Shown here: positions 1 to 64,000 of the stretch, one piece after another
Numbering within the stretch: the stretch's first letter is position 1
Layout of the letters: every line of letters begins with the position of its first letter
Source of the DNA: Halorarum halobium
GTDB taxonomy: Archaea; Halobacteriota; Halobacteria; Halobacteriales; Haloferacaceae
Reading direction: 5' to 3'
Length of the DNA stretch: 64,000 bases
Assembly: GCF_032116555.1 (NCBI RefSeq)
Contig: NZ_CP134949.1
Location: 682,001-746,000 of the forward strand
Position numbers and translations under genes: made by a program
Notes under the pieces: model-generated
Told to the model about the DNA's origin: nothing
Databases searched by the model: none
What the model saw: the letters and a program-made list of their open reading frames with translations, nothing else

Positions 1-75
1 CCGGAGCCGACCGGCGAGCGCTTCTGCATCAACTCGGTCGCGCTGGACTTCGAACCGGACGGGAGCGAGGAGTAG
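1..75 (+). CDS. msrB: peptide-methionine (R)-S-oxide reductase, 3' end (5'-truncated by window)
   Basis: Frame 1 reads PEPTGERFCINSVALDFEPDGSEE*, matching the MsrB C-terminal GPxPTGxRYCINSxAL motif. Confidence 0.85.
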   Translation, partial: PEPTGERFCINSVALDFEPDGSEE

Positions 76-99
76 CGGGCTCGGTCGGTCCGGGCCGAA

Positions 100-345
100 T
101 CAGTGCGTCAACACGAGCAGCCGCTCGGCCGTCCGCGCGAGACAGATGGGCCCGCCCGGCGCGCCCTCGAACGTCACCTCGTCGTCGTCGGTGACGAACA
201 GGCGCTCGAACGGCCGGTCGCAGGCGGGACACGCCAGCCCGTCCCGGTTGTCGAGCGTCATCGACCCGGCGTCCTGCCGCCGCAGTTTCAGCTTCGCGCG
301 GTAGTCGTGGACGTCGAAGCCGTCCGAGAGGTCGAGCCGGTCCAT
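100..345 (-). CDS. small CPxC zinc-finger protein (haloarchaeal conserved hypothetical)
   Basis: 81 aa, acidic, CPAC motif, host-like codon usage. Confidence 0.7.
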   Translation of the reverse strand: MDRLDLSDGFDVHDYRAKLKLRRQDAGSMTLDNRDGLACPACDRPFERLFVTDDDEVTFEGAPGGPICLARTAERLLVLTH

Positions 346-446
346 ACCGGTCGCTGCCGGGCGGCGTTGAAATACGTGGCGGGCCGGGAGTCAGCGGTGA
401 GAACGAGCGACCGAGCGCCGGGAACCGAACCGCGATACGACCCGGA

Positions 447-1061
447 TCAGGCCGGTCGAGCGAACGCGAGCGTGCCCGAGACGTTGTGGACGTAGGCGTT
501 CACCACGTCGCCCTCCTGTGCGCCCGAGACGAACACGGTGAACTTCCCCTTCTCCGCGACGCCGTCGCCCTTCCGCCCGGTGCCGGTGATCTTCAGTTCG
601 TACGTCTTCCCCTCCTCGATGTCGGGGCCGGCCGCCTGGCGCGACGCCGACCCGGAGCGCTTCTCGACCGGCCGGAACGCGCCACAGGCCTGACAGCGGA
701 GCATGTCGATGCCGTCCTCGGTCTTGAGCACGGTGTCGGGCAGGCCACACTCCGAGCAGGTGACGAACTCGGCGACGTACTCGTCGATGGCGGCCTCGAA
801 GTCGGCGACCGAGAACGAGCCGTTGTAGCGGGCGACGCCGTTCTCGAACTGGCCGTTCGTCCCCAGGTCGCGCTGGATGGAGCGGTGGACGTGCTCGGCG
901 TCACGCGAGAGCGCGTCGGCGATGGCGTCGAGGTTGGTGAGGCGGGTGAACGCCCCGTCCGTCTGGCCCTCGGGATCCGGCACGTCGAGCCGGTCCCCGC
1001 CCTCGGCGGGCGATTCGGGCAGCGACTCGTAGGCTCGGTCGAGCGCAGAATCGTAGTTCAT
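447..1061 (-). CDS. translation initiation factor aIF-2 subunit beta with C-terminal TRAM domain
   Basis: eIF2beta zinc ribbon FVTCSECGLPDT...LRCQACGA; C-terminal TRAM signature GRKGDGVA...FTVFVSGA. Confidence 0.92.
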   Translation of the reverse strand: MNYDSALDRAYESLPESPAEGGDRLDVPDPEGQTDGAFTRLTNLDAIADALSRDAEHVHRSIQRDLGTNGQFENGVARYNGSFSVADFEAAIDEYVAEFVTCSECGLPDTVLKTEDGIDMLRCQACGAFRPVEKRSGSASRQAAGPDIEEGKTYELKITGTGRKGDGVAEKGKFTVFVSGAQEGDVVNAYVHNVSGTLAFARPA

Positions 1062-1329
1062 GCACGGGGTAAGGGAGTTCCCGCGTAAATGGATTCCGAG
1101 ACAGGCGTCAACATGGTCCGAGCGGTTCCGGGACCGTCCGTATCCACGAGCCGAAGCCGACGGCCGGAACCGGCGGCAGAAGCCGACGACCAGCGGTCGA
1201 AGCCGACGCTCGAATCCGGCAGCCGGACAGATCGCTCGAATCGAGCGCCAGTGTCGAGCGGTGTGTCACCGACGACCACGCCGCGGTCGGGTAGAAATCC
1301 TTTCCACAGACGGCCGCCGAGTGCGGTCA

Positions 1330-2529
1330 ATGAGCTACAAGGTCGGCCTCGTGGGGAAGCCCTCGGTGGGGAAATCCAGCTTCTTCAACGCGGCCACGAT
1401 GAACGACGTGCCCGAGGGGGCCTACCCGTTCACGACCATCGACCCGAGCGTGGGGGAAGCGTACGTCGGCATCGACTGTGCGGCCCCGGAGTTCGACGAG
1501 GAGTGCGAGCCGAACCACGGCTTCTGTACCGGCGACACGCGGTTCGTGCCCGTCAAACTCGTCGACGTCGCCGGGCTCATCCCCGGCGCACACGAGGGGA
1601 AGGGGCTGGGCAACCAGTTCCTCACCGACCTGAACGAGGCGGACGTGCTCGTCCACGTCGTCGACTTCTCGGGCACGACGGACATCGAGGGCGAGCCGAC
1701 CGAGGGCCACGACCCGCGCGAAGACGTCGACTTCCTCGCGGACGAACTCGACCAGTGGTACCTGGGAATCCTGGAGAAGGGTATCGAGAAGTACGGCTCC
1801 ATGTACGAGGGGCCGAACCCGGGGGACGAGATCAAACTCGAGGAGGTGCTCGCGGAGCAGTTGAGCGCGTTCAGGACGAACAAGGACGAGATCAAGCAGG
1901 TCGTGCTCTCGCTCGGTCTCGAACTCGACCCCGAAGGCTGGGACGACGACGACCGGTTCGAGCTCGCGCGGGAGCTGCGAACGCGGACGAAACCGATGAT
2001 CGTCGCGGCGAACAAGATGGACACGCCCGAGGCGCGGGCGAACTACGAGGCGATCACCGCCGACCCCGAGTACGACCACCTCACGGTGATTCCGACCAGC
2101 GCCCACGCCGAGCGGTCGCTGAAGAACGCGGCCGAGTCCGGCGTCGTGGAGTACACCCAGGGAGAAAGCGAGTTCGACGTCGTCGGCGACGTCTCCGAGG
2201 AGCAGGCCGCCGGCCTGGAGGCCATCCGCGAGTTCGTGACCGAGTTCGGCGGCACGGGCGTCCAGGCGGCCATCGAGACCGCGCTGTTCGAGGAGCTCGA
2301 CGCGAAGGCCGTCTTCCCGGGCACCGCGAACGGCGACTGGTCGAAGGGACCGTTCCGCGACTGCTTCATCCTTCCCGGCCACGCGACCGCCGAGGAGTTC
2401 GCGTACCACCTCCACTCGGACATCGGGGACGGCTTCCTCCACGGCATCGACTGCCGGAGCCGGCGGCAGGTCGGCGCGGACGCGGAGCTCGATCACCGTG
2501 CCGTCCTCGAGGTCGTGACGACCGGGTGA
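1330..2529 (+). CDS. ychF: Obg-family ATPase/GTPase YchF
   Basis: Start at ATG 1330 (MSYKVGLVGKPSVGKSS); YPFTT, DVAGL, NKMD motifs; TGS-like C-terminus (AYHLHSDIG). Confidence 0.93.
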   Translation: MSYKVGLVGKPSVGKSSFFNAATMNDVPEGAYPFTTIDPSVGEAYVGIDCAAPEFDEECEPNHGFCTGDTRFVPVKLVDVAGLIPGAHEGKGLGNQFLTDLNEADVLVHVVDFSGTTDIEGEPTEGHDPREDVDFLADELDQWYLGILEKGIEKYGSMYEGPNPGDEIKLEEVLAEQLSAFRTNKDEIKQVVLSLGLELDPEGWDDDDRFELARELRTRTKPMIVAANKMDTPEARANYEAITADPEYDHLTVIPTSAHAERSLKNAAESGVVEYTQGESEFDVVGDVSEEQAAGLEAIREFVTEFGGTGVQAAIETALFEELDAKAVFPGTANGDWSKGPFRDCFILPGHATAEEFAYHLHSDIGDGFLHGIDCRSRRQVGADAELDHRAVLEVVTTG

Positions 2530-2654
2530 GCCCGGCCGTGTGGGGCCGGAAGCCGTGTCCCGGCCACGGGCTTCATTACACAGTGAGCCGTAGTCGCCTC
2601 CAGTGGGTCACTCGCTAGCGACGCGATAGGACGGTCGCTGGCACGCTTCCAGGA

Positions 2655-3383
2655 ATGACAGGTTCGATCCGGGTGCTCTACGTCGACGGCGATGGGGACG
2701 CGGCCGAGACGGCGTCCGAGTCTCTCGAACGCGAGTCCGGGGAGTGTTCCGTCCGGACGCGGGCAACGGCCGCGGACGCGCTCGCCGCCGCCCTCGAGCG
2801 GCCGCCCGACTGTCTCGTCACGGACGCCGAACTGCCCGACTGCGACGGGCTGTCGTTGCTCGAACGGGTTCGGCGCGAGGTCGGCGACGTGCCGGGCATC
2901 CTCTTCACGGACGATGCCCCCGAGGCCGTCGTCCGGACGGCGCTCGGGGCGGAGGGAACGGATTTCGTCTCGCGGTCCGGGCCCGCGGCGATGCCAGCCC
3001 TGGCGGACCGGATCGAGGGGCTGGGGGAAACTCGGCGGACGATGGCGGGGTTACAGCAACGGGAGGCACACGCTCGGGCGCTGACCGAGGCCGCCTCGGA
3101 CGTGATCGTCACGATCGACGAGGGGAGCGAGATCACGTCCGTCAACCGGGCCGGGCCGTCGAGGACGTGTTCGGCTACGAGCCGGCGGAGCTGGTCGGAA
3201 GCCAGCTCACCCGACTGATGTCGGACGAACTCGCCGAGCGACACCTCGAGGCGGTCGGTCGCTACCTCCTCACGGGCCAGCGGACGGTCGACTGGGAGTA
3301 CGTCGAGCTTCCCGGCCAGCACAGGGACGGCCACGGGGTGCCCCTGGCCGTCTCCTTCGGCGAGTTCGAACACGGGGGCGAGC
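2655..3383 (+). pseudogene. receiver (REC) + PAS sensor gene remnant, frameshifted and truncated
   Basis: REC (IRVLYVD, DCLVTDAELPDCDG) then PAS. A 5-bp duplication CCGGG at 3146-3155 shifts the frame; the PAS continues (AVEDVFGYEPAELVG...HRDG) and breaks off at about 3383 against the convergent gene. Confidence 0.8.
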
Positions 3384-3394
3384 CGTCGCGCCGA

Positions 3395-3856
3395 TCAGTC
3401 CGTCGGTGCGACCGGCACCAAGTACTCGAATTCGGTGTCGGGCTCGCCGTCGTACCCCTCGCCGTATCGCTCGAACTCCGGCCCCTCCGCCCGGTCGTAC
3501 GCCGCGCCGGGCAGCCACTCCCCGTGGATCTCGTCGATCCGTGCCCGGAGGTCGGCGAGGGTGATCGAAAACACGGCGTACCGGCGCGCCGGCAGGTCCA
3601 CCGACGCCATCCCGTCGGGGACCTCGGCGTCGGCATCGGCGGCCACGCCGGCCAGATACGTCACCCTCCCCGACGACTCCTCGAACGCGGTACAGACGCC
3701 GAAGAACTCCTCCGCGTCGGCCAGCGCCGCGAACTCGCCGGTCCACCCGTCGAGCGCGTCCCAGAGCTCCCCGATCTCGCCGTCCTCGACGGCTCCCTCG
3801 TACTGGTGTCCGACGACGGTGAACGCGTCCTTCGACTCGATCGCTGGGTCGTCCAT
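3395..3856 (-). CDS. GyrI-like small-molecule/effector-binding domain protein
   Basis: ATG 3856; FTVVG, IGELW, YLAGV, LPARRYAVF, WLPG...GPEFERY pattern typical of the GyrI-like/AraC-E-bind fold. Confidence 0.85.
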   Translation of the reverse strand: MDDPAIESKDAFTVVGHQYEGAVEDGEIGELWDALDGWTGEFAALADAEEFFGVCTAFEESSGRVTYLAGVAADADAEVPDGMASVDLPARRYAVFSITLADLRARIDEIHGEWLPGAAYDRAEGPEFERYGEGYDGEPDTEFEYLVPVAPTD

Positions 3857-4151
3857 GTGGACGAGTCGCGCGGGGGGGACAAGAGCCTCCGCCAGCCGGG
3901 GTGAAACTGAACGCGGCGACCTGGCCGCCCGGTTCGGTCGACCGTGAACCGTCATTCGTCGCGGGTCCCGCCGGCCAGGTAGTGCCGGGTCCGGTCCCGC
4001 GTGGACTCGGCGACCTTGACGAATTCGACGACGCGGGACCCGCCCTCGCCACGGTCGACCGCCGTCTCGAGCGTCAGCGACTGCCCCTCGAGGTGCTCGA
4101 GCAGCGCGTCGACGGTGAGCGGCGTCCGATCAGCCTTTACGCGTCACGGAC

Positions 4152-4787
4152 GTGAGTGCACCCGTGAATTCTCACGAGGTCCGTCGCCAGTGGGCCGACC
4201 GGTCCGGCGAGTACTCGCCGGCGTACTACGCTCACTACGGGCCGGACGGCTCGAGCGAGTCGGTTCGGGCGACGCTCGCTCGGTTCCTGGACCGGGACGC
4301 GTCGATCCTCGAACTCGGCTGCAGTTCCGGCCGTCACCTCTCGCACCTGTACGACCACGGGTTCGAGAACCTGACCGGAATCGAGGTCAACGACGCCGCC
4401 TTCGAGGTGATGCGGGAGACCTACCCGGAGGTCGCCGCGGCGGGGACGTTCTTCCCGGAAGCCATCGAGGACGTCGTCGGCGAGTTCGAGGACGGGCGGT
4501 TCGACGCCGTCTACTCCGTGGAGACGCTCCAGCACATCCACCCGGACGCCGAGTGGGTGTTCGCGGAACTGGCCCGGATCACCGACGACCTCGTCGTCAC
4601 GGTCGAAAACGAGGGCGACCGCGAGCGAGACGGGAACGGCGACCCCGAGGTGAACTACGTCAACGACGAGTTCCCCCTGTACTACCGCGACTGGAACCGC
4701 GTCTTCACCGACCTGGGCCTCGTCGAGGTCGACGTCTCGCAGGGGTCGAGAGACACCGCCCGGACGTTCCGGCAGTCGCGGGACTGA
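4152..4787 (+). CDS. class I SAM-dependent methyltransferase
   Basis: ILELGCSSG motif I, GIEVN, FDAVYSVETLQH. Confidence 0.88.
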   Translation: MSAPVNSHEVRRQWADRSGEYSPAYYAHYGPDGSSESVRATLARFLDRDASILELGCSSGRHLSHLYDHGFENLTGIEVNDAAFEVMRETYPEVAAAGTFFPEAIEDVVGEFEDGRFDAVYSVETLQHIHPDAEWVFAELARITDDLVVTVENEGDRERDGNGDPEVNYVNDEFPLYYRDWNRVFTDLGLVEVDVSQGSRDTARTFRQSRD

Positions 4788-5185
4788 TTCGGTCGCCGAT
4801 TGTCACGGCCGCTGGGGCGTCTCGATCGTCCTCGAAAACTTGGCCCTTCGTCTTTCGGTTGGAACGTGGCCTCGGTGCTTTCGGCGACTCCGGCCGGCAC
4901 GAAGGAAGTTCACGGCGCTGCTGGGAACTCGGGGGATGAAACAGTTCGTCCGCCGGTACAGCCGTGGGGACGTACCGAGCGAGCCGATGGACGTCTCACC
5001 GACGTCGAACGGAGCCCAGCGGGAGGAACCCGCGGACTGCATGTGGCCACTGGCTCGTACGAGCACACGCCTCCGGGCCGTCAGATCACCGATGCAGCAA
5101 CTGCGTGGACATCGTGAGGGTGAACGTCCTCCACTGTCTCTTTCAGTAGTTCTATTGACGTCGAATTGTAACCGATCTGTTACTG

Positions 5186-6577
5186 ATGAGACGGCGAAAT
5201 TTCCTTCGGACCGGGTTCGCTGTCGGGTTGGCAGCGACGTTGGCGGGCTGTTCGAACAACTCAGGAGACGGTGCTGGAACAGGTACGCCAACCGGGACGG
5301 AACATGATGGTGCCACGGAGATAGATTCACCGGACGACGACACAACGACTGCAGAGGAAACAGAGGGCGACCCGGAAGTCGACAGACCGGCCAACTACCG
5401 ATGGGATATGAACCCGGCCCGGAACGAGGAGATCCGAAGCCGACTGGGTCAGTACGTCGAGGGAAGCGTTGGCAGCGTCGTACAGGATCATCCGGCTTTC
5501 GAGTTTTCCACTGATAGAGAAGCAGATGACCAGGCTGTCGACTTTGAAGGCTTGAAACTGTACCGAGACGCCACGTTCGACCTGATGGCAGAAGAGGGAC
5601 TTAATAGAATCATTGACGATGATGGCGGTAGGCCTGTCCCTCTTGAAGAAAGGGTGCAAGCCTTCGTCGATGAAGATCTATTCACAGATGCCAAAACAGG
5701 TCAATACTTCGTACAGCACGATTTAGAAGCACCTTCGCAGTATGATGCGGAGGGATGGTTGAATGCGGAAACAGTAGCGGACTCACTTGACTACGGACAC
5801 AACCTTCTAGTGACCGTTGTAGATGAACCTGGTAAGCGGACTCCTGATACTGTGCAAAATAACGCGGTTGCGATAAGAGAAGCGTACAAGCGGCATCACG
5901 ACTTCGATGTTCTCGCCTGGGGCACAATGATGGGTAGCGCTACTAGAGAAGGCATCGTCGACCCTACGGGGCTTCTGTATTCTCCCGATGACGATACTCT
6001 CAGGAACTTCAACTTCGATACATTCGAAGGTAATGGAGAAGACTCCCTACAGATGCATGCACCTATCGAGGAGTGGGAGGTCTTAAACGGTGAAAGTCGC
6101 TGGTCTGAGAGTCCTGGCGGCGATCAACGGTACCATCCCTTACTCTTCCATCAGGGATGGGCTGTAAGCGGTCAGGCATCAGACTTTGGGGAGGCAAAAG
6201 GCGTAGCTGCAGGAGCAATAAGAAGTATAGCAACTGGCCCTACCAGAGAAAGTCTTATAGAAGGTGAAGGAAGTAATTATTCGATGACGACCGGGATGAC
6301 TGAGCAGTTAAGTCGGACTTTGTTCGAGTACAATAGTAATGATGCTGAGTTTGAATATGTGTGGAATCTTGCAAGCGTAATTGAAACTGTAAACCGGAAG
6401 GATGGGAACTACATCTTCGATACCGCTGATCAGGATGATGATTACAGCGGCTTCTTTGATGGTGGCTTCGCAGTCTACGAAGTAGAAGACGACTCACTGG
6501 TCAACGAGGTCTGGCAAGACGAAGCAGGTCAGTACGACAACTTCGGCCAGGTCTATGACAAAGTCGAGGCTGCCTGA
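5186..6577 (+). CDS. Tat-exported lipoprotein, unknown function
   Basis: MRRRNFL twin-arginine motif, LAGC lipobox, Thr/Gly/Asp linker. Confidence 0.85.
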   Translation: MRRRNFLRTGFAVGLAATLAGCSNNSGDGAGTGTPTGTEHDGATEIDSPDDDTTTAEETEGDPEVDRPANYRWDMNPARNEEIRSRLGQYVEGSVGSVVQDHPAFEFSTDREADDQAVDFEGLKLYRDATFDLMAEEGLNRIIDDDGGRPVPLEERVQAFVDEDLFTDAKTGQYFVQHDLEAPSQYDAEGWLNAETVADSLDYGHNLLVTVVDEPGKRTPDTVQNNAVAIREAYKRHHDFDVLAWGTMMGSATREGIVDPTGLLYSPDDDTLRNFNFDTFEGNGEDSLQMHAPIEEWEVLNGESRWSESPGGDQRYHPLLFHQGWAVSGQASDFGEAKGVAAGAIRSIATGPTRESLIEGEGSNYSMTTGMTEQLSRTLFEYNSNDAEFEYVWNLASVIETVNRKDGNYIFDTADQDDDYSGFFDGGFAVYEVEDDSLVNEVWQDEAGQYDNFGQVYDKVEAA

Positions 6578-6780
6578 AGGGCCCGGTCACTGCGACAGTA
6601 TTGGACATTCAACCGGAAAATAATATTGCAGACACCTCTAATTCGATTACCGGACGTTATAGGACGAATAGTGGTCCTATAGTCGTCGGCCTCGGCACTC
6701 ATACAGTGTCGAAGTATCACCAAACGAATAAAAGGTTTTGAGCCGGTTATAGATACATGGCGGTGCGGAGGCGATGAATC

Positions 6781-7281
6781 ATGACGGACAATGACGAGTA
6801 TGCGAAACTTTCTGAAGACCGGTGCGCGGTAAAGATCTACCCCGAGAAAGAGGTCGCGGAGCAGTGGAGTGACGAGGCAGACAACCAGGATATCTCCCTA
6901 TCCCGTTACCTGCAGAACCTGATCCACGAGGCACGGTCCTACCGACAACACGGACTGGTGCAGACTGACGGAAGCCAGAGGCGTGTTCAGGAACTGGAGG
7001 AAGAGGTCGAAGCTCTTCGCAACCGGTTGGAGCAGAAGGAAGCTGAATCTGCGGAAGCAGTCAGCTTTGACCCGGAGACGTTGAAGCGGGAAGTCCTGAC
7101 GGACCAGTACCAGTCCTTAGAGGAGGTTCTACAGACGATCGTAGAGTCCGGGATCCTGAATGATGTTTTGCTGGGGCCTGTGGAAAACCAGCTGTACTTC
7201 CTCGCGGCTCAAAACGAGGTACAGTACGAGCGTGGCTGGGGATGGAAACTCTCTGAAGAAGAATCCGGGGGTGCTGCATAG
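6781..7281 (+). CDS. ribbon-helix-helix + coiled-coil protein (DUF5805-like), integrase-associated regulator
   Basis: VKIYPEKEVAEQWSDEADNQDISLSRYLQ RHH pattern; stop abuts integrase start (TAGATG). Confidence 0.65.
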   Translation: MTDNDEYAKLSEDRCAVKIYPEKEVAEQWSDEADNQDISLSRYLQNLIHEARSYRQHGLVQTDGSQRRVQELEEEVEALRNRLEQKEAESAEAVSFDPETLKREVLTDQYQSLEEVLQTIVESGILNDVLLGPVENQLYFLAAQNEVQYERGWGWKLSEEESGGAA

Positions 7282-8283
7282 ATGGCCTCTGGCAAGTACG
7301 ATGTCCTGCTGGACGCAGATGAGTGGGAGAGGAGGGTCTTCGAGAACAAGCACAAGTGCATCAATGACTGGCTTCGCAGCAAAGACTCTACGAACAAGTC
7401 GAGTTCACGTCGAACGCTGAACTCGTATAGCAGGACTGCGGCCAGGTTCTTCCACGAGTTCTTCCCGGAGGTGCATCCTTCCGATGTGACGGTTGGGGAC
7501 GTCGAGGAATACGTTCTGGACTTGAACGATAGGGATGTAGCGCAGAACACGAAGAGGAGGTACATCGAATCGTTGTCTGCGTTCTATACCTGGGCGATGA
7601 AGCGGCCACGGTTCGAAGATATCACAGGTAATCCTGCAGCTGTGGTGTTAGAGGAGATTCCGAAGAAGAAACGGCCTCGTCCGGAGACCGCGACATGGGA
7701 GAACGGCCGTGAGATTATCCGGAATATCCCTGATCCCAGGGACAAGGCTGCGGCTATCCTGATGGCGAAGACCGGTGCCCGTGTCCGTGAAGTCCTGACT
7801 GTGAAGGAAGAGGACTTGATGCTTGAAGACGGGTTCATACGGTTCACCGACAGGAAGGGCGGTCATGAAACCGTAAATCCGTTAGACGGTGAAAGCATTC
7901 AGGCCATCCGCCGGTTGCAAGCGGTCTCCTCGGATGACTCGGTGTACCTGTTCACAGGTATCCACGGAGGCAGGGTGAAACGAGAACGGATTAGACGTGA
8001 GATACGCCGAGCAGCAGTGAAAGCGGGAGTCATGGAGCATGAGGAGGAGGATCGGTGGCACCACAAGTTCACGCCGCACTACTACAGGACGATCTTCACG
8101 TCCTTAATGCGGAATAACGGGATGCCGGACCATTTCACCCGGTATCTCCGTGGCGACGGTGACCGGGAAGTCATGGATCTGTATACGAAGATTCCCAGGG
8201 ACCAAGTCCGGGACGAATACTTGGATCTCATCAAACCACTCAACCTGTACGCCAGGACTGACGGAGGTGAGAATCACAGCTGA
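7282..8283 (+). CDS. tyrosine recombinase/integrase
   Basis: Catalytic motifs TGARVRE (R), RKGG (K), PHYYR (HxxR), LRGD and DLY (Y); N-terminal core-binding domain. Confidence 0.93.
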   Translation: MASGKYDVLLDADEWERRVFENKHKCINDWLRSKDSTNKSSSRRTLNSYSRTAARFFHEFFPEVHPSDVTVGDVEEYVLDLNDRDVAQNTKRRYIESLSAFYTWAMKRPRFEDITGNPAAVVLEEIPKKKRPRPETATWENGREIIRNIPDPRDKAAAILMAKTGARVREVLTVKEEDLMLEDGFIRFTDRKGGHETVNPLDGESIQAIRRLQAVSSDDSVYLFTGIHGGRVKRERIRREIRRAAVKAGVMEHEEEDRWHHKFTPHYYRTIFTSLMRNNGMPDHFTRYLRGDGDREVMDLYTKIPRDQVRDEYLDLIKPLNLYARTDGGENHS

Positions 8284-8411
8284 CGAAGCACGAGATCTCA
8301 GAATTTACGGATCAAACCGGGGAACTGGTAGGAGCTACACTTCTGCTTTCCCCGGAAGAGACTCGGGAGCTGAAGGAAGAAGGCACGGTAGAGATCGAGT
8401 TGGATCAGTGA
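8280..8411 (+). CDS. 43-aa acidic protein, putative CTG start (absent from ORF track)
   Basis: GGAGGTGA 9 nt upstream; CTGA overlaps the integrase stop like an ATGA overlap; open acidic frame TKHEISEFTDQTGELVG...IELDQ*. Confidence 0.45.
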   Translation: MTKHEISEFTDQTGELVGATLLLSPEETRELKEEGTVEIELDQ

Positions 8412-8420
8412 AGCCCTGGT

Positions 8421-9353
8421 TTAGATGATTTTGGGGCCGGTGTGACCGTCGACGTGAAGCCGTCCGTCCTTGATTCCGAAGGTATGCTCACCTGGTTCAG
8501 AGATATCGTAAGGGAAGACGGCGAACCGGATTCTGTAAAGTTGGACATCCTCGGTGTCGCCGAAGATGTGTGTATCGAGGTCGGGCTTGATGTACGGGTT
8601 GCGGACCGGTAGAAGCCGGGCCTCTGCAGATCTTCTTGCTGCGTTGATGGTGAGGCTTTGGATCAGTATGAGATCCAGGTTCAGGTAGTCGCCGGGATTT
8701 TCTCTTAGTTCCTTCAGCGTCAGGTGGTAGTAGGTATCGTCGCCAGCGGCCAGGAAGCTGTGGGTTCCGACGACCGCTACGTTGTATTGAAGCGGGTCTT
8801 CTCTTGTCTCCAGTTGGCTGGATGCTCCTCGAAGGGTGCTGCGGATCTTGTTCTGGATCAGTTCCTGGCCGTAGAAATCTGGGCTGAACTGGATGCGTGC
8901 GGCGCTGCCGGGTGCAGATGGTAGACGGGTGACCTCTGCCCGCATGTCTTGAGGAGACTTGTAGAGGATGTCGTAGGCGGCATTGTGGGAACTGTCCTTG
9001 ATGGATTCGTAGAACTCCTCGACCTTGTCGTGGGCTGTTGGGAAGAATCCGTCTGAGTCGTAGAAGTTCTTGGCCTTGACCTGGAGTTGGTAGGTCTTTT
9101 CCTCGTACTCTACGAGGATGTCGACGTCGCCACTGTCGACGTCTGGTTCGATCTCGATATCCCCTGGGTCTACGACTCCTTGGTCGACGATGGCCTTCGC
9201 TGTCCTTAGCTGGGACTCGAAACCGACCTTCTGCCCTCTGTCGCCGTGTTCGATTGCGTGGTTGATTAGGCCTTGACCCTGTTCGGAGAACTGGACTCCC
9301 CTCTCCTCGAGAGTGCTTTTCAACCGCTGGATTTCGAGGGAAGAGGGGATCAC
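8421..9353 (-). CDS. PD-(D/E)XK-like nuclease-fold protein
   Basis: GFE...GDVDILV...YQLQVK arrangement resembles the restriction-endonuclease active site. Confidence 0.5.
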   Translation of the reverse strand: MIPSSLEIQRLKSTLEERGVQFSEQGQGLINHAIEHGDRGQKVGFESQLRTAKAIVDQGVVDPGDIEIEPDVDSGDVDILVEYEEKTYQLQVKAKNFYDSDGFFPTAHDKVEEFYESIKDSSHNAAYDILYKSPQDMRAEVTRLPSAPGSAARIQFSPDFYGQELIQNKIRSTLRGASSQLETREDPLQYNVAVVGTHSFLAAGDDTYYHLTLKELRENPGDYLNLDLILIQSLTINAARRSAEARLLPVRNPYIKPDLDTHIFGDTEDVQLYRIRFAVFPYDISEPGEHTFGIKDGRLHVDGHTGPKII

Positions 9354-9437
9354 TGATTCTCTCTATTACCTTCGGTCAAATAAGAGAACTGCAGATAGGG
9401 TAGACGAACAGGCAACGTTTGAAGGAGACGGCCTGAG

Positions 9438-9818
9438 TTGGCCAGTGATATGAGAGTCCGAGAGTTCTACTGCGATACCTGTGATTTCTGGATGCCTGGT
9501 GGTTTCGGGGAGTATCGGTATGTCATCACGGACGACGGGGAGCGGGAGAAGCTGCTGCATCCCGGTGAGGGTTTGCAGATCCGGAAGGTGTTGGGAGAGG
9601 ACGCCTCTGACGAGTTGATTGAGGAGCGGACGGGTTACATGGTGTACTATGCTTGCAGGGATTGTGCTGCTGTCTTCGAGCTGGAGCGGGAGGAAGATGA
9701 GGAGCTCTGCCCGGAGTGTGGCAGTGGGGACGTGACCTCGGAAAACGACCTGGTTGGCGAGTCTTGTCCAAGCTGTGGAGAGGGAACCTTTGTCGACGAG
9801 ACTACCGGTATAGCTTGA
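9438..9818 (+). CDS. multi zinc-ribbon protein
   Basis: Four CxxC pairs (CDTC, CRDC, CPECG, CPSCG). Confidence 0.75.
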   Translation: MASDMRVREFYCDTCDFWMPGGFGEYRYVITDDGEREKLLHPGEGLQIRKVLGEDASDELIEERTGYMVYYACRDCAAVFELEREEDEELCPECGSGDVTSENDLVGESCPSCGEGTFVDETTGIA

Positions 9819-10183
9819 GGAGTAGGATTGCTGGTCGTGCTCGAATCTGGAAAACCGTGGAGCCAGCCTCGGAACTGGACGCCTTATGACAACTGTTTTA
9901 CAACCGGAGAAACTCGATTCTTTATAAAGGGTTTAATCTGGTTCAAGACGGTCGTAATGAAGGGAGATACCTGGCCGTACGTAGAGAGATGTCCTCGAAC
10001 CGTATTGATTCCGGAAGTTCGGGTCTGGCGATCTCTCGCTTCAGAGGGGTTTCGTTATATTCTGTGTGAAGTTAGCGGTGTTTGTGCCGCGCGACCCTAG
10101 GGGTGAAGCTGGAAATTCCCCTCCGCTACATTTGTCAAACGGGTTAAACTTTATCGTCCTCCAGGCCCTGTACCTTTCTCGGC

Positions 10184-10912
10184 ATGACCGCCAACTACCG
10201 AACGGAGGCAGTCGGTGATAGCTTCGTAGAAGCGTATGCAGATGCATCTGACCTGTGGCTCCGGCACCGGCCACAATCCCTGACAGTGCGAGTAACCGAC
10301 CCTGTTTCAGAATGGAGTGCTGTTCCCAGCGACCGAGATACCCAGCTCGATACCTGGCGGCAGGCACTCCGACTCGGTGACCAGTTCAGCACTATCGAGG
10401 ATGTCTCACTCAGCAAGACGTCGCCGCTTACCGGCGGTGACACCGTAGCCCACTGGGTCGAGGATCGTGTGATCGAGCAACTGGACGGAGGATACTGGGG
10501 GCAGAGCGGGGAAGCGATCGAAGAGTGCATCGACCAGGGCCTGAAGGGATATCCCGGTAATCGAAGGAACGCTCTAATCGCCAATCTGTTCGATGAAAGC
10601 GACCGGCAGAAAGCGATGAAGGCACCGAAGGTGAAGGGACTGCCCTGCGTCAGCCACCTACAGTTCACGACGGACTTCGGGACGCTCGGCCTCTGCACGA
10701 CACTCCGCAGCCAGTACTTCGGCCTGAAAGGGCTGGGGAACCTCGTGGCATCAGGTGCTCTCCTGGCATACGCTGCACGGCAGGCTGACTACGAGGTAGG
10801 CGAGGTACGCGAAGAGATCCACAACGTCACGACTCACGACGAGGAGAACGTCCGGAAGATCTACCGAAAGCTCCAGGATGCTGAGCAGGAGGATGAACTT
10901 GTCGAGGCTTGA
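10184..10912 (+). CDS. divergent thymidylate-synthase-fold protein
   Basis: LPCVSHLQF (catalytic PC), TLRSQ (RS), GN, followed by the LLAYAARQADYEVGE helix as in ThyA; lacks the canonical RSxD and HxY motifs. Confidence 0.6.
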   Translation: MTANYRTEAVGDSFVEAYADASDLWLRHRPQSLTVRVTDPVSEWSAVPSDRDTQLDTWRQALRLGDQFSTIEDVSLSKTSPLTGGDTVAHWVEDRVIEQLDGGYWGQSGEAIEECIDQGLKGYPGNRRNALIANLFDESDRQKAMKAPKVKGLPCVSHLQFTTDFGTLGLCTTLRSQYFGLKGLGNLVASGALLAYAARQADYEVGEVREEIHNVTTHDEENVRKIYRKLQDAEQEDELVEA

Positions 10913-10949
10913 CCTTGAAAAAGGTCGCCTCCCTCAATAGAAGGTAGGA

Positions 10950-11672
10950 ATGGAACTGGGCCTGATCTCGGACGTTCACGCGAACCTGCCGGCGTTGGAA
11001 GCAGTATTCGAGGATATGCCGGAGAGTGTAGACGAAGTCGCTTGTCTCGGTGACGTCGTCGGATACAATCCCTACCCTGTGGAGTGCGTGGACCAGGTCC
11101 AGGAAGAATGTAGCTACGTGCTGCAGGGGAACCATGACCGAGAGATCAGGAACCCAAGTTACGGCAGTAATCAGCAAGCGGTGAAAGGTTTGCAGCTGGC
11201 CGAGGATAGGATGGAAGAAGAGGATATCGAGTATCTATTGGAGTTGCCGGAGACGCAAGAACTCGCGGACGGGGATATCTTGGCGGCTCACAGCCACCCA
11301 GAGAACACTGACGAGTACGTGTTCCCCAGCGGTTTCTCCGATATCGAGAGATATCTGGACAGCTACGATGCTGTGGTCCTTGGGCATACCCATCTACAAG
11401 CCGTGGAACAGTTCGAGGAAGGCGTGGTCTTGAATCCGGGTAGTGTCGGGCAGCCACGGGACGAGGCCACGGCGGCCTACGCTGTATTGGATACTGAGTC
11501 GTGGGAGACTGAGCTTGGCCGGACGAGTTACGATATCTGGAGGGTAGTCGAGGAGATCGAGAAGACTGGTTTGCCGCCGGGGACTGGTGACAGGCTTCTT
11601 CCTGAGAGCCGTGGACAGTCCCAGGGCCGAGGCGGCGGTAATCCTTGGAGTACTGGTGGACGTCGACGCTGA
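10950..11672 (+). CDS. calcineurin-like metallophosphoesterase
   Basis: SDVHAN, GDVVGY, GNHD, AH, GHTH, NPGSVGQPRD motifs. Confidence 0.93.
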   Translation: MELGLISDVHANLPALEAVFEDMPESVDEVACLGDVVGYNPYPVECVDQVQEECSYVLQGNHDREIRNPSYGSNQQAVKGLQLAEDRMEEEDIEYLLELPETQELADGDILAAHSHPENTDEYVFPSGFSDIERYLDSYDAVVLGHTHLQAVEQFEEGVVLNPGSVGQPRDEATAAYAVLDTESWETELGRTSYDIWRVVEEIEKTGLPPGTGDRLLPESRGQSQGRGGGNPWSTGGRRR

Positions 11673-11899
11673 ACCCTGGTACTTCTACACCTTGTCGGGC
11701 ATCGGGTTCCCGGTTTCTCGACACCAGCGGACGCGGCATTCCAGGCTGCAGAAGAAGAGCTGTTCCCCACTGACGATTGCATAATACCAGTGAGCTTTGT
11801 CCAAGTCTCGTCTCTGGCCGCACCACTGGCAGTCACTAATTGTCTCGTCCTTCACATCGCAGTAAACGGTTTATTGGAGCAAAAGGTTAACTACAGGCT

Positions 11900-12085
11900 A
11901 TGAGTGATGCTGAGGCACTGGAGGAGTTGGCGGCAGCGATATATCATGTTCAGAAAGCAGAGAGCAAGGCTGAGACAGAGTTAGTGGCTAATATGCTGGA
12001 GAACTCGCTGGATGACCTGGATGATCAGGCCCGAGAGATCCTAACGGTAATCGGTGAACAGGAGTACCAGAAAGGGAGGCTGTAA
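11900..12085 (+). CDS. small helical hypothetical protein
   Basis: 61-aa acidic ORF with AT-rich promoter-like sequence upstream. Confidence 0.6.
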   Translation: MSDAEALEELAAAIYHVQKAESKAETELVANMLENSLDDLDDQAREILTVIGEQEYQKGRL

Positions 12086-12246
12086 GGATGGGTCGTTTAG
12101 CTTGTAAAGTCGTGGAGGCTGTACTCGAGGAGTGTGAGAGGCGGGGAATCGAACTGAGCGATCTGCCTCTTTCTGAAGATGTTGAGGATGATTTGGATTC
12201 TTCTTAAAAAGTTCTGAGCCGCATTACAGCTCGCGGTGGTAGCTGA

Positions 12247-13161
12247 ATCGATTTACGAGAAGCTCAACGACTCCAATATTGCTGTAGTACGGGTCGCGTC
12301 CCATTTGCTGTAGAAGCGTTCGAGGCTGGGTTTCTTCCGGGAAATCGTGAGGACAGCAGTTACCAGCTTACGGAGGAGCATACGAACGTCGACCTGCCCT
12401 CTGGATTCATGGATAATGATTACGAGGACCCGGATCTGGACAGGTTGCTTGAGAAGTTCCATGAACGGGAGCCACGAGTCGCGGTGATCGGAGACGCCTA
12501 CACCAGGGAAGAGGCGGAGAAGTACCAAGATACCATCGACGACCTCGCTGACGAGTACCCGTACCGGCGTTTCATCGTTGCGCCAAAGTGCGAGGCAGCT
12601 TTCGAGGTCCTGGATGCCGAGACTACGACTCTGGGTTATGCGAACGGGAAGAGTTCGGTGCAGGCAGAAGACTTGGGGCCAGTGAAGTTCCGTGGATGGA
12701 ACGTACATATCCTGGGCGGCAATCCTATCGACGCTTATGAGGCTATGCAGTCATTGACTCAGCCAACTCTGGACGGTCGAGAGCCGGCGAACATCGTTGG
12801 ATATGACTGGAATGGGCCGCTGCGGATGGCCTACTGGGAGTATTGGACGCCAGATGGTTGGCAGGACAACGGGCACTTGACACCTCGGGAAACAGCCCGT
12901 AGATCGTACCAGGAAATCAAGCAGTACCTGCAGGAGAAAGATGTGTGGCCGGAGACTGAGCCTCGGGAACTGTACGGTGAGGCTGTAGAGGAACCGGACT
13001 TTGACATCTTCATGGACAAGGGTGGAGACCCGATTCCGTCGCGTGAAGCCTTGGAGACTTCGTACGTCCGTGAGTACGAGGAGAAAGGCACGCTGGCGTT
13101 TGAGTCAGAGTCGCAGATGAAGTTTATCGAGTACCGGGAAGGCTTGACACCGGTCGGCTGA
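12247..13161 (+). CDS. DUF6610-like protein (putative ATC start; ORF track starts at 12409)
   Basis: DND/PDLD, IGD, PK, LGY, RGWNVHILGG, DWNG motifs of the haloarchaeal plasmid family. The conserved-looking N-terminus RVPFAVEAFEAGFLPGNRED lies upstream of the first ATG; GGTGG + 7 nt + ATC directly after an in-frame TGA. Confidence 0.65.
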   Translation: MDLREAQRLQYCCSTGRVPFAVEAFEAGFLPGNREDSSYQLTEEHTNVDLPSGFMDNDYEDPDLDRLLEKFHEREPRVAVIGDAYTREEAEKYQDTIDDLADEYPYRRFIVAPKCEAAFEVLDAETTTLGYANGKSSVQAEDLGPVKFRGWNVHILGGNPIDAYEAMQSLTQPTLDGREPANIVGYDWNGPLRMAYWEYWTPDGWQDNGHLTPRETARRSYQEIKQYLQEKDVWPETEPRELYGEAVEEPDFDIFMDKGGDPIPSREALETSYVREYEEKGTLAFESESQMKFIEYREGLTPVG

Positions 13162-13196
13162 ACTGTTTTAAACACGGGATTCGGATATTTTCTACA

Positions 13197-13580
13197 ATGG
13201 CGCTGAACGAGTTCGACCAAGACCAAATGGAACACTTCGAGTGGATCAGCGACGAGCTGTATGATTCACTGGAGTCAGGGGAGGATGTGGAGATCCGTGT
13301 CCGCCCTGGTTACGATGATGCGCCGCGTCAGTACGACCTGCAGAGGATTCTCGATCCGAGGATGGAACGGTTCCAGGAGTCCAGCAGTGAAGCTGTCGAC
13401 GACCTGTACGAGTTTGTCGACGACTTCTTTGGCGAGACTCAGTACGTGGACTGGACGACTGTAGCGTTCGATGAGTTGGAGCAGAGAGGCGAGGAGTTTT
13501 TCGAGTACGATGACGGCAGCGAGCTACATATTGAGGTATATGAGCCAAGAGAAGACGGCCATGATATTCTACGTCTCTAG
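13197..13580 (+). CDS. acidic hypothetical protein
   Basis: 127-aa ORF; TTTAAA about 30 nt upstream (leaderless). Confidence 0.7.
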   Translation: MALNEFDQDQMEHFEWISDELYDSLESGEDVEIRVRPGYDDAPRQYDLQRILDPRMERFQESSSEAVDDLYEFVDDFFGETQYVDWTTVAFDELEQRGEEFFEYDDGSELHIEVYEPREDGHDILRL

Positions 13581-13862
13581 TTTCTTTTCTGCGTGGATTT
13601 TCATGAGATCCCAGTTGTTCTTCAGGTAGTCGTAGAGTTCGTCGTCGCCATCGTTCAGTGCTTGATGGGTTGCTTCTTCGATGTTCCGCCAGACCTCGTA
13701 GAAATACTCAGTGTCATCTCTCTGGTGCTGTGCTTCCGCGATCTCCTCAAGGATCTGTTTCCGGGCTTCTTTGATTTCGTCTTCACTGGATTCAGGGGCG
13801 AAGATTGTGGTATACGGGGGACGCATTTTTCTCCGTGTCTGCTTATCGAGCCTATTGACCAA
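13569..13862 (-). CDS. hypothetical protein
   Basis: 97-aa ORF with protein-like composition. Confidence 0.55.
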   Translation of the reverse strand: MVNRLDKQTRRKMRPPYTTIFAPESSEDEIKEARKQILEEIAEAQHQRDDTEYFYEVWRNIEEATHQALNDGDDELYDYLKNNWDLMKIHAEKKLET

Positions 13863-13909
13863 AATAGTTATTGTAGTATATGGTTTACTGTGCTATTGGC
13901 GATACTGGT

Positions 13910-14350
13910 ATGAACGGTAGTTTGCCTGAGGCCGGTCGAGAAGGTATCGAGCAACTGGAGAACGGGAACGTGGTTCAGGCGCGGAATGAGTTTGCCCGTC
14001 TCCACGTCAAGGCAGGGATGAAGAAGCAGGGTGTACTGAAGACGGATACTGATGAGAGTTACTGGGAACGAGTGGAGGACTTGGCGGAGGAGGCTACACA
14101 GATTCTCCACAACGTGGGAGACGCTGCGGAGGCGTTGAAACGGTTGGAGGAGTTGTTTGAGGGCCGTGTTTTCGACAGTTCTGCGATCACCTACCAGGGC
14201 GGTGTCGGTGAGGCGGAGAAGACTGTCTCGGAGTCTGATACGGATGAGGTGGTGCAGGATCGTATCGAGTTCTTGGAGGAGGAGATTAAGCGGTCGCAGG
14301 AGGACTTGATGGAGTTGAAGGAGGAGCTCGACGAACTCCGTGACGAGTGA
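13910..14350 (+). CDS. helical coiled-coil protein, paralog 1
   Basis: Clearly similar to 14351-14800 (EF...GVL...YW...AEEA...QxRIEFLEEEI...ELDELRD). Confidence 0.75.
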   Translation: MNGSLPEAGREGIEQLENGNVVQARNEFARLHVKAGMKKQGVLKTDTDESYWERVEDLAEEATQILHNVGDAAEALKRLEELFEGRVFDSSAITYQGGVGEAEKTVSESDTDEVVQDRIEFLEEEIKRSQEDLMELKEELDELRDE

Positions 14351-14800
14351 GTGATGCGGGGTTCTTCGCCTGAGCCGCTGCGTAGTGCTGTGGAGAAACT
14401 GGAGGAAGGTGATTTTCAAGGGGCGAAGGAGGAGTTTGAGCAGGTCCGGCAGCAAGCTGAATTGAAAAACGAGGGAGTGTTGGAGAGAAGGTCGGGGGAG
14501 GAGTACTGGAGAGGTATTGGTGAAGCAGCTGAGGAAGCTGTCCGTGTCATCGAGGTCTTAGGAAGCTCTGAGGAGGCGTTGAACCGGTTAGAGAATGTTG
14601 TTAGGAGTGCGGACCCTGATTCCGGTGTTTCCTACAAGCCAGGTGTAGGTGAGGAGGAGAGGACGTTGGATCATCAGTCTACGGACGAGGTTATCCAGAA
14701 TCGTATCGAGTTCCTCGAGGAGGAGATTGAGAACTCTGACGAGGAATTACCGGGGTTACGCCGGGAGTTAGATGAGCTTCGAGACTACCAAGAAGAGTGA
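14351..14800 (+). CDS. helical coiled-coil protein, paralog 2
   Basis: Tandem duplicate of 13910-14350. Confidence 0.75.
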   Translation: MMRGSSPEPLRSAVEKLEEGDFQGAKEEFEQVRQQAELKNEGVLERRSGEEYWRGIGEAAEEAVRVIEVLGSSEEALNRLENVVRSADPDSGVSYKPGVGEEERTLDHQSTDEVIQNRIEFLEEEIENSDEELPGLRRELDELRDYQEE

Positions 14801-14812
14801 AATCGACGGGTT

Positions 14813-15133
14813 CTATTCGGTCTCCAGTAGTTCATCGATCTCCCAGAAGTCCATTGTCTCGTCCTGTTCTTCGTCGTAGAGTGCGACTGCTTTCACGCCT
14901 TCTTCCGGCTTCGTGTAGAGCAGGTCATATCGTTCATCGTTGCCGGTGTCGATGGAGAAGTAGGGCATGGTGCTGCCTTTGACTTCGTGACTGTAATCGC
15001 CGGCTTGGTCTTCAAGGATGGATCTGACTTTTTCGAGCGGCAGATTCACGGGGAAGATGTAGTCGCCGTCGTTGAGTTTGATAGAGCCGCCGAGTGGCTC
15101 GCTCAGGGTTTTGTCGTATTCTACACGTCCTAT
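14813..15133 (-). CDS. hypothetical protein (putative ATA start; 106 aa)
   Basis: AGGTGA + 6 nt + ATA GGA CGT; in-frame TGA within the SD. The extension LGGSIKLNDGDYIFP is homologous to a segment of 51958-52890. Confidence 0.65.
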   Translation of the reverse strand: MGRVEYDKTLSEPLGGSIKLNDGDYIFPVNLPLEKVRSILEDQAGDYSHEVKGSTMPYFSIDTGNDERYDLLYTKPEEGVKAVALYDEEQDETMDFWEIDELLETE

Positions 15134-15170
15134 ACACAGTCACCTATCCGGGTTCTTCTCAATGGTATTT

Positions 15171-15263
15171 TTATTCAATTTGGTCGAAGTCGCGGTTTCC
15201 GCATTTGGGACAGATACCCATGTCGTCCGGTTCTTTGTTGCCGCATTCGCTGCACTCCTTCAT
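15171..15263 (-). CDS. 30-aa zinc-finger micro-protein MKECSECGNKEPDDMGICPKCGNRDFDQIE
   Basis: CxxCG + CPxCG, purine-rich SD-like sequence upstream. Confidence 0.7.
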   Translation of the reverse strand: MKECSECGNKEPDDMGICPKCGNRDFDQIE

Positions 15264-15305
15264 CTGAAATCATCTCCCTCCACGAAGTCGATAAACCTGG
15301 CTCGT

Positions 15306-15398
15306 TCACCTGGACCGGATCAGGTCGTCTCCCCTGCAGGAGTTGCACAAGCCGAACATTGTAACGTTGTCACAGCCTTTCCGGACGCATTCCCGCAT
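15306..15398 (-). CDS. 30-aa Cys-rich micro-protein MRECVRKGCDNVTMFGLCNSCRGDDLIRSR
   Basis: Four Cys in two pairs; ATG 2 nt after the upstream stop; AGGTGG SD. Confidence 0.55.
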   Translation of the reverse strand: MRECVRKGCDNVTMFGLCNSCRGDDLIRSR

Positions 15399-15400
15399 CT

Positions 15401-16099
15401 CTAACCACCTTCCAGCCAGTCGTTCCAGTCTGATTGTCCGTCGACGTCCGGTACATCCAGGTCCGGTTCTCTGTAGGAACGTACTGAGGATTGCCGTGAC
15501 TCAGTATCTTGGTTCCGGGTTTCTTCGTAGAACTCGGCCTCTTCCTTCAACCAGGCCATTTGCTCCCCGATTCCGGAGAAGTCCTGCTCCTGGAATGGGA
15601 ACCGGGTTTCCCAGGGAAACGGTTCGAACACATCGTTCTCTTTGAGAGGGTCGACGTAGTCGTCGCCGGCGAGTACGATTAATCGGCGGCAGTGCGGATT
15701 CTCTTCGGGAAACCCTGATTTCATGCCGAGCCAGGAAGCGAGTCCGTAGTGAACGCGGCGGGTCCAGAAGTCGAGCCGGTCGTTGTAGAGTGGTTCGTCC
15801 CAGGGATAGCTGGTGTGTTGGTAGGCTTCTGGTTCGACTGGTGCTGGTTCTCCTTCCAGGTCTCCTATGGTGGTGTTGTAGGGTTCTGTTTCGAGGCTGG
15901 GCCAGAGTACGTCGTGTTCGGCGGAGAGTATCGCCCAAGGCGTGGTCCCTTCCGGGGCGTCTTCCCCGATTTGTGACCGGGCCTCTGCGTATCGCTTCTT
16001 CAGCTGGAAGTACGTCGACGTGTAGAGATCCTCGGCAGGTACGGGTTCATTCTGTTTCTGCTGGCCGCAGCCAACCAAGACGTAGGTGCCGTCCTCGAT
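15401..16099 (-). CDS. DUF6884-like protein (putative ATC start)
   Basis: YVLVGCGQQK...PAEDLYTSTYF...YAE...WAILSAEH...LAGDDY...GIGEQMAWL; ATC directly follows the upstream TAG, 7 nt after AGGTGA. Confidence 0.7.
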   Translation of the reverse strand: MEDGTYVLVGCGQQKQNEPVPAEDLYTSTYFQLKKRYAEARSQIGEDAPEGTTPWAILSAEHDVLWPSLETEPYNTTIGDLEGEPAPVEPEAYQHTSYPWDEPLYNDRLDFWTRRVHYGLASWLGMKSGFPEENPHCRRLIVLAGDDYVDPLKENDVFEPFPWETRFPFQEQDFSGIGEQMAWLKEEAEFYEETRNQDTESRQSSVRSYREPDLDVPDVDGQSDWNDWLEGG

Positions 16100-16327
16100 C
16101 TACGAATCACCTTCTCCGGGTTCGAGTGCTTCCCCAGCTTCTTCGATCGTGGCCGGGAAGATCATCAGATCCGGGTTTTCCTCCAAGGCGGTGTCGATAC
16201 AGTCCTCGTGGCTTTGGATGTAGTCGGGGACTCCAGAGTAGACGAATTTCAGGACTGGTTCTTCAAGATCTGTACCGGTGTAGAGTTCTGCGATGTAGTA
16301 GCCGTCGACCTCTCTGCCGTCTACTAT
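16100..16327 (-). CDS. acidic hypothetical protein (start uncertain, possibly ATA; absent from ORF track)
   Basis: Open frame IVDGREVDGYYIAELY...EGDS*; AGGTGA 12 nt upstream. Confidence 0.5.
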   Translation of the reverse strand: MVDGREVDGYYIAELYTGTDLEEPVLKFVYSGVPDYIQSHEDCIDTALEENPDLMIFPATIEEAGEALEPGEGDS

Positions 16328-16427
16328 GACCGGTGATTCTCACCTTGATTGAGTAAATGTAACCCGAAGAGAGTCGCCGCGACTCCTCCAAAATATGCCA
16401 GTAAAACCACATCCATACAGCTGAACG

Positions 16428-16778
16428 TCACTCTGTATCACCTTCCAGTATCTCCGACACTGGCTCCAGGTCGGCCTCTTCCCGTGCCCGGTCGACGTTT
16501 TCCAAACTCGTTGACGGTCCGGCGGAGAGGAAGACTGCTTTCTTCGCTTCGAAGTACAGATCCTCCGGGATGTCGTAGTCGTCGAGGATGTCCTCGATCA
16601 GTTCTTCCTGCTTGTCCTCGTGGAGATAATGCCGTAGGTAGGTTGGCGGATCGTCTCTGACTGCGTCACCTGGGTCCAGGCTGCTGTAGTCGAGGCCGGG
16701 AGTGGCTTCTTCGTAGAGTGTGTCGAGTATTTCAAAGTAGGCGTCTTCCCATTCATCCTGTACGTCGTCGAGGTTCAC
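16428..16778 (-). CDS. acidic hypothetical protein
   Basis: 116 aa, GTGA overlap with upstream gene, SD present. Confidence 0.7.
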   Translation of the reverse strand: MNLDDVQDEWEDAYFEILDTLYEEATPGLDYSSLDPGDAVRDDPPTYLRHYLHEDKQEELIEDILDDYDIPEDLYFEAKKAVFLSAGPSTSLENVDRAREEADLEPVSEILEGDTE

Positions 16779-17269
16779 AGGGAAGGATCACCTTCGCCTT
16801 TCTGGGGTATGTAGTAGGGTTCGTTGCCGCTGAACTTCTCGACACGCTCCAGGTCAACCTCTTCCTCGACGTACTGGTCGATGGCTTCCTCCGCTGCTTC
16901 CAATGTGATCGCTCCTGATCTGCCGCCGAGTTGCTCTGGGTCCGTCCTGTAGAGTGCGTCGAGGCATGGCCCGTAGCCGTACTTGTTCATGATTCCGGCG
17001 CGGCTGCTCCACGGACCTTTCAGAGTGACTTCTTCTCCGTCGACGGTTTCGATCTCGTAGTGGCGTCCGTTGTACCCGTCTTGTTGGCCACCGTCCCAGG
17101 CGAAGAACTGGACGTAACCCGAGTCGTGTTCAGCGTACCATAGCCCCTGTTCCTCGCTGCCTTCAAACTCGAGGTCGCTGGTGTCGGGGATTTCGTCGAC
17201 GTATAGTATGAGTCGTGGGTCGTTTCCGAAGTCTTCCTTCCAGTCGATTTCAGCGTCTTCTAACTCGAT
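16775..17269 (-). CDS. hypothetical protein, 164 aa (putative ATC start; ORF track shows only the last 71 aa)
   Basis: AGGTGA + 6 nt + ATC GAG TTA; 93 codons of acidic open frame (ELEDAEIDWKEDFGNDP...LKGPWSSRAG) before the first ATG. Confidence 0.7.
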   Translation of the reverse strand: MELEDAEIDWKEDFGNDPRLILYVDEIPDTSDLEFEGSEEQGLWYAEHDSGYVQFFAWDGGQQDGYNGRHYEIETVDGEEVTLKGPWSSRAGIMNKYGYGPCLDALYRTDPEQLGGRSGAITLEAAEEAIDQYVEEEVDLERVEKFSGNEPYYIPQKGEGDPSL

Positions 17270-17280
17270 TGTGTATCACC

Positions 17281-17643
17281 TTAGAGAGTTTTTGGTTGCA
17301 GATTTGTCTCGTCAGCTTTTACGACAATCACTCCCGTTGCTATTCTGGGTGCTGTATAGTATGTGGGCAAAACCCGGAAATTTACCTGCTCTCCCTCTTC
17401 AAAGTCATCAGGGTTCTGAGTCAAGACTATATACACCTTAGAATAACCGAAAATCCAGTCTGGAGTGCCTCTGATAAGTCTCTTTTTCCAAAGTGAATCT
17501 GGTTCTGCATCTACTATAACCCTAATCGCAGACCAGTCAGTATCATGCAAGCACTGAGTAGCCGGATAGTGAATAACCTCCTTGTTTTCTATGACTTGGC
17601 CGATCTTACCTTCTATCTCTTTGATCCCAACTCCTTTAGTCAG
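17281..17643 (-). CDS. hypothetical protein (start probably CTG 17643 or the GTG inside the SD)
   Basis: AT-richer open frame; CTGACTAA overlaps the upstream stop like ATGACTAA. Confidence 0.5.
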   Translation of the reverse strand: MTKGVGIKEIEGKIGQVIENKEVIHYPATQCLHDTDWSAIRVIVDAEPDSLWKKRLIRGTPDWIFGYSKVYIVLTQNPDDFEEGEQVNFRVLPTYYTAPRIATGVIVVKADETNLQPKTL

Positions 17644-18160
17644 ATCTACCACCTTCTGATTCAAGTTCTTCCTGTAGGATTTGCCGTCCGTGTGTACCGA
17701 GGTTGAACGCGGCCTGCTCCACCAGCTTCCGAGCTCCCTCGTCCTCATCGCTATTGTCAAAGTCGAGTTCTTTCTTGAGGTCGGCCAGCCAGAGATGGAA
17801 CTCCGGCTTGGTCACGAGGTCGGAGGTGCTGAGGATTTCTAGGTCTTCGTCGAGCTGGGTGTCGTCCTCGTTGTAGCTGAGAACGGTTTCTCTCCCGTTT
17901 GCAGGTGTGTAGACGGTGTGTTCGTAGGCCGTGACCTGCAGCCAGACTTCTTCTTCCGGCTCCGGTTCTTCCGTTGGGTCTGCCTGGATATCTTCCGGGA
18001 CTGATAGTTTGATGTATTCGGTGACGTCGAAGTCGGACTTGTCTTGGAAGAACTGAATGTCTTCCCTGCACTCCTTGCAGAAGTCGTCGTCGGAGCAGGA
18101 CTGGCACATATCCACCATCCTGGCTACGACTGATTTCGTCTCTTCCTCCATCGTCATCAC
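17636..18160 (-). CDS. hypothetical protein with CxxC...CxxC
   Basis: 174 aa, coupled to neighbours. Confidence 0.7.
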   Translation of the reverse strand: MMTMEEETKSVVARMVDMCQSCSDDDFCKECREDIQFFQDKSDFDVTEYIKLSVPEDIQADPTEEPEPEEEVWLQVTAYEHTVYTPANGRETVLSYNEDDTQLDEDLEILSTSDLVTKPEFHLWLADLKKELDFDNSDEDEGARKLVEQAAFNLGTHGRQILQEELESEGGRSD

Positions 18161-18396
18161 TGGTCGTTCTCACCTGCGGTGACTTCCTCGGCTTTCTCAA
18201 GAATATCTTCGAGTTCTTCTCGATCTATACCGATGATATCGTCCGGTATGAACTCGTTGTCACCAGTCTTCGGTCCCTGGTGTATCTGGATGTTGCCGTC
18301 GCCATAGATCAGGGCTCTGGTGATCATAGGTTCCCCTTGGAAATTTCCCTCAAACGCTATCGCTTGCTCGTAGTCGTCGTAGTCGCCTTCGCTCAC
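18157..18396 (-). CDS. hypothetical protein
   Basis: AGGTGA + 6 nt + GTG. Confidence 0.7.
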   Translation of the reverse strand: MSEGDYDDYEQAIAFEGNFQGEPMITRALIYGDGNIQIHQGPKTGDNEFIPDDIIGIDREELEDILEKAEEVTAGENDQ

Positions 18397-18402
18397 TCTG
18401 TA

Positions 18403-18714
18403 TCACCTGTTGTCCTCCTCGTTCCCTACGACGTACATTATCCGTCCGAGTGCCTCGGGAAGTGGTGAGGAGGTGTCTTGGTTCAGCTGCCAGTGGTCTA
18501 CTTCGGATTCTACCTCGGCTTTCTCTATGAGGCCGCCTTTGACCAGGGTATCCCACCGGTCGTAGAGTGCGTCTTTGGAGACTCCGGCTTTCTCTGCCAG
18601 CGTGGTCTTGTTGTACTTGATTTTCGGGTTTTCAAGCAGTAGTTTTGCGATTTTCAGCGTCACCGAGTCCAGTATGTCGTCGGCATCTACACGTTCTTGA
18701 GTCTCTTCTGTCAT
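18403..18714 (-). CDS. winged-HTH transcriptional regulator heading the leftward operon
   Basis: YNKTTLAEKAGVSKDALYDRWDTLVKGGLI. Confidence 0.75.
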   Translation of the reverse strand: MTEETQERVDADDILDSVTLKIAKLLLENPKIKYNKTTLAEKAGVSKDALYDRWDTLVKGGLIEKAEVESEVDHWQLNQDTSSPLPEALGRIMYVVGNEEDNR

Positions 18715-18832
18715 ATACTACTACCTGCGAAAACGACTTTTTAATATCTAATCCACAACCGAATCCAGACGATAGAATCTGCCCAAAGCTTATGCGGGAA
18801 CCCGGAAAACGTCAGCAGTAAGACCGGAAAGA

Positions 18833-19207
18833 ATGTCTGGAAGCTTGCCCGAAGACCTCTGGCAAACCGGGAAGTTCGCTGTTGGATACTACCGAGGAGA
18901 CAAAACCAGCCTGATCTCCCGGGGGATCGACGCCGTATCTCCCCTACTGCTAATCCTGGTTGTGGCCTTCGGTATAGGGCACTATCACGGGATTGTATCT
19001 GCAGCTGACCTCCTCCGTGTTCTCGGAGTCACCGCACTAATCGGGGCAATCGACCTGACCTTGATCCTCGATCTTTCGATCATTCTCGACTTCCTTATCG
19101 GCGACATCTTCGGCCTGGTCGGCCTTAGAAATCTGCTGACCGGTTTGGCGGCTCTAGGGCTTGGAGGTCCTGTGGTGAACTACTTCCGGGCTCTGCGTAA
19201 CCAGTAA
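18833..19207 (+). CDS. membrane protein
   Basis: Several hydrophobic segments. Confidence 0.7.
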   Translation: MSGSLPEDLWQTGKFAVGYYRGDKTSLISRGIDAVSPLLLILVVAFGIGHYHGIVSAADLLRVLGVTALIGAIDLTLILDLSIILDFLIGDIFGLVGLRNLLTGLAALGLGGPVVNYFRALRNQ

Positions 19208-19261
19208 CGCGGTCTTTTCTGACCCAAACAGTTTCACGGCTCTACACAAGGGATTAGCTGT

Positions 19262-20158
19262 ATGCATAGGCGCACGTTCCTCAAGGGGGCATTATCGGCC
19301 TTTGCTATCCCGAGTCTTTCTCTCAGTGTTGCTGCCGAGCCCTCCACTCCGAGCATCAGTCAGACCGATCTCTCTCAGTATGGATGGAAAGTCACGGATC
19401 CGACCCCGACCATTCCTTCGTTCAGCGATAGTGGTCGCAAGGAGGATGTTCAGAAGACATCGTGGGGCCTGAATGCATTTCACGGAACCAATCTCCCCGG
19501 TAAGATAGAAGAGGCAACTCCGTTGGAAGATGTGGATCCTCTCAAGCACATCTGGACCACTCACGTTACAACAACGGATGAGGATACGAAGCAGGTGTGG
19601 ACGGGAAGTGAATCAGGGGAAGCAGCCGCCAGTATCGACGGGACGACGGAAGCTGCATTCGAGAAGTACGTTACTGAGTCGGTTCTTCAGGGAGAGATGG
19701 AGTTCCGTGGAGAGTTCCACCGTAAAGCAGCTAAACAGGGAACGACGGGGCTCCTTGGTCAAATCCCGACCTTTGGCCCTCTAATCGCCCAGTTGACGTC
19801 CTGGGTTTGGGATATGAAGACTTCAGTAACGACAGCTACCGAGGATACAGCACATATCTCGCAGTACTACTTCAGTGTCCCACTAACTGCGATCTCATCT
19901 GATGCGGAGAGCAAAGTTGACGAGGAGGTTTCACTGGATTACCGAGGAATCTACATCGACTGGTTCACAGATGATAACGAGTTCTACGCAGCTGGCGGAG
20001 TCTATCCTCAGAGCATGGAACACATGAACGTGCGATTGTCTGAGGCATTCGATTCTGGCATGGTCGATATCGATCTCGGGATTGACCCGGAAATCCAGAT
20101 GGAGACGAGTAGAGGATTTGAGAAGGAGGTTCTTGATCTTCTAAGGAAGGTTGGTTGA
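19262..20158 (+). CDS. Tat-exported protein, unknown function
   Basis: MHRRTFLKG twin-arginine signal, VAA cleavage-like site. Confidence 0.75.
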   Translation: MHRRTFLKGALSAFAIPSLSLSVAAEPSTPSISQTDLSQYGWKVTDPTPTIPSFSDSGRKEDVQKTSWGLNAFHGTNLPGKIEEATPLEDVDPLKHIWTTHVTTTDEDTKQVWTGSESGEAAASIDGTTEAAFEKYVTESVLQGEMEFRGEFHRKAAKQGTTGLLGQIPTFGPLIAQLTSWVWDMKTSVTTATEDTAHISQYYFSVPLTAISSDAESKVDEEVSLDYRGIYIDWFTDDNEFYAAGGVYPQSMEHMNVRLSEAFDSGMVDIDLGIDPEIQMETSRGFEKEVLDLLRKVG

Positions 20159-20173
20159 TCAGGATAAGACCAG

Positions 20174-21283
20174 CTAAGGGAGATACACTGAGTGGTCCTC
20201 CGGGTCGGTTGATTCGAGATCGTAGGATGGGAGACCGTCGAAAAACTCTTCGATAACTGGGATTAGGTGGTGGAAGTCAGTTATCAGAGTGTGCATCATT
20301 TCGTTCGGATCCTGGTTCTCGACTTCGTATCCCCAGAAGTCCTCAGGCGGGATATCGAATTTGCCCACTGACTGGTGGGTGATCGTCATGTCGAAGTCGC
20401 TGATGTAGTTGTCTTCGACCTCGAACGTGTAGCTTCGGTGGCTGCTAATCCCGGTAGAAAATTTGAAATCAGGGGTGTCGTCCGTTGTCCGGTAGTCTAT
20501 GCAGCTCCATCTGTTGATATCGGAGCTGTCGTCAATCTTGAACGTGACTCTCAACCCGTTACTGTCTTCCTCTGAGTTTCCGCTGGCAGCCTTCACAGTT
20601 TGAACCTTCCACGGATGATCCTCGTATTCCTGCAGACGAGCCTTCAGATCAGGTACAGAATCCAGTGCTTCTCGGTACTCGGAATGCGTGGTATAGTACT
20701 GGCTGAAGAACCCGTCATCTTCGTCCGGGTCGTAGTCGTCTGGTTTGAGACCGTCGGGCTGCCAGTCCTCCAGTAACTGCTCTACTTCGTCGTCAAAACT
20801 GGGCTCATCCGACATCTCCTCAAGAAGTTTTTCTACCGACGGTACAGTTCCGCCGCCCGATTCAGGCGTGGTAGATCCGCCGGTATCGTCGCTGAACTCT
20901 TCTCGAAGCTCTTTGACCCGGGACTGATACTGACCCCTGTAGTCCTCCGTAAGATCGAGGATTGTCTCAATGTCATCCGTTGTGAGATCCGGACCTGCGA
21001 CCTCTCGGAGATCATCGAAGTCAAGGTCTGAAGCATCTCCTTGAGGCCCGGAGTTTTCTGTCCAGTGCAGATCGACGTCGAAGAGCGTCCAAGTCAGGTG
21101 CTTGGGAACATTGACACCGCCGTCATCCCCTGGTTTTATCGGTTCATATCCCAGTTCTCGATAGATCTCTTCCGTCACTTCGGGTGTCTGTAACGGGAGA
21201 GGGTGACTTAAGCCGGAGACGTGTGCATGGACGTAGTAACCGTCTTTGTCGTTGGAATCAGCATATTCCTTTAGAACCGGCAT
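20174..21283 (-). CDS. acidic hypothetical protein
   Basis: 369-aa ORF, no motif recognised. Confidence 0.75.
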   Translation of the reverse strand: MPVLKEYADSNDKDGYYVHAHVSGLSHPLPLQTPEVTEEIYRELGYEPIKPGDDGGVNVPKHLTWTLFDVDLHWTENSGPQGDASDLDFDDLREVAGPDLTTDDIETILDLTEDYRGQYQSRVKELREEFSDDTGGSTTPESGGGTVPSVEKLLEEMSDEPSFDDEVEQLLEDWQPDGLKPDDYDPDEDDGFFSQYYTTHSEYREALDSVPDLKARLQEYEDHPWKVQTVKAASGNSEEDSNGLRVTFKIDDSSDINRWSCIDYRTTDDTPDFKFSTGISSHRSYTFEVEDNYISDFDMTITHQSVGKFDIPPEDFWGYEVENQDPNEMMHTLITDFHHLIPVIEEFFDGLPSYDLESTDPEDHSVYLP

Positions 21284-21395
21284 AAGAAGCTGTTGTCAGG
21301 ACCCATCATATAGTCCTCGTTCTCATCAAACAGAGATTGAGATTTTAGGGAGGACGGGTATCTTATATCGGCTAAACCGGTTCCACAGCAGGTTT

Positions 21396-22535
21396 CTATA
21401 GGTCCAGGGTTTCTTCGAGGAGCCTGATGCAGTAGATCACGGCGACATCAGACGCCCAGTTCACCTCGTTGAAGATGCTGTGAACGAGTTGACGGCCCTT
21501 CTCTAATTCAGATGCTGGACGCCGCTCCGTATACCTGACTCCGTCAATCGTCGTGCAGCTGGGAAGACTGGGCGAGGTCTTGGGAACCTGGTAGGCCGGT
21601 GCCTCCTCCATCTCGAACTCGCCCATGTTCTCGGTTTCCTGTGTCGTCGTGATTTCTTCTCTCTGCCGGACCTCGTCGATCCGGTCGTACAGGTCCAGGA
21701 TGTAGTCTTCGCTGCTGTCGTTGAACATGACGACGCTCTCGGCGTTGTGGAACTGCAGTAGGTTCAGGTCGTCAATGACCTCCTCGTCTTTGATCAGGAC
21801 TTGCCTCTTGGAGTTGTGGTCGAACCTGTAGACATCCCAGTCGTAGAGGAGCAGGATATGGTTCTGGTCGATAGGGCAGTAGATCTGGAGGCCGCGGTTG
21901 CCCATGCCTGCAGGAACCAGACCGAGTTGGTGTTTGTACTGGGGGATGTCGAGGACCATCGGGGCGTCGGAGATGATGAACTCCTGGTCGGTGACGTTGC
22001 ACAGCATCACTCCATGGAGGTCTTTGATCCCGATGTAGCCGAAGATACCCTGGGCGATTAGGAAGTGGTGTACGCCGAGGAGCTGATGTTCAACCAGTTT
22101 CTCTTTCTTCTCTTCCTCATTGAACTCGTCTTCCCACTCGATCCGGTCCTCGTACCTGCCGGCTTCCATGTCGTCTTCGACGGCGTCTTTCAGGAAGTCG
22201 TAGCCCTGTTTGATATCCTCCTTTGTCGCCCGGCTTCTGGTTCTTTGAGTGGTGATGAAGGAGAGCAAGAGGTCGATACGTTGCTGGGAGAGATCAGTCA
22301 AGTCGTCTCCATCTCGGAGCTCGTTGAATGGATGTGCGTGGTGGCCGTCGAGGTTTGCCAGCTCGTCTTCTACGACGGGAGGGTTTCCGTAGAAGTAGTT
22401 TCGGGAGCAGACGTTGTCAGTGGTATCTGGAAATATATTTCCGGCAGATAGCGGTAGAACGTTGAGTTTTCCGTCTGTGGCCCAGGCACGGAGGTAGTGC
22501 TTGGGGACGTAGTGCTGGTTTTTCCTCTCCGGCAT
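21396..22535 (-). CDS. DUF4238 domain protein (putative anti-virus)
   Basis: NQHYVPKHYLRAW N-terminus, QRTRS, FIISDAP, CPID motifs. Confidence 0.8.
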   Translation of the reverse strand: MPERKNQHYVPKHYLRAWATDGKLNVLPLSAGNIFPDTTDNVCSRNYFYGNPPVVEDELANLDGHHAHPFNELRDGDDLTDLSQQRIDLLLSFITTQRTRSRATKEDIKQGYDFLKDAVEDDMEAGRYEDRIEWEDEFNEEEKKEKLVEHQLLGVHHFLIAQGIFGYIGIKDLHGVMLCNVTDQEFIISDAPMVLDIPQYKHQLGLVPAGMGNRGLQIYCPIDQNHILLLYDWDVYRFDHNSKRQVLIKDEEVIDDLNLLQFHNAESVVMFNDSSEDYILDLYDRIDEVRQREEITTTQETENMGEFEMEEAPAYQVPKTSPSLPSCTTIDGVRYTERRPASELEKGRQLVHSIFNEVNWASDVAVIYCIRLLEETLDL

Positions 22536-22576
22536 CCTCTTACGTCCCAGGTAGCGATTCGGGCGTTAAAGAGGTT

Positions 22577-23860
22577 TCAACGGGAGACGAAGTCGTTCGG
22601 TTCGAGATCCGTCATCCCGTGTAGGCTTTCGGTGTTGCCTTCAAGCAGGATTTCTCGTAGAAGTCGTTGGAGGAGTATGAGGAGGGCGTTGTAGTCCCGG
22701 CTGATCTCTGTAGTGGTGACGCTGGATCCTCCGTGGATGACGTGGTTCCGGGCAGGGCACCAGAAGTATTCTGGGGTGATGTCGTCGCGTCCGTAGATGT
22801 CGTCTCCATATTTGGTTATGAGGCTGCCGTTTTCCGGGATCAGGTCCTGGTACTCTACTCCGACTCCATTAACCAGGCCGCTTATCATGTCGGCAGTAGC
22901 GCCTGGGTCTTGCTCTAGGTACCTGTCGGCAAGCATCTCGACTGCTATACAGAGGTTTGTGAACTTGACGTCGACCGGCCGGTTCGGATCGAGTGAGTCG
23001 GCGTAGAAGCCGTGGATTTTCTTGAGTTCGAGGGATTCCTGTTTTTCTCGGAAGTGGTCGTAGGCCCGGTCCAGGAATAAGGGGAGTTCTTGCCCCACCA
23101 TGAGCAGAAGATTCCCTGATTTGCAGCATCCTCCGACGTTGCCGTGTAGGCTGCGGATCCTGACGTAGCCCGGCTGATTTGAGTTTTCTTCCCTGATTTC
23201 GAGCTTCGAGTGGGAGGGCAGCGTTCCCTGTATGTAGGTGGAAAGCCAGGTGACTTCGTTCAGTAGCCCTTCGGTGACCGTGCCAACTCGGTCCAGGCCT
23301 CCGTAGATTCCGCTGATAGATACATCAAGTTGAACGGTGCGGACCAGGTTCTGGTAGTTCTGGATAGAGTTGACCCGAGTAGTATAGTCGGGTAGGGGTC
23401 TAACGGAAATGCTCCAGTCTGCTGTGTTTCCGCTTCCGGCCCGCCATCCCGTTCTTTCGATGAGGTCAACTCTGTCGTCAGGATCGGAAAAGCGAGGAGT
23501 ACCCTTGTACTGGAATCCGAGGACGTCAGCTGTAAGATTTACTTCTTCCCCTTCGATGACCCGGTCTTCACTACTGCAGATTTCGACGACAGAGGGGTTC
23601 AGGGAGAGTAGTTCGTCTGCGAAGCAGAACAGGTCGCTGACGATTACTTGTTCGCCTTGTTCAGTGGTTCCCGTGACCTCTGGGTAGATTCCTGTTTCCA
23701 GTCCTTCCGTTTCTAAGCCCATTCTGGAGGTTTCGAGGTTGAGTTGGCCACCTTCGGATAGGGAGATCTCAACAGGCAGGGTCTCGTCTTCAACCTCTAA
23801 TTCGGCCTGTCGTTGGAAGATTATCGCATGGTTGTCGACGAAATCCTGGGACGGTTCCAT
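22577..23860 (-). CDS. ApeA-like HEPN domain protein (putative RNase)
   Basis: beta-rich N-terminus; KFTNLCIAVEML helix and RNHVIHG (RxxxxH) HEPN motif. Confidence 0.7.
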   Translation of the reverse strand: MEPSQDFVDNHAIIFQRQAELEVEDETLPVEISLSEGGQLNLETSRMGLETEGLETGIYPEVTGTTEQGEQVIVSDLFCFADELLSLNPSVVEICSSEDRVIEGEEVNLTADVLGFQYKGTPRFSDPDDRVDLIERTGWRAGSGNTADWSISVRPLPDYTTRVNSIQNYQNLVRTVQLDVSISGIYGGLDRVGTVTEGLLNEVTWLSTYIQGTLPSHSKLEIREENSNQPGYVRIRSLHGNVGGCCKSGNLLLMVGQELPLFLDRAYDHFREKQESLELKKIHGFYADSLDPNRPVDVKFTNLCIAVEMLADRYLEQDPGATADMISGLVNGVGVEYQDLIPENGSLITKYGDDIYGRDDITPEYFWCPARNHVIHGGSSVTTTEISRDYNALLILLQRLLREILLEGNTESLHGMTDLEPNDFVSR

Positions 23861-23923
23861 TCTATATACTGGTGCGATAGATGGACATGGGTGAAGACTC
23901 TTCGGTAGATTAGGCTTCGATGG

Positions 23924-24331
23924 TCATTTGTCTCCGAACCATTCTTCGTTGTTTTCGTGGATGCGGTCGTTGACCTCTCGGATTTCCTCGTTGTGGTCCT
24001 CAATTTGCTCAGCTGCGTTCATCATCTCCTCGAACGCTTTCCTTGGGTCGTCGCGGATCTCCTCGGGGTCGTGGAACACCCAGTCTCCAAACTCGGAGAA
24101 ATCCTCGGCGCTCAACTCCTCCAAGTCTCTTTGACTGGGTTCTATGCTCTCGAGAAATTCCTCGATGTCGACTGTGGGCAGCGGCCCGTCTCCTCCTGGT
24201 GACTGGATTTCTTGCCGGAGTTCGAGGACGGTTTTCTCAGATTCTTCGAGCTCCTGCTGGAGGAACTGGATGCGGTCATGCAGGTAGTCAATGTACTCCT
24301 TGGTTTCCTGGTCGAGATCTTCTTCACTCAT
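23924..24331 (-). CDS. coiled-coil hypothetical protein
   Basis: 135-aa acidic ORF, ATGA overlap. Confidence 0.65.
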   Translation of the reverse strand: MSEEDLDQETKEYIDYLHDRIQFLQQELEESEKTVLELRQEIQSPGGDGPLPTVDIEEFLESIEPSQRDLEELSAEDFSEFGDWVFHDPEEIRDDPRKAFEEMMNAAEQIEDHNEEIREVNDRIHENNEEWFGDK

Positions 24332-24543
24332 TCTCTGAGTTGGCTGTGTAGTTCTTCGAGGCCGCCGTCTTCCTCTTGGAGCCGTTTGATCATGTCCAGT
24401 AATTCGGTACGGGAGTACATTTCATCGCGCTCCCCTTCGAACTGGTATTCCATGCCGTGACCGGTCAACTGGACGTATCGAAGTTCTTTGTCTTCCTGTT
24501 TTTCCACGTCGGCTGCTGGTTCCAGCTTTGAGTCGGAGCCCAT
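24328..24543 (-). CDS. hypothetical protein
   Basis: 71-aa ORF. Confidence 0.6.
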   Translation of the reverse strand: MGSDSKLEPAADVEKQEDKELRYVQLTGHGMEYQFEGERDEMYSRTELLDMIKRLQEEDGGLEELHSQLRE

Positions 24544-24663
24544 ATATTCGCCATATGGTACACTGTTCTAAAGGGTTTATCCTCGCTTACCCTGAGGGTT
24601 TCCTTAGGGTGTCGAAGGCTTCTACTGGCAGGCTTTTTCTGGAGACCATGTCAATCGCCGAGT

Positions 24664-24846
24664 ATGGCTAAGTGTCCGTATTGCGGGGAAGATGCTGATA
24701 GAGGTGATTTCTTCCAACCGGTTAATGCGTGGGACGTCGATGAACGGTATGACACGGATGCTGGAAGCTTTTTCCTGGTGTGTTGCCCCAGTTGTGACTC
24801 TGTTCTCGGTGGCTCCCACGACGCAGTGGACGACAGCTACCTCTGA
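24664..24846 (+). CDS. CPxCG zinc-finger micro-protein
   Basis: CPYCG and CPSCD. Confidence 0.7.
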   Translation: MAKCPYCGEDADRGDFFQPVNAWDVDERYDTDAGSFFLVCCPSCDSVLGGSHDAVDDSYL

Positions 24847-25292
24847 TCTTGGAGTTCTTCCCAGGCTTCTGCTCGGAGCTTGTTCTCCAGTTCTTTGGTG
24901 TCCACGCCGGCATCTTCCATCCGCTGCAAGGTTTCCTCTTCTTCCTCTTCCAGTTCGGCCAGTCGGTCCTGGAAGTCTTCAAGAACCTGGTCCACGTGCT
25001 GCTTCTCCTCGCGGACTTCGTTGACGAAGAACTCCCCCAGGACAGTCAGTTCGTAGGTTTGATCGGAGTCGGTAGGCCGGTAGACGAGTCCGGCGTCGAT
25101 CAACCGTTCAATGTTTTTCTGGAGGCCGGACCGTGTCATCCCGAGTTCGTCGGTGAGCTGGGAGACAGACTCGCCTTCGTCAAGTTGTAGAATAACAGCT
25201 AACCGTGCCTCGTTGCCGAGGGATTTGTAGACTTCAGCTAAGTCCTCCCAGGTAGCCTTGTCGCGTTCGCTCACTGCCTCGAAACTATCCAC
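24837..25292 (-). CDS. ArsR-like winged-HTH regulator with coiled-coil tail
   Basis: LGNEARLAVI...SVSQLTDELGMTRSGLQKNIERLIDAGLV...YELT. Confidence 0.8.
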   Translation of the reverse strand: MDSFEAVSERDKATWEDLAEVYKSLGNEARLAVILQLDEGESVSQLTDELGMTRSGLQKNIERLIDAGLVYRPTDSDQTYELTVLGEFFVNEVREEKQHVDQVLEDFQDRLAELEEEEEETLQRMEDAGVDTKELENKLRAEAWEELQDQR

Positions 25293-25405
25293 GACTCCTA
25301 TTTATAAAGTAGGGCTCTGAGAGTGGTTGAGTAGATAGTTAACTACGCCAAAACGCTTATTGTATCGTGGAGTAAATAACCGGGTTAGAGGCGACTGGAA
25401 AAGCC

Positions 25406-26095
25406 ATGCTCGAAAAAATTGGCCACGCCCTCGGCCTGTCCCACGAGAAGCGGCACGGCGAGAACGAAGTGGAGAAATGGAAACGCCTGAAGGATGAAGA
25501 ATCCGACTTCTTCGACGCCCACTGGGACTCGGAAATGCTGGACACCCAGTACGAACGAGAAACAGTCAAAGAAGACATCAGGCACCGTAAACACGACCTG
25601 AAAAAACTGAAAACCCAGATCCGGAACCACTGGCGGACCTACCAGGACCGGTTGGAAACAGCCCGTGACAGCGACGAAGGTATCGACGAGCTGGAGGCGA
25701 AGACGAAGGCAAAACAGGCGAAGAAAGCTGCCAAGGACAAGGAACAGCTGTACAAACTGCTGTGGATGGAGCTGTCGGCGTTGAAGAACGCACTGCGGAA
25801 GGACGGCCAGATCCGTATCCTTGGTGGGGACACCTACAAGGTCGCGTTCTCCGACGTCGACAACGCAGCGGTTGAGCAGATGGCGGAGGAGCATCGTTCC
25901 CTTCTTCGTCGGCGGAGGATGAAGGTGGAAGAGTTCAAGGAAGGTATCGACCGGACTGAAGCTGAAGACGTGCACATCGACTTCAGCGACATCGAGAAGG
26001 ATGCTGCTGAACTCGAGATGGAGGACATGGACGTGGATATCTTCGTCGAGTCCGAGACCCCGGAGATAGAAGCAGGAGAAACCGAGTGGGATTGA
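25406..26095 (+). CDS. all-helical protein, possibly PspA/ESCRT-III-like
   Basis: Basic N-terminal helical hairpin, acidic C-terminal half ending DFSDIEKDAAELE; fold call is by eye only. Confidence 0.45.
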   Translation: MLEKIGHALGLSHEKRHGENEVEKWKRLKDEESDFFDAHWDSEMLDTQYERETVKEDIRHRKHDLKKLKTQIRNHWRTYQDRLETARDSDEGIDELEAKTKAKQAKKAAKDKEQLYKLLWMELSALKNALRKDGQIRILGGDTYKVAFSDVDNAAVEQMAEEHRSLLRRRRMKVEEFKEGIDRTEAEDVHIDFSDIEKDAAELEMEDMDVDIFVESETPEIEAGETEWD

Positions 26096-26104
26096 AGCAA
26101 AGCC

Positions 26105-26311
26105 ATGAGTGATGACGTGAGCGAGTTATCTGAGGCGGAGTTGGCGGAGAAGATCCTGGAGTCAGCTGAGGCATCGGATGAGATGACTGCCCGTGTTCCG
26201 TGCCGGGAGTGCGGCCATACATTCGAGTTCGACATGGAGAACGTGTTCGAGTACGTCCTACGGAAGAAGTACGGGATGCGATCGAAGGACCTGGAGAAGA
26301 GGAGGGAGTGA
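26105..26311 (+). CDS. small protein with CRECG motif
   Basis: 68 aa, TGATG overlap with next gene. Confidence 0.65.
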   Translation: MSDDVSELSEAELAEKILESAEASDEMTARVPCRECGHTFEFDMENVFEYVLRKKYGMRSKDLEKRRE

Positions 26312-26745
26312 TGGACCGGGTTCGAGACAACCTGTTTTTCGGAGATATCTACGACGCGGCTGACCACGAGTACTATCGGGAGAACGAGATCGACGCGGTG
26401 GTGAAGCTTTGTGGCATTAACCCTGTTCCAGAGTATCCGGACCATGTCGAGGTCGTGGATATGCGGATGCCGGACAGTGAGGAGAACGAGTTGGAGGAGG
26501 TTGCCAAGGCGGTTGATCTTATCGTGAAGAAGTTGGAGCGTGGGCAGACGGTTTTCGTTCACTGTGCTGCAGGTCAGAGTCGTTCAGTCACCGTTGCGGC
26601 TGCTGTTCATGCTATCTTGGAGAAAACTGGTTTTGACCAGGGTTTGGATAGGATTCGGGAGCTCCGGGATGTGCAGCCCCACCCGAAACTGCAGGAAAAT
26701 GGCGTCAGCATTGTCCAGGTCTTCAACGGGGAAACGGATTCTTAG
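26311..26745 (+). CDS. dual-specificity protein phosphatase
   Basis: VHCAAGQSRS (HCxxGxxR) P-loop, MPD general-acid loop; start at ATG 26311. Confidence 0.9.
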   Translation: MDRVRDNLFFGDIYDAADHEYYRENEIDAVVKLCGINPVPEYPDHVEVVDMRMPDSEENELEEVAKAVDLIVKKLERGQTVFVHCAAGQSRSVTVAAAVHAILEKTGFDQGLDRIRELRDVQPHPKLQENGVSIVQVFNGETDS

Positions 26746-28142
26746 ATGTATTCTGCGAGGCTGGAGTCGCCGGAGCTGCTACTGGAATTGCTGAAATCCT
26801 TGCCTTGGCTCAACGTGTAGTCCAGGCTCTTCCATTTCTCGGATTGGTGCTTCTTCAGGTCGTTGTCACTGACCTCTTTTTCGACGTCATAGTAGTTGAG
26901 GTCGACGGGCACTGGTTTCCGGTTGCCGTGCTGGACCACGGCTTGACCGACGTCCAGGTTCTGGATGTACCGTTTCTGGATCTCGGTCAGCTTCATCGAC
27001 TCCGCTATCGATTTGAACTGCTTCCAGTCTTTCATCGGGAGCAGCATCTTGGTCCCAGTGTTGGCCTTCAGTGAGTCAGTGAGCTTGGTGGCTTCCTGGT
27101 CAGCGGCCATGATCCCGAGTCCGAACTCTCGTGCCCGCGCAGTCAGGTCGTCAATCTCCGGGATGCCAGCTGCGTCTGATTGTTCTTTCTTGTAACTGAA
27201 CGCTTGCTTCGCCTCGTCCCAGATCAGGAGTAGCTGGAGCTGGCCGTTCCGAGACCCGTTTTGGAACATGTATTCGTAGAGCCAGGCGAACAGGATTTCC
27301 TGGATGAAGTTCTGGATATCACGGTTCAAGCCGCCGAACTCAAAGACGACCACGTTCCGCTTCATGAGTTCGGGAAGGCTGTATCCTTGGCTGCAGTCGA
27401 AGATCGGTCCGGTTACCGTGGTCATCGGCTCCAACCTGTTGAGGACGGTGTCGCGGTAGTTCGACTCTTTTCGTACGAAGTTGACCTTGTCTGATTTGAT
27501 GAGGGCTTCCAGGTCGTGGAGACTTGGGTACGGCGGGGATCTGTCTCTGAATAGGTCGTATTCTTTGTAGAGTTCGGTGACATGGCTGAGGATGTAGTTC
27601 TTTGACCCTGAGAGTAGGTCTCCTGCGTGGCTGTAGATCTCGCTGAATACCATTGCCCACCGCAGCAGTCCGACGTTTTCCGGTGGCTGCAATGGGTTGA
27701 ACCTGAGTTTGTTCCAGGGGATTACGAGGACGTCCGTGGTTTCGTGGATGAGGTGGCGGTAGTCTCTTTTCCGGTCGAAGATCCAGCAGGGGGTGGAGAT
27801 CTGGTCGAGGATGTTGTAGTGGTTCGTGGTTTTCCCGGTTCCCGTGGCTCCTACTGTGAGCAGGTGCCGGGTGAGTTCGTCTTCCTTGATGGCGTACGTA
27901 CGTCCTTCACCCACTGTCTCTCCAAGGATCACGGGGCGGTCAGTGTAGGAGACGTTGGGTGTCTCGCCGTTGAACGGGTATTCCTGGTAGCTCTGGATGA
28001 ATACGTGAAGCCTCTGCTTGACCGCTTTCTTGACCCGGGGATTCTCTGCTACTGTGGCTTTCTGCAGCAGTTGCTTTGCCTTCGGATGATCCTGGATCCC
28101 AAGTCTTTCCAATTGCTGCTCAAGTGTTGAGAGGTCTTTCAT
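26742..28142 (-). CDS. HerA/TraD/VirB4-like P-loop ATPase (DUF87-type)
   Basis: HLLTVGATGTGKT, IFDRKRDY, LIWDEA, RAREFGLG...DQ. Confidence 0.8.
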   Translation of the reverse strand: MKDLSTLEQQLERLGIQDHPKAKQLLQKATVAENPRVKKAVKQRLHVFIQSYQEYPFNGETPNVSYTDRPVILGETVGEGRTYAIKEDELTRHLLTVGATGTGKTTNHYNILDQISTPCWIFDRKRDYRHLIHETTDVLVIPWNKLRFNPLQPPENVGLLRWAMVFSEIYSHAGDLLSGSKNYILSHVTELYKEYDLFRDRSPPYPSLHDLEALIKSDKVNFVRKESNYRDTVLNRLEPMTTVTGPIFDCSQGYSLPELMKRNVVVFEFGGLNRDIQNFIQEILFAWLYEYMFQNGSRNGQLQLLLIWDEAKQAFSYKKEQSDAAGIPEIDDLTARAREFGLGIMAADQEATKLTDSLKANTGTKMLLPMKDWKQFKSIAESMKLTEIQKRYIQNLDVGQAVVQHGNRKPVPVDLNYYDVEKEVSDNDLKKHQSEKWKSLDYTLSQGKDFSNSSSSSGDSSLAEYI

Positions 28143-28214
28143 CGAGAATCAGCTGCCGGGATAGAGTGGATTCTCGCAGGGAGATTTATCAATATAAGTT
28201 CAACAAGCTGCAGT

Positions 28215-28373
28215 GTGGAGCAGGGTTTCGATCGAGGCGACTACGGCAAGGTATTGAAGGCGATTAAGAAGAAGCACATCTGCCCGATATGCAGCAAGGC
28301 TTGGGACAGTCAGAAGAAGGCAGTGGAGAAGTTCTTTGAGAATCACAGTGTCGACGAACTCGAGTCCAGATAA
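28215..28373 (+). CDS. 52-aa protein with CPIC motif
   Basis: MEQGFDRGDYGKVLKAIKKKHICPICSK...; overlaps the 3' end of the convergent gene. Confidence 0.45.
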   Translation: MEQGFDRGDYGKVLKAIKKKHICPICSKAWDSQKKAVEKFFENHSVDELESR

Positions 28374-28669
28374 TCTTCTGAGAACCGATCGACAAGCGCG
28401 TCGTAGCCTTCGTCTTCCAGTATCTCTATGGCTGTCTCTTTGTGCCAGATCGGGTTGTAAGGCTCTTCTATCCTGTATTGTGGGCCGTAGTGGTCGCTGA
28501 TGTAGAGGCCGAATGGGACGTCTTCGTGGTTGTCGAGGTATTCGTGGTCGCAGATGTACCTCTCGTGGATATTGTATTGGTCGCGGTCGATCCAGTCGTT
28601 CCAAACTATGTCATCGATCAGCTGTTCTTCGAGGGTGCGGCCGAACTCGTCGGTGTGGTCTTCCCCAAT
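28343..28669 (-). CDS. 108-aa acidic protein, putative ATT start (absent from ORF track)
   Basis: TGGTGA + 7 nt + ATT GGG GAA; frame GEDHTDEFGRTLEEQLIDD... contains no ATG/GTG/TTG; fills an operon gap. Confidence 0.7.
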   Translation of the reverse strand: MGEDHTDEFGRTLEEQLIDDIVWNDWIDRDQYNIHERYICDHEYLDNHEDVPFGLYISDHYGPQYRIEEPYNPIWHKETAIEILEDEGYDALVDRFSEDYLDSSSSTL

Positions 28670-28676
28670 TCCAGGA

Positions 28677-29279
28677 TCACCATTCTATCTGGTCGGCTGA
28701 CTCCGCGAGTTCGGTCATGTCGTGGCTGTACCCCTCGGGTAGAGTGTATCCTCCGTCAGGAGCGAATTGATCAAGGCCAGACTGCTCTGTTTTGACTTCG
28801 ACCCCTTCCATCTCCTTTGCGTCGAGTTTGATCTTGTACAGGCCGGCGCTTTCGTATCGGTCCTGTTCTTCGGGATTGCTCTCCATGAGGTTCTCCATCA
28901 TCCTCTCGGCTTCTTCCATGGAGTCGTGGGCGATGTCGGCGGAATCGCCGTTCACCATCTTGTCGGAGATATAGTTCCCGTTCTCGTCTCTCCAAGCCCA
29001 GAAGTATTTCCGCGGTCGGCCTCCGTCAGTCATCAGATCGGTTTCTTCGAGATCTCCAAGTTCATCTTCCAGTTCCTCTATCCGGAGATCGTAGTGAGCG
29101 AGAGGAGCGTAGTTGAACAGGCCGTACTTCATCTCACCGTCTCGGGAAGCGTCGAGGAATAGCCAGTGTGGTTTCCTGAACTCGACGTATTCCTCGGTCT
29201 CGATTTTCTCCTGCTCCAGTTCTTGGATTTCCTGCTCGATTTCCAGTTCCTCAGTAAATGGTTCTGAAGCGTCTGAAAT
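28677..29279 (-). CDS. 200-aa hypothetical protein (putative ATT start)
   Basis: AGGGTGA + 8 nt, ATT directly after an in-frame TAG; 49 extra acidic codons ahead of the track's ATG; contains the haloarchaeal TDGG linker. Confidence 0.65.
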   Translation of the reverse strand: MSDASEPFTEELEIEQEIQELEQEKIETEEYVEFRKPHWLFLDASRDGEMKYGLFNYAPLAHYDLRIEELEDELGDLEETDLMTDGGRPRKYFWAWRDENGNYISDKMVNGDSADIAHDSMEEAERMMENLMESNPEEQDRYESAGLYKIKLDAKEMEGVEVKTEQSGLDQFAPDGGYTLPEGYSHDMTELAESADQIEW

Positions 29280-29292
29280 CTATGAGATCACC

Positions 29293-30291
29293 CTACGCCT
29301 CGATCTCGTATTCCTGCATGAGTTCTCGGACGGTTTCGCGTTCTCCTTCCCAGTACTCCTCGGCGTCAGGATCCTCGATCAGTTCGTTGGCACGGCTACG
29401 TACTGCGTTTTCTCCGAGGATGTCTGGATGGGGTATGCCTTCTCCGTATTCCAGGATTCCAGCTGCCTGCTCAAATCCTGTATCCAGCTGGTACTGCGGG
29501 ATGTCGTCTTCTGCGAGATGTGTTAGAGCGTAGGTTGCTGCGTTGTAGGTCTCGTACAGGGACGGATTCTCTGGGTCGTCGACTTCCTCCTGGACAGCAG
29601 TAATCAGGTCCGGTGTCGGGTTCTCCAGGTAACGATCTATCCCGGTGTCTTGCAGAACCAGCAGGGCTTCATCCTGGTTCATCAGGGTCCGGTCCTGTGC
29701 CTGTTCGAGCCTATTTTCGACTTCATCGATTCCCTCGATCGCAGAATCTACTGCGTGTATTGCCAGTCCTGGTTGGAACTCCTCCTCGTGAGTCTGTTCG
29801 TAGGTCTGATCAGCTACGAACGCCATCATACCGTTGCTGCAGACCTGCCGCATCGCCCCGTTCTCGTACTTGACGCCGTGGAAACCACTGTGACCGGACC
29901 GTACTCGGAGATCTGTTTCGATTACGTCGCCGGGCTGTGGCTCTACAGTCTGGTCGAGCCCAATCCGGGCGCTCATCTTGTGAACGGTCGGGGATAGGTT
30001 GACTCTGCCGCTGGGTTCGATATCTTCCTCCCTTTGTTCGATCCCGGTTCTGACGGCGTCGAGTATGTCGCCGTACTGGATTACGTTGTAGAAGTCTTCG
30101 TTGCTGGAGACGATGCCTGTTAGTCGGCCGTCGTCGGTCCAGAGACTGTCTCGGTAGGATGCTTCTTGCCATTCATCGAGGTCTTCGTGGTGTCCGAAGA
30201 CTTTCTGGCGTTCTACTTCGGGTATTTCGTCTTCTATGAGTTTTTCAAGTTCGTAGGAGTCGTCAAATCTGAGTGTGTCGCCTCTTGGAAT
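29293..30291 (-). CDS. DUF932-like protein, 332 aa (putative ATT start)
   Basis: GIVSS...YNVIQYGDIL, SGHSG...RQVCSNGM, SLYETYNAAT motifs; AGGTGA + 6 nt + ATT. Confidence 0.75.
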   Translation of the reverse strand: MPRGDTLRFDDSYELEKLIEDEIPEVERQKVFGHHEDLDEWQEASYRDSLWTDDGRLTGIVSSNEDFYNVIQYGDILDAVRTGIEQREEDIEPSGRVNLSPTVHKMSARIGLDQTVEPQPGDVIETDLRVRSGHSGFHGVKYENGAMRQVCSNGMMAFVADQTYEQTHEEEFQPGLAIHAVDSAIEGIDEVENRLEQAQDRTLMNQDEALLVLQDTGIDRYLENPTPDLITAVQEEVDDPENPSLYETYNAATYALTHLAEDDIPQYQLDTGFEQAAGILEYGEGIPHPDILGENAVRSRANELIEDPDAEEYWEGERETVRELMQEYEIEA

Positions 30292-30360
30292 AGAGATTCA
30301 CCTGCTAACTCCTGTTTTCTCTGTGTCATTTTTATAAGTAGGTTTTCCACAATGCGTGTT

Positions 30361-31482
30361 ATGGTCCACCGGAGGATACTGGATTTTCTAAGCGATCACA
30401 AGTACCTGTCCGCAGGAGGCGGATTTCTCATTGTTCTACTGGTTCTCGCCGGACTCTCTGTATTCTACACTCAAGGAAGCGTAGTCGGATCTACTCCTCT
30501 GGTATTCGATGAGTGCCCGGTCAACCAGGAATACGATATTTCTGGTTGCTCTGCTTCTACCACCAACTGGCTTGACGACTCCAAGATAAACGATCCTACG
30601 CAGGTGTTCTGGGTCAAAGTCGATGACGTGGACTACAAAGGCGAATTGATGACGCCGTACGTCCCTCTTCTCTACTACAATGGTTTCAGGACGGAGACTG
30701 AGGACAGGATAAGCGATATCGGGATTGATGAAGTCGACAGCTCTCCTGCAGTGCTCTCGGGTTTGAGGAAAGGCTCTACCTGTGAATTAACAGCTGACCT
30801 TGCCCCGAGTGATGGAGGGAATGTCAAGTACCGTAGTCCGTCCGGCGAAGTGACTTGGGCAGAATATCAGGAGGACTACGAGGACATGGATTCCGACGAT
30901 GTTCATACGAGCAAGATGATGAGCCGTGCCACTGTTTCAGCTGAAGCAATCAAAGTCACTGAAGGCGATGTCTTCTGCGCCTTCAACGCCAGTGAACTAA
31001 TCGAATCAGGGTTGAACGTGGACGGAGAGTTCCTCGAGTACGGCGGCGATCCACTGGACTGGCATCACGCCAGTATCGCCGTAGATTTCGAGGTCGACAA
31101 AGATGGAGACGGCGTAATCCAGGATCAATGTCCGAACACACCAGGATTGAAGTCGAAGAACGGTTGTCCGAACGAGGAAGTCGTCGTTGATTCTATTGAG
31201 GGTCCTCGAAACATTACAGTCGGAAAATCAGTCAACTACACTGTCAACTTGGTGAACCCGGATAACGACGACCTCAGTATATCTTGGAGCAACGGCGAAT
31301 CCGGGAGATATGCAATTTACCGGTTCAATTCTACCGGTGAGAGAACTGTCACGGTTTCGGTCAGCGACGGCTTCACATCTGTCTCTGAATCAGTCCAGGT
31401 CAACGTGAGGAAGAAGTCAATCATCGAGTCGATTCTCGGGTTCTTCGATGGTCTATGGAGCATCCTTCTCTACGGAGGTTGA
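30361..31482 (+). CDS. membrane-anchored surface protein with TSP3-like repeat and PKD/Ig-like domain
   Basis: N-terminal TM; DKDGDGVIQDQCPNTPG...NGCP; ISWSNG...VTVSVSDG; start probably ATG 30361. Confidence 0.7.
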   Translation: MVHRRILDFLSDHKYLSAGGGFLIVLLVLAGLSVFYTQGSVVGSTPLVFDECPVNQEYDISGCSASTTNWLDDSKINDPTQVFWVKVDDVDYKGELMTPYVPLLYYNGFRTETEDRISDIGIDEVDSSPAVLSGLRKGSTCELTADLAPSDGGNVKYRSPSGEVTWAEYQEDYEDMDSDDVHTSKMMSRATVSAEAIKVTEGDVFCAFNASELIESGLNVDGEFLEYGGDPLDWHHASIAVDFEVDKDGDGVIQDQCPNTPGLKSKNGCPNEEVVVDSIEGPRNITVGKSVNYTVNLVNPDNDDLSISWSNGESGRYAIYRFNSTGERTVTVSVSDGFTSVSESVQVNVRKKSIIESILGFFDGLWSILLYGG

Positions 31483-31489
31483 AGGAACA

Positions 31490-31612
31490 GTGATTGAGGT
31501 TTTCCAGCAGCACCAGGCTTTCTGGCTACTGGTTTTCTTTGTCCTGTTTCTCGTCACCGCGTTCTACGTCGTACAGGGATTGAAGAAGATAGGAGCGGCT
31601 CTGTTCGGTTAA
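31490..31612 (+). CDS. 40-aa single-pass membrane protein
   Basis: MIEVFQQHQAFWLLVFFVLFLVTAFYVVQGLKK...; GGAGG upstream. Confidence 0.55.
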   Translation: MIEVFQQHQAFWLLVFFVLFLVTAFYVVQGLKKIGAALFG

Positions 31613-33656
31613 ACCGGGCTGTAGACCTGGCTCTCATTCCCGTAACGCTCCACAGTCTCTTTCTGCAGAATGTTTGTCTCCAGTAGTTGGTCGAGGACGC
31701 GCTGGGTCTTACTGGATCCAAACGGTGCGTCATCTTCCCGGTAGCATTTCGACTTGGATGGTCTCTCGTCGTTTTCCTCTATGTACCGGCGGATGAACTC
31801 CAGTAACTGCTGCTCGTCACTGGACAAATCGCTGCCCTGGTCCTCTGTTTCTGGCTCGGAGTTTTCTTCGACTGTATCGACTTCTTTGAGATCTGGTGTG
31901 GAGGCGGTAAATCGGTCCTGTAACCGGTCGATCTGGTTCTGTGTCGGCGCGGTTGGCAGGGTGAATGCTTGACGGACTTCGACGCGGAGCTTCGGATAGT
32001 CTCGGGACTGGATGATTGCCTCGCCGGTAGCCAGGTCCTGGATCTCTCTTCCGTCGTCGAGGAACTTGGAGGCGTAGTCGAAGTACTCGCCGTGAAGGAA
32101 CACGGACACCGTGTTTTCCCGGACGTGCTTGTGGTTCCGGTTGAAGTCCATCGGGCTCTGGGAGACGATGACGACGTGGACTCCGAACTTCCGGGCTTCG
32201 CGTACCAGGTCTTGGATGGCGTCGGCGGCAGCTCCTTTTGTGAAATTGTGTGCCTCTTCCAGGAAGACGAACAAGGGGGTATCTCGTCGGTCGATCTTGG
32301 CGAGCTCGGTGAACACCTTGTTGACGAACTCTTGCTTCTCATCGTCGTCCAGGTCTTTCAGCGTGGCTGCGTTCACCCCGGAGAACAATTCGTGGATGTC
32401 GTCCGGCTTGTCGAGCAGCTGGTCGCCGCCGATCCAGTACTGGTCAGCTGCAAGTCCTACGCCTTCGTCGTGATCCGGGTTCGGCAGGGAAACACCGACT
32501 TCCTCAGTGTCTGATGGCGAGATCGAGAGGACGTCGTAACCGAGTGACGCGATATTTTCCAGGAGAACCCGCTTCAGGTAGCTCTTTCCAGAACCAGTTT
32601 CTCCGGTGATGTAGTAGTGCGGCAGCTCTGCCGGATCGAATCCGACGACCTGGTTAGTCCCGGTCAGGGTGCCGATCATCGGCCCTGTGTTCGGAACCTC
32701 TTCTGCGTACGCCACGGTCTCGGCTTTCAATCCTTGAAGCACGGAGCTGACCGCGCGTGCCGGAGTCGCCTTCGACCGTTCAACCGTGGACTCCCCGACC
32801 TCGACGTCCCGCAACGCAACCGCCATGTACTGCTCGGCAGAACTCCGGCGAAGATCCTTCAACGACTCCCCGAGGTCGTCGTCGACCTGATCCAATAGTT
32901 GCTCGAAGCCATCCGGGTTCAACAAGCCGGTATGCTCTAACCGGTTGAAGACTCGTGGCTCCTCGAGTTCCTCGACGTGCAACTTGAACTTCGGACCCTG
33001 CAGGACTTGCTTCACCTTCCTCCGATGCAGGTCGAAGACTTCGTCGACGTGCCTCTCCGCTGCCTCACCGACCCGGTCTTCCGGGATGACTTCGGGATCG
33101 GTGGAGAACTGGAACAGGTAGGCCAGTGAGACACCGTTAGCCCGCCACTGCTCCACGGCCTGTTTCTTCTCCTCCAGCGTCTCCAGGATCTGCTGAAGCC
33201 GGCTCTCGGCCTGCTGAAGCTCTCCTCGGACCTCGTCCTGTTCTGCTGCATCACCGCTTCCAAACTACTTACAGAGTTCCTGACCGCGACCGAGACCGAC
33301 TCCTGCCGGTCCCGAAGCTCCTGTGCCTGTCGCTGCAGACGTCCGGCCTCTGCCAGGAGTTCAGCTACTTCGTCGTGCTCGTCGAGGACTTGGACCGAGG
33401 TCGTGTCGCAGTAGTCGACGCTGAGGGAGAAGCTGGGGAACGTGTTGGCGAGGTACTTGTTGAGTTTGCCGAGGTTGCGGTCCCACATCTCCTGGCCTTC
33501 CTCGTCCTGCTTCACCAAGCGGTACGTCTTCGATGCCCGGACCAGGAACCGGTCCTCTACCAGGTGCGTGACCTCTACCGTGGCCTGGTTGTCCGTATCC
33601 CAGAAAAACTCGGTGCAGGGTTCGACCTCTGTACTGCCGATTTTAACAAGTTCCAT
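31609..33656 (-). CDS. HerA/VirB4-like ATPase with N-terminal coiled coil and C-terminal wHTH; one frameshift at about 33263
   Basis: HYYITGETGSGKS, VFLEEAH, REARKFG, SQ. ORFs 33012-33656 and 31609-33156 join if one T is restored (AGT AGT TT[T] GGA AGC...), giving a continuous coiled coil. Confidence 0.7.
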
Positions 33657-33662
33657 GGCTTT

Positions 33663-34055
33663 TCACAGGTCGTCTCTCTGGAACCGGCGGGGACTGTATG
33701 GACAGCCATCCCGAGGAACGCCACCAGGCTTCCACGTCCTCTTCCCGCTACTCCACTCCTTGATGCCTTTAATCGGACCGCTGCACACCGGTTTCTGCTT
33801 GCCGTCCTCCGGGTCAGGCCGCTTGAACAGGACACACGCATAGTGGACGACCTGGTCGCCCAGCATAGCGTGTTTCGAGCACGGGCACTTGATCGCCGCC
33901 CGGTCCTCATCGAGAAGGAACTGGCCTTCCTTGATGGCTTTCTTTGCCACGTCCTTCTTCGACATGTCCGAAACGTCTACTTCGTTGACGTCGCTGTCCG
34001 TGTCATCGTCGCTGATCAGGTCTTCGAGGTCGATGTCGATTTCTTCAAGTCCCAT
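33663..34055 (-). CDS. hypothetical Cys-containing protein
   Basis: 130 aa, in operon. Confidence 0.65.
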   Translation of the reverse strand: MGLEEIDIDLEDLISDDDTDSDVNEVDVSDMSKKDVAKKAIKEGQFLLDEDRAAIKCPCSKHAMLGDQVVHYACVLFKRPDPEDGKQKPVCSGPIKGIKEWSSGKRTWKPGGVPRDGCPYSPRRFQRDDL

Positions 34056-34064
34056 AGTTCCGAG

Positions 34065-34853
34065 TCACTCCTTGAGTTGGTCGTCAATCTCGTTCTCTGT
34101 CTCTTCCAACCAGTCAGGGCCGCTGACCGAGCCGCTGCTGTCGCTGAAGGTGCTGCCTTCATCCAGCAAGCCCTCGCCGCCGAAGAACCCGTCCTGGTCG
34201 TTGTCTTCGTCGCTGTCGTCACTGCTTTGCAGCGTATCCAGCAGCTGGATTACTACCTTCCAGTCCTGCCGGATCTGGTCGCGTTGCTGCTTCGCCTCCT
34301 GGAGCTGCAGCTTCTTCTCCTGCTTCTCCTCCTTCAACTCGTACTCCAGTTCATCCATTTCCTCGCTGTGCCGGAGCTCCCGCTTCTCGATCCCCCGATC
34401 GAACTCCACGTCTTCATCGACGTCGACGAGGCAGTCCCCGCAGTACGTGCCGTCCTTCAATCCGTGGCCGGTCGTACAACTGGGGCAGAGCAGCGTGCCG
34501 CAGGCATCACACCGTGACTGGCAGCGGTGACACGTCTCCGTTCCGCAGACGGAGCACGTTCCTGAGAGCTGGTTGGGTTCGTCAGCTTCAGCAAGTACGT
34601 GCTGGCATGACGGGCATTCCGGGCGTTTCTGGACTGTGACGGAGAACTGGCTGCCGTCTTCCAGGACGAAGTTGTGCGTCTCGTCTTTTACGAAGCCGTC
34701 GCCGGGTTTGAACGGTTTGACGACGGTCGCTTCCTTCGTCTCCATGTCGAGACGGGAGCCGTCGCTGGCTTCCAGGTCTGGTTCGACTGGCTCCAGATCT
34801 ATGTCGAGGTCGACGCCGAACTCGTCGGCCAGGTCTTCGAGGTTCGAGCTCAC
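34065..34853 (-). CDS. multi-CxxC zinc-finger + coiled-coil protein
   Basis: Six CxxC pairs followed by a charged helix and acidic tail. Confidence 0.75.
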   Translation of the reverse strand: MSSNLEDLADEFGVDLDIDLEPVEPDLEASDGSRLDMETKEATVVKPFKPGDGFVKDETHNFVLEDGSQFSVTVQKRPECPSCQHVLAEADEPNQLSGTCSVCGTETCHRCQSRCDACGTLLCPSCTTGHGLKDGTYCGDCLVDVDEDVEFDRGIEKRELRHSEEMDELEYELKEEKQEKKLQLQEAKQQRDQIRQDWKVVIQLLDTLQSSDDSDEDNDQDGFFGGEGLLDEGSTFSDSSGSVSGPDWLEETENEIDDQLKE

Positions 34854-35581
34854 AGAGCATCACCTCCTGCGCTTCCGCCGATGCCGCCGTCACCGGCACC
34901 GCCGCTGCTTCCTCCGCTGCCAGACCCGCCGGAGCCTCCTGCATCTCCACCGGAGCTGCCGCCGTCCATGCCGTAGCCGGAGGGACCGGTAGGTCCGAGA
35001 TCACCGGCATCTGCCGTAGAGACGTCACCGCTGTACGCTGCGGCGTCGGAAGCTGCTTCAGCCGCAGAACTACCTGAAGCACCGTTACCGTCTCCACTGT
35101 CGCCGGCAGGAGAGACGTTCCCGTCAGCGTCGGCCTCTAAGCCGTGGGCTTCCACAGCGTCACTCATTTTCGCCCAGCCAGGGTTCTGCTCCGCAATCTT
35201 GGCAACGGCCTCAGTCTCTCCGCTGGCGTCGACCAGACCCGGGTCGTTGAGGACGTCGGAGAAGATGTAGGGATTGTCTGAGGACCTGTTTGCGATCTTC
35301 TCCGGTGACTGGCCTTTGTACGAGGACTGTCGGGCAAGCTTCGACACGTCGTCCCCACGCGCCAATTTTCTCTTCCGGTGACTGAACTTCCGCTCCTCTT
35401 TCTCCTCTTCCGGCAACCCGTCGAAGTCGACGAGTTCGGGTCCGTCGCCGGTCAGCAGGAGGTATCGTTCTCCGACCGCTCGGACTAGGTTCTTCCCGGC
35501 GTCCATCAGCTGCCGCAGAGCGTCGATGACGCCGTCGACCTCCAGGTCGTCACGGGTTTCAGGGTGTTCTGGGTTCACCAT
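34850..35581 (-). CDS. hypothetical protein with Gly/Ser-rich C-terminal tail
   Basis: Low-complexity GGSSGGDAGG... tail. Confidence 0.7.
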   Translation of the reverse strand: MVNPEHPETRDDLEVDGVIDALRQLMDAGKNLVRAVGERYLLLTGDGPELVDFDGLPEEEKEERKFSHRKRKLARGDDVSKLARQSSYKGQSPEKIANRSSDNPYIFSDVLNDPGLVDASGETEAVAKIAEQNPGWAKMSDAVEAHGLEADADGNVSPAGDSGDGNGASGSSAAEAASDAAAYSGDVSTADAGDLGPTGPSGYGMDGGSSGGDAGGSGGSGSGGSSGGAGDGGIGGSAGGDAL

Positions 35582-35585
35582 GGTT

Positions 35586-36398
35586 TCACATACTTTCGGC
35601 TATCGCGTCAGCAACCTCATCCAGCTGGTCGAAGAACCCCTTCTTCCGCCTACGGCTCGAAGATGACTTTGAACTCGCCGTCTTCTTTTTCTGGACGGAG
35701 AAGCCCTGGCTATGGCTGGTCTTGGAATCCACCATCCACTTTTCCATGATGTTGTGCCAGCTCCAGCCGCTGCTGGTCTCCTTGATGTAGTCACCGGTCA
35801 AACTGGAGCGATCCCCGACGTAACTGCTCCACTCTGCATCCGCGATAAGGTACGGATCTCCGTTGATCCGTGTCCATGCCATCTTGCCAGGTCGCCAGCC
35901 AAACAATTCGTCGTATGCTTCCCGGAGCCGGTCTGTTCCTGTGTCAGTGTCTTCGGGGATCCGGACCTGGGGGAGCAGATGGCAATTCTTGTCGCCCATG
36001 TGTTCAACGAGGATGATCCTGACGTCGAACCCAGCTGCTACGAACAGGTTGGAGAGGAGAACGGTCTGATCTTCACAGTCGCCGCTTAGACGGTCCAGCA
36101 TCTCCGACGCCAGAGGCACCGAACTCCCGCTTCTGTGGTAGTCGACTTCGTCGGCTACGAGCTTGTGTAGGACAGCGACGTATTTCGTCCAGTTTGGCTG
36201 GGTGGTGGAGAAGCGGTTGTCGATGTCCTCGGTGATGTACTGGTATTCGCCTTTCCTGATTTTCCGGGTATAGTCCTTCATCGTGCTGGGTTCGTTGGTT
36301 TCGCGGTTGGTTCGCCTGTGGCTGGACGGTCTGTTGTTGTCGACGTTGTCGAGCAGTTGCGTCAATTTTCTTCGGTCGTTGGGCACGGGTTGATCCAC
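35586..36398 (-). CDS. transglutaminase-like cysteine protease domain protein
   Basis: GDCEDQ...CHLLPQV...LIAD gives a C-H-D triad. Confidence 0.75.
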   Translation of the reverse strand: MDQPVPNDRRKLTQLLDNVDNNRPSSHRRTNRETNEPSTMKDYTRKIRKGEYQYITEDIDNRFSTTQPNWTKYVAVLHKLVADEVDYHRSGSSVPLASEMLDRLSGDCEDQTVLLSNLFVAAGFDVRIILVEHMGDKNCHLLPQVRIPEDTDTGTDRLREAYDELFGWRPGKMAWTRINGDPYLIADAEWSSYVGDRSSLTGDYIKETSSGWSWHNIMEKWMVDSKTSHSQGFSVQKKKTASSKSSSSRRRKKGFFDQLDEVADAIAESM

Positions 36399-36563
36399 CT
36401 CTCGGATTGTCGGTTGCTACGTGGCTTCGTCGGTTAACTTTTTGGTTAACTGTACCTATAGGTTAATGGAGCAGTGTCTATCTGTCTTGTAGCGAAACTT
36501 TATCGCCGAGACGGTGATAATCGCTGTCAGGAGCCAGCTAAGGAATAAAGACAGATTTCCTAT

Positions 36564-37544
36564 ATGAAACAGAAACGAGTCTCTCCAACCCGTGTAGAAG
36601 TCCGGGAACCTGAGAAACGATCCGGCGGTGAATACTACCCCTTGCCACTGCCTGATGAAATCGAGTTACTGGAAATCGACCAAGGGGACACGGTTGTACT
36701 GGAACTGGTCGAAGAAGAGGTCCAGGGCAAATCCATCCGGTACATCCAAGGACACAGTGGGGAGGCTCCTCGGAACCAAATGACTGTTAGACGGCAGTCT
36801 GGATGTTCTCCGGAGCTGTTCATACAGTGTCCTGCCGCTTTCTCCGGTGAACACGGGTCACCGCCGTTCAACGAACTAGGGAAAGGTGATCGGCTTGTTG
36901 TCGAGGTCCTTGTCGATGAGGGAGAGTTCCGGATTTACGGCTACGACGATTACCGATATCGGTTCCAACAGCTTTCAGAGGATGATGGTCCGCCACCGGA
37001 GCTGCCGCTGGCAATTCCTTTGATCGCCTCTAACAACGACGGATACACGGATTTGTCCGGTGAGAAAGAGGGCCAGGAGTTCGAGATCGTGCCTTTCCAC
37101 GGCCAAGATGAGGTTTTTGTGGAGCTTGGGGAGGAGATGGGTAAACAGGATTTGATGCGCGGCAATCGGTTTCGCGGTATCCCTAATCTGCTTCGGGCAG
37201 CTGGAGAACGGACGGGAATACCTGAAAGATCTGTCGACAAGATCGAGATATACTGGGACTCAGAAGACGTTTCGATGAATCCTGACGGCGAGAAAATCTA
37301 CGAGGAACATGACACAGATTCTGCGAAAGTGGTGCTTCCGGAGCAGGGTTCGTATTTGATTATAGTTGAAGCCGGTGAGGACTCAGGGAGTCATTGGCTT
37401 GCAGCGGACCCAAATATTGCGCTGACTGATCCAATCAGAGACAAATGGAGTGCTTTCCTGTTCGAGGACTCGGAAGAGTTGCAGGCTCCGAAGATCTACA
37501 TCCCAGTTCCGAGAACGGGTAAAGGTCACTGGGATACTTACTGA
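36564..37544 (+). CDS. protein with AbrB/SpoVT-like N-terminal repeats
   Basis: YPLPLP...LEIDQGDTVVLE and ELGKGDRLVVE swapped-hairpin patterns. Confidence 0.5.
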   Translation: MKQKRVSPTRVEVREPEKRSGGEYYPLPLPDEIELLEIDQGDTVVLELVEEEVQGKSIRYIQGHSGEAPRNQMTVRRQSGCSPELFIQCPAAFSGEHGSPPFNELGKGDRLVVEVLVDEGEFRIYGYDDYRYRFQQLSEDDGPPPELPLAIPLIASNNDGYTDLSGEKEGQEFEIVPFHGQDEVFVELGEEMGKQDLMRGNRFRGIPNLLRAAGERTGIPERSVDKIEIYWDSEDVSMNPDGEKIYEEHDTDSAKVVLPEQGSYLIIVEAGEDSGSHWLAADPNIALTDPIRDKWSAFLFEDSEELQAPKIYIPVPRTGKGHWDTY

Positions 37545-37699
37545 ATTAGTCTTCCCCAGTGGAAATCAGAGGGTGTTCTATCTCTGGTTCACCTGGGCAG
37601 AACACCCCGTGGTTCACCCCTGTATCAGTCCGGGCAGCATACCGTGCGTGAATCACGGGACGGCGGCAGGTTTCAGGTTAGAGCACCCCCACGGGAAAA

Positions 37700-37795
37700 T
37701 TGGGTCAGGCAGGGGAGAAAAGGTAGGTCGTAACTGAGAGAAAAGAGCAGCTGAGTTGAAGAAAAAAGAGAGGGAAAATGTGGGCGCGGAGAAAG
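37700..37795 (-). terminator. pyrimidine/oligo-T tract downstream of the amidotransferase gene
   Basis: Minus strand reads CATTTTCCCTCTCTTTTTTCTT...CTTTTCTCTC...CCTTTTCTCCCC. Confidence 0.5.
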
Positions 37796-38629
37796 TCAGC
37801 GGTGCGGCTGACGATACATCTCTAATTTCCGCTGGTACTCATCCCAGTCGCTTTCCTGAATCAATTCCTCGTCCTCATCCTCGTACTCCACATCTTCCTC
37901 GTAGCTTCCCCATCCGAAACTGGAGTAGACTGAGTCGCTTCGGTCGGTGACTATCTGAGGTTCCATGTGGAACTGGTCGGCTTTCTTGATTTTCTGGTCG
38001 ATCTGGTAGACGGTTTCTTCCTCGGGTTCGCTGTATCTGAGGTTCTCCCATCCAAATGCTGAGTCCAGGCGGTGTCCTACAGTTGCTCCCGCGAGTTCTC
38101 CTGTGTCTTTGATCCGGGCAAATTGGAATCTGCTGCCATCTCTGAAGTAGTAGAGGTCGCCTTTGTAGTCGTATAGGAAGACTGAGACGCTGCCAGAGGT
38201 GTTCTTCAAGGAGTTTTGAACCGCGTTCACTGTATCGCGGTCTTTCCGTTTGTAGATGTCTCTCAGGAGTTGGTAGCTGTCGGCTCTCCCATCCTTGAAG
38301 TGGTTTTCCGGTGTGACTGAGCCGTTATGGACGAGAACGTTCTCCCGGTGCTTGAACGGGTGACTGTTCTTGAAGCAGACCGCGCCTTGAGTCGCTAAAC
38401 GAAGGTGTAGGACGATAAAACGGCTGTCCTTGTATCTCTCCACGATTTCTTCGATGTCCTCGAAGCCGAGTTGTTCTTCGCTCTTGTAGACTTCTCTGTC
38501 TTCATTGAATACTCCGAATCCGTCGCTGTTTCTCGGCGCGGCTTCATGGACGGCGACGTGGAGCAGTCGGATTAGGTTGGAGGTTTTGATTGTTCCTGTG
38601 GGGTTGTGTAGGAAGAAGATTTCACACAT
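37796..38629 (-). CDS. class II (Ntn) glutamine amidotransferase
   Basis: N-terminal MC, NSDGFG, HLRLATQG, NSHPF, HNG, DS motifs. Confidence 0.9.
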   Translation of the reverse strand: MCEIFFLHNPTGTIKTSNLIRLLHVAVHEAAPRNSDGFGVFNEDREVYKSEEQLGFEDIEEIVERYKDSRFIVLHLRLATQGAVCFKNSHPFKHRENVLVHNGSVTPENHFKDGRADSYQLLRDIYKRKDRDTVNAVQNSLKNTSGSVSVFLYDYKGDLYYFRDGSRFQFARIKDTGELAGATVGHRLDSAFGWENLRYSEPEEETVYQIDQKIKKADQFHMEPQIVTDRSDSVYSSFGWGSYEEDVEYEDEDEELIQESDWDEYQRKLEMYRQPHR

Positions 38630-39365
38630 TGTAGTTCACCTGTTCTTGAATTGTAGAGTTGTAGCTGGTTTCTGAGCTGTTTTGAATTGATTCTGCTGTA
38701 AGTTCGGCTTCTAAAGTGTCGTTGTAGAGTCCTTGACGTAGGTATGAGTTGATCGATGTCGTCACTATATTGACCGCGTTCATCACGTCTTCTGCTGACT
38801 GCATGGCGGGGAATAGCCGGAACTCGATGGTGTCGTATTTCCCTTTCATAAACGTGATTCTCCGGTATTTCTGCCTCCGGCTCTTTAGCTGACTGTCTAT
38901 CATCCAGCTATTCTCTAACGGGCGGCAGTAGTACCCGTAAGTGGAATCCGGGTCAAATGGATGGAGGTCTTCGTTTCTCACCCGTTTTCTGAGTCGTGGA
39001 CAGGTGTCCCAGAGGTCTGAGTCCTTGAGGCGGTCGATAAACCAGTTATGGAACTTGAGGGATGCGAGTCGGTAGTAATCTCGGTCGTTGTTCAATGAGA
39101 CGTGGATATGCAGTCCCATTGAGGCGTTTATCTCCGAGATTATCTCGTATAACTGGTTTAGAGAGCCTTCGAGCCTGTTTTGCCCGTCTGGGTAACTGAG
39201 CGGTTCGGAGACGTATTCGATGCGTTTTGCGTGGGGTTTTTCGGTTCTTAGAGAGCCGTCGTGTACGGAGTTGAAGTAGGGTATTGCCCGTTCTGTCGGG
39301 GTTGTGCGGTCGTCAATGCCGCACTCTACTTCTACTCCTATTTGGTCTATCCATAGTCCTGAAAT
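38622..39365 (-). CDS. putative amidoligase (COOH-NH2 ligase, Amidoligase_2-like), 247 aa, putative ATT start
   Basis: IGVEVE, HDGSL, IEYVSEP (all upstream of the first ATG), GLHIHVS, KY, TIEFR; AGGTGA + 6 nt + ATT. Confidence 0.8.
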   Translation of the reverse strand: MSGLWIDQIGVEVECGIDDRTTPTERAIPYFNSVHDGSLRTEKPHAKRIEYVSEPLSYPDGQNRLEGSLNQLYEIISEINASMGLHIHVSLNNDRDYYRLASLKFHNWFIDRLKDSDLWDTCPRLRKRVRNEDLHPFDPDSTYGYYCRPLENSWMIDSQLKSRRQKYRRITFMKGKYDTIEFRLFPAMQSAEDVMNAVNIVTTSINSYLRQGLYNDTLEAELTAESIQNSSETSYNSTIQEQVNYNV

Positions 39366-39448
39366 CGTTTGTCACCTATACCAACACTGTGATGTTATCT
39401 TTAAAAAAGTATAATCATAGTGACTATTTGAGGTGAAACAACCGTACA

Positions 39449-39928
39449 ATGCCCGACACACTACAACAATACCGGGAAACTGAGATGGATGAGGACGGGA
39501 TATTCCGCGCCCTTGTCCAGCGACAAAAATCAGGGAAACTCAAACTCTACATAGAAGGATCAGAAGAACTCGAAGACTTCTTCCAGACCGAAGAAACCGA
39601 GCAATCCAGTCAATGGAAGAGCGGAGACAGTTACCACGATTATTACCTTCGACAGTACGAGAGAAACGGTGAATCCGACCTTGCCGAGTATTTCAGCGAC
39701 AAGCACGACAAGTTCGGCAGTGACTACGTGCAGAGCGGGAAGATAAACGTTGGACTGCTACGCACCGTTGGACTGAGCGAAGGAGTTGTTTTCCAGATTC
39801 CAGAAACGTACTCCGAGGAGACCCTCAAGGAGTCGGTAGAATCCTTGAAGACTGTTATCGAAGAGATTTATGAGGAGTTCATCAGACCGATGAACGTCAC
39901 CACTCAGATTTCCATTCAGGAGTTCTAA
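39449..39928 (+). CDS. hypothetical protein divergent from the amidoligase
   Basis: 159 aa, GAGGTGA upstream. Confidence 0.75.
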   Translation: MPDTLQQYRETEMDEDGIFRALVQRQKSGKLKLYIEGSEELEDFFQTEETEQSSQWKSGDSYHDYYLRQYERNGESDLAEYFSDKHDKFGSDYVQSGKINVGLLRTVGLSEGVVFQIPETYSEETLKESVESLKTVIEEIYEEFIRPMNVTTQISIQEF

Positions 39929-39929
39929 C

Positions 39930-40040
39930 TGCACCCCTTCCCATTTTCCCCTCTTTCTTTCTCTTTTTCGCGCCCTATTTTTTCTGAACCGCCGTACTTG
40001 TTGCCGCCCCTGTTTTCCCCGGAGAGTTTGTTCCTGTTTG
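39930..40040 (+). terminator. pyrimidine/oligo-T tract downstream of 39449-39928
   Basis: CCCATTTTCCCCCTCTTTCTTTCTCTTTTT...TATTTTTTCT. Confidence 0.5.
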
Positions 40041-40156
40041 AGCCTTTGCGCGTATCCGCGTACACGCACCCGTGAGAAGGTCGCCGGAATCACGCACCGC
40101 ATCAGCATAATGCATATAAAGATAATTCGGTCAACCCTTTCCCAGGTGAACTACCA

Positions 40157-40471
40157 ATTACATCCGAACAAGAACGCGAGATCGAATCTATACTCAAGAA
40201 ATTCCCATTCCACGGCAGAGACACAGACCGCCAAGTCACCGTGCTATCCTCATACCTGGTAGAGGCACTCGGCAACAACAAGACCGACACAGCCGAAGAA
40301 CTCGAGGTGGATAGGAACACGGTGAACAAGATCGAAAAATCTTGGAACAGTCTGTCCCTATCTGAGAAATTGAAGCTGATCGACTTCCTCCGCAGGGAGG
40401 TTGCCGAGAGACACTTCACAGATCTAGAGGCAGTGTCCGTTGATTCGGGGACCGGCGGCCAGACCGCATAA
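40157..40471 (+). CDS. HTH protein, 104 aa (putative ATT start)
   Basis: NKTDTAEELEVDRNTVNK HTH; TATAAAG at about 40115, AGGTGA + 7 nt + ATT. Confidence 0.65.
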   Translation: MTSEQEREIESILKKFPFHGRDTDRQVTVLSSYLVEALGNNKTDTAEELEVDRNTVNKIEKSWNSLSLSEKLKLIDFLRREVAERHFTDLEAVSVDSGTGGQTA

Positions 40472-40539
40472 CTATCATTATTAATTATGTGGTAATATAG
40501 ACAACACTTATTTAAAAGAAAGTTGTCATATATACCACT

Positions 40540-40749
40540 GTGGAAACCATGAGTACAACAAGCTCAGACGCAACTGGAGTGGCGAACCGAAGCGCCGTAG
40601 ACGAATCTAAAGGAAAACCAGAAGTAGAACCTGGCAACCGGGATATTCAACCAGTAATAGACGAAAACCAGGACAACCACGTCAACGAGGAAGCCGTCAT
40701 CCAAAAAGCCAGCAGAACACTCGGATTCATCCGATACCCTCGTAGGTGA
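40540..40749 (+). CDS. hypothetical protein
   Basis: Short ORF after TTTAAAAG promoter-like box. Confidence 0.45.
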   Translation: METMSTTSSDATGVANRSAVDESKGKPEVEPGNRDIQPVIDENQDNHVNEEAVIQKASRTLGFIRYPRR

Positions 40750-40758
40750 GAATCAGTA

Positions 40759-41040
40759 GTGGATGAGGTCAACGAGATACTGGAAGGCCCAGCTAAACAC
40801 GAGGACAAAGGAATCGCGGCACGGCTAACCTACGACCAGGAGACAGACTCCTACAGAGTCGAATACAGCCCGCTTCTGGAGAACGGAGAAATCACCGAGG
40901 AGTGGATCGTATTCGGCGGCACTGTCGGATACAACGACTCTGTCTACAGTAGTGAAGAAGCGGCCCACGAGTTCTATGATCAGCTGGAAAACCTGGGACA
41001 AGACGAGATCCTGGACGAGCTCGCAGTAGGTGAAGAGTAG
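40759..41040 (+). CDS. acidic hypothetical protein
   Basis: AGGTGA SD, GTG start. Confidence 0.7.
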   Translation: MDEVNEILEGPAKHEDKGIAARLTYDQETDSYRVEYSPLLENGEITEEWIVFGGTVGYNDSVYSSEEAAHEFYDQLENLGQDEILDELAVGEE

Positions 41041-41406
41041 ATGGAAGCAGTACGCGAGATTCTCGAAGCCGAAGGCACCAGCGTAGAGGAAATGGACATC
41101 AACGAGTCCTACAGCTACGACGGCGGAGAAGCCTTCAACGACCTGGCCATCGAGAAAGTCTACGACAACGTTCTCAGCGTCGAACAGCACTACACGCAGC
41201 GGATGGACCGTATGAGCGACCCAGAAGTCAGGTTCGACGTATCCGATCCGGAGGACTGGACGCCGATAGAATATACTCAGCACCCGGCAATTTACCAGAG
41301 AGACGAGGACGGGCTCGAGATGGACGACTTCCTACGGAAGTGGGACAAGAATCTACAAAACCAATTCCCAGCTGACGAAGTCACAGAAGGAGGCGGTAGA
41401 CAGTGA
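41041..41406 (+). CDS. DUF6908-like protein
   Basis: LAIEK...LSVEQHYTQRMDRMSDPEVRF...WTPIEY pattern. Confidence 0.55.
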   Translation: MEAVREILEAEGTSVEEMDINESYSYDGGEAFNDLAIEKVYDNVLSVEQHYTQRMDRMSDPEVRFDVSDPEDWTPIEYTQHPAIYQRDEDGLEMDDFLRKWDKNLQNQFPADEVTEGGGRQ

Positions 41407-41651
41407 GTGAAGACGGCTATCTAAGAGTTGGATGCAAGAACCACGGAATCATAGACACAGAGATCAGGGATGAGGAGAAGGCCAAAAAAATCCGAGAAGA
41501 ACACGTCGAGGAAAACGACTGCTTTGATTCGGAGGTACAGATACAGGATTTAGGATTCTACGACCACTCAAAGAGAAAACCGGATGATGGCAGTGCTGAA
41601 GAAGCAGAGGAAAGACTAAACGAGATTCTTGGAGAAGGTGAGAATCGGTAG
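41403..41651 (+). CDS. hypothetical protein (CxxH...HxxxxxC)
   Basis: 82 aa, GTGA overlap. Confidence 0.65.
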   Translation: MSEDGYLRVGCKNHGIIDTEIRDEEKAKKIREEHVEENDCFDSEVQIQDLGFYDHSKRKPDDGSAEEAEERLNEILGEGENR

Positions 41652-42115
41652 TGGGAGAAGCTACTGTAGATTATCTTGGCTGGCATCTTGAGGACCGTGG
41701 CCCGGCTACCGAATTGTTCCACGACCTCCACGGATTCGACAACGATATCCCCGACCTTGATGCGACAGAGTTCGAGGATCTGTACCGTGAAGTCCGGGAG
41801 CTGGAGGAAGAGCCGGAGGATTTGGAGCAGCTCTGGGCGGAGTGGAATCGTGGCAGCGGCCAGGAATCACAGGAGTTCCTGGAGATGCGGTACTGCGAGC
41901 CCTGCGACACCTACCAGATCGGCAGCGACCAAGCAATTCAGCACGCCGCAGATAACCACGGATACGATCCGTTCAACGAGGTAGGTGAACCGGACTACGT
42001 CCACGGTATCCGGTCGATGTCAGTCGGTGACGTCGTCGAGATGGGCGACACGTACTACATGGCCGCCTCGATCGGCTGGGAAGAACTCGAAGTAGGAGGT
42101 GAGAATCCGGAGTGA
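41651..42115 (+). CDS. YodL-like domain protein with inserted zinc finger
   Basis: LEQLWAEWN...RSMSVGDVV...YY...GW signature. Confidence 0.65.
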   Translation: MGEATVDYLGWHLEDRGPATELFHDLHGFDNDIPDLDATEFEDLYREVRELEEEPEDLEQLWAEWNRGSGQESQEFLEMRYCEPCDTYQIGSDQAIQHAADNHGYDPFNEVGEPDYVHGIRSMSVGDVVEMGDTYYMAASIGWEELEVGGENPE

Positions 42116-42288
42116 ACCTGACAGAGAAGGAGTGGCTATTGGACTACATAGCTGGAGTCATGGTTTTACTCGGGATTATTTACGCTGCTATTCAGAAGGA
42201 TTGGACGGTTACGCTCACCTGCGTGAATCTCCTTATGTGGATTGTAATCGCTCATCTACGTCTGCAGGAGGTGCAGCTCTATCGATGA
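42112..42288 (+). CDS. 58-aa two-TM membrane protein (absent from ORF track)
   Basis: GGAGGTGA SD, GTGA/ATGA overlaps at both ends, two hydrophobic segments. Confidence 0.6.
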   Translation: MNLTEKEWLLDYIAGVMVLLGIIYAAIQKDWTVTLTCVNLLMWIVIAHLRLQEVQLYR

Positions 42289-42662
42289 TAAGTGGTGAGG
42301 AGCAGAAAGCCGTGGAGAAGATGTTTGACCCAGATAAGTTGTTCCAGGAGCAACTGTTCTTCAAGTCATTTAGAGTCCGGACTATCAACACCCGTCACCT
42401 GGTCAAGGAGAAGCACAGAGAGGAACGGAAGTACCCGGAAGATTCGAGCGATAAAACTGTGTACACGTCGTTATGCGGCCAGGAAACCTCTACCGGGTCT
42501 ATACATTCTCTGAAGGAGTTGGCGGGCTGTGAAAACTCCACGATACGTAACCCGCAGTTCGTGAAGGTCTGCAACCGATGCAAGGAGATATTCGAGTCCA
42601 AGACGGACAGAGATCCGAGGGAAGACATAGAGAAATACAATGGAGGTGAGTCTCCGCAGTGA
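42285..42662 (+). CDS. hypothetical zinc-binding protein
   Basis: ATG 42285; H...SLCG...CNRC. Confidence 0.6.
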   Translation: MISGEEQKAVEKMFDPDKLFQEQLFFKSFRVRTINTRHLVKEKHREERKYPEDSSDKTVYTSLCGQETSTGSIHSLKELAGCENSTIRNPQFVKVCNRCKEIFESKTDRDPREDIEKYNGGESPQ

Positions 42663-42892
42663 GTCTTGTAGACGACATCCTCTCGGAGTATTCGTTGACT
42701 CGGGAGATTGCGGAGGACTACGTTGACGCGATCGTTCGGATGAATCAGAAGGATACTGCAGAAGCAGCTGGTGTGTCGAAGGAGACGATTCGGAAGTACA
42801 AGAACAAGTTCAAGGAGATGAAGGCGACTGAGAGAGCTTTTCTGATCTCCAAGTTGATGCGGGAGCGATCCCAGAAGGAGTTCGTTCGTTAG
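42659..42892 (+). CDS. small HTH protein
   Basis: NQKDTAEAAGVSKETIRKY; resembles 40157-40471. Confidence 0.7.
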   Translation: MSLVDDILSEYSLTREIAEDYVDAIVRMNQKDTAEAAGVSKETIRKYKNKFKEMKATERAFLISKLMRERSQKEFVR

Positions 42893-42951
42893 AGGGGGTA
42901 ACACCCCTTGGAGATTCTTTGATGGTTAGTTCTGGGTAGGGATTTAGGAGG

Positions 42952-43180
42952 CCCTACCCTTTCGACTGGAAAACGGGATCTGGCGAGAGTTCCTGGATAT
43001 TACGCCGCTATAATTTTGACTGAGTTCGATGATGTGGGAATTGACTGATATGACCTATGTACTATACTACAATTCACTGTTATACTGAGTATGTTAGTAT
43101 ATTATAGAGTTCCACTCGAAAGGGTAGGGGGCTTCCTCTTCCACTCGAACGATTCTCCACTTGAAGCACGGGAAGGGATG
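42952..43180. promoter_or_regulatory. replication origin: inverted ORB elements flanking an AT-rich unwinding element
   Basis: 42952-42971 (minus: TTCCAGTCGAAAGGGTAGGG) and 43110-43129 (TTCCACTCGAAAGGGTAGGG) match at 19/20 in inverted orientation around an AT-rich tract; two more mini-ORBs to about 43175; directly upstream of cdc6. Confidence 0.85.
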
Positions 43181-43226
43181 GGATATAAAAAAGATATTAC
43201 ATAAACCACAACCAAGGTGAAGAAAA

Positions 43227-44534
43227 GTGGGAGAAGACTCGAAAACAGAACTGAAACAGGAAGACTTCGGACTCTTCCAAGACAACAACGACAGCAAAAT
43301 CTTCGCAGACATCGATATCCTCGACCCTGATAGGATTCCTGGTCCCGACGAGTTCGTAGAGAGAAAAGAGGAGATGCAGACCATAGCGTCCGGCCTGCGT
43401 CACATGATTAACGGGAACTCCGGGAGGAACATGATGATAACCGGGGACACCGGGCTCGGGAAAACGATGTGTGCCCGGATAACCGTCAACGAACTCTCCC
43501 GGAATATGGACGAGCACCAGAACTTCCGGCACGAATACTTCAACGACCTCGAGTCGGAGAGAGACACGTTACAGAAGCTATCCCGTGCCTTGGAACTTGT
43601 TCCCGAGAAGAAGACGGAGCCATACCAAGGGACAAATCTCTCCTTCTACTACGACCTACTCGTTGAGAAATTGAAGCAGGAGGAGATCTACCTCGTCATT
43701 ACTTTCGACGAAGTCGACCGGTTGATGTCGAACAAGAAGGAGGGGAAGCCGGCGAGTCACGGGAACTCAATGCTAAAACAGCTGTTAGAGGTGAGGAAGA
43801 AATTGAAGAACTCCGATGCAGAGGCAGGGTTAACTCTGATCTGTATCACCAACGATTCCAGCGTTCCCGGAGATCTCTCGTCCAAAGTCAAGGACCGCTT
43901 CGGGAGAGAGGGACTTCACTTCTCAAGCTACAACGCCCTCCAGCTGAGGAACATCCTTGAGAAAAGGGCGGAGAAGGCTTTCCAGCCTGGTGTAGTTGAT
44001 AGCGGGGCAATCTTCGCCACGGCTTCCCTGGTGGCTCGTGATAGTGCTTCAGCCAGAAGAGCGATTGAACTCTTGCGGAAAGCAGGTGAACTGGCTGATG
44101 AGAACGGAGACGGTGAAATAAGGAAAGAGGATCACGTCGATCCGGCACACGAGGCCCTGGAAACGAACGAAATTCTGGAGGCGATCAAAAGTCTGCCGAA
44201 GCACAACAAGATCACTCTGTACGCCATTATAGCGAATTACTCTGGAGGCAAGCTCGCAACCGGCGATGTCTACGAGAATTACAAGGAGATCTGCAGGAAG
44301 CGGGCTGACCTTTCAGAGAGTGAGATGCTGTCTCAGAGATCGATCAGTGAACACATCAAGAAGATGGATATGCAAGGTATCATCCAGGCCAAGACGGTGT
44401 CCAAGGGAAGGTATGGCCGGACGCGTGAGATAACTATCAATTTCAGTGAGTCCACACGCCAAGATTTGATGGAGCATCTCCATGAGGAAAACCTGTACCT
44501 GGCTCCGGACTCGATGGCTGCAGAGCCCACCTGA
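43227..44534 (+). CDS. cdc6: Orc1/Cdc6 replication initiator
   Basis: GDTGLGKT Walker A, ITFDEVD Walker B, YNALQLRNILEKRA, ARRAIELLRKAGELA, C-terminal wH SKGRYGRT. Confidence 0.93.
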   Translation: MGEDSKTELKQEDFGLFQDNNDSKIFADIDILDPDRIPGPDEFVERKEEMQTIASGLRHMINGNSGRNMMITGDTGLGKTMCARITVNELSRNMDEHQNFRHEYFNDLESERDTLQKLSRALELVPEKKTEPYQGTNLSFYYDLLVEKLKQEEIYLVITFDEVDRLMSNKKEGKPASHGNSMLKQLLEVRKKLKNSDAEAGLTLICITNDSSVPGDLSSKVKDRFGREGLHFSSYNALQLRNILEKRAEKAFQPGVVDSGAIFATASLVARDSASARRAIELLRKAGELADENGDGEIRKEDHVDPAHEALETNEILEAIKSLPKHNKITLYAIIANYSGGKLATGDVYENYKEICRKRADLSESEMLSQRSISEHIKKMDMQGIIQAKTVSKGRYGRTREITINFSESTRQDLMEHLHEENLYLAPDSMAAEPT

Positions 44535-44724
44535 AACAGGGGTGGGTCGGCCTTGATTTCAATTGAATCTTTAAAATCGAGTATTCCTCAACACGATTCC
44601 ATGATTAGACACGGGGTGGTATCGAATCGCAAATCTGTCGGAGGTATCTGACCGACCCCACCGTGTAGATTCTATCCAGTCCTGGTTTCTGAAAGCAGTT
44701 GCAAATCGATGGTCTGCCGAGAAG

Positions 44725-46296
44725 ATGGCCGACCATCTCACCGAATATACTGACGACGACTTCTCACCTCGAACTGTTAGACGAGCCTTGAAAGGACTCT
44801 CCGGGCAGAAACAGAACGTCCCGAAGAAGTACCACTCCGAGCAACGCTTCCTGAAGCCGATCCAGGAACACCCGGACAACGCAGTCAACTACGCCCTGAC
44901 CGACGAAGGACGGGCGGTGGTCCGGGAAGTTGACGTGCCCCTGAATCTGTCGACGGTCGGGGATGATGTCGGTGGGTTCGGTGAGGTGGAGTCGCCAGAG
45001 GTTCGTCCGCATAAGTGCTGGTGGCGTGAGGAGGTTCGCCGGAAGGAGGGGGATGCGCCTGGTGACTTGGATTGGGGTGATCGGAAGGCGATTCTCGCTG
45101 AGAAGGATATCGGCTGGGAGTCGGTGGAGAAGGAGTTGCCGCATCGGGAGCAGTCGGAGCGGGGTCAATTGGTTCACTTCAAGTCGGTGCGGTTGATCTT
45201 GTTCGAGAACTCGGTTCTGGTTCGGTACAGCTTGCCGTCAAGCGAGAGGGATGTTTTCGATGTCCTGGATGAGTGGTGGAATACTCGGCAGGAGGCGGTG
45301 GATTGGCTGGAGTCCGTGTTCCCGGTGAAGGTCAGGAGTTCTCCGTTGGATGTGTCGATGCCGTTGTCGACGCAGGAGTGGGGTGATGTCCGGAACGAGT
45401 TTGCGGAGTGGATCCAGGAGAATCCCGAGTTCCAGGACGACTCACCAAACTCCCTTTTTGAGGTGAAGAACGACGAAGGGGAGCGAGTCTTCCACGTCGA
45501 CACCAGTCCAGAAGACGGCCTGGGTAACGACGTAGCGGAGGGGGAGTTTCCGCATAGCCAGTTCGGTGCCGGGCACATCACGAATATGAAGCAGGCGGTG
45601 AAGTGGCTGGCCTGTCTCGGTGTGAAGCCCCAGGATTTTACTGCGGCTCAGTGGACCCGAAGCAACAGGGATGAACTGCAGAAGGTTGTTGAACTGGATG
45701 CAGAAGAACTTGAGAGCCGGGTCGAAGACGTCGAGGATTCTGTCGATGGTCTCCAGGACGACATCAGTTCGTTGGAGAGTCAGGTGACTCGGCTGGACGG
45801 GAAGGTCGACGGGGTATCGGAGGGTTTGCAGCAGAACCGGGAGTGGATCAGCGATGTCGAAGAACGTGTGGATGATGCTGTAGGCCGTGTCGACGGCACT
45901 CGGAGAGAGTTCTCCCAGTTGAAGGATGACGTCAACACGGACATCGAATCCCTGGAGGACAAGATCGGTGAGGAGGTTGAGTCGACACGGCAACTGGTCC
46001 GGGAGGAAGTCGGCGGTGTGGAGTCACAGGTCGAAAGTATGGAGGACGAGTTGGGGACGGTCAGAGGCACGGTCACGGATTTGACGTTGACGACGTCGGA
46101 GCTTCAGTCGGCGATTGAGAAGCGGGGAGAGCGGCTGGACAGGCAGAACCAGAAAATGATTGAAGAATTGCAGCGGCTTCGACGGCTTCAGGAGAGATCC
46201 GTTGTCGACAGGGTTCGGGATACAGCTGAAGACCTGGCAGAAGTAGGTAGATCTGCAGTCAAGTCCGCGAAGGAAGCATTGACTTCTGTTCTGTGA
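44725..46296 (+). CDS. wHTH + unknown globular domain + long coiled coil; possible replication-associated protein
   Basis: TVRRALK...YALTDEG wHTH; RPH and HVDTSP...EGE motifs; heptad-rich C-terminal third. Confidence 0.55.
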   Translation: MADHLTEYTDDDFSPRTVRRALKGLSGQKQNVPKKYHSEQRFLKPIQEHPDNAVNYALTDEGRAVVREVDVPLNLSTVGDDVGGFGEVESPEVRPHKCWWREEVRRKEGDAPGDLDWGDRKAILAEKDIGWESVEKELPHREQSERGQLVHFKSVRLILFENSVLVRYSLPSSERDVFDVLDEWWNTRQEAVDWLESVFPVKVRSSPLDVSMPLSTQEWGDVRNEFAEWIQENPEFQDDSPNSLFEVKNDEGERVFHVDTSPEDGLGNDVAEGEFPHSQFGAGHITNMKQAVKWLACLGVKPQDFTAAQWTRSNRDELQKVVELDAEELESRVEDVEDSVDGLQDDISSLESQVTRLDGKVDGVSEGLQQNREWISDVEERVDDAVGRVDGTRREFSQLKDDVNTDIESLEDKIGEEVESTRQLVREEVGGVESQVESMEDELGTVRGTVTDLTLTTSELQSAIEKRGERLDRQNQKMIEELQRLRRLQERSVVDRVRDTAEDLAEVGRSAVKSAKEALTSVL

Positions 46297-46297
46297 G

Positions 46298-46498
46298 CTA
46301 CGATAGACTGTCGATTATCTTGTCCCGCATTTCTGTCGTCCGTGTGGGTGCGTCCGGGTACTTTGCCCGGTAGTCCTCGACGTCGTCTACTTCGCCGGTG
46401 CAGTTCTGGCTCTGGAGGTGGCCTTTCTCGATCGTTTCGAGTTCTTCGCCGCACTCTCGACACTTGATGGGGCTGGGAGCGTATTTCGTGTCGGTCAT
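46298..46498 (-). CDS. Ros/MucR-like zinc-finger small protein
   Basis: IKCRECG...GHL...EDYRAKYP. Confidence 0.6.
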   Translation of the reverse strand: MTDTKYAPSPIKCRECGEELETIEKGHLQSQNCTGEVDDVEDYRAKYPDAPTRTTEMRDKIIDSLS

Positions 46499-46567
46499 CG
46501 TTCTTCTCTGGTTCTCGTGCGGGAATGATGATAAATACGCGGGTGACTCGAAGGGCTGAGAGATGGA

Positions 46568-47347
46568 TTAGTCCTGTTCTTGGTCTATAGGAATCTCTTC
46601 GTCAATCTCGGGATCCTGGTGGGCGAACTTATTTTTCAGGTAGACGAGGGTCAACCGGGTTATCGGCTCCAGTTTGTCCTTGTTGGAGATCATATCTCCT
46701 TTATCTCCGGTTACGACAGTGTCGATGAGGTACCTATCTTTCAGGTCCATTGCGTCGGTTAGGACCTCTGCGTCAGGGGAATATTCATCTTCATCGCCGT
46801 CGATTATCCTGCTCATCTGGGAGCAGGGCGTGGAGTAGTCCTTGTCGTCTCGGCGGCGACGGATTTTGACCCGTTGCCGTACCTCGTCTTTCCGGTCGAT
46901 AGCGGTGCTGTTGATCCGGTTGATGAGTTTGTTTAGAGAGTCTTCGACGTCGTCTAAGGTGCAGCTTTGATCGAGTTCTTTCTCGAAGTAGTTCTCGACC
47001 TTGTGCTTGATTTGGTCCTCTACATCGAATTTGTCGATGAAGACTTCGGAAACCGAGTCTGGATCCAGGTCCTCCTCATCCTTGGTCTTGAGCTCGAGGT
47101 AGGTGAAGCGTTTCCGTTTCCGGAGCTTCCGCTTTTCCTTGCCGATGACGCCGTCTTCCTTTGACCAGTCGAGGGGTTCGCCGTCTCTCGGTCCGTGGCC
47201 GACGTTGACGCAGTATTCGTAGAGAACAGTGTTGCCGGCGTACAGAGTGTTTTCTGACGCCATGAGGCGGCGGGTATGGTCTTGCCACCGGTTGTGCAGA
47301 AAGGTGTATCCGACAAGGACGTTCGTGTCTACGTAGTAGCTCGCCAT
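46568..47347 (-). CDS. PIN-domain protein (putative toxin RNase)
   Basis: YVDTNVL, VLYE, DAEVL, VTGD acidic tetrad. Confidence 0.75.
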   Translation of the reverse strand: MASYYVDTNVLVGYTFLHNRWQDHTRRLMASENTLYAGNTVLYEYCVNVGHGPRDGEPLDWSKEDGVIGKEKRKLRKRKRFTYLELKTKDEEDLDPDSVSEVFIDKFDVEDQIKHKVENYFEKELDQSCTLDDVEDSLNKLINRINSTAIDRKDEVRQRVKIRRRRDDKDYSTPCSQMSRIIDGDEDEYSPDAEVLTDAMDLKDRYLIDTVVTGDKGDMISNKDKLEPITRLTLVYLKNKFAHQDPEIDEEIPIDQEQD

Positions 47348-47350
47348 TCC

Positions 47351-48229
47351 TCAGTCTGCGTTAACCTCTGTAAAGTCCAGTTGAGACGTCATCACTGTAT
47401 CTGCTGCTTCGACTAAGTGGTCGCTCTCGTCCTCGATGTATAAGTGTTCGCGCTCCTGCTCATGGAGCTCGTTTCTAAAGTACTGCTTCCGGTTCTCCAG
47501 GTCGCCTATCCCCAGTTCTCGCTGGATTTCTTCCTTGGAGAGGCCGGTGTCGATATCGACTGCAAGTTCCAGGGTGAAGAGGGACCAGAAGATTTCGACC
47601 AGTTCTTCGATGTCTCCGAGAGTGGTTTCTGGGTCGTTGAGGCGGTTGCTGAGGAGGTCGTACCAGAGGTAGAGGTCGTTTACGTACTGCGGGTATTCGT
47701 CTTCGGGGAAGGCGTCGATGAACTCGTTGACGTATCGGTGGATTTCGTCCCGTTCAAAGCTTGTCTCGTCGTCGTCTTTCTTGTAGAGCTGCCACTGGAC
47801 GAAGTCATCCAGTTTCCGGTATTTTCTCTGGGCGTCGTATGGTGCGTCCTCCTCGTACATTCTGTCCGTGAGTCCCTCCGTCCCGATATCATCGTGGTCC
47901 TCGAGTACGTATCTGGTGGCGTCTCTGATGATGTTTTCTTGCCGTGTAGTCAGTGAGAGGTCGTCTGTTCTCTTGGAGCAGAGGACTTCTGACTCCTCCT
48001 CGTCGTATTGGATCGTGACAGGACTATTCTGGGTGACGGTCATCGTCCCGAATTTGTACCAGAAGTAGGGGAGGTCGAAGTCACATCCGAGGTCGTTGAT
48101 TTTCTTCTCGATGAAGTACGTGGTTTTGTGGAACGTCTTTGCGTCCATCGAACTGGATCTTCCAAATTCGTCGAAAAGGATGGCGGCGACGTCTCCCAGG
48201 TCAATATCACTGGGATCCTCTAAGCTCAT
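47351..48229 (-). CDS. DUF4065/SocA(Panacea)-like protein (putative antitoxin)
   Basis: KTFHKTTYF...LPYFWYKFG motif; directly upstream of the PIN gene. Confidence 0.6.
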   Translation of the reverse strand: MSLEDPSDIDLGDVAAILFDEFGRSSSMDAKTFHKTTYFIEKKINDLGCDFDLPYFWYKFGTMTVTQNSPVTIQYDEEESEVLCSKRTDDLSLTTRQENIIRDATRYVLEDHDDIGTEGLTDRMYEEDAPYDAQRKYRKLDDFVQWQLYKKDDDETSFERDEIHRYVNEFIDAFPEDEYPQYVNDLYLWYDLLSNRLNDPETTLGDIEELVEIFWSLFTLELAVDIDTGLSKEEIQRELGIGDLENRKQYFRNELHEQEREHLYIEDESDHLVEAADTVMTSQLDFTEVNAD

Positions 48230-48342
48230 TACTGACCGCTCTGAGCGCAAATTACTTGTAGTTTGCCTACATGAGGCGGCGTTCTCTTAAAAGACCCAAA
48301 CGAACTTATCACTTCGACGCCGTTCTACGGTCAACTTCAGTA

Positions 48343-49761
48343 ATGTTTCGCAACCACGAGGGCGGGCGTGAGGCAAGCCACCATCACGGCGAACTCTACA
48401 AGGATCTTGTCCGCAGGTACTGGGAGGCCCGTGAATACAATGTTGTCGCGGACTCGAAGGACGACAGCATCACGTCCGACCTGATTATCAGGCGGGCTCA
48501 TGAACACGGGAACCAAGATCTGTGGATCGAGACGAAGGACACGAAGCTGACTCGGACCAATCCGGATTTCCTGGCCGAGTTTGCCCGGTACATGATCGAG
48601 TATCAGGAAATTTCTGCGGAACACCGGTTCGACCTGCATATTTTCGTCCGGTATCTCCGGGCTCCGGAGAAGTGGGAGCGGATTTTCAAGGTGGTCAAGC
48701 AGAAGGATGAGGCTGTAAAGGACTTCTATCAGCGGGTCCAGGATGATGCGGATCTGGACGAGGCTGAGGAAGACAAGTTCAACAGCTACCCTTACGAGGA
48801 TTTTGACCACTTCGTTACAGAGGTCACAACTGTCCATCAGATGTCGCCTGCGAAGGTCCAGCAGGCTACGGAGGAGTTGGAACGCAGTGACCGGTACGAG
48901 CACGACACCTTCACCGAGGAAAGGGAACCGATCAACAAGCGAGAGGAGCTGAGACCGAACTTCGCGGAGATAAACAGTCCGCCAGAGAACATCTATATCG
49001 GGGACGTGGACGTTCCGAACTTCTTCCAGGGAGTTACGAACCTGATTGAGGATACGGAGGCAGTCCGGTTCCGGTCGAACAAGGTATTCAGCTTGCTGCC
49101 TCCCGAGGATTTCCCGGATTACGTGGAGTCGGTCGTGGAGATGGATACGGTTTCAGCTGAGTCTTTCGAGGACTGGGCTAAGGACGAAGAGAACACAGAT
49201 CTGGCTTCGTCCTTGCTGACTCGGGAGATCTGCAGGCAGACCGTGGAGAACCACGAGTTGGACGACTGTGTGGCGTTCCGGTACCGTGGCGACTACTACC
49301 TGATGTTCGAGCACGGACCTCTAGAGAAAGAGGTCGAGAAAGTTCGGGGTCAGCAGGTTTCCCGGGTTTTCAGTGATGCCTCTTCCAGGTTTGTTCGTCA
49401 CCGGACTGCCCAGCTGAACGTCCGGCGTTTGAACGACGACTACTTCCTCTTCGTATTGATCAAGGACCACTTTACGGACAACGGAGAGCACATGACCTTG
49501 ATCAGAGGTGAGAGAAAGGGAAGTCTCCACGATAATTTCCCGCAGCACCGGTACAACAACAGTCAGACGTACAGCAGGTATAACCACTGGCGGAAGATCC
49601 TGGGAATCCACAACCGGGCGAAGGATACCAGTGGTCAGATAATCGGGTTCCGACGTATCACTGAGATCTCGATCGGGAAGCGTCCCGCCGGGACACGGGA
49701 GGCAATCGATACTCGGGACACTGATTCGGTTCAGCAGAAACTGGGTGATCACAATGACTGA
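48343..49761 (+). CDS. PD-(D/E)XK nuclease-APAZ fusion (short pAgo partner)
   Basis: N-terminal SDLII...WIETK; EELRPNFAEI..PPENIY and YNN...NHWRKIL APAZ-like segments; 8-nt overlap with pAgo. Confidence 0.7.
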   Translation: MFRNHEGGREASHHHGELYKDLVRRYWEAREYNVVADSKDDSITSDLIIRRAHEHGNQDLWIETKDTKLTRTNPDFLAEFARYMIEYQEISAEHRFDLHIFVRYLRAPEKWERIFKVVKQKDEAVKDFYQRVQDDADLDEAEEDKFNSYPYEDFDHFVTEVTTVHQMSPAKVQQATEELERSDRYEHDTFTEEREPINKREELRPNFAEINSPPENIYIGDVDVPNFFQGVTNLIEDTEAVRFRSNKVFSLLPPEDFPDYVESVVEMDTVSAESFEDWAKDEENTDLASSLLTREICRQTVENHELDDCVAFRYRGDYYLMFEHGPLEKEVEKVRGQQVSRVFSDASSRFVRHRTAQLNVRRLNDDYFLFVLIKDHFTDNGEHMTLIRGERKGSLHDNFPQHRYNNSQTYSRYNHWRKILGIHNRAKDTSGQIIGFRRITEISIGKRPAGTREAIDTRDTDSVQQKLGDHND

Positions 49762-51175
49762 TTTCGATGCACGGTGGCTGGGCGAGCCGTCTCTGAAGTT
49801 CGGAGATGGTGAAGCGAAGGATCCTCGCGCCGGCCTGCTGAAACACGGGCCGTGGTCGCCTGGGGAAGGCAACAACCACAACGATATCTATGTCGGGTTC
49901 ATCGGGACCAGTCACTCCATCAGCGCGGTCAAGCGGTTGTTCACTGAGATGGAGACGGTGATCCCCCGGGAGGAGGAAGAACCTCAAAGGCACAAGCCTC
50001 CGTTCCCGGCCCTGGGCACCGACTCTGCCTTCCGTGCCAGCTTCACGATGCTGGACAGGTGGACGTGGGAGATGCCGCCGAGCGACGTCAAACTCGTTAC
50101 TGACGAGCCCACGACTGACCAGAGCGTAGAGACTCTGCTTGACTTAATGGAGATCTATATCAAGGATCTTTCCGGGGATGACCCGCCTCCGAACGTACTT
50201 GTTATTTCGCTGCCGGAGGAGATCGAGGAAGCCTGTACTCACCCGGACAAGAGCAAGGAGAAGATGAAAGCGGGGGACACTGACTTCCACGACCGGATTA
50301 AGACGTTCGGCCTCGAGTATGACGTCCCCACCCAGCTGATTCGACCGAGTTCTCTCCGGTTCGATGACGATGAGGGACAGGAGAAGGCCGAGGTTGCCTG
50401 GAATCTCGCCGTGGCGATGCTCTACAAGTCACGTGAGGGCCATCCCTGGAAGCTGGGGCACCTGGAGAACGACACCTGCTACGCCGGGATCTCATTCTAC
50501 CGTGTGCGGCACGGCGATAAGAGCCAGACACGGGCTTCACTCGCCCAGGTTTTCCTGGGCACCGGGGAGAGCTTCGTGCTTCGCGGCGGCCAAGCAATTA
50601 GAGACGAGTCAACAGGAAACAACCACTTGACCGAGGACAGTGCGGAGGAGATTGTCGGGCAGATCCTTGACCAGTACAAGAGGAAGCGTCGAGGAGCCGA
50701 GCCCAGCAGGTTCGTGCTTCACAAGACTTCCCGGTTCAAGCCCGGTGAACGAGAAGGGTTCAAACGAGGGGCTGGAGACATCGACAAACTGGACTTCGTC
50801 ACGGTGCGCGACGGCGACCCAGTCAGGCTGTACAGTTCAGGGAATTACCCGCCGCTTCGTGGGACAGTAGTCACTCCGAAAGGCGAGGACAAACACTACC
50901 TCTACACACAGGGCTACACTCCGGCCATTCAGACGTATCCAGGTCCTCGCATCCCGGCCCCGATCACCGTTGAGCCAGATCCGGAGGAATGCCACAGCTC
51001 GTACGACGAGATATGTGAGGAGATTCTCTCGTTCACGAAGCTGGACTGGAACACGTCCGACTTTTCGAAAAAGAAGCCGGTCACGATCCGTGTGGCGCAG
51101 GCTGTCGGCGCGATCCTTGCAGAGGCCGACAAACGGGGAATCACGGTCAAACCGCAGTACTACTATTATATGTAA
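49754..51175 (+). CDS. short prokaryotic Argonaute (MID-PIWI, catalytically inactive)
   Basis: EPSLKFG, FHDRIK...PTQLI, WNLAVAMLYK...PWKL, CYAGISFY, VLHK, PLRGT, TYPG, TKLDWN...PVT; no N/PAZ domains, no DEDX tetrad. Confidence 0.92.
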   Translation: MTDFDARWLGEPSLKFGDGEAKDPRAGLLKHGPWSPGEGNNHNDIYVGFIGTSHSISAVKRLFTEMETVIPREEEEPQRHKPPFPALGTDSAFRASFTMLDRWTWEMPPSDVKLVTDEPTTDQSVETLLDLMEIYIKDLSGDDPPPNVLVISLPEEIEEACTHPDKSKEKMKAGDTDFHDRIKTFGLEYDVPTQLIRPSSLRFDDDEGQEKAEVAWNLAVAMLYKSREGHPWKLGHLENDTCYAGISFYRVRHGDKSQTRASLAQVFLGTGESFVLRGGQAIRDESTGNNHLTEDSAEEIVGQILDQYKRKRRGAEPSRFVLHKTSRFKPGEREGFKRGAGDIDKLDFVTVRDGDPVRLYSSGNYPPLRGTVVTPKGEDKHYLYTQGYTPAIQTYPGPRIPAPITVEPDPEECHSSYDEICEEILSFTKLDWNTSDFSKKKPVTIRVAQAVGAILAEADKRGITVKPQYYYYM

Positions 51176-51233
51176 CGTCCCGGGCGGTTACTGTGCATGA
51201 ACCTTTACCACGTCTACCTGTCTCAGAGCAGTT

Positions 51234-51941
51234 ATGCAACTGACGCCGGATAATGTTCAGAAGTTCGTTGATGGTGTGATGGAGTATTACGGTGAGAAGA
51301 CGCTTCTTGGAGACGCCACGTATGTCGACGATTACGGTTCTGCGAATATCCCTTTGGAGAGACGCCGCGTGAGTCCTAAGCTGAAGGTGAAGCAGTTCGA
51401 TCGGGGCATCGCAGCTGAGCAGGTGAAGAGGGATGTCGACGATATCACTTCCTTCGAGCAGGACAAACTGCTGAACTGGTTGGAAGCCGAGGCGGATGTG
51501 AAGGAGCAGGTGGATGGCTCAGAGTTCTCGAAGGACTTGATGAAGAAGACGTTGAAGCCGTTGAGCAGTCCTGTCCATGTGCTTCTACCTGATGAGATGG
51601 AGTACAGGTTGCGAGTGAACAACGATTCGTATATCCGAGGGAATGATAAGATCCCGATTACCTGGTTCACGTCAAGCCAGTTCGACCAGACCGGGTTCGT
51701 GTTGGATCGTGGTGCCCGGGTCCTGCAGAAAAGGCAGGGTGACGACCCAATCGTCGACAGTTCGCTGAATGTAGGTGCACTGCCGAAGGACAACAGCGGA
51801 AACGGATTGACCCTCAAGCTGCTGGACGACAAGAAAGGTGACCTGGAGGCAGTGATCCAGTCTGAGTTCACCGAGCTTCGGAAATCCGACCGGTACGATT
51901 CGGTGTGTCTCTTGGATCTTCCTTCGCTCAGTCTCCCGTAA
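51234..51941 (+). CDS. hypothetical protein downstream of pAgo
   Basis: 235-aa ORF 58 nt after the pAgo stop. Confidence 0.7.
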   Translation: MQLTPDNVQKFVDGVMEYYGEKTLLGDATYVDDYGSANIPLERRRVSPKLKVKQFDRGIAAEQVKRDVDDITSFEQDKLLNWLEAEADVKEQVDGSEFSKDLMKKTLKPLSSPVHVLLPDEMEYRLRVNNDSYIRGNDKIPITWFTSSQFDQTGFVLDRGARVLQKRQGDDPIVDSSLNVGALPKDNSGNGLTLKLLDDKKGDLEAVIQSEFTELRKSDRYDSVCLLDLPSLSLP

Positions 51942-51957
51942 CCGGGAAGCACTGAGG

Positions 51958-52890
51958 CTAGAAGTCAGTGAGGCCGATCTGCTCCGTTTCTTCGCCGTCC
52001 TCGTCTTCCTGTTCGTCTTCTTCGAGTCCGTATTCTTTTTTGACTCGTTCCGGCATCTGCAGGACCCCAGAGTCAGGGCTGTGCTCGTTCCTGTAGACTC
52101 CGGCTTTCTGAAGTTCTTCGAATAGGCTGTGAGCGTCGATGTCCCACGTGTTCTCGAGATGGGTGACGTCGCTGGTCGTGGCCCAGGAGATCGTTCTCAA
52201 GTTGGTGTATTCGTCGATCAAGAGTTCAGCAAGAGATGAATCGACGCCGTCGACCTCGGAAAGCCGTTCGATGAAGTGGTCCTCGGCCAGGTCGTCTACG
52301 TGGAAGGTGTCGTAGACCTCTTCGCTGCCCCGGTCCAGTACGTGGATCTCGTTCAGGATCTTCGTCCCGGTTATCTCGTTGGTGCCGCGTAGCTCGGCGG
52401 TCAATTGGTATTTCTCCAGAGCGGCTTCTGGTGTGAGTTCGAGGAAGTCGGGTCGGTAGTCGACGTAGATGTCGTTCGAGTCCTCGGTTTTTGATTCGAG
52501 TATGTCCGCTGCGGTGGAGAACGGTGCCCGGAACGGAAGCACGTAGTCGCCGTCGTCGAGTAGGATGGAGCCGCCGAGTGCGTCATTCAGTCCTGGGTCG
52601 AACTCCGGGTCGGGCAGTGAGCGGTAGCCGTGGTTCTCCAGATTATCGATGACGTCTTCCCAGGGCTGCTGGTAAACGTAGTCTTGAAGCCGTGCTTTGG
52701 GGTCGCCGTGGTCCAGTCTCCAGGCATCGTCTTGCTGGAGCTGGCCTTCCTGGTCGGGGCTGGCGAGTATGACTTCTGCGTGTTCGGGTGTGTATCGGTA
52801 GAAGTGTAGGTAGCCTTGTTCTGCGTCTTTTCCAAGGAACTGGTACTCTGCGTCGTGGAACTCGACTGTTTCCGGAGCGCCAGTGTCGAT
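51958..52890 (-). CDS. 310-aa protein with helix-hairpin-helix motif (putative ATC start)
   Basis: LSEVDGVDSSLAELL HhH; 116 acidic codons open upstream of the track's GTG; AGGGTGG + 7 nt + ATC; TTTAAAAA box upstream. Confidence 0.65.
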   Translation of the reverse strand: MDTGAPETVEFHDAEYQFLGKDAEQGYLHFYRYTPEHAEVILASPDQEGQLQQDDAWRLDHGDPKARLQDYVYQQPWEDVIDNLENHGYRSLPDPEFDPGLNDALGGSILLDDGDYVLPFRAPFSTAADILESKTEDSNDIYVDYRPDFLELTPEAALEKYQLTAELRGTNEITGTKILNEIHVLDRGSEEVYDTFHVDDLAEDHFIERLSEVDGVDSSLAELLIDEYTNLRTISWATTSDVTHLENTWDIDAHSLFEELQKAGVYRNEHSPDSGVLQMPERVKKEYGLEEDEQEDEDGEETEQIGLTDF

Positions 52891-52956
52891 TTGATGTCCA
52901 CCCTGAAGCAGTATGCGGGTTTACTTTTTAAATCAGTTTGAGAAATTGATGTCTAA

Positions 52957-53238
52957 GTGGTATTATCGGTGGTACACAACGCTGAAGGCGACGATCTCGT
53001 ACAATATCTTGAAAATCGGCTAAAGAAGCTTCTTGGAGAGAGGCCAGACGGCTCTCGTCTGAAGACAGACGATTACAGCAAGCTCTGGTTTCTACCGGTC
53101 TACCATCTGAATACCAAGAAACATCGAGAAAACGGATGGTGGACTAGTAACAGCATCTCTGTTTCGACATACAGGACTGCTCGTGAACTGGAGAAGATGA
53201 TTGATCGCCTGACGGAAGGATTTCGCAACGAGGGATAA
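52957..53238 (+). CDS. hypothetical protein
   Basis: 93-aa ORF. Confidence 0.5.
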   Translation: MVLSVVHNAEGDDLVQYLENRLKKLLGERPDGSRLKTDDYSKLWFLPVYHLNTKKHRENGWWTSNSISVSTYRTARELEKMIDRLTEGFRNEG

Positions 53239-53241
53239 TCG

Positions 53242-53499
53242 GTGAAAGACTACGAACTGGCGCAGAAACTCTACATCTTGCTCATCGGTCTTTCAGTCGG
53301 TGCAGGGAGATACATTCCATGGACCATAGAGATCCCGGTATCGTTCAGTGATTACGCGGAAGTCCCTATTGCCGAGTTCATAGGGCATCCCCTTGTACTG
53401 GTTTCCCTGGTGATCATGTACATAGTAATCGAGGCCAGAGAGCCTACCTTCGAGGAGAAACTGAGTGAGGTGATACAGGAATCTGACCTGAAGATTTGA
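53242..53499 (+). CDS. small membrane protein
   Basis: Two hydrophobic segments. Confidence 0.65.
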   Translation: MKDYELAQKLYILLIGLSVGAGRYIPWTIEIPVSFSDYAEVPIAEFIGHPLVLVSLVIMYIVIEAREPTFEEKLSEVIQESDLKI

Positions 53500-53697
53500 A
53501 ATAAGTGATGATACAATTCTGTGGGGGTAGGGATTCGCTTTTTAAATCACTTTCACACATTAGAAGGTAGATTGTGATGATGAGATGTGCAGCGTGAGTG
53601 TGCCCGGAGAAGGACACGTGGAGGCAGAAAACCCGTCCAAGCTTCCTCTGGAGGAAGCCGAAGAAGGCAGCTTCTACCTGTGAGGTGAGGAACTGAG

Positions 53698-54012
53698 GTG
53701 ATGACGGAGCCGGTCGACGCTGCAAGAAGTCTTCTCAGGATTACTCGTCCCTCGGTGGAGGAACTAAGACAGCAGCGGGAGTTACGGGAGTATTCGAGTT
53801 CGGAGGTAGATGTTCCAGATCCTCAGAAGGTTTTACTGGAGAACTTGGACCATCTCACTGGTTCGGAGCACGTAATAGAGGAGAATGTGGAGGACGCTAT
53901 TCAACTGGTTCTGGAGTGGCCTGAGGACCAGCTGGATGAGGTCAAGGAGCGTGTCCGGGAACTGGCGAAGCCTGTAGTCACTGGAGGTGAGGAATCTGAG
54001 GAAGGAATTTAA
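53698..54012 (+). CDS. hypothetical protein
   Basis: 104 aa, SD upstream. Confidence 0.65.
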   Translation: MMTEPVDAARSLLRITRPSVEELRQQRELREYSSSEVDVPDPQKVLLENLDHLTGSEHVIEENVEDAIQLVLEWPEDQLDEVKERVRELAKPVVTGGEESEEGI

Positions 54013-54355
54013 CGGTCAGACTTACAGTGTGTCGAACCACGCTGATTTCCGGCATACGATGCGGATTGACCCTGAAAATGGTATCTCCTACGAAGTATTG
54101 AGAGAGGCGGTCCCCTACACCTTGTCCAAGGGCTACAAGCGTGGCTTCGTGAACTTTGAGGAGGAGGTCGTGTTTCTCGTGGCCGGCGATAAGATTACTA
54201 CGACGATCCCGTTGGAGGGCTTGGAGTTTTCTGAGGACGACCCGGAGTGCCCTGAGTGTGGGACACGGATTCAGAAAACCTGTAGGAAGCCGCGGAAGTG
54301 CCGGTTCTGCAGTACGAGGATACAGACGGAGGTGGAGTATCCGAGTGCCTCCTGA
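53987..54355 (+). CDS. possible BECR/RelE-like fold + zinc ribbon (start GTG 53987 or CTG 53996)
   Basis: VSNHADFR...R motif, VFLV...ITT strands, CPECG...CRFC. Confidence 0.5.
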   Translation: MRNLRKEFNGQTYSVSNHADFRHTMRIDPENGISYEVLREAVPYTLSKGYKRGFVNFEEEVVFLVAGDKITTTIPLEGLEFSEDDPECPECGTRIQKTCRKPRKCRFCSTRIQTEVEYPSAS

Positions 54356-54518
54356 GTGTGAGGACTGCGGCAACGACCTCCAGGTGAACTCGGTAGACAA
54401 GCCAAATATTGACTGGGTTAAGGTGGTCTGCAGTGACTGCGGCCATATCACCGAGGTATCGATGATTCGTGTCGTAGCTAAGTCGAAGACCGGAGGTGAT
54501 ACTGCGAGTGGCAGGTAG
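54345..54518 (+). CDS. zinc-ribbon micro-protein
   Basis: CEDCG...CSDCGH; GGAGGTGG SD. Confidence 0.6.
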   Translation: MPPECEDCGNDLQVNSVDKPNIDWVKVVCSDCGHITEVSMIRVVAKSKTGGDTASGR

Positions 54519-54708
54519 AGAAGATCTGGATAACTTCCAGGTGTACGTGACGGTGGCTCTGTACTTCATCGCCGTGGTGACCGTTGTCCTTTCTATCGGT
54601 TACCGGGTTCCCGCAGGCGGTGTTGCTGGTTTCTCGTTGATGATCAGCTCTTACCTGTACGAACGGGTATCGATCTTCATAGAGCAAGTTGACGAGGGTG
54701 GTGCGTGA
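54508..54708 (+). CDS. small membrane protein
   Basis: Hydrophobic segments; GGAGGTGA SD. Confidence 0.6.
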   Translation: MAGREDLDNFQVYVTVALYFIAVVTVVLSIGYRVPAGGVAGFSLMISSYLYERVSIFIEQVDEGGA

Positions 54709-55085
54709 TTTCGGAGAGCTCTCCTTTCGCGGTCAACGCCGTCCAGAGAGTCGACCACTACATGGAACTGATGGACGTCGACGAGGAGGACCTGGGCCTG
54801 ATTTTGGCACCGTGGCTTCGAGAGTACGATGATATCAGGACCGGCGAGCTCCTGGACAAGGAGGACCGGTACTTCGAAATGCACGTCCACGGACGCGACG
54901 TCGACGCTCTACGAGATCCTGACGTTGACGCCAGCTACGAATTTGACGCGGTAATCGAGTTCGACTACGACGACCTGGATGTGGAGGAGTTCCTTGACGT
55001 GGAGTATCGGACGTGGATTAACGTGTTCGAGGAGGAGTTCCCGGATGCAGAGCTGTGTTATCCGGAGCCGGACGACCACTTCTGA
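54705..55085 (+). CDS. acidic hypothetical protein
   Basis: 126 aa; start GTG 54705 or ATT 54708. Confidence 0.7.
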   Translation: MISESSPFAVNAVQRVDHYMELMDVDEEDLGLILAPWLREYDDIRTGELLDKEDRYFEMHVHGRDVDALRDPDVDASYEFDAVIEFDYDDLDVEEFLDVEYRTWINVFEEEFPDAELCYPEPDDHF

Positions 55086-55103
55086 GGGAATACGTATCTT
55101 TGG

Positions 55104-58100
55104 CTATCTGTACTGGTTGATGAGTTCGCGGATGTCGTCGGAGTCTACGTAGAGACCTTGCAGACGGGTGGTTCTGTCTGCTTCTTTCAGCAGCATGTCG
55201 CCGTCGCCACCGAGTTCCTCGGCTCCGCCCTCGTCGATCAGGATCCGTGAGTCGGACTGCTTCGGGAGGCGGAAGGCTACCCGGGTGTCCAGGTTGGCAC
55301 GGAGATCCGTGTCGATGGCCTCGTGCGAAGGCCGCTGGGTCGAGATAACGAGGTGGACGCCTTGCGCCCGTGCGATCTGGGCGATACGCCGCACGTTGTC
55401 CTCGGTGTCGTCAGCGTCTTCTCCCAGCTGCTGGAGCAGGTCGCTGTATTCGTCGATGATGACGACGATTGGCTTCATCTGGTCGTCCGGGTTCTGCTCG
55501 TTGTACTCTCCGATGTCCCGGCAGACGCTTTCCCGCAGCAATTGTTTTCTACGCGGGATTTCTTCGTCGACCAGCCACTCGAACAGGTCGGCTGCGTCCT
55601 CCGAGTCGGTGATCACCTCACCATTGGCAAGGTTCGGCAGGGCGTCGAAGAAGATGAAGTCGGTCTCCTTCGGATCGACCAGGGCGAACTCGACGTTGTC
55701 CTCGCCTTTCTGCTCGATGAAGTTGAAGATCAGCGAGTACAGGAAGACGGTTTTCCCGCCGCCAGTGGCACCTCCGACCAGCATGTGAGGGGCTTCGGAA
55801 AGATCGGACCGGTAAACCTCCCCGTCGGGTGTGACTCCTGCGAGGTAGGGCAGTGAGGCAGTGTCGATCTCGTTGGAAGGCAGGTACTGGTCTCTGTAGT
55901 CGCGGAGGGGTACGGCGACGTTGTTCTCACGTGGGACGTCCAGGGCTACGTACTCTGTGCCTGGTAGTCGCTGGACGATGGGTTCTTTCTCGAACGCCAT
56001 TTCCCGGGCGATGTCCTCTGTTCGTTGTTCCAGAGGACTCTGTTTTTCGCCAGCTGCTAACCGGATTTTGAACCGGACGACGTTTGGTCCGACCTCGATG
56101 TCATCTGGGTCGATATCCCGGATGTTGATTTTGAAGTCGTTGAGCACCCGTTTCAGGGTCTCGACTAGCTCTGAGTACTCTTCTGGGTCGCCGAACCGCT
56201 TAGTGGGCTTCGCTTCGACTTCCGTTTCTTCCTCGTCTTCTTCGTCTGTCTCCTCGTCTTCTCCAACTTCGTCTTCGGATTCGTCGGGTTCAGTTTCTTC
56301 CTCTATTTCTTCTTCGACGTCTTCTTCGACGTCTGGCTCTTCCGTGTCCTGGTCTTGTTGCTTCTCCTCCCGGTCTTCGATTCCGCTGACGATGAGGCGT
56401 TTGATGGACTGCCGTGGAAGCCTGTCGAGTCGGATGGACTGTGCGTTCGGCGTGACTCCGTCGATGCGTTCGTCCGATGTCCCTTCATCGGTGACTTCAA
56501 CGGAGATGATTCGGGGATTGATCTCGATCTGAGCGTCTCCCTTGAACACGTCGTTGATGCGGTCAGCCCATTCCTGCTTGCCCTCCATCGCTTCAGCGGA
56601 CGTGAGTTCGTAGTACAGCTGTTCCCGGAGTGCTTCTTTCCGGGGCGAAGTAGTGATGTTGCTGTCGCCGGTGAACAAGCCGCGGATGGTGTCCGTCGTT
56701 TCGAATACCTGGTCGACGGCACTTCCCTTGATTACCGGTGTGTCCTCGTCTCGTGAGATTGTGTACGCGCTGCTGGTCTCCTCGAGTGTTTTTATCTCGA
56801 TTATATCGAGGATGAGGCCGCCATCGTCATCGAATTGGACGGTAAGGATGTCTGCCCGGCTCTCGCTGTCGCCCAGGTTCAACCATTCTCTGGTCCGCGG
56901 GTTGTCGATGGAGAAGATTAGCTTGGGATCTGCCAGTGTCTGTTGCAACCACTGGACTGCGATGATCGAGCCAAGCAGCCCTTTCGTGTTACGGGATTTT
57001 CCGCTGCCGAGGGTTTCCCGCGTGATGAGCCGGAGAAGTCCGCTTTGCTGCAGATCTGCGATTCTTTCAGCGATTTCTTCGAGGTCGGTGTCGTCGGGAG
57101 CGAGCCGGTATTCGTTGATGATGCGGCGGAGTACCCGTCGGAAGTAGTCGATGTCTTCCGAGTACGTGGCGAAGTCACGGTCACCGCGTCGTTCCCTGGA
57201 GATCAGGTTTTCCTTCCAGAACGGGTTGCCGTTCATCGGCGGGGAGGAGATCGATACCCAGATCCCGGAGTCGAGAAGTTTGTCGATGGTCTCCTTGTCG
57301 ACGTTCAGTTCGTTGATCTCAGCGTTGTGGATAGCTTGACGCTGATTGTATAGTTGGTTGATCAGGTCCTGGTACTCTGAGAAGAGCACGCCTTCCTTCG
57401 ACGGCGAGATGTTGATCTTGTCTTCGAGGAGGTCGTAGTCGAACTCCTTCGGGACGTACAGTGGATGGATGTTGGTGTCGGCGTCTCGTTCGAAGGTTTG
57501 GATGCTGAAGTTGCTCTGGTCGTTGAGCAGGATGAAGTGCTTGGGGTCGCCGGTCAGGTCCTCGGCGTACGAGTCGTAGCTGGTGTGTTCGGTCGTGACG
57601 ATTTCGAAGTTCCCGGAGTCGTTGTCCGGGCCGAACAGGTTGATGATGTCCTCTGAGGTTTGGGGTGAGACAGTTCCGTTGAGGACTGGCTTCTCCTCGT
57701 CCTCGATGAACACGAACTCGACAGTGGCACCTTGGATCTTCTCTTTGTCGGCCAGGTCAACGATGTCTTCCAGCAGGTCGATCGGGTCAAGCGGGTCGAT
57801 AACGCTGATCCGCAGCTGGCGTTGGGATGGCGGGTATGCCGATACGAACTTGTTCAGGACGTAGTCGTAGAACTTGGAGTTCGTGCCTTCTGCAGCGTTG
57901 TCTATACGGGTGTAGACTGGCAGCCGGTCGAGTTCGGCGGACTGTACGAGGTAGGTTTCTTCGCCAAGTCGGTAGTTTCCGCCGACGTGGATGCTACGGA
58001 GTACGTGGGGTTGTTCCTCGACGCTGTCGATCAGGAAGTTCCGTTCCTCTTCTGTGAGCGACTCGTGTTCGTCGTTCACTCCCCGTGCCAGTTCGGAGTA

Positions 58101-59711
58101 TTTCCAGAGGTGAAGGGGGTGGAGCGGTGACAGGACGAGTTCACGGTCGTCTTCGTATTCGAAGATGATCGTGTCGAAGAGGAGGAAGTCGGAGAGGAGT
58201 TTCGAGGATCCTTCGGAGCTTACGTTCTGGATTTCACGGTACTGCTTGTCCAGTTTGTCCTGGACTTCTCGGTATGCCTCGATGTACTCTTCTGCAGACT
58301 CAAGCAGGTCTTCGTCACCGAGTAGCCGGATCAGCGGTGCTGACAGGAGGCCGGGTAGTGCGTCGACGAGTTCGGTCCGTGCTTCTACGTACCGGTTGAT
58401 TGAGTCGACGAGGTCCTCGAATTTCCCGGTGTTTTCAGCTACCTTTCGGAGTTTTTCGAAGGCGCTGTCCTCTTCACGCGGGTTGAACTGTTCTGTTTCG
58501 AGGGCTTGGAAGTTCTTGATGGCGTCTTGCTTGTCTTCGGGGTTGTGGATGATTCCGCCGAAGGATTCCTCTGTGACGAAGTGGTCGACGAAGTAGTACA
58601 GGTCGTCGTTGACGTCGAAGGCGAGCTGTTCGTCGCCTGTGAACTCGATGTCGATCCTGTTCTCTTCGTCTTCTATGGCTTCCCGGTATTTCTCGTCGAA
58701 CTCGCTGGAAACTCGTTCCAGTTCTTCGTCCTCTCCGTCGAACACGGCTTCGACTCCGGCGGATTCACTGTCTCGACGGGTGCTGGTTGTGGATCGGCGG
58801 GAAGAGGAGGAGCCGGATGTAGAGAAGATCTCGTCGACCTCGTTGTAGGTGAGGTCGGCCAGGATATCGGAGTCTCCAGTCCGTTCGAATCTTCGGAGTT
58901 TGGCGACGGCTTCTTCTCGTTCTTCCCTGTTTGCGTCGTCGACCTTGGTGACGCTGTTTGTCAGGCGTCGTCGGTCCGTGTTCGACATGTGGGAGACCCG
59001 GAGTACGAGGTCGAGGTTGTCGGAGAGCCGGTCAGGGATTTGGTCTGGGTTGTTCAGCCCGGGGTCGTTGAAGAGTCGAAGCCGATGGAGTTCGGTTCCA
59101 AGGGCGTCGAGGGATGCCTGTTCGTTGTCCTGTAGGGTGGCGTTTGCGTAGTCTGCTATGGCAGGGATTTCGAACCTGTCGTAGAGGCTGGATCCGAGGG
59201 TTTCCCAGATTGCTTGGGCTGGGGGACTGTCGGTGAACTGGTCGTGTGCCTGCATCCGGTCAGTGATTTCCCGGGTGATCTCTGCCAGCGGCAGATCAAC
59301 CATGCCCTCGAAGTCTTTCATCGAGTTCAGCCGGGCGTGGTCGCCACGGACCAGGATTACCAGCTTCTCGGGTTCTATCCTCCCGTCCCAATCGAAATCG
59401 GTCTGCGTGCCGTTACGCCAGTTGACAGCGACACTGACCTTGTCGGTTATTCGGACTGAGGAACCGTCGGCTTGGGACTGAAGGGAGTTAACATCGGCTT
59501 CATCAATGCTCACCATTGCCAGGCCGACATCGTACCTGGTGCTACTGCAGAGTGTTTCGACGAATGCCTCGGCGTCGAACCGGGGCGGAGACTCGATGAT
59601 GACACCGATGTTCTCCTCGGTCAATTGGTCGACCGTCTCGCTGCCGATCGCTTCTCCGATTAGCTCCTCGTTGGTTTGATACGAGCCGTTCTGGGATTGG
59701 GATTCACTCAT
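55104..59711 (-). CDS. DndH/SspH-like large protein: PD-(D/E)XK-like domain + C-terminal FtsK/SpoIIIE translocase
   Basis: 1535 aa; PLHPL, RADIL...IIEIK, acidic linker, FtsK core (VGPNV, APHMLVGGATGGGKT, LVDPK, IIDEYSDL, STQRP, GAEELGGDGDML). Confidence 0.75.
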   Translation of the reverse strand: MSESQSQNGSYQTNEELIGEAIGSETVDQLTEENIGVIIESPPRFDAEAFVETLCSSTRYDVGLAMVSIDEADVNSLQSQADGSSVRITDKVSVAVNWRNGTQTDFDWDGRIEPEKLVILVRGDHARLNSMKDFEGMVDLPLAEITREITDRMQAHDQFTDSPPAQAIWETLGSSLYDRFEIPAIADYANATLQDNEQASLDALGTELHRLRLFNDPGLNNPDQIPDRLSDNLDLVLRVSHMSNTDRRRLTNSVTKVDDANREEREEAVAKLRRFERTGDSDILADLTYNEVDEIFSTSGSSSSRRSTTSTRRDSESAGVEAVFDGEDEELERVSSEFDEKYREAIEDEENRIDIEFTGDEQLAFDVNDDLYYFVDHFVTEESFGGIIHNPEDKQDAIKNFQALETEQFNPREEDSAFEKLRKVAENTGKFEDLVDSINRYVEARTELVDALPGLLSAPLIRLLGDEDLLESAEEYIEAYREVQDKLDKQYREIQNVSSEGSSKLLSDFLLFDTIIFEYEDDRELVLSPLHPLHLWKYSELARGVNDEHESLTEEERNFLIDSVEEQPHVLRSIHVGGNYRLGEETYLVQSAELDRLPVYTRIDNAAEGTNSKFYDYVLNKFVSAYPPSQRQLRISVIDPLDPIDLLEDIVDLADKEKIQGATVEFVFIEDEEKPVLNGTVSPQTSEDIINLFGPDNDSGNFEIVTTEHTSYDSYAEDLTGDPKHFILLNDQSNFSIQTFERDADTNIHPLYVPKEFDYDLLEDKINISPSKEGVLFSEYQDLINQLYNQRQAIHNAEINELNVDKETIDKLLDSGIWVSISSPPMNGNPFWKENLISRERRGDRDFATYSEDIDYFRRVLRRIINEYRLAPDDTDLEEIAERIADLQQSGLLRLITRETLGSGKSRNTKGLLGSIIAVQWLQQTLADPKLIFSIDNPRTREWLNLGDSESRADILTVQFDDDGGLILDIIEIKTLEETSSAYTISRDEDTPVIKGSAVDQVFETTDTIRGLFTGDSNITTSPRKEALREQLYYELTSAEAMEGKQEWADRINDVFKGDAQIEINPRIISVEVTDEGTSDERIDGVTPNAQSIRLDRLPRQSIKRLIVSGIEDREEKQQDQDTEEPDVEEDVEEEIEEETEPDESEDEVGEDEETDEEDEEETEVEAKPTKRFGDPEEYSELVETLKRVLNDFKINIRDIDPDDIEVGPNVVRFKIRLAAGEKQSPLEQRTEDIAREMAFEKEPIVQRLPGTEYVALDVPRENNVAVPLRDYRDQYLPSNEIDTASLPYLAGVTPDGEVYRSDLSEAPHMLVGGATGGGKTVFLYSLIFNFIEQKGEDNVEFALVDPKETDFIFFDALPNLANGEVITDSEDAADLFEWLVDEEIPRRKQLLRESVCRDIGEYNEQNPDDQMKPIVVIIDEYSDLLQQLGEDADDTEDNVRRIAQIARAQGVHLVISTQRPSHEAIDTDLRANLDTRVAFRLPKQSDSRILIDEGGAEELGGDGDMLLKEADRTTRLQGLYVDSDDIRELINQYR

Positions 59712-61210
59712 TGTTCCACCTCGGGGACAGAGACAATCGTGACGCCGTCCGCGTATTCCTCAGCGTATCCGAGGCTGGACACGGCTTCTTTGAAGCCCTC
59801 GTAGTTTTGGTTGTTCAGGGGGTCGCTTTCTGAAGCACTGGCACCGAGCCTGATGTCCCATTCGGCCAGGTGGCTTCGGTCTTCTTCGGTGCCGCCAACG
59901 ATGATTCCGTACCGCTGACGGAGTTCCTCGGACAGTTCCTGGAGAGACATCCGTTTTCCAGGTTCAATGACCGAGAGGATGATAGGTTCAAGCATCTCGG
60001 GATCGGGCTGATAGCGGCGCTTGTTTGCCCGGTTTCCACGTGGCTTGAGAAGCCCTGCACGCCAGGCGTACGCTTGCGCAGTGGCCTGCGGGGTGTAGGT
60101 GTCGAACCGGTTCGAGAAGTCGTGGATAACGTTACTGACCGCGTCCACTAACCTGTTGAACGTGGTGTCCTCCTCGGGGTCGCGGGATGCCCGGAATACC
60201 TGCTCAAACTTTTCGTAGTCCTCGTCGATTTTATCATCCTTCTTCCGGTTGAGATCCAGGAAGTTTTGGTTCTCGATTTCGCGCAGGACGTCGTCTTCGC
60301 TGTAGTCTTTGTAGCCGTCTCGGTCGAGGACCTTTTTGACGCCGAGCCGGGTAGCTAACTGGACTTCTGACCCGACGACGCGGAAGGATTCGAGGCTGGC
60401 GTCGGCAACCGGGTTGTTCCTGTTTCCGGTGTAGTTGAAGACGAGTGGGACAGGCTCATCTTTGCCTTCGTCTTCCCGGATCTCGTTGTGCCGGTTGGCC
60501 ATGTAGACGTACATCAGGAATCCGCCGAACTTGACGACTCGGCGGAGATCTCGGGCATAGTTCAGGTCGTAGTCGCCGTTGGAATCCTTGAGGTGTTTCG
60601 ACAGGGTTTCGAATCCGTCTACGAACTCTTCCGCGATTTGGCCGTCGTCGAATGCGTCACCGAGGACAGGTTCATCCCAAGGTGAGACGGTGACGGTGTC
60701 CGTCTCTCCGTCCTTTGCGAGGGGGCGGAAGAGTAGGGAGATGGCGTCGTGGTGATCGCGGAGCTGGTCCGTGAGTTTCTGCTCGATGTCGCTGTTAGAC
60801 TCCTGCATCACCGTGTAGATGAATCGAGATGGAGAGACACCGATGGTCCTGTATGCGATGAACCAGTCGCTCATCGAGGTCATGGCGGACCAATGCGGTG
60901 TGCTGGTGTACAGGGCGTTGTCGTTGTCCAGGACCTTCCGCATCCGGCGACGGAGATTGTCCAGTTGCTCGTCGCTCAGGTCACGCGATGATTCGAACAG
61001 GTCGTGGTATTTCTCGTCGAGTTCGCTGGAAGGAGAGCTTCCAGGTTTGTCGACGAACGTGATGAGGTCTTCCGACTGGTGGGTTGATCCTAAGACGTTG
61101 CTGAAGATTACCTGGGCCAGGTGAACCGGCTTTGTGGAGGTGGATGTGGCTTTGAAGCCGAAGGCGGCTATCGATGCGTCACCGTTCACGTCGTTGAGTC
61201 TCATTGGCAT
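59708..61210 (-). CDS. DndG/SspG-like protein
   Basis: About 500 aa, middle gene position, C-terminal ELRQRYGIIVG...LGYAEEYADG..V motif. Confidence 0.55.
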   Translation of the reverse strand: MPMRLNDVNGDASIAAFGFKATSTSTKPVHLAQVIFSNVLGSTHQSEDLITFVDKPGSSPSSELDEKYHDLFESSRDLSDEQLDNLRRRMRKVLDNDNALYTSTPHWSAMTSMSDWFIAYRTIGVSPSRFIYTVMQESNSDIEQKLTDQLRDHHDAISLLFRPLAKDGETDTVTVSPWDEPVLGDAFDDGQIAEEFVDGFETLSKHLKDSNGDYDLNYARDLRRVVKFGGFLMYVYMANRHNEIREDEGKDEPVPLVFNYTGNRNNPVADASLESFRVVGSEVQLATRLGVKKVLDRDGYKDYSEDDVLREIENQNFLDLNRKKDDKIDEDYEKFEQVFRASRDPEEDTTFNRLVDAVSNVIHDFSNRFDTYTPQATAQAYAWRAGLLKPRGNRANKRRYQPDPEMLEPIILSVIEPGKRMSLQELSEELRQRYGIIVGGTEEDRSHLAEWDIRLGASASESDPLNNQNYEGFKEAVSSLGYAEEYADGVTIVSVPEVEQ

Positions 61211-61216
61211 CGGTGG

Positions 61217-62770
61217 TCACCTCCGCTCCATCTGGTACCGGTCATCGTTGACTGTCAAGATCTCGAGGTCGCCGGTTTCAGCATCCATGATGTGAACGGT
61301 GCCGTAGTCCTCGTCGTGGCTTTCTCTGTACTCGATTTCCTCCATGAACTCCAGGAGTTGCTGTTCTTCCTCCCTGCCACGGAGGACGTAGGGAATGTTT
61401 CCTTCGAGTGCGCCCAGTGTTTCGGAGAGATCTGGGTCGATCCGGAGTCTGACCGTGGAGTTCCGGCCTTCGTATTCCAGGACGTGGTGGTCGTGGTTGT
61501 AGTCCATCGCTTCCCTGATTTCAGGGTGTAGCTCCGGGACCCGCCGGTTGAGTTCCCGTTTGGGGATCTCGGTGCGGGAGATGAGTGAGAGGGAGCTCTT
61601 CGACCGGTAGTTGTGGGAGAGCCAGACGCGGAGATCTGAGCCTTTCGAGGAGTCTGGCATGAAGTAGCCGTTGATCATCTCTATGACGTCCTCTTTCACG
61701 CTTTCATCTGGGCGTTCCCGGTTGCGTTGCTCGTGGAAGGAGTAGTTGGTTTCGTGGTAGAGATCGCGTGCGTCGAACTTCTCGATATGGGTGTCTTCGA
61801 AGTAGAACTGGCGTTTCTTCTGGATGAAGTGCTGGTCGACTTCATCTGCGGCGTCGTCGGTGTCTCCTTGTGGGATCTCTTCTTCTGCGTCGGCCCACAG
61901 CTTGCTGTCGATGAATGGGTGAGTTAGGTCGCGGGGATGGAAGTTCTCGTTGAGTAGTGTGAAGATTTTCCCGCTGCCGCTGAACGCCAGGTTGTAGTAC
62001 TTCAGTTCTTCGTTGAAGTCGGTGACGCTCCGGTCTTTTGCGCCTGTGATGCAGTACGCGAGGAAGTTGAGTAGGTCTCGGACGGTTACGTGGGCATCGA
62101 GCTTGCCGACGGACTGTAGGAGACGGACGATGTTGTCCCTGACCCGGTCGTTTCGGATCTTGTCCATGTTGTAGGAGATGTGTCCGTCAATGTCGTCGCC
62201 GTTGGGCTCTTTCAGGAACTTGGATGAGGTCAGGTTCTCGATAGCCTGGACGATGACTTTCCGGGTGAGGATGTTCCGGTTGTTGAGGTCAATGACGGTG
62301 ATGGAGTCAAAGTCTGCTTCGTCTGCTTGGCTATCGTCGTAGATAATCTGGTTCTGGAACTGGTCCCTGACTTCTTCGAGGAAGTCGTACTGGTCCGAGT
62401 GCCGGGTCGTCATCTCGTACAAGGGACCGTCGTTGATAGCGAGCACTCCGGGCCGGCCCGCGTCAAGCGCGTCTTGCCACTTGTCGAGAAGGATGGTGTA
62501 GTCGTCGTATTCAGAGGCGTCGGAGAGGTAGAAGTAGTCTGGTTCGGGATAGTCCGGTTCCATCTGAAGGATGTACTGGGTTTTCCCGTCCCCTGGGTTT
62601 CCGGTGAGTACGACCTGCTTGCCGTCGTCCAGGGCGTCTTCCAGGTATCCGTCGAGGCGTGTGGTGATGTGTATCTCGCGGCGTTGTTCTTCAGTCAGCT
62701 TCTCTGCGAATCCTCCCTGAGCGAGTTGGGAGAGGAATCGCAGATCAAGTGTCGATGCTTCGATACCCAT
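61217..62770 (-). CDS. DndF/SspF-like P-loop ATPase
   Basis: VVLTGNPGDGKT, SDAS, LAINDGPL, IDLNNR, TVRDLLNF motifs. Confidence 0.65.
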   Translation of the reverse strand: MGIEASTLDLRFLSQLAQGGFAEKLTEEQRREIHITTRLDGYLEDALDDGKQVVLTGNPGDGKTQYILQMEPDYPEPDYFYLSDASEYDDYTILLDKWQDALDAGRPGVLAINDGPLYEMTTRHSDQYDFLEEVRDQFQNQIIYDDSQADEADFDSITVIDLNNRNILTRKVIVQAIENLTSSKFLKEPNGDDIDGHISYNMDKIRNDRVRDNIVRLLQSVGKLDAHVTVRDLLNFLAYCITGAKDRSVTDFNEELKYYNLAFSGSGKIFTLLNENFHPRDLTHPFIDSKLWADAEEEIPQGDTDDAADEVDQHFIQKKRQFYFEDTHIEKFDARDLYHETNYSFHEQRNRERPDESVKEDVIEMINGYFMPDSSKGSDLRVWLSHNYRSKSSLSLISRTEIPKRELNRRVPELHPEIREAMDYNHDHHVLEYEGRNSTVRLRIDPDLSETLGALEGNIPYVLRGREEEQQLLEFMEEIEYRESHDEDYGTVHIMDAETGDLEILTVNDDRYQMERR

Positions 62771-62808
62771 ATTTATCTTGGATGTGGTGACCGAGTATTT
62801 CCGACCTG

Positions 62809-64000
62809 TTAACTGTTGCTTATAATGAACTCCCCAAGGCTGGTCTGACGCTTGTCGAAGTCGATTTCACTGCTTAACTTGAAGTCCTGTTTGTCAAATT
62901 CATGGATGTTTTCGAGGATGTCTGTTTTCTGGGCTCGCATACTGGCCCACCGGTCGATCCAGTGCTGGTAGATTGATTGCTGCTCCTGTTCCGGATCTTC
63001 GAACGGCCAGTAGTACTCGGGGTCGTCGTCTATTCCCAATAGGTAGTCCTGGGCGTTTTCGGCGAGATCGATGCCGTAGACGATACGCCGTGATTCGTGC
63101 TTGAGCAGGTCGGTTTCCAGTCCGCAGTTCTTCAATCCTCGCCGGATCTTGCGGATGCGGGGGGAGACGCCTTCTCCAAATCTACCTCGGACGACTTTCC
63201 GACCTTCCTCAAATTGGGTGACTTGACTTAGTCGCTTCCTGGTCTTCGGCCCAAATTGGATTGAGCCGTATCCCTCAGTGTATCCGATCTGGTCGTACTC
63301 GATCCGGCCTCTCTCGGTCGGGACTCTCACCCGGTCATACTGGGCGCTTCCAATCTCGAATAGTCCGGTTGTGTCGAGGAAGACCAGCTCATTCGGCTTC
63401 GTCAACGCTTCTCCTTTCATCGAGCTGGCGATCTCGCTCTGGTTATCGCCGTATTTGTCCTGGTACATGTTGATGACCTTTGGACCGGTCAAGGCCATCG
63501 CCACGAGTTTGCCACCCAGGATACGATTGTAGGGCGGGATAGCACCGCAGACCATGATGTTCATCATACCGGCCCCGACGCGCTCCTTCTTGAGCTCTTT
63601 CAGAGCGGTTTTGATAGCCCGGCGTCCGGACTCGTTGTTCAATCCGGTGTGGATGAACTCCTCGTCGTCCTGGTCGCTGTGTTCTTGGAAGTACTTCCTG
63701 TCTCGCAGGAGTTTCTGAAGTGCGCGTGCCCGCTTCTTCCTGAACAGGGCTGTCTCGCTGCGGTCCTCCCAGGAGTCCATCTTCTCCGGGTTTTCGTCTT
63801 CCCCGTCTTCGATGGTCTGCTCGGCTTGCTGCTCGATTTCTTCCAGGATTTCGATAACCTGTTCATCAGGGTTAACGAAGCTTTCGTCGGACAGTTCCGG
63901 ATGCTCCTCGACGAAGTCGTCGTACCGGATGTTGGCGATCGCGTTCCTGATGGAGTCCACTAGAGCTTCACGTATATCGGAGCAGAACTGGCTGACCCGT
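62809..64000 (-). CDS. DUF4338 / DruA-like protein, 5'-truncated by window
   Basis: MMNIMVCGAIPPYNRILGGKLVAM, DTTGLF...SAQYDR, IGYTEGYG; frame open to the window edge. Confidence 0.8.
   Translation of the reverse strand, partial: RVSQFCSDIREALVDSIRNAIANIRYDDFVEEHPELSDESFVNPDEQVIEILEEIEQQAEQTIEDGEDENPEKMDSWEDRSETALFRKKRARALQKLLRDRKYFQEHSDQDDEEFIHTGLNNESGRRAIKTALKELKKERVGAGMMNIMVCGAIPPYNRILGGKLVAMALTGPKVINMYQDKYGDNQSEIASSMKGEALTKPNELVFLDTTGLFEIGSAQYDRVRVPTERGRIEYDQIGYTEGYGSIQFGPKTRKRLSQVTQFEEGRKVVRGRFGEGVSPRIRKIRRGLKNCGLETDLLKHESRRIVYGIDLAENAQDYLLGIDDDPEYYWPFEDPEQEQQSIYQHWIDRWASMRAQKTDILENIHEFDKQDFKLSSEIDFDKRQTSLGEFIISNS

Follow-up and report, generated by a model that had tools for sequence, protein, structure and literature searches.

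Bacterial starts of the AUU, AUC or AUA type led by a Shine-Dalgarno (SD) motif are known from infC and pcnB of Escherichia coli, and the near-cognate start of infC is tied to a regulatory loop of IF3. In haloarchaea, AUG-dependent leaderless initiation is typical. Further near-cognate starts have been described in bacteria, namely an ATT in ebpA of Enterococcus faecalis (PMC4447247) and, in Deinococcus, an ATC in dnaA and a CTG in rpsL (PMC2830850). Harringtonine ribosome profiling of Haloferax volcanii placed ~30% of the putative alternative initiation sites at near-cognate codons, which the authors set aside as possible false positives; the same report covers leaderless initiation in haloarchaea (PMC7261190). 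In the passages of the source cited here, the Asgard tubulin AtubA is the single reported archaeal ATT start (PMC13394414). Here we describe ATT, ATC and ATA starts (ATH, or AUH in mRNA) in a haloarchaeal mobile element; in the literature we found no published description of this AUH habit in haloarchaeal elements.

The element and its start sites

The window, i.e. the whole 64,000-nt stretch of Halorarum halobium DNA analysed, lies within an integrated mobile element of ~98 kb with 53% GC in a haloarchaeal chromosome of 70% GC. The element carries genes for a tyrosine integrase, Cdc6/Orc1, HerA/VirB4-like ATPases, DUF932, an amidoligase and defence cargo. Features with canonical starts and the putative boundary are:

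6688..6703, no strand: 16-bp direct repeat, second copy at the right-hand GC boundary (extended window coordinate 103637)
7282..8283, + strand: tyrosine integrase close to the element's left end, ATG start, Phage_integrase and SAM-like domains
43215..44534, + strand: Cdc6/Orc1 gene, GTG 43227 at AGGTGA+6, the canonical comparison with identical SD geometry
48343-49758, + strand (cargo block 48343..51175): Aga-type nuclease, defence cargo, ATG start, PADLOC Aga_REase E=6e-80
49754-51172, + strand (same block): short pAgo, defence cargo, ATG start, PADLOC pAgo_I E=3e-145

The repeat is a candidate for the attachment core of the element; the chance expectation of a 16-mer common to the compared 7-kb and 8-kb stretches is estimated at ~0.01. 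Integrase homologues start at ATG in five related elements. Defence cargo had been said to use ATG, and pAgo, its partner Aga nuclease, DUF4238 and the SspF/G/H-like genes are indeed all ATG-started.

A preliminary description of this DNA had listed ten frames opening at an isoleucine codon behind GGTGA or GGTGG. The codon is present in 10 of 10, 6–8 nt after the motif (distances in codons are to the first in-frame ATG, GTG or TTG downstream):

12235..13161, + strand: DUF6610 gene, ATC 12247, 7 nt after GGTGG (12235-12239), stop 1 codon upstream; ATG at codon 54
14813..15145, - strand: 106-aa gene, ATA 15133, 6 nt after AGGTGA (15145-15140); 28 codons
15401..16111, - strand: DUF6884 gene (domain aa 7-81), ATC 16099 at GGTGA+7; alternative TTG 16078, 7 codons
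16775..17281, - strand: 164-aa gene, ATC 17269 at AGGTGA+6; ATG at codon 93
28343..28681, - strand: 108-aa gene, ATT 28669 at GGTGA+7; ATG, GTG and TTG absent from the whole frame
28677..29292, - strand: 200-aa gene, ATT 29279 at GGTGA+8; 49 codons
29293..30303, - strand: DUF932 gene, first of its operon, ATT 30291 at AGGTGA+6; ATG at codon 105
38622..39377, - strand: Amidoligase_2 gene (domain aa 24-199), ATT 39365 at AGGTGA+6; ATG at codon 82
40144..40471, + strand: 104-aa HTH-like gene, ATT 40157 at AGGTGA+7; GTG at codon 28
51958..52902, - strand: 310-aa gene, ATC 52890 at GGTGG+7; GTG at codon 116

Three more frames are candidates, the first two of them additional to the preliminary description:

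44615..46296, + strand: 556-aa gene, ATC 44626 at GGTGG+6; ATG at codon 33
16100..16344, - strand: small frame of ~76 codons behind GGTGAGAATC, candidate starts GTC 16330 or ATA 16327
8266..8411, + strand: 43-aa frame, CTG 8280 overlapping the integrase stop (CTGA)

The distance of exactly 6 nt from AGGTGA at 15133, 17269, 30291 and 39365 equals that of the GTG starts 43227 and 18396, as had been noted; five sites have 7 nt (12247, 16099, 28669, 40157, 52890) and 29279 alone has 8. The frame 28669-28346 was confirmed to contain no canonical start codon at all, and 16099 is the sole ambiguous site because a TTG follows only 7 codons downstream. In-frame stops reported a few codons upstream are present and delimit the ATH frames at 1–3 codons, although at 6-nt spacing the stop is merely the TGA of GGTGA itself, and the 40157 frame is instead open for 28 codons upstream. 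At least 10 to 12 AUH-started genes are present in the window and 13 to 15 across the complete island; in 20 related elements ~10% of the genes begin in this way. Such percentages depend on the rule of the gene caller, which admitted ATH only behind GGTG[AG] at 6-8 nt.

Spacing, codon choice and the proposed mechanism

A count of SD-plus-ATH sites, suggested in the preliminary description, revealed enrichment in the elements and not in the host chromosome. Motif sites (GGTG[AG], then 6 or 7 nt, then a given codon) were scored by whether they lie where an open frame of 80 or more codons begins. In the island this applied to 12/44 ATH sites vs 45/875 for the other 54 sense codons (OR 6.9, p=5e-6), and in 19 related elements, counted over their low-GC DNA, to 65/332 vs 248/6462 (OR 6.1, p=7e-25); these p-values overstate independence because homologous loci are kin. 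The host chromosome lacked ATH enrichment (33/426 vs 3655/37075, OR 0.8). The AUH habit is restricted to the elements and the host's own genes do without it.

Spacing and codon identity were examined in 20 genomes, within low-GC element DNA. At the 5' ends of open frames, ATH peaked at 6 nt (51 sites) and 7 nt (24), with ~6 sites per other bin; ATG (21 and 9) and GTG (20 and 12) had the same peak, and ACN, AAH, CTH and TTY/TCN had none. Excess over background at 6+7 nt amounted to 23.6 for ATG, 23.7 for ATT, 26.4 for ATC, 13.6 for ATA and 26.7 for GTG and was absent for GTT, GTC, ACN, AAG and AGG. The shares of the ATN codons in this excess (G 27%, T 27%, C 30%, A 16%) are roughly proportional to third-position composition (G 27%, T 18%, C 34%, A 21%), and the third base of ATN starts looks almost unconstrained. 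SD duplexes are alike in strength, with medians of -11.8 kcal/mol for ATH, -12.2 for ATG and -10.5 for GTG.

CTG behaved differently, being not enriched at SD+6/7 in the island (1/17) and weakly in relatives (10/133; OR 2.0, p=0.04, loci again being kin). Three CTG starts had been proposed. That at 8280 is a plausible candidate. It sits in a GGTGAGAATC-N4 junction motif common to three GTG starts, and two homologues of its frame open at ATA or ATC two codons further on, behind GGTGA+8/9. At the two other candidates, 17643 and 53996, an in-frame GTG lies 3 codons upstream, and homologue searches with them found none. The sole homology-supported CTG start lies just outside the window.

SD-positioned AUH initiation of backbone genes, put forward in the preliminary description, is a proposal for which conservation, spacing and statistics give strong support. 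Probably, the element genes split into two initiation classes. Genes of the first, leaderless-looking class would start at ATG without a ribosome-binding site and take in most of the cargo. Those of the second would be led by an SD motif, (A/G)GGTGA(TC) or GGTGG, predicted to pair with the 16S 3' end GGAUCACCUCCU as read from the sequence, and would start at the codon 6-7 nt downstream, which may be AUG, GUG, AUU, AUC or AUA, with AUH read by Met-tRNAi. Most likely, host Met-tRNAi would initiate at these near-cognate codons: the host 30S subunit, docked via the SD duplex, may accept Met-tRNAi on AUH, with a mismatch at the third base only, so that the proteins would begin with Met. More tentatively, third-base discrimination could be low at SD-docked sites, so that AUH would be tolerated and persist. 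AUH starts perhaps yield lower or condition-dependent output.

A possible, rather doubtful extension takes AUH as a selected weak start, with ATG avoided and backbone proteins kept low or condition-dependent as a form of damping or timing resembling infC. It refines the SD-positioned mechanism in terms of function and leaves the anatomy unchanged. Whole families hold ATH across genera (13/13 called genes in the 29279-type family, 14/18 in DUF932), ATG is absent in 11/11, 3/3 and 3/3 homologues of three families, and host chromosomal genes do not use ATH, all of which would agree with such selection. However, ATG arose at least three times on the DUF932 tree, on which ATT and ATC interchanged at least six times; the ATN shares track third-position composition, as expected without selection on that base; and the SDs of ATH starts are neither stronger nor weaker than those of ATG. 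The ATN proportions look more like weak third-base constraint than like a selected weak start.

We consider it unlikely that these genes start independently of AUH recognition, by termination-reinitiation coupling in operons or through an element-encoded factor relaxing proofreading (aIF1-like). Coupling could serve the 39 of 79 called ATH genes (49%) that follow a same-strand gene at 30 nt or less, but half of the ATH genes have no close preceding gene, and AT-rich, promoter-like DNA precedes 30291, 39365, 40157 and 52890, each of which is a first gene. A few homologues have GTC, GTT or CTG at the SD-positioned codon, yet the excess at this position is confined to AUN and GUG and codon identity therefore matters. 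Most element proteins are without a Pfam match, leaving room for an unknown factor, but the island contains no tRNA gene and no translation-factor domain turned up among the element proteins.

Coding potential and conservation of the extensions

Sequence evidence from Pfam domains, coding scores and aligned homologues shows that the stretches before the first ATG, GTG or TTG are coding. Family motifs had been claimed for these extensions, and Pfam places DUF6610, DUF932, Amidoligase_2 and DUF6884 domains there. The domains of DUF6610 (aa 24-227), DUF932 (from aa 65) and Amidoligase_2 begin 30 to 58 codons before the first canonical start. At 8 of the 10 listed sites, extensions and gene bodies are equal in codon-usage score (extensions 0.19 to 0.39); the mean for open frames that precede canonical starts is -0.02. 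Extension and body score 0.34 vs 0.41 for 15133, 0.39 vs 0.34 for 17269, 0.19 vs 0.18 for 39365, 0.21 vs 0.23 for 40157 and 0.38 vs 0.36 for 52890, and the 28669 gene scores 0.36. The extension of DUF6610 scores low (0.05), as does that of the 44626 gene (0.03), which has an HTH_32 match (aa 9-55) below the curated cut-off.

Homologue alignments, proposed as a check, revealed that the ATH start is kept in DUF932 and five further families. Among 30 DUF932 loci, including the window's own (L001), the same N-terminal residue is encoded by ATT in 18, ATC in 7 and ATG in 5; the ATT and ATC starts (25/30) lie 6-8 nt after GGTGA or GGTGG, and tblastn alignments start at query residues 1-10 in 28/30. 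All 11 homologues of 29279 use ATH (7 ATA, 3 ATC, 1 ATT; ATG 0/11), 6-8 nt after GGTGA or GGTGG. ATC is found in 3/3 homologues of 28669 behind GGTGA/GGTGG+6/7 and in 3/3 of 17269 (G059, G007, G291) at SD+6/7, and 2/3 homologues of 15133 have ATH, G059 and G007 both with ATA at GGTGA+6. For 52890, G291 has an ATC 2 codons upstream at GGTGA+7 and G059 an ATC start with a 106-codon extension. Among DUF6610 loci in low-GC DNA, 10/13 place SD+ATH at this N-terminus or close to it and 0/13 have a canonical start there, with no recognisable start found in L095 and L098; 14/17 higher-GC loci use an SD-less ATG 11-28 codons further upstream. The G059 homologue of the DUF6884 gene is fused to its upstream frame, which opens with ATC at GGTGA+7 and corresponds to the small frame 16100..16344, whose first canonical start is a late ATG. 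In G007, the aligned SD-positioned codon of the 44626 homologue is GTC. Homologue searches found none for 39365 and gave no informative homologue for 40157, whose ATT start has moderate support and whose only Pfam match is a weak HTH_3 (E=0.009). Overall, 11 of 52 families with at least three members have ATH starts and 41 do not. Elements with ATH starts were found in 21 of 91 sampled genera, with protein identity down to ~44%; because the starts persist through such divergence, the earlier suggestion of a relic from a donor with relaxed start selection fits poorly.

Translation solely from the first downstream ATG, GTG or TTG, with the upstream part an untranslated leader and SD+ATH a coincidence, is very unlikely. 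Public gene calls mostly agree with it, as 5 of 6 database proteins identical to analysed loci begin at an internal ATG, GTG or TTG. However, these internal starts are without SD, Pfam domains and protein conservation reach to a few residues from the ATH, the extensions match the gene bodies in codon usage and the 28669 frame offers no canonical codon. Gene finders mostly miss the AUH starts of these elements; one RefSeq protein (P0066) already has its annotated start at just such an SD-led ATT. Pseudogenes or sequencing errors, in which a third-base G was misread or a frameshift cut off an upstream ATG, are hardly credible: beyond the generic worry about non-canonical starts in one assembly nothing specific speaks for them, and in more than 20 independently assembled genomes the same ATH starts are found again, in frames that are intact and of equal length, delimited by in-frame stops 1-3 codons upstream and without internal stops in all 30 DUF932 matches.

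Comparison with known systems

The leaderless mode of haloarchaea fits the cargo of the element and many of its other genes, since 408 of 512 called genes lacking an SD begin at ATG. The ATH genes cannot be leaderless AUG starts because an SD lies 6-7 nt upstream. The near-cognate sites of H. volcanii share the haloarchaeal setting (PMC7261190), but as presented in the cited parts of that report they have no tie to SD motifs, families or mobile elements. AtubA, as far as its source is cited here, is an Asgard gene, whereas the ATH starts are confined to low-GC integrated elements in GC-rich Halobacteria. The bacterial cases (infC, pcnB, ebpA, dnaA, rpsL), in the accounts drawn upon, resemble the element in having a one-base mismatch to AUG at normal SD spacing, in being conserved among relatives and in being missed by gene finders. 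They are, however, single genes per genome, often with a specific regulatory loop, whereas dozens of unrelated gene families use AUH in this one lineage of archaeal mobile elements. Unlike in these single-gene cases, AUH in the elements is as frequent at 6-7 nt as AUG and GUG together, in a host that does without it.

Anatomy, coding character and spacing of the ATH starts

The observation of ATT, ATC and ATA (ATH) start codons in the island is real, and it is stronger and much wider than first apparent. We demonstrate the anatomy, spacing, conservation and element specificity of these starts. All ten sites of the preliminary description are present exactly as noted there:

12247, plus strand: ATC, DUF6610 gene
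15133, minus strand: ATA
16099, minus strand: ATC, DUF6884 gene
17269, minus strand: ATC
28669, minus strand: ATT
29279, minus strand: ATT
30291, minus strand: ATT, DUF932 gene
39365, minus strand: ATT, amidoligase gene
40157, plus strand: ATT
52890, minus strand: ATC

Four of them (15133, 17269, 30291 and 39365) lie 6 nt behind AGGTGA, the geometry of the GTG starts at 43227 (Cdc6/Orc1) and 18396. The spacing is GGTGA or GGTGG+7 at five sites and GGTGA+8 at one. Since the 3' end of the host 16S rRNA is GGAUCACCUCCU, GGTGA(TC) is a true Shine-Dalgarno (SD) complement. With the exception of 16099, the sole ambiguous site with a TTG seven codons downstream, no usable canonical start exists upstream or nearby in frame: the first in-frame ATG, GTG or TTG follows 28–116 codons downstream at eight sites and is missing altogether at 28669. 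The in-frame stop a few codons upstream that had been pointed out is indeed found at nine of ten sites, at a distance of 1–11 codons, but it does not count as evidence at a 6-nt spacer, where it is the TGA inside GGTGA and thus a by-product. An altered genetic code or read-through of TGA is rejected because the frames are bounded by TAG as well as TGA and because, at 7–8 nt, the SD places its TGA out of frame; the intergenic DNA upstream of the first genes of operons further argues against stop read-through. Leaderless AUG initiation does not fit genes that have GGTGA or GGTGG 6–8 nt upstream and no ATG.

Family motifs had been recognized in the 5' extensions, and Pfam domains do begin well upstream of the first canonical codon: the DUF6610 domain from residue 24 (first ATG at codon 54), the DUF932 domain from residue 65 (codon 105) and the Amidoligase_2 domain from residue 24 (codon 82). 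Using a codon-usage log-odds score trained exclusively on long frames of related elements, extension scores equaled those of the gene body at eight of the ten sites (0.19–0.39 per codon), compared to a mean of –0.02 in open frames upstream of ordinary ATG/GTG starts. Low scores were obtained for 12247 (0.05) and for the additional candidate 44626 (0.03); the former is rescued by its Pfam domain and homology, and the latter is a moderate candidate. A depletion of internal ATG, GTG and TTG after ATH starts (2.5% vs 3.3% in the first 60 codons) was discarded because it is confounded by the gene caller, which favors ATH without a nearby canonical codon.

SD-led ATH codons at frame starts are enriched in the island and its relatives and not in the host chromosome. 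The count covered codons placed 6–8 nt behind GGTG[AG], provided that they were among the first 15 of an open frame with 80 codons or more. The island contained 13 ATH codons vs 3.8 expected (p = 1e-4) and, in frames of at least 200 codons, 9 vs 1.2 (p = 1e-6). In 19 related elements (743 kb of low-GC DNA), where pooling of homologous genes from several genomes means that events are not independent, 68 ATH codons were observed vs 25.2 expected (p = 2e-13), alongside ATG (28 vs 9.2) and GTG (29 vs 8.6). ATH remained below expectation in the host chromosome (52 vs 70.1), whereas ATG was enriched (76 vs 40.6). There was no ATH excess in the two other replicons of the genome or in the high-GC flanks of the relatives, and the GTH and ACN controls were flat in the same count. 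Counted by motif, 12 of 44 GGTG[AG]+6/7+ATH sites of the island lie at frame starts vs 45 of 875 for other sense codons; the corresponding figures are 65/332 vs 248/6462 in the relatives and 33/426 vs 3655/37075 in the host.

The spacing profile is the clearest statistical result. ATH codons peak at 6 nt (51 sites) and 7 nt (24), with about six per neighboring bin, and this is the spacing used by canonical ATG (21 at 6 nt, 9 at 7 nt) and GTG (20 and 12, plus 32 at 9 nt that belong to a junction motif discussed below). TTG shows a weak peak, and none was seen for ACN, AAH, CTH, TTY/TCN or CTG. The excess over background at 6 and 7 nt combined amounts to 23.6 for ATG, 23.7 for ATT, 26.4 for ATC, 13.6 for ATA, 26.7 for GTG, 7.3 for TTG and 5.7 for CTG; GTT, GTC, ACN, AAG and AGG have none. 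Homologous genes of several genomes enter these counts too, and the events are accordingly not independent. GTA is enriched at SD+6 but was rejected as a start, as 15 of 18 cases precede the GTG at +9 of the junction motif (GGTGAGAAYCNGTAGTG).

Conservation and frequency among related elements

With the DUF932 protein as query, six-frame searching hit 31 of 400 other Halobacteria genomes; including the genome of the window, this makes 32 of 401 genomes, from 21 of the 91 genera sampled. Among the 30 loci listed, the one in the window included, alignments reach query residues 1–10 in 28, with no stop in any, and the lowest protein identity is about 44%. The aligned N-terminus is ATT in 18, ATC in 7 and ATG in 5 of these 30 loci, so that ATH and ATG occupy the same residue in 25 and 5 cases, and all 25 ATH codons sit 6–8 nt after GGTGA/GGTGG. 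Five more families keep ATH. Comparison of neighboring genes in stretches of up to ~100 kb per genome around the DUF932 loci revealed ATH in 11 of 11 homologues of 29279 (ATA 7, ATC 3, ATT 1), ATC in all three homologues of both 28669 and 17269, and ATA in two of three homologues of 15133, the third lying within a longer frame. ATG genes retained ATG in this comparison, and GTG was likewise retained where it forms part of the junction motif GGTGAGAATC-N4-GTG.

Homologues of the DUF6610 gene (12247) occur in 132 of 401 genomes. Among the 30 loci listed, 13 have a local G+C of at most 0.54. In ten of these, SD+ATH coincides with the same N-terminus as in the window or lies only a few codons away; another has an ATC that lacks a listed SD, and in the last two no start can be recognized. 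At a G+C of 0.56–0.64, by comparison, 14 of 17 listed loci use an ATG 11–28 codons further upstream without an SD. Start type and N-terminal length of DUF6610 therefore switch with the kind of replicon. Higher-GC homologues with the upstream ATG are found on replicons of other genomes (L106–L123) and at G000:C2:104187-104915 in the genome of the window.

In a few homologues, namely L095 (genome G007), L098 (G185), the G007 homologue of 44626 and the G291 homologue of 54705, neither a canonical start (ATG, GTG or TTG) nor ATH is present at the conserved N-terminus; their SD-positioned codon is GTA, GTC or GTT. They may be decaying genes or still more degenerate starts. About 20 of the DUF932 loci L005–L028 share a conserved non-coding GAAAC-N3-GGTGT...TACTAC ~40–70 nt upstream of the start, which could be an operator, promoter or leader element; the four loci closest to the window (L001–L004) have an AT-rich TATA-like box 35–45 nt upstream instead. 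No homologue of the amidoligase (39365) was found in the 400 other Halobacteria genomes, no relative of the amidoligase, DUF6610 or helicase in the viral_contigs collection, and no tblastn match of DUF932 in the plasmid and phage collections.

For an estimate of frequency, genes were called in 20 elements with an ad hoc caller that uses a codon-usage score and admits ATH only behind GGTG[AG] at 6–8 nt. By this measure 79 of 809 called genes (9.8%) start at ATH, with at least one such gene in 18 of 20 elements and 13 among the 115 genes of the island of the window. The 229 genes with GGTG[AG] 5–10 nt upstream start at ATH (79), GTG (76), ATG (51), TTG (20) or CTG (3), and 408 of 512 called genes without an SD start at ATG. 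Roughly half of the ATH genes open an operon; 39 of 79 lie within 30 nt of a same-strand upstream gene. The 79 genes fall into 31 families. In the 52 families with at least three members, three are all-ATH, eight mixed and 41 without ATH; start type is thus heritable and family-specific rather than scatter. Current annotation captures little of this: the annotation of RefSeq protein P0066 begins at precisely the ATT inferred in locus L012, and five of six database proteins identical to loci begin at an internal ATG, GTG or TTG without an SD.

The island, CTG starts and further candidates

The window corresponds to G000:C1:682001-746000. The island that it enters has a GC content of 0.53 over ~98 kb, compared to 0.70 in the host chromosome. 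Its GC shifts at ~5,000–5,500 in the window and at ~103,500 in extended coordinates (window numbering carried on to the right), so that it extends past the window. The following features were assigned by Pfam or, for the defence cargo, by Pfam/PADLOC:

7282–8283: tyrosine integrase
26745–28142: HerA/TrwB-like ATPase
31612–33156, minus strand: AAA_10/VirB4-like ATPase
43227–44534: Cdc6/Orc1
48343–51172: defence cargo, short pAgo and Aga-type nuclease
55107–62770: defence cargo, SspF/SspG-like genes adjoining a 1535-aa FtsK-domain protein
62812–64980 (L073), 21399–22535 and L051:12461-13357: remaining coordinates listed for defence cargo

A DruA-like gene and two DUF4238 genes are further defence cargo, and all defence cargo genes (pAgo/Aga, SspF/SspG-like, DruA-like and both DUF4238) start at ATG. 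DUF932, DUF6610, DUF6884 and DUF6908 are likewise found by Pfam, and the amidoligase gene adjoins a GATase-like gene. An integrase, a replication gene and transfer-type ATPases thus occur within a compositional island, which we read as an integrated plasmid- or ICE-like element. An exact 16-bp direct repeat at 6688–6703, just upstream of the integrase operon, and at 103637 (extended) at the right GC boundary (L052/L053 region) is a candidate attachment (att) core. ARAGORN found no tRNA gene in the window or the remainder of the island, and there is no tRNA target.

The 19 related elements fetched, mostly 30–60 kb long, contain homologues of hardly any gene in the right half of the island (extended 55,000–104,000); the 98-kb island may be composite, e.g. 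two elements or a large cargo block. In the AAA_10/VirB4-like gene (31609–33264, minus strand), which is overlapped by a frame at 33012–33656, the first GTG is preceded by 36 codons that look coding (score 0.40). The frames of its homologues in genomes G059 and G247 stay open for another ~170 codons in the upstream direction, which points to a split gene, a frameshift or one more non-canonical start in the copy here.

The proposed CTG starts fared unevenly. Position 8280 is plausible: the CTG overlaps the integrase stop and shares the GGTGAGAATC-N4 junction motif with three GTG starts, and its two homologues begin at an ATA or ATC two codons further on. The sites 17643 and 53996 could go either way: at both, a GTG lies within the SD, three codons before the CTG, and homologues of these two were sought and none found. 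General use of CTG was rejected, as it is not enriched overall. The best CTG case is a gene outside the window, the 896-aa Gins51_C-domain gene at extended 87366 (L072:5366), with CTG at GGTGA+7, and the first canonical codon at 80; in its closest homologue the codon aligned with this CTG is ATA, at GGTGA+6. Further candidates are:

44626: ATC, within the window
16330–16100, minus strand: ~76-codon frame, GTC or ATA behind GGTGAGAATC
73202 (extended): ATT, beyond the window
82518 (extended): ATC, helicase, first canonical codon at 80
103181 (extended): ATT, beyond the window

The N-terminal 221 aa of the helicase match only a near-universal chromosomal paralogue (385 of 398 Halobacteria genomes), from residue 41 on, which identifies residues 41–80 as coding and does not address the start codon. 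The helicase (L072:518-2215, extended 82518–84215; ERCC3/ResIII domains) shares ~51% identity with the paralogue at G000:C1:1514830-1515372.

The junction motif GGTGAGAATC-N4-GTG has five matches in the window at no more than one mismatch, vs 0.15 expected:

8266–8282
16328–16344, minus strand
40745–40761
41637–41653
42098–42114

It recurs between small genes of one operon, where an SD and a fixed spacer lead up to overlapping TAG stop and GTG start codons (GTAGTG), and is also found in elements of G007, G059 and G291. Unusually for an SD spacer, its sequence is itself conserved between genera.

Mechanism and relation to known ATH starts

The reading of these sites as near-cognate initiation is well supported by sequence evidence. 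The SD duplex would place the AUH codon in the P site, where the host Met-tRNAi would tolerate a single third-base mismatch, and the protein would then begin with methionine. Enrichment is confined to codons that differ from AUG by one base, either at position 3 or at position 1 (G, and weakly U or C); codons mismatched at position 2 show none. The idea that a stronger SD compensates for ATH was rejected, since no difference in SD strength was seen among ATH, ATG and GTG starts.

AUH might also be a selected weak start with a regulatory role, on which the evidence is indirect. At least nine third-base changes map to the DUF932 tree, six between T and C and three to G. ATN codons contribute to the excess at SD-led starts with G 27%, T 27%, C 30% and A 16%, and the third-position composition of the elements' genes is G 27%, T 18%, C 34% and A 21%. 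This pattern fits a weak third-base constraint better than a strong avoidance of ATG, and the non-independence of the loci limits this inference. It is conceivable, if rather doubtful, that the SD-led start in these elements is effectively AUN (plus GUG), the third base being barely proofread once (A/G)GGUGA(UC) docks the 30S subunit 6–7 nt upstream, so that ATN tracks base composition. If so, archaeal SD-guided initiation would have an intrinsically relaxed third-base check, which would stay hidden in haloarchaeal chromosomes only because these rely on initiation that is leaderless and strictly AUG-dependent. More boldly, the elements themselves might supply a factor by which aIF1-type proofreading is relaxed on their own mRNAs. 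The earlier proposal of a relic from a donor with relaxed start selection is unlikely, as ATH is retained across many genera. An element-encoded initiator tRNA is excluded by the ARAGORN result.

If the starts are real, start rules in Halobacteria depend on the mode of initiation, with leaderless genes requiring AUG and SD-led genes accepting AUN and GUG, which would open archaeal start-codon proofreading to direct genetic study. Annotation would also be systematically wrong in a widespread family of haloarchaeal mobile elements, with some genes such as 28669 beyond the reach of ATG/GTG/TTG gene finders, and the contrast between element and host would provide a sequence signature for this family and its gene boundaries.

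ATT, ATC and ATA are among the possible starts of NCBI table 11, and infC and pcnB are single bacterial genes with ATH starts. An ATH-type start has also been described for the single bacterial gene ebpA (PMC4447247), and in Deinococcus dnaA is described to start at ATC and rpsL at CTG (PMC2830850). A 'rare ATT start codon' has been proposed for an Asgard tubulin (PMC13394414). In Haloferax volcanii, ~30% of the harringtonine-defined alternative initiation sites are given as near-cognate and were set aside (PMC7261190). A full-text literature search returned nothing on ATH starts in haloarchaeal elements. The starts of the element share with the infC/pcnB type an SD complementary to the 16S rRNA 3' end, canonical spacing and an ATH codon at the aligned N-terminus of homologues.

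Follow-up and report, generated by a model that had tools for sequence, protein, structure and literature searches.

A DUF4338 gene coupled to a DndFGH-like module in haloarchaea: a candidate mobile restriction cassette lacking phosphorothioate genes

Introduction

In the usual account, effectors of the DndFGH type form the restriction half of phosphorothioate (PT) systems. A locus in the haloarchaeon Halorarum halobium raises the question of what such an effector is, and how it spares its host, when it stands next to a DUF4338/DruA gene. The DNA analysed, here called the window, is a stretch of 64,000 nucleotides of contig NZ_CP134949.1, and the locus lies at its end. A preliminary description, made from the letters of the window, read the locus as a module of the FGH type, equipped with an FtsK motor and headed by a DUF4338 gene, and suggested that the combination was an undescribed defence system. 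The first of these claims is borne out by profile matches for all four genes, while the claim of novelty needs revision.

The case is of general interest, as the DndFGH-like effector here travels alone among haloarchaea and nanohaloarchaea, with DUF4338 as the near-obligate and often fused partner of its DndF-like subunit in this clade. The large subunit has kept its nuclease and reader part, while its motors have been exchanged (FtsK, HerA, TrwB-like, or RuvB-like). This makes a compact, genetically tractable setting in which to ask how a stand-alone FGH effector spares its host, and what DruA does.

Results

Layout of the locus

The four genes, called A to D in the order of reading, are listed with the predicted domains of D in Table 1. 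They are co-oriented, and when their spacings were re-derived from the open reading frames, these turned out identical to those first reported: 38 nt from A to B, 6 nt from B to C, and a 4-nt overlap between C and D. The DUF4338 label of the first gene also stands, but its extent had to be corrected, since the reading frame, seen from 63960 or the open end, is cut by the edge of the window. The full protein in the genome has 704 residues, of which 309-704 are encoded inside the window, and its start codon lies outside, at window position 64923. Conserved as a unit, the whole cassette measures about 9.9 kb. In public annotation the genes carry the labels 'DruA', 'hypothetical', and, for D, 'DNA translocase FtsK', and automated tools may therefore call an incomplete Druantia system or fail to call anything.

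Table 1. Genes of the cassette and predicted domains of D, in window coordinates
Feature	Position	Strand	Matching models or evidence
Gene A, DUF4338/DruA-like, long form	62809..64923 (window part 62809..64000)	minus	DruA profiles
Gene B, DndF/SspF-like P-loop protein, 517 aa	61217..62770	minus	PADLOC SspF/DndF
Gene C, DndG/SspG-like protein, 500 aa	59708..61210	minus	PADLOC SspG
Gene D, DndH/SspH-like large subunit, 1535 aa	55104..59711	minus	PADLOC SspH, Pfam FtsK
D residues ~604-854, Rossmann methyltransferase-like fold, predicted inactive	57150..57902	minus	
D residues ~930-1100, PD-(D/E)xK restriction-endonuclease-like domain	56412..56924	minus	invariant motif
D residues 1170-1535, FtsK alpha domain and FtsK/SpoIIIE motor	55104..56204	minus	Pfam, PDB

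The FGH-type module

B matches the PADLOC model of SspF weakly and over a part of its length (E = 4.5e-15, residues 131-248 only), and that of DndF with 2e-6. The NCBIfam Dnd-associated models match neither B nor C at E ≤ 0.01, and B has no NCBIfam match of any family at this threshold. In the available part of PMC10853773 (Rakesh, Aravind, and Krishnan, NAR 2024), DndF is described as a derived P-loop kinase with a canonical Walker A motif and with Asn instead of Asp in Walker B. B bears this unusual signature: its Walker A motif, GNPGDGKT, occupies residues 57-64, and Asn113 stands at the Walker B position. Residues G57, G60, D61, G62, K63, A111, and N113 are invariant across 36 sequences, and D84 is conserved as well.

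C matches PADLOC SspG weakly and in part (8.4e-16, with residues 215-493 aligned to positions 251-494 of the 498 in the profile). With this match, its length (~450-500 residues in the family), and its place directly after B, C has the properties expected of a DndG/SspG protein. Its match to NCBIfam MAD7 (5.9e-8) lies far under the cut-off of that model. Sequence searches of the PDB with A, B, or C, starting from the single sequence or from a deeper profile, returned no significant match.

D is matched by PADLOC SspH (2.2e-66) in its C-terminal residues 1190-1532 only, and by the Pfam families FtsK_SpoIIIE (1.3e-31) and FtsK_alpha (1.4e-11). Its motor aligns with the FtsK structures 2ius (1.7e-51) and 2iuu (3.1e-49), and the Walker A (GxxGxGKT) and Walker B (DEY) motifs are nearly invariant, so that D ends in a HerA/FtsK-class ATPase, as DndH and SspH do. 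In front of the motor, D954 and E972-x-K974 are invariant across 20 sequences with identities down to 31%, and at the level of this motif an active restriction endonuclease is predicted at the place where DndH has one. The methyltransferase motifs of D are lost, in agreement with the inactive DNA methyltransferase of DndH.

The N-terminal part of D is less familiar. The SspH and DndH profiles have no match before residue 1190, and neither the pair of beta-sandwich domains nor the TRDs known from canonical DndH could be recognised. Canonical DndH also has an inactive N-terminal SWI2/SNF2 domain and an HTH; the AF2 model of D residues 1-1160 (mean pLDDT 75.5) gave nothing at E ≤ 1e-3 in a Foldseek search of the PDB, where a DEAD-box domain-2 row had a probability of 0.28, and the VIA list for the model was filled by the methyltransferase domain. 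Since D is also shorter than DndH, the name DndH-like refers to its architecture only. For the N-terminal 1160 residues there are 71 relatives, one of 1140 residues and the others each of about 1500; among relatives of D the N-terminus is kept, while the motor is exchanged for HerA-, TrwB/AAA_22-, or RuvB-type ATPases.

The DUF4338 protein

A matches Pfam DruA (PF14236) with E = 4.3e-36 and PADLOC DruA (PDLC00001) with 5.4e-147. An insert of some 170 residues interrupts the DruA domain, such that profile positions 38-128 of PF14236 correspond to residues 169-268 and positions 120-296 to residues 442-629. Among 29 sequences with a mean identity of 31%, 41 columns are invariant, and Arg, Trp, Tyr, or His stands in many of these. 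The invariant residues of A include C459, Y465, and K472.

PMC10853773 calls DUF4338 a GNAT, in the part of it that was available, and the GNAT identity of the family is a prediction with this paper as its single source. No Pfam GNAT family matches A at E ≤ 5. When DUF4338 profiles of 77 and 67 sequences were aligned by hhalign to a GNAT profile, the probabilities were 0.2% and 0.1%; the GNAT profile was home-made from 22 GNAT domains of this genome, with low Neff and without secondary structure, and such low scores from a weak test are therefore not evidence against a GNAT fold. The AF2 model of A is poor (pLDDT 54.5, and below 50 in the DUF4338 core), and a search of the ESM Atlas with residues 440-704 gave no usable match. 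Prediction of a complex between these residues and B scored 0.00, which, with the fold of the partner uncertain, is no answer. In 50,697 phage records, tblastn found no sequence like A.

Conservation, mobility, and coupling of A to B

The order A-B-C-D recurs in eight of eight loci on the surveyed genome contigs and in both full-length matches of a 401-genome sample of the phylum, seven of whose genomes had any match to A. As a unit, the cassette is kept in 10 haloarchaeal or nanohaloarchaeal genomes. In the most distant of the A-B-C-D loci, from a nanohaloarchaeon, the identities are 53% for A, 41% for B, 38% for C, and 40% for D. Given its recurrence in these loci, the gene order is no chance juxtaposition.

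The borders of the unit are sharp. By blastn, six near-identical loci (five haloarchaeal and one on metagenome contig L072) are homologous to this genome over positions 55097-64984 in window numbering and no further, which includes some 60 conserved nucleotides upstream of the start of A. DNA homology with the five haloarchaeal genome loci, with one plasmid, and with one metagenome contig ends at the cassette borders.

The linkage of DUF4338 to FGH genes, put forward in the preliminary description, is strongly conserved and often takes the form of a gene fusion. Among the best 150 of 311 matches to B there are 59 of at least 600 residues, and in 58 of these the profile of A matches N-terminally, i.e., they are full A-B fusions, most of them 1180-1300 residues long. 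In 75 metagenome loci, A and B are fused in 34 and split in 12, while 2 have B only and 27 have A only. A C-like reading frame follows B in 35 of the 39 metagenome loci with at least 600 nt beyond B, and a D-like one is present in 30 of the 31 with at least 2500 nt. B has a constant partner in the long DUF4338 protein, and in most relatives the two are joined covalently. The 27 loci with A only imply that DUF4338 is not exclusive to FGH; 11 of them are long enough after A to prove that B is absent, and 5 carry DruE.

Phosphorothioate genes, Druantia genes, and genomic setting

The window was first described as devoid of dnd or ssp modification genes, pbe, and druE, and the same proved true of dnd, ssp, pbe, and druE in the 15 kb upstream of A, where there is no large reading frame; canonical DruB, DruC, and DruD were likewise not found in these 15 kb, which was the scope of that search. 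At the level of genomes, dndC (TIGR03183) was found in none of the six that bear the cassette, including the present one, which is 99.9% complete. Among 201 genomes of the order, the same search detected dndC in 3, with E ~1e-170, and hence works on these organisms. For PAPS reductase (PAPS_reduct) the genome has a single weak reading frame, about 1 Mb from the cassette. A genome search for DUF4007/SspB had no match, and its controls were likewise silent. When the genome was searched by tblastn with haloarchaeal DruE1, the sole match was a segment of a helicase, 28% identical and at a distance of 2 Mb, and no DruE was found; the 413-aa and 608-aa partners of DruE had no match.

In other haloarchaea, Druantia genes are close. 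A divergent DruE1 module, encoding proteins of 413, 608, and 1807 residues, abuts A in six loci (L017, L018, L020, L021, L029, and L072), and the 1807-aa protein matches PADLOC DruE1 (PDLC00013) over its full length with E = 0. With a DruE-like fragment past D in L019, the DruE module stands beside the cassette in seven haloarchaeal loci in total. DruE occurs in 1 of the 48 metagenome loci with B, and short DruA proteins occur with DruD and DruE in the same phylum (L013 and L014).

The surroundings in the window contain a short pAgo pair at 48271-51175 (PADLOC pAgo 3.3e-145, Aga_REase_Archaea 6.7e-80) and Orc1/Cdc6 together with two HerA/VirB4-like ATPases, which are typical of archaeal plasmids. 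Upstream of A there are a DUF4238 protein and a HEPN (Hypoth_Ymh) protein.

Discussion

Taken together, the four genes probably make up a defence cassette that is self-contained, moves horizontally, and belongs to the DndFGH/SspFGH kind; it would carry out 'HerA/FtsK capture' restriction without phosphorothioate modification. To picture how it might work, consider the published DndFGH model. Target DNA would be chosen by C together with the non-catalytic DNA-reading domains of D, the FtsK motor would travel along or capture this DNA, and the restriction-endonuclease domain would nick or cut it. B may be a nucleotide-binding switch or sensor. A would dock on it as a catalytic accessory, there to license the complex or to act as a co-effector. 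The setting is a defence island, beside the short pAgo pair, in plasmid-like DNA integrated into a haloarchaeal chromosome.

The role of A is where the main alternative enters. The cassette could be a restriction-modification-type system with A as its self-marking enzyme, an option raised in the preliminary description. A would put a mark, neither phosphorothioate nor methyl, on host DNA or nucleotides, and FGH would cut the unmarked DNA. This is unlikely, although several observations speak for it: in this clade A is a constant companion, as opposed to an occasional one, none of the other three proteins is as well conserved in the farthest comparison, and with so many invariant columns at so low a mean identity it resembles an enzyme. 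Furthermore, since the methyltransferase motifs of D are lost and PT genes are absent from all six hosts, self must be spared by some other means. In place of the type I DruA, type II Druantia has a methylase, and Mom of phage Mu is a GNAT-like DNA modifier, and both are parallels for such a role. For another HerA/FtsK system, GNAT/TGT-driven DNA marking is proposed in the available part of PMC12839542. On the other side, the GNAT fold of A was not recovered, and PMC10853773, in its available part, takes the fused domain as a back-up effector that targets proteins; fusion to a sensor ATPase suits a regulator or effector equally well. The phage records, too, hold no sign of viruses hijacking a protective mark. 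A wider version of the idea, unlikely as well, would make DUF4338/DruA an enzymatic front end that is exchangeable, that licenses or marks self by non-methyl, non-phosphorothioate chemistry, and into which different motor-nuclease back ends plug. As partners of DUF4338, the analysis met with FGH, with DruE (in the seven haloarchaeal loci, where it shares the single druA gene), and, on archaeal contigs and on plasmids of roseobacters, with ATPases of the HerA/MzaB type. If this idea were true, the arrangement would be a new restriction-modification type, and the role of DruA would be testable in a four-gene context.

The remaining explanations break the cassette up or give it another function. 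From the DruE modules beside the cassette it follows that A might serve them instead or as well, and in the extreme case A would be a Druantia type I gene, with FGH as an independent neighbour, that was here orphaned by loss of the DruE module. The abutting modules and the fragment in L019, the DruE genes among the A-only metagenome loci, and the short DruA with DruD and DruE in the same phylum agree with this. It is nevertheless very unlikely, given the many A-B fusions among long relatives of B and in metagenome loci, the near absence of DruE from B-bearing metagenome loci, and the orientation of A, on the same strand as B and close to it, and divergent from the DruE module. Homology to the DruE-bearing loci stops about 60 nt upstream of A, which means that A moves with B-C-D and not with DruE. 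Highly improbable is a function in segregation or transfer of DNA, by which an integrated plasmid-like element would use the FtsK pump: the FtsK part is very close to cellular FtsK, to which the public annotation of D corresponds, and the plasmid-type genes in the window fit, but a nuclease motif that is invariant and a reader domain resembling a methyltransferase are fused to the pump, defence models match B, C, and D, defence genes are the closest neighbours, and the swapping of motors among relatives of D is better explained by a captured effector motor than by a conserved segregation machine. That the module is a classical PT-dependent one, with modification genes elsewhere or too divergent to be detected, is scarcely credible. 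Canonical DndFGH and SspFGH do depend on PT (PMC8092258 and PMC11662687, in their available parts), and the DUF4007/SspB search was uninformative; yet dndC was absent from all six hosts in a search with a working positive control, PAPS reductase is represented by that one weak reading frame, and the cassette moves alone.

The preferred reading, a cassette of the DndFGH/SspFGH kind, is best placed by comparison with known systems. With MADS it has in common the weak MAD7 match of C, a mad8 match of the D motor (5.4e-23), and the principle of an ATPase-nuclease pair with a HerA/FtsK ATPase, as in MAD7-MAD8. The scores are far under the family cut-off (32 versus 410 bits), and there is neither a methyltransferase nor any other mad gene. 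With Druantia type I it shares a DruA/DUF4338 protein as the first gene and, in several haloarchaea, the neighbouring DruE1 module. The present genome, however, has neither DruE nor homologues of the 413-aa and 608-aa genes that go with it, A, at 704 residues, is a long form beside the DruA of 380-455 residues from genuine Druantia loci in this phylum, and A is instead linked or fused to a DndF-like protein.

Closer are SspABCD-SspFGH and DndABCDE-DndFGH, as the best PADLOC matches of B, C, and D are SspF, SspG, and SspH, and as the effector in both cases joins a nuclease to a translocase. The matches here are weak and partial, there is an additional DUF4338 gene, and genes for PT synthesis are missing from the locus, from the genome, and from five other hosts.

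Closest of all is the stand-alone DndFGH of PMC10853773, in whose light the earlier suggestion of an undescribed system goes too far. The available part of that paper, whose account of DndFGH systems is computational, already describes DndFGH as a system that stands alone, that is commonly uncoupled from DndABCDE, and that archaea possess as well; it places an FtsK-alpha domain in the 'clade 2' motors of DndH variants, and lists a GNAT 'annotated as DUF4338' among six occasional N-terminal additions to DndF. The cassette agrees with this in the F-G-H order, the P-loop with its Walker A and Asn, the FtsK-alpha motor, the decoupling from PT, the archaeal hosts, and the attachment of DUF4338 to DndF. 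As far as that part of the paper goes, it differs in that D has about 1535 residues against a mean of 1700 for DndH, with an N-terminal stretch of 1190 residues outside the SspH/DndH models, in that DUF4338 is here a separate upstream gene of 704 residues, which has in addition an N-terminal domain and the insert of about 170 residues noted above, and in that DUF4338, an occasional addition in the published systems, is near-constant in this clade.

The Cassette and Its Conservation

The cassette consists of the genes A (long DUF4338/DruA), B (DndF/SspF-like), C (DndG/SspG-like) and D (DndH/SspH-like with an FtsK motor), and the ORF listing reproduces the preliminary description of four co-oriented genes with spacings of 38 and 6 nt and a 4-nt overlap. 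A begins in the sequence adjoining the window end (L002; the window itself is contig positions 682001-746000), so that of A only residues 309-704 fall within the window.

Relatives of A of any kind occur in 7 of 401 genomes of the phylum, this one included, and are full-length in 3. In the two other genomes with full-length A, which belong to different families of the order, B, C and D follow directly with 83-87% identity. A scan of genome contigs gives eight loci, from Natronomonas, Halohasta, Natrinema, Halobaculum, Halosimplex, an unclassified halobacterial isolate, an uncultured Natronomonas MAG and a nanohaloarchaeal MAG; the order is A-B-C-D in all eight, and the lowest identities for A, B, C and D are 53, 41, 38 and 40%. 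Since two of these loci coincide with hits in the 401-genome sample, the cassette is present in ten distinct genomes. When the region is compared by blastn with five near-identical genome loci, plasmid L029 and metagenome contig L072, only 55097-64984 (window numbering) aligns, and about 60 nt ahead of the A start codon are conserved. Because homology is confined to this interval, the four genes are transferred together, as a unit of about 9.9 kb.

Elsewhere, A and B form the two halves of a single protein. Searched exhaustively with HMMER, 1.84 billion representatives give 311 matches to B at E ≤ 1e-3; among the best 150 of these, 59 are at least 600 aa long, and in 58 of the 59 the full-length-A profile matches N-terminally, most of the 58 having the length of A plus B (1180-1300 aa). 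Thirty such fusions, aligned and used to scan metagenomes, retrieve 75 loci. Judged from ORFs and HMMs, A and B are fused in 34 of these and split in 12; 2 loci, on cut contigs, have B alone, and 27 have A alone. Where B is present (48 loci), a C-like ORF follows it in 35 of the 39 with at least 600 nt remaining (exceptions L060, L094, L098 and L123), and an ORF like the D N-terminus is found in 30 of the 31 with at least 2500 nt remaining (exception L060). The linkage of DUF4338 to an FGH (DndFGH/SspFGH-type) module, proposed from the window alone, is in this way borne out by ten genomes and by common A-B fusions. A Hymenobacter plasmid (L027) carries a fused A-B, a 464-aa C-like gene, an IS3 insertion and then an FtsK-domain gene, the last being only 993 aa long.

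Coordinates of the cassette genes, their surroundings and features of compared loci
Feature	Sequence	Positions	Strand	Description
D	window	55104-59711	-	1535-aa ORF
C	window	59708-61210	-	500-aa ORF
B	window	61217-62770	-	517-aa ORF
A	L002	809-2923	-	704-aa ORF, start beyond window end
Aga_REase_Archaea protein	window	within 48271-51175	+	496 aa; PADLOC 6.7e-80
Short pAgo (pAgo_I)	window	within 48271-51175	+	476 aa; PADLOC 3.3e-145
HerA/VirB4-like ATPase	window	26742-28142	-	
HerA/VirB4-like ATPase	window	31609-33156	-	
DUF932 protein	window	29293-29976	-	
Orc1/Cdc6 protein	window	43227-44534	+	
DUF4238 protein	L002	14461-15360	+	Pfam 2.6e-45; PADLOC DUF4238-Pers 1.6e-10
Hypoth_Ymh/HEPN protein	L002	16848-17735	+	5e-22
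Fused A-B cassette	L027	13427-22033		Hymenobacter plasmid
Three-gene module abutting A	L029	3046-11535	-	413 aa, 608 aa, 1807-aa DruE1 (PADLOC PDLC00013, E = 0)
DruE-like fragment	L019	12064-13479		after D
ATPase with DUF4338	L015	10046-14153	-	
ATPase with DUF4338	L016	6049-10174	+	
ATPase with DUF4338	L028	3428-7182	+	
ATPase with DUF4338	L052	7043-10785	+	
D-like large subunit	L077	6340-11016		
D-like large subunit	L092	5120-9835		

The Four Proteins

A matches Pfam DruA/PF14236 (4.3e-36), and the long DruA model of PADLOC covers nearly all of it (5.4e-147). The Pfam domain falls in two pieces, profile positions 38-128 on aa 169-268 and 120-296 on aa 442-629, so that A carries additional sequence at both ends, an N-terminal extension and a C-terminal tail, as well as an insert of about 170 residues. 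B matches the PADLOC models of SspF (4.5e-15, partial) and DndF (2e-6). Its canonical Walker A motif (GNPGDGKT, aa 57-64), D84 and N113, an asparagine at the usual site of the Walker B aspartate, are kept across 29 to 36 relatives; this replacement is given as a peculiarity of DndF in the accessible text of PMC10853773. C matches SspG over aa 215-493 (PADLOC, 8.4e-16) and, weakly, NCBIfam MAD7.

In D, the match to SspH (PADLOC, 2.2e-66) is confined to aa 1190-1532. Pfam places an FtsK alpha domain and an FtsK/SpoIIIE motor in this part, which is very close to solved cellular FtsK (2ius, 1.7e-51). For the N-terminal 1160 residues, an alignment of 20 sequences and an AF2 model (mean pLDDT 75.5) were used, and a Foldseek search with the model gave nothing at E ≤ 1e-3. 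Methyltransferases are recognized by a glycine-rich SAM loop and a (D/N)PP(Y/F)-type motif, and the conserved sequence of the methyltransferase-like domain of D (residues ~604-854) has neither. Because both are absent, this domain is probably inactive, as that of DndH is described to be in the accessible text of PMC10853773. Downstream of it, D954 and E972-x-K974 are invariant in the alignment, which is the signature of a PD-(D/E)xK nuclease.

The motor varies. Among loci with at least 6.5 kb after B, space enough for a complete D, the haloarchaeal FtsK profile is matched in only 14 of 23. In 12 D-like proteins scanned with Pfam, of which 10 lack and 2 have a match to that profile, the motor found is HerA/DUF87 in five, RuvB-like AAA+ in two, TrwB/AAA_22-type in two, FtsK in two and none in one, and D-like large subunits of fused-DUF4338 cassettes keep the N-terminal part while the motor differs (e.g., L077 and L092). 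This fits the "capture" idea in PMC10853773, whose accessible text draws DndH motors from six HerA/FtsK clades, one with FtsK-alpha. A 1140-aa relative of the D N-terminal part (P0191; 30% identity, 95% coverage) lacks an FtsK domain and may be a form whose motor was split off or lost.

Neighbors and Alternative Partners

The window was first described as lacking dnd/ssp modification genes, pbe and druE; likewise, no dnd, ssp, pbe or dru genes are found in the 15 kb upstream of A or the 7 kb downstream of D. DndC has no match in this genome (99.9% complete), where one weak PAPS_reduct ORF lies about 1.06 Mb from the cassette, nor in five other cassette-bearing genomes. The negative result is meaningful, since among 201 genomes of the order the same search detects DndC in 3, at ~1e-170. 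The genome search for SspB/DUF4007 gave no match, and its controls were equally silent.

A divergent module of three genes, coding for 413 aa, 608 aa and an 1807-aa DruE1 (PADLOC PDLC00013, E = 0), abuts A in loci L017, L018, L020 and L021, in plasmid L029 and in metagenome contig L072, and a DruE-like fragment follows D in L019. No second druA is seen in the stretches carrying the DruE1 module, and there one A/DruA may serve both Druantia-I-like and FGH-like modules. This genome has neither DruE nor homologues of the 413-aa and 608-aa partners. DruE occurs in only 1 of the 48 B-bearing metagenome loci, as against 5 of the 27 with A only, and true Druantia I loci (L013, L014) have a short DruA. 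A third kind of partner is an ATPase resembling HerA or MzaB, about 590-600 aa long and directly followed by DUF4338; the DUF4338 protein is then short in two archaeal contigs (L015, L016) and long in Roseivivax and Leisingera plasmids. From these neighbors it follows that DUF4338 pairs with several kinds of motor.

At 4 kb from the cassette, an Aga_REase_Archaea protein, whose gene overlaps the start of that of a short pAgo, forms with it a pAgo defence pair, in neither protein of which Pfam finds anything. Defence-type DUF4238 and HEPN genes lie about 12-16 kb past the window end, upstream of the cassette. The HerA/VirB4-like ATPases, DUF932 and Orc1/Cdc6 proteins, among many ORFs without family, suggest integrated plasmid- or provirus-like DNA; no tRNA genes are found in the window or L002. 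The surroundings thus resemble an island of defence genes within integrated DNA of plasmid-like character.

Discussion

The first observation is confirmed, and the cassette proves both conserved and mobile. The proposal that it was undescribed does not hold, since stand-alone DndFGH with DUF4338-linked DndF is already in PMC10853773. According to its accessible text, DndFGH is often decoupled from DndABCDE as a stand-alone system and found in many archaea; DndF at times has at its N-terminus a GNAT "annotated as DUF4338", and domains fused to DndF are read as back-up effectors. In the literature searched on DUF4338, SspFGH, DruA, Druantia, DndF, DndH and FtsK, this was the sole paper found linking DUF4338 to Dnd proteins, and no experiments were found on what DruA does or on an FGH system that includes DUF4338. 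For another HerA/FtsK system, PMC12839542 proposes that DNA is marked by GNAT/TGT, DUF4338 being unmentioned in its accessible part, and a Phold preprint, in the part available, describes DruA-like folds from six phages of Synechococcus.

What is new here is the strength of the tie between DUF4338 and DndF, the unit-like transfer, the lack of phosphorothioate genes from six host genomes, the exchange of motors and, in other haloarchaea, the apparent sharing of druA with Druantia I. The cassette is best placed in the family of stand-alone DndFGH systems with DUF4338-linked DndF, as a haloarchaeal member in which the genes are split: in that family, as far as the accessible text of PMC10853773 describes it, DUF4338 is fused to DndF, whereas here it is the separate gene A.
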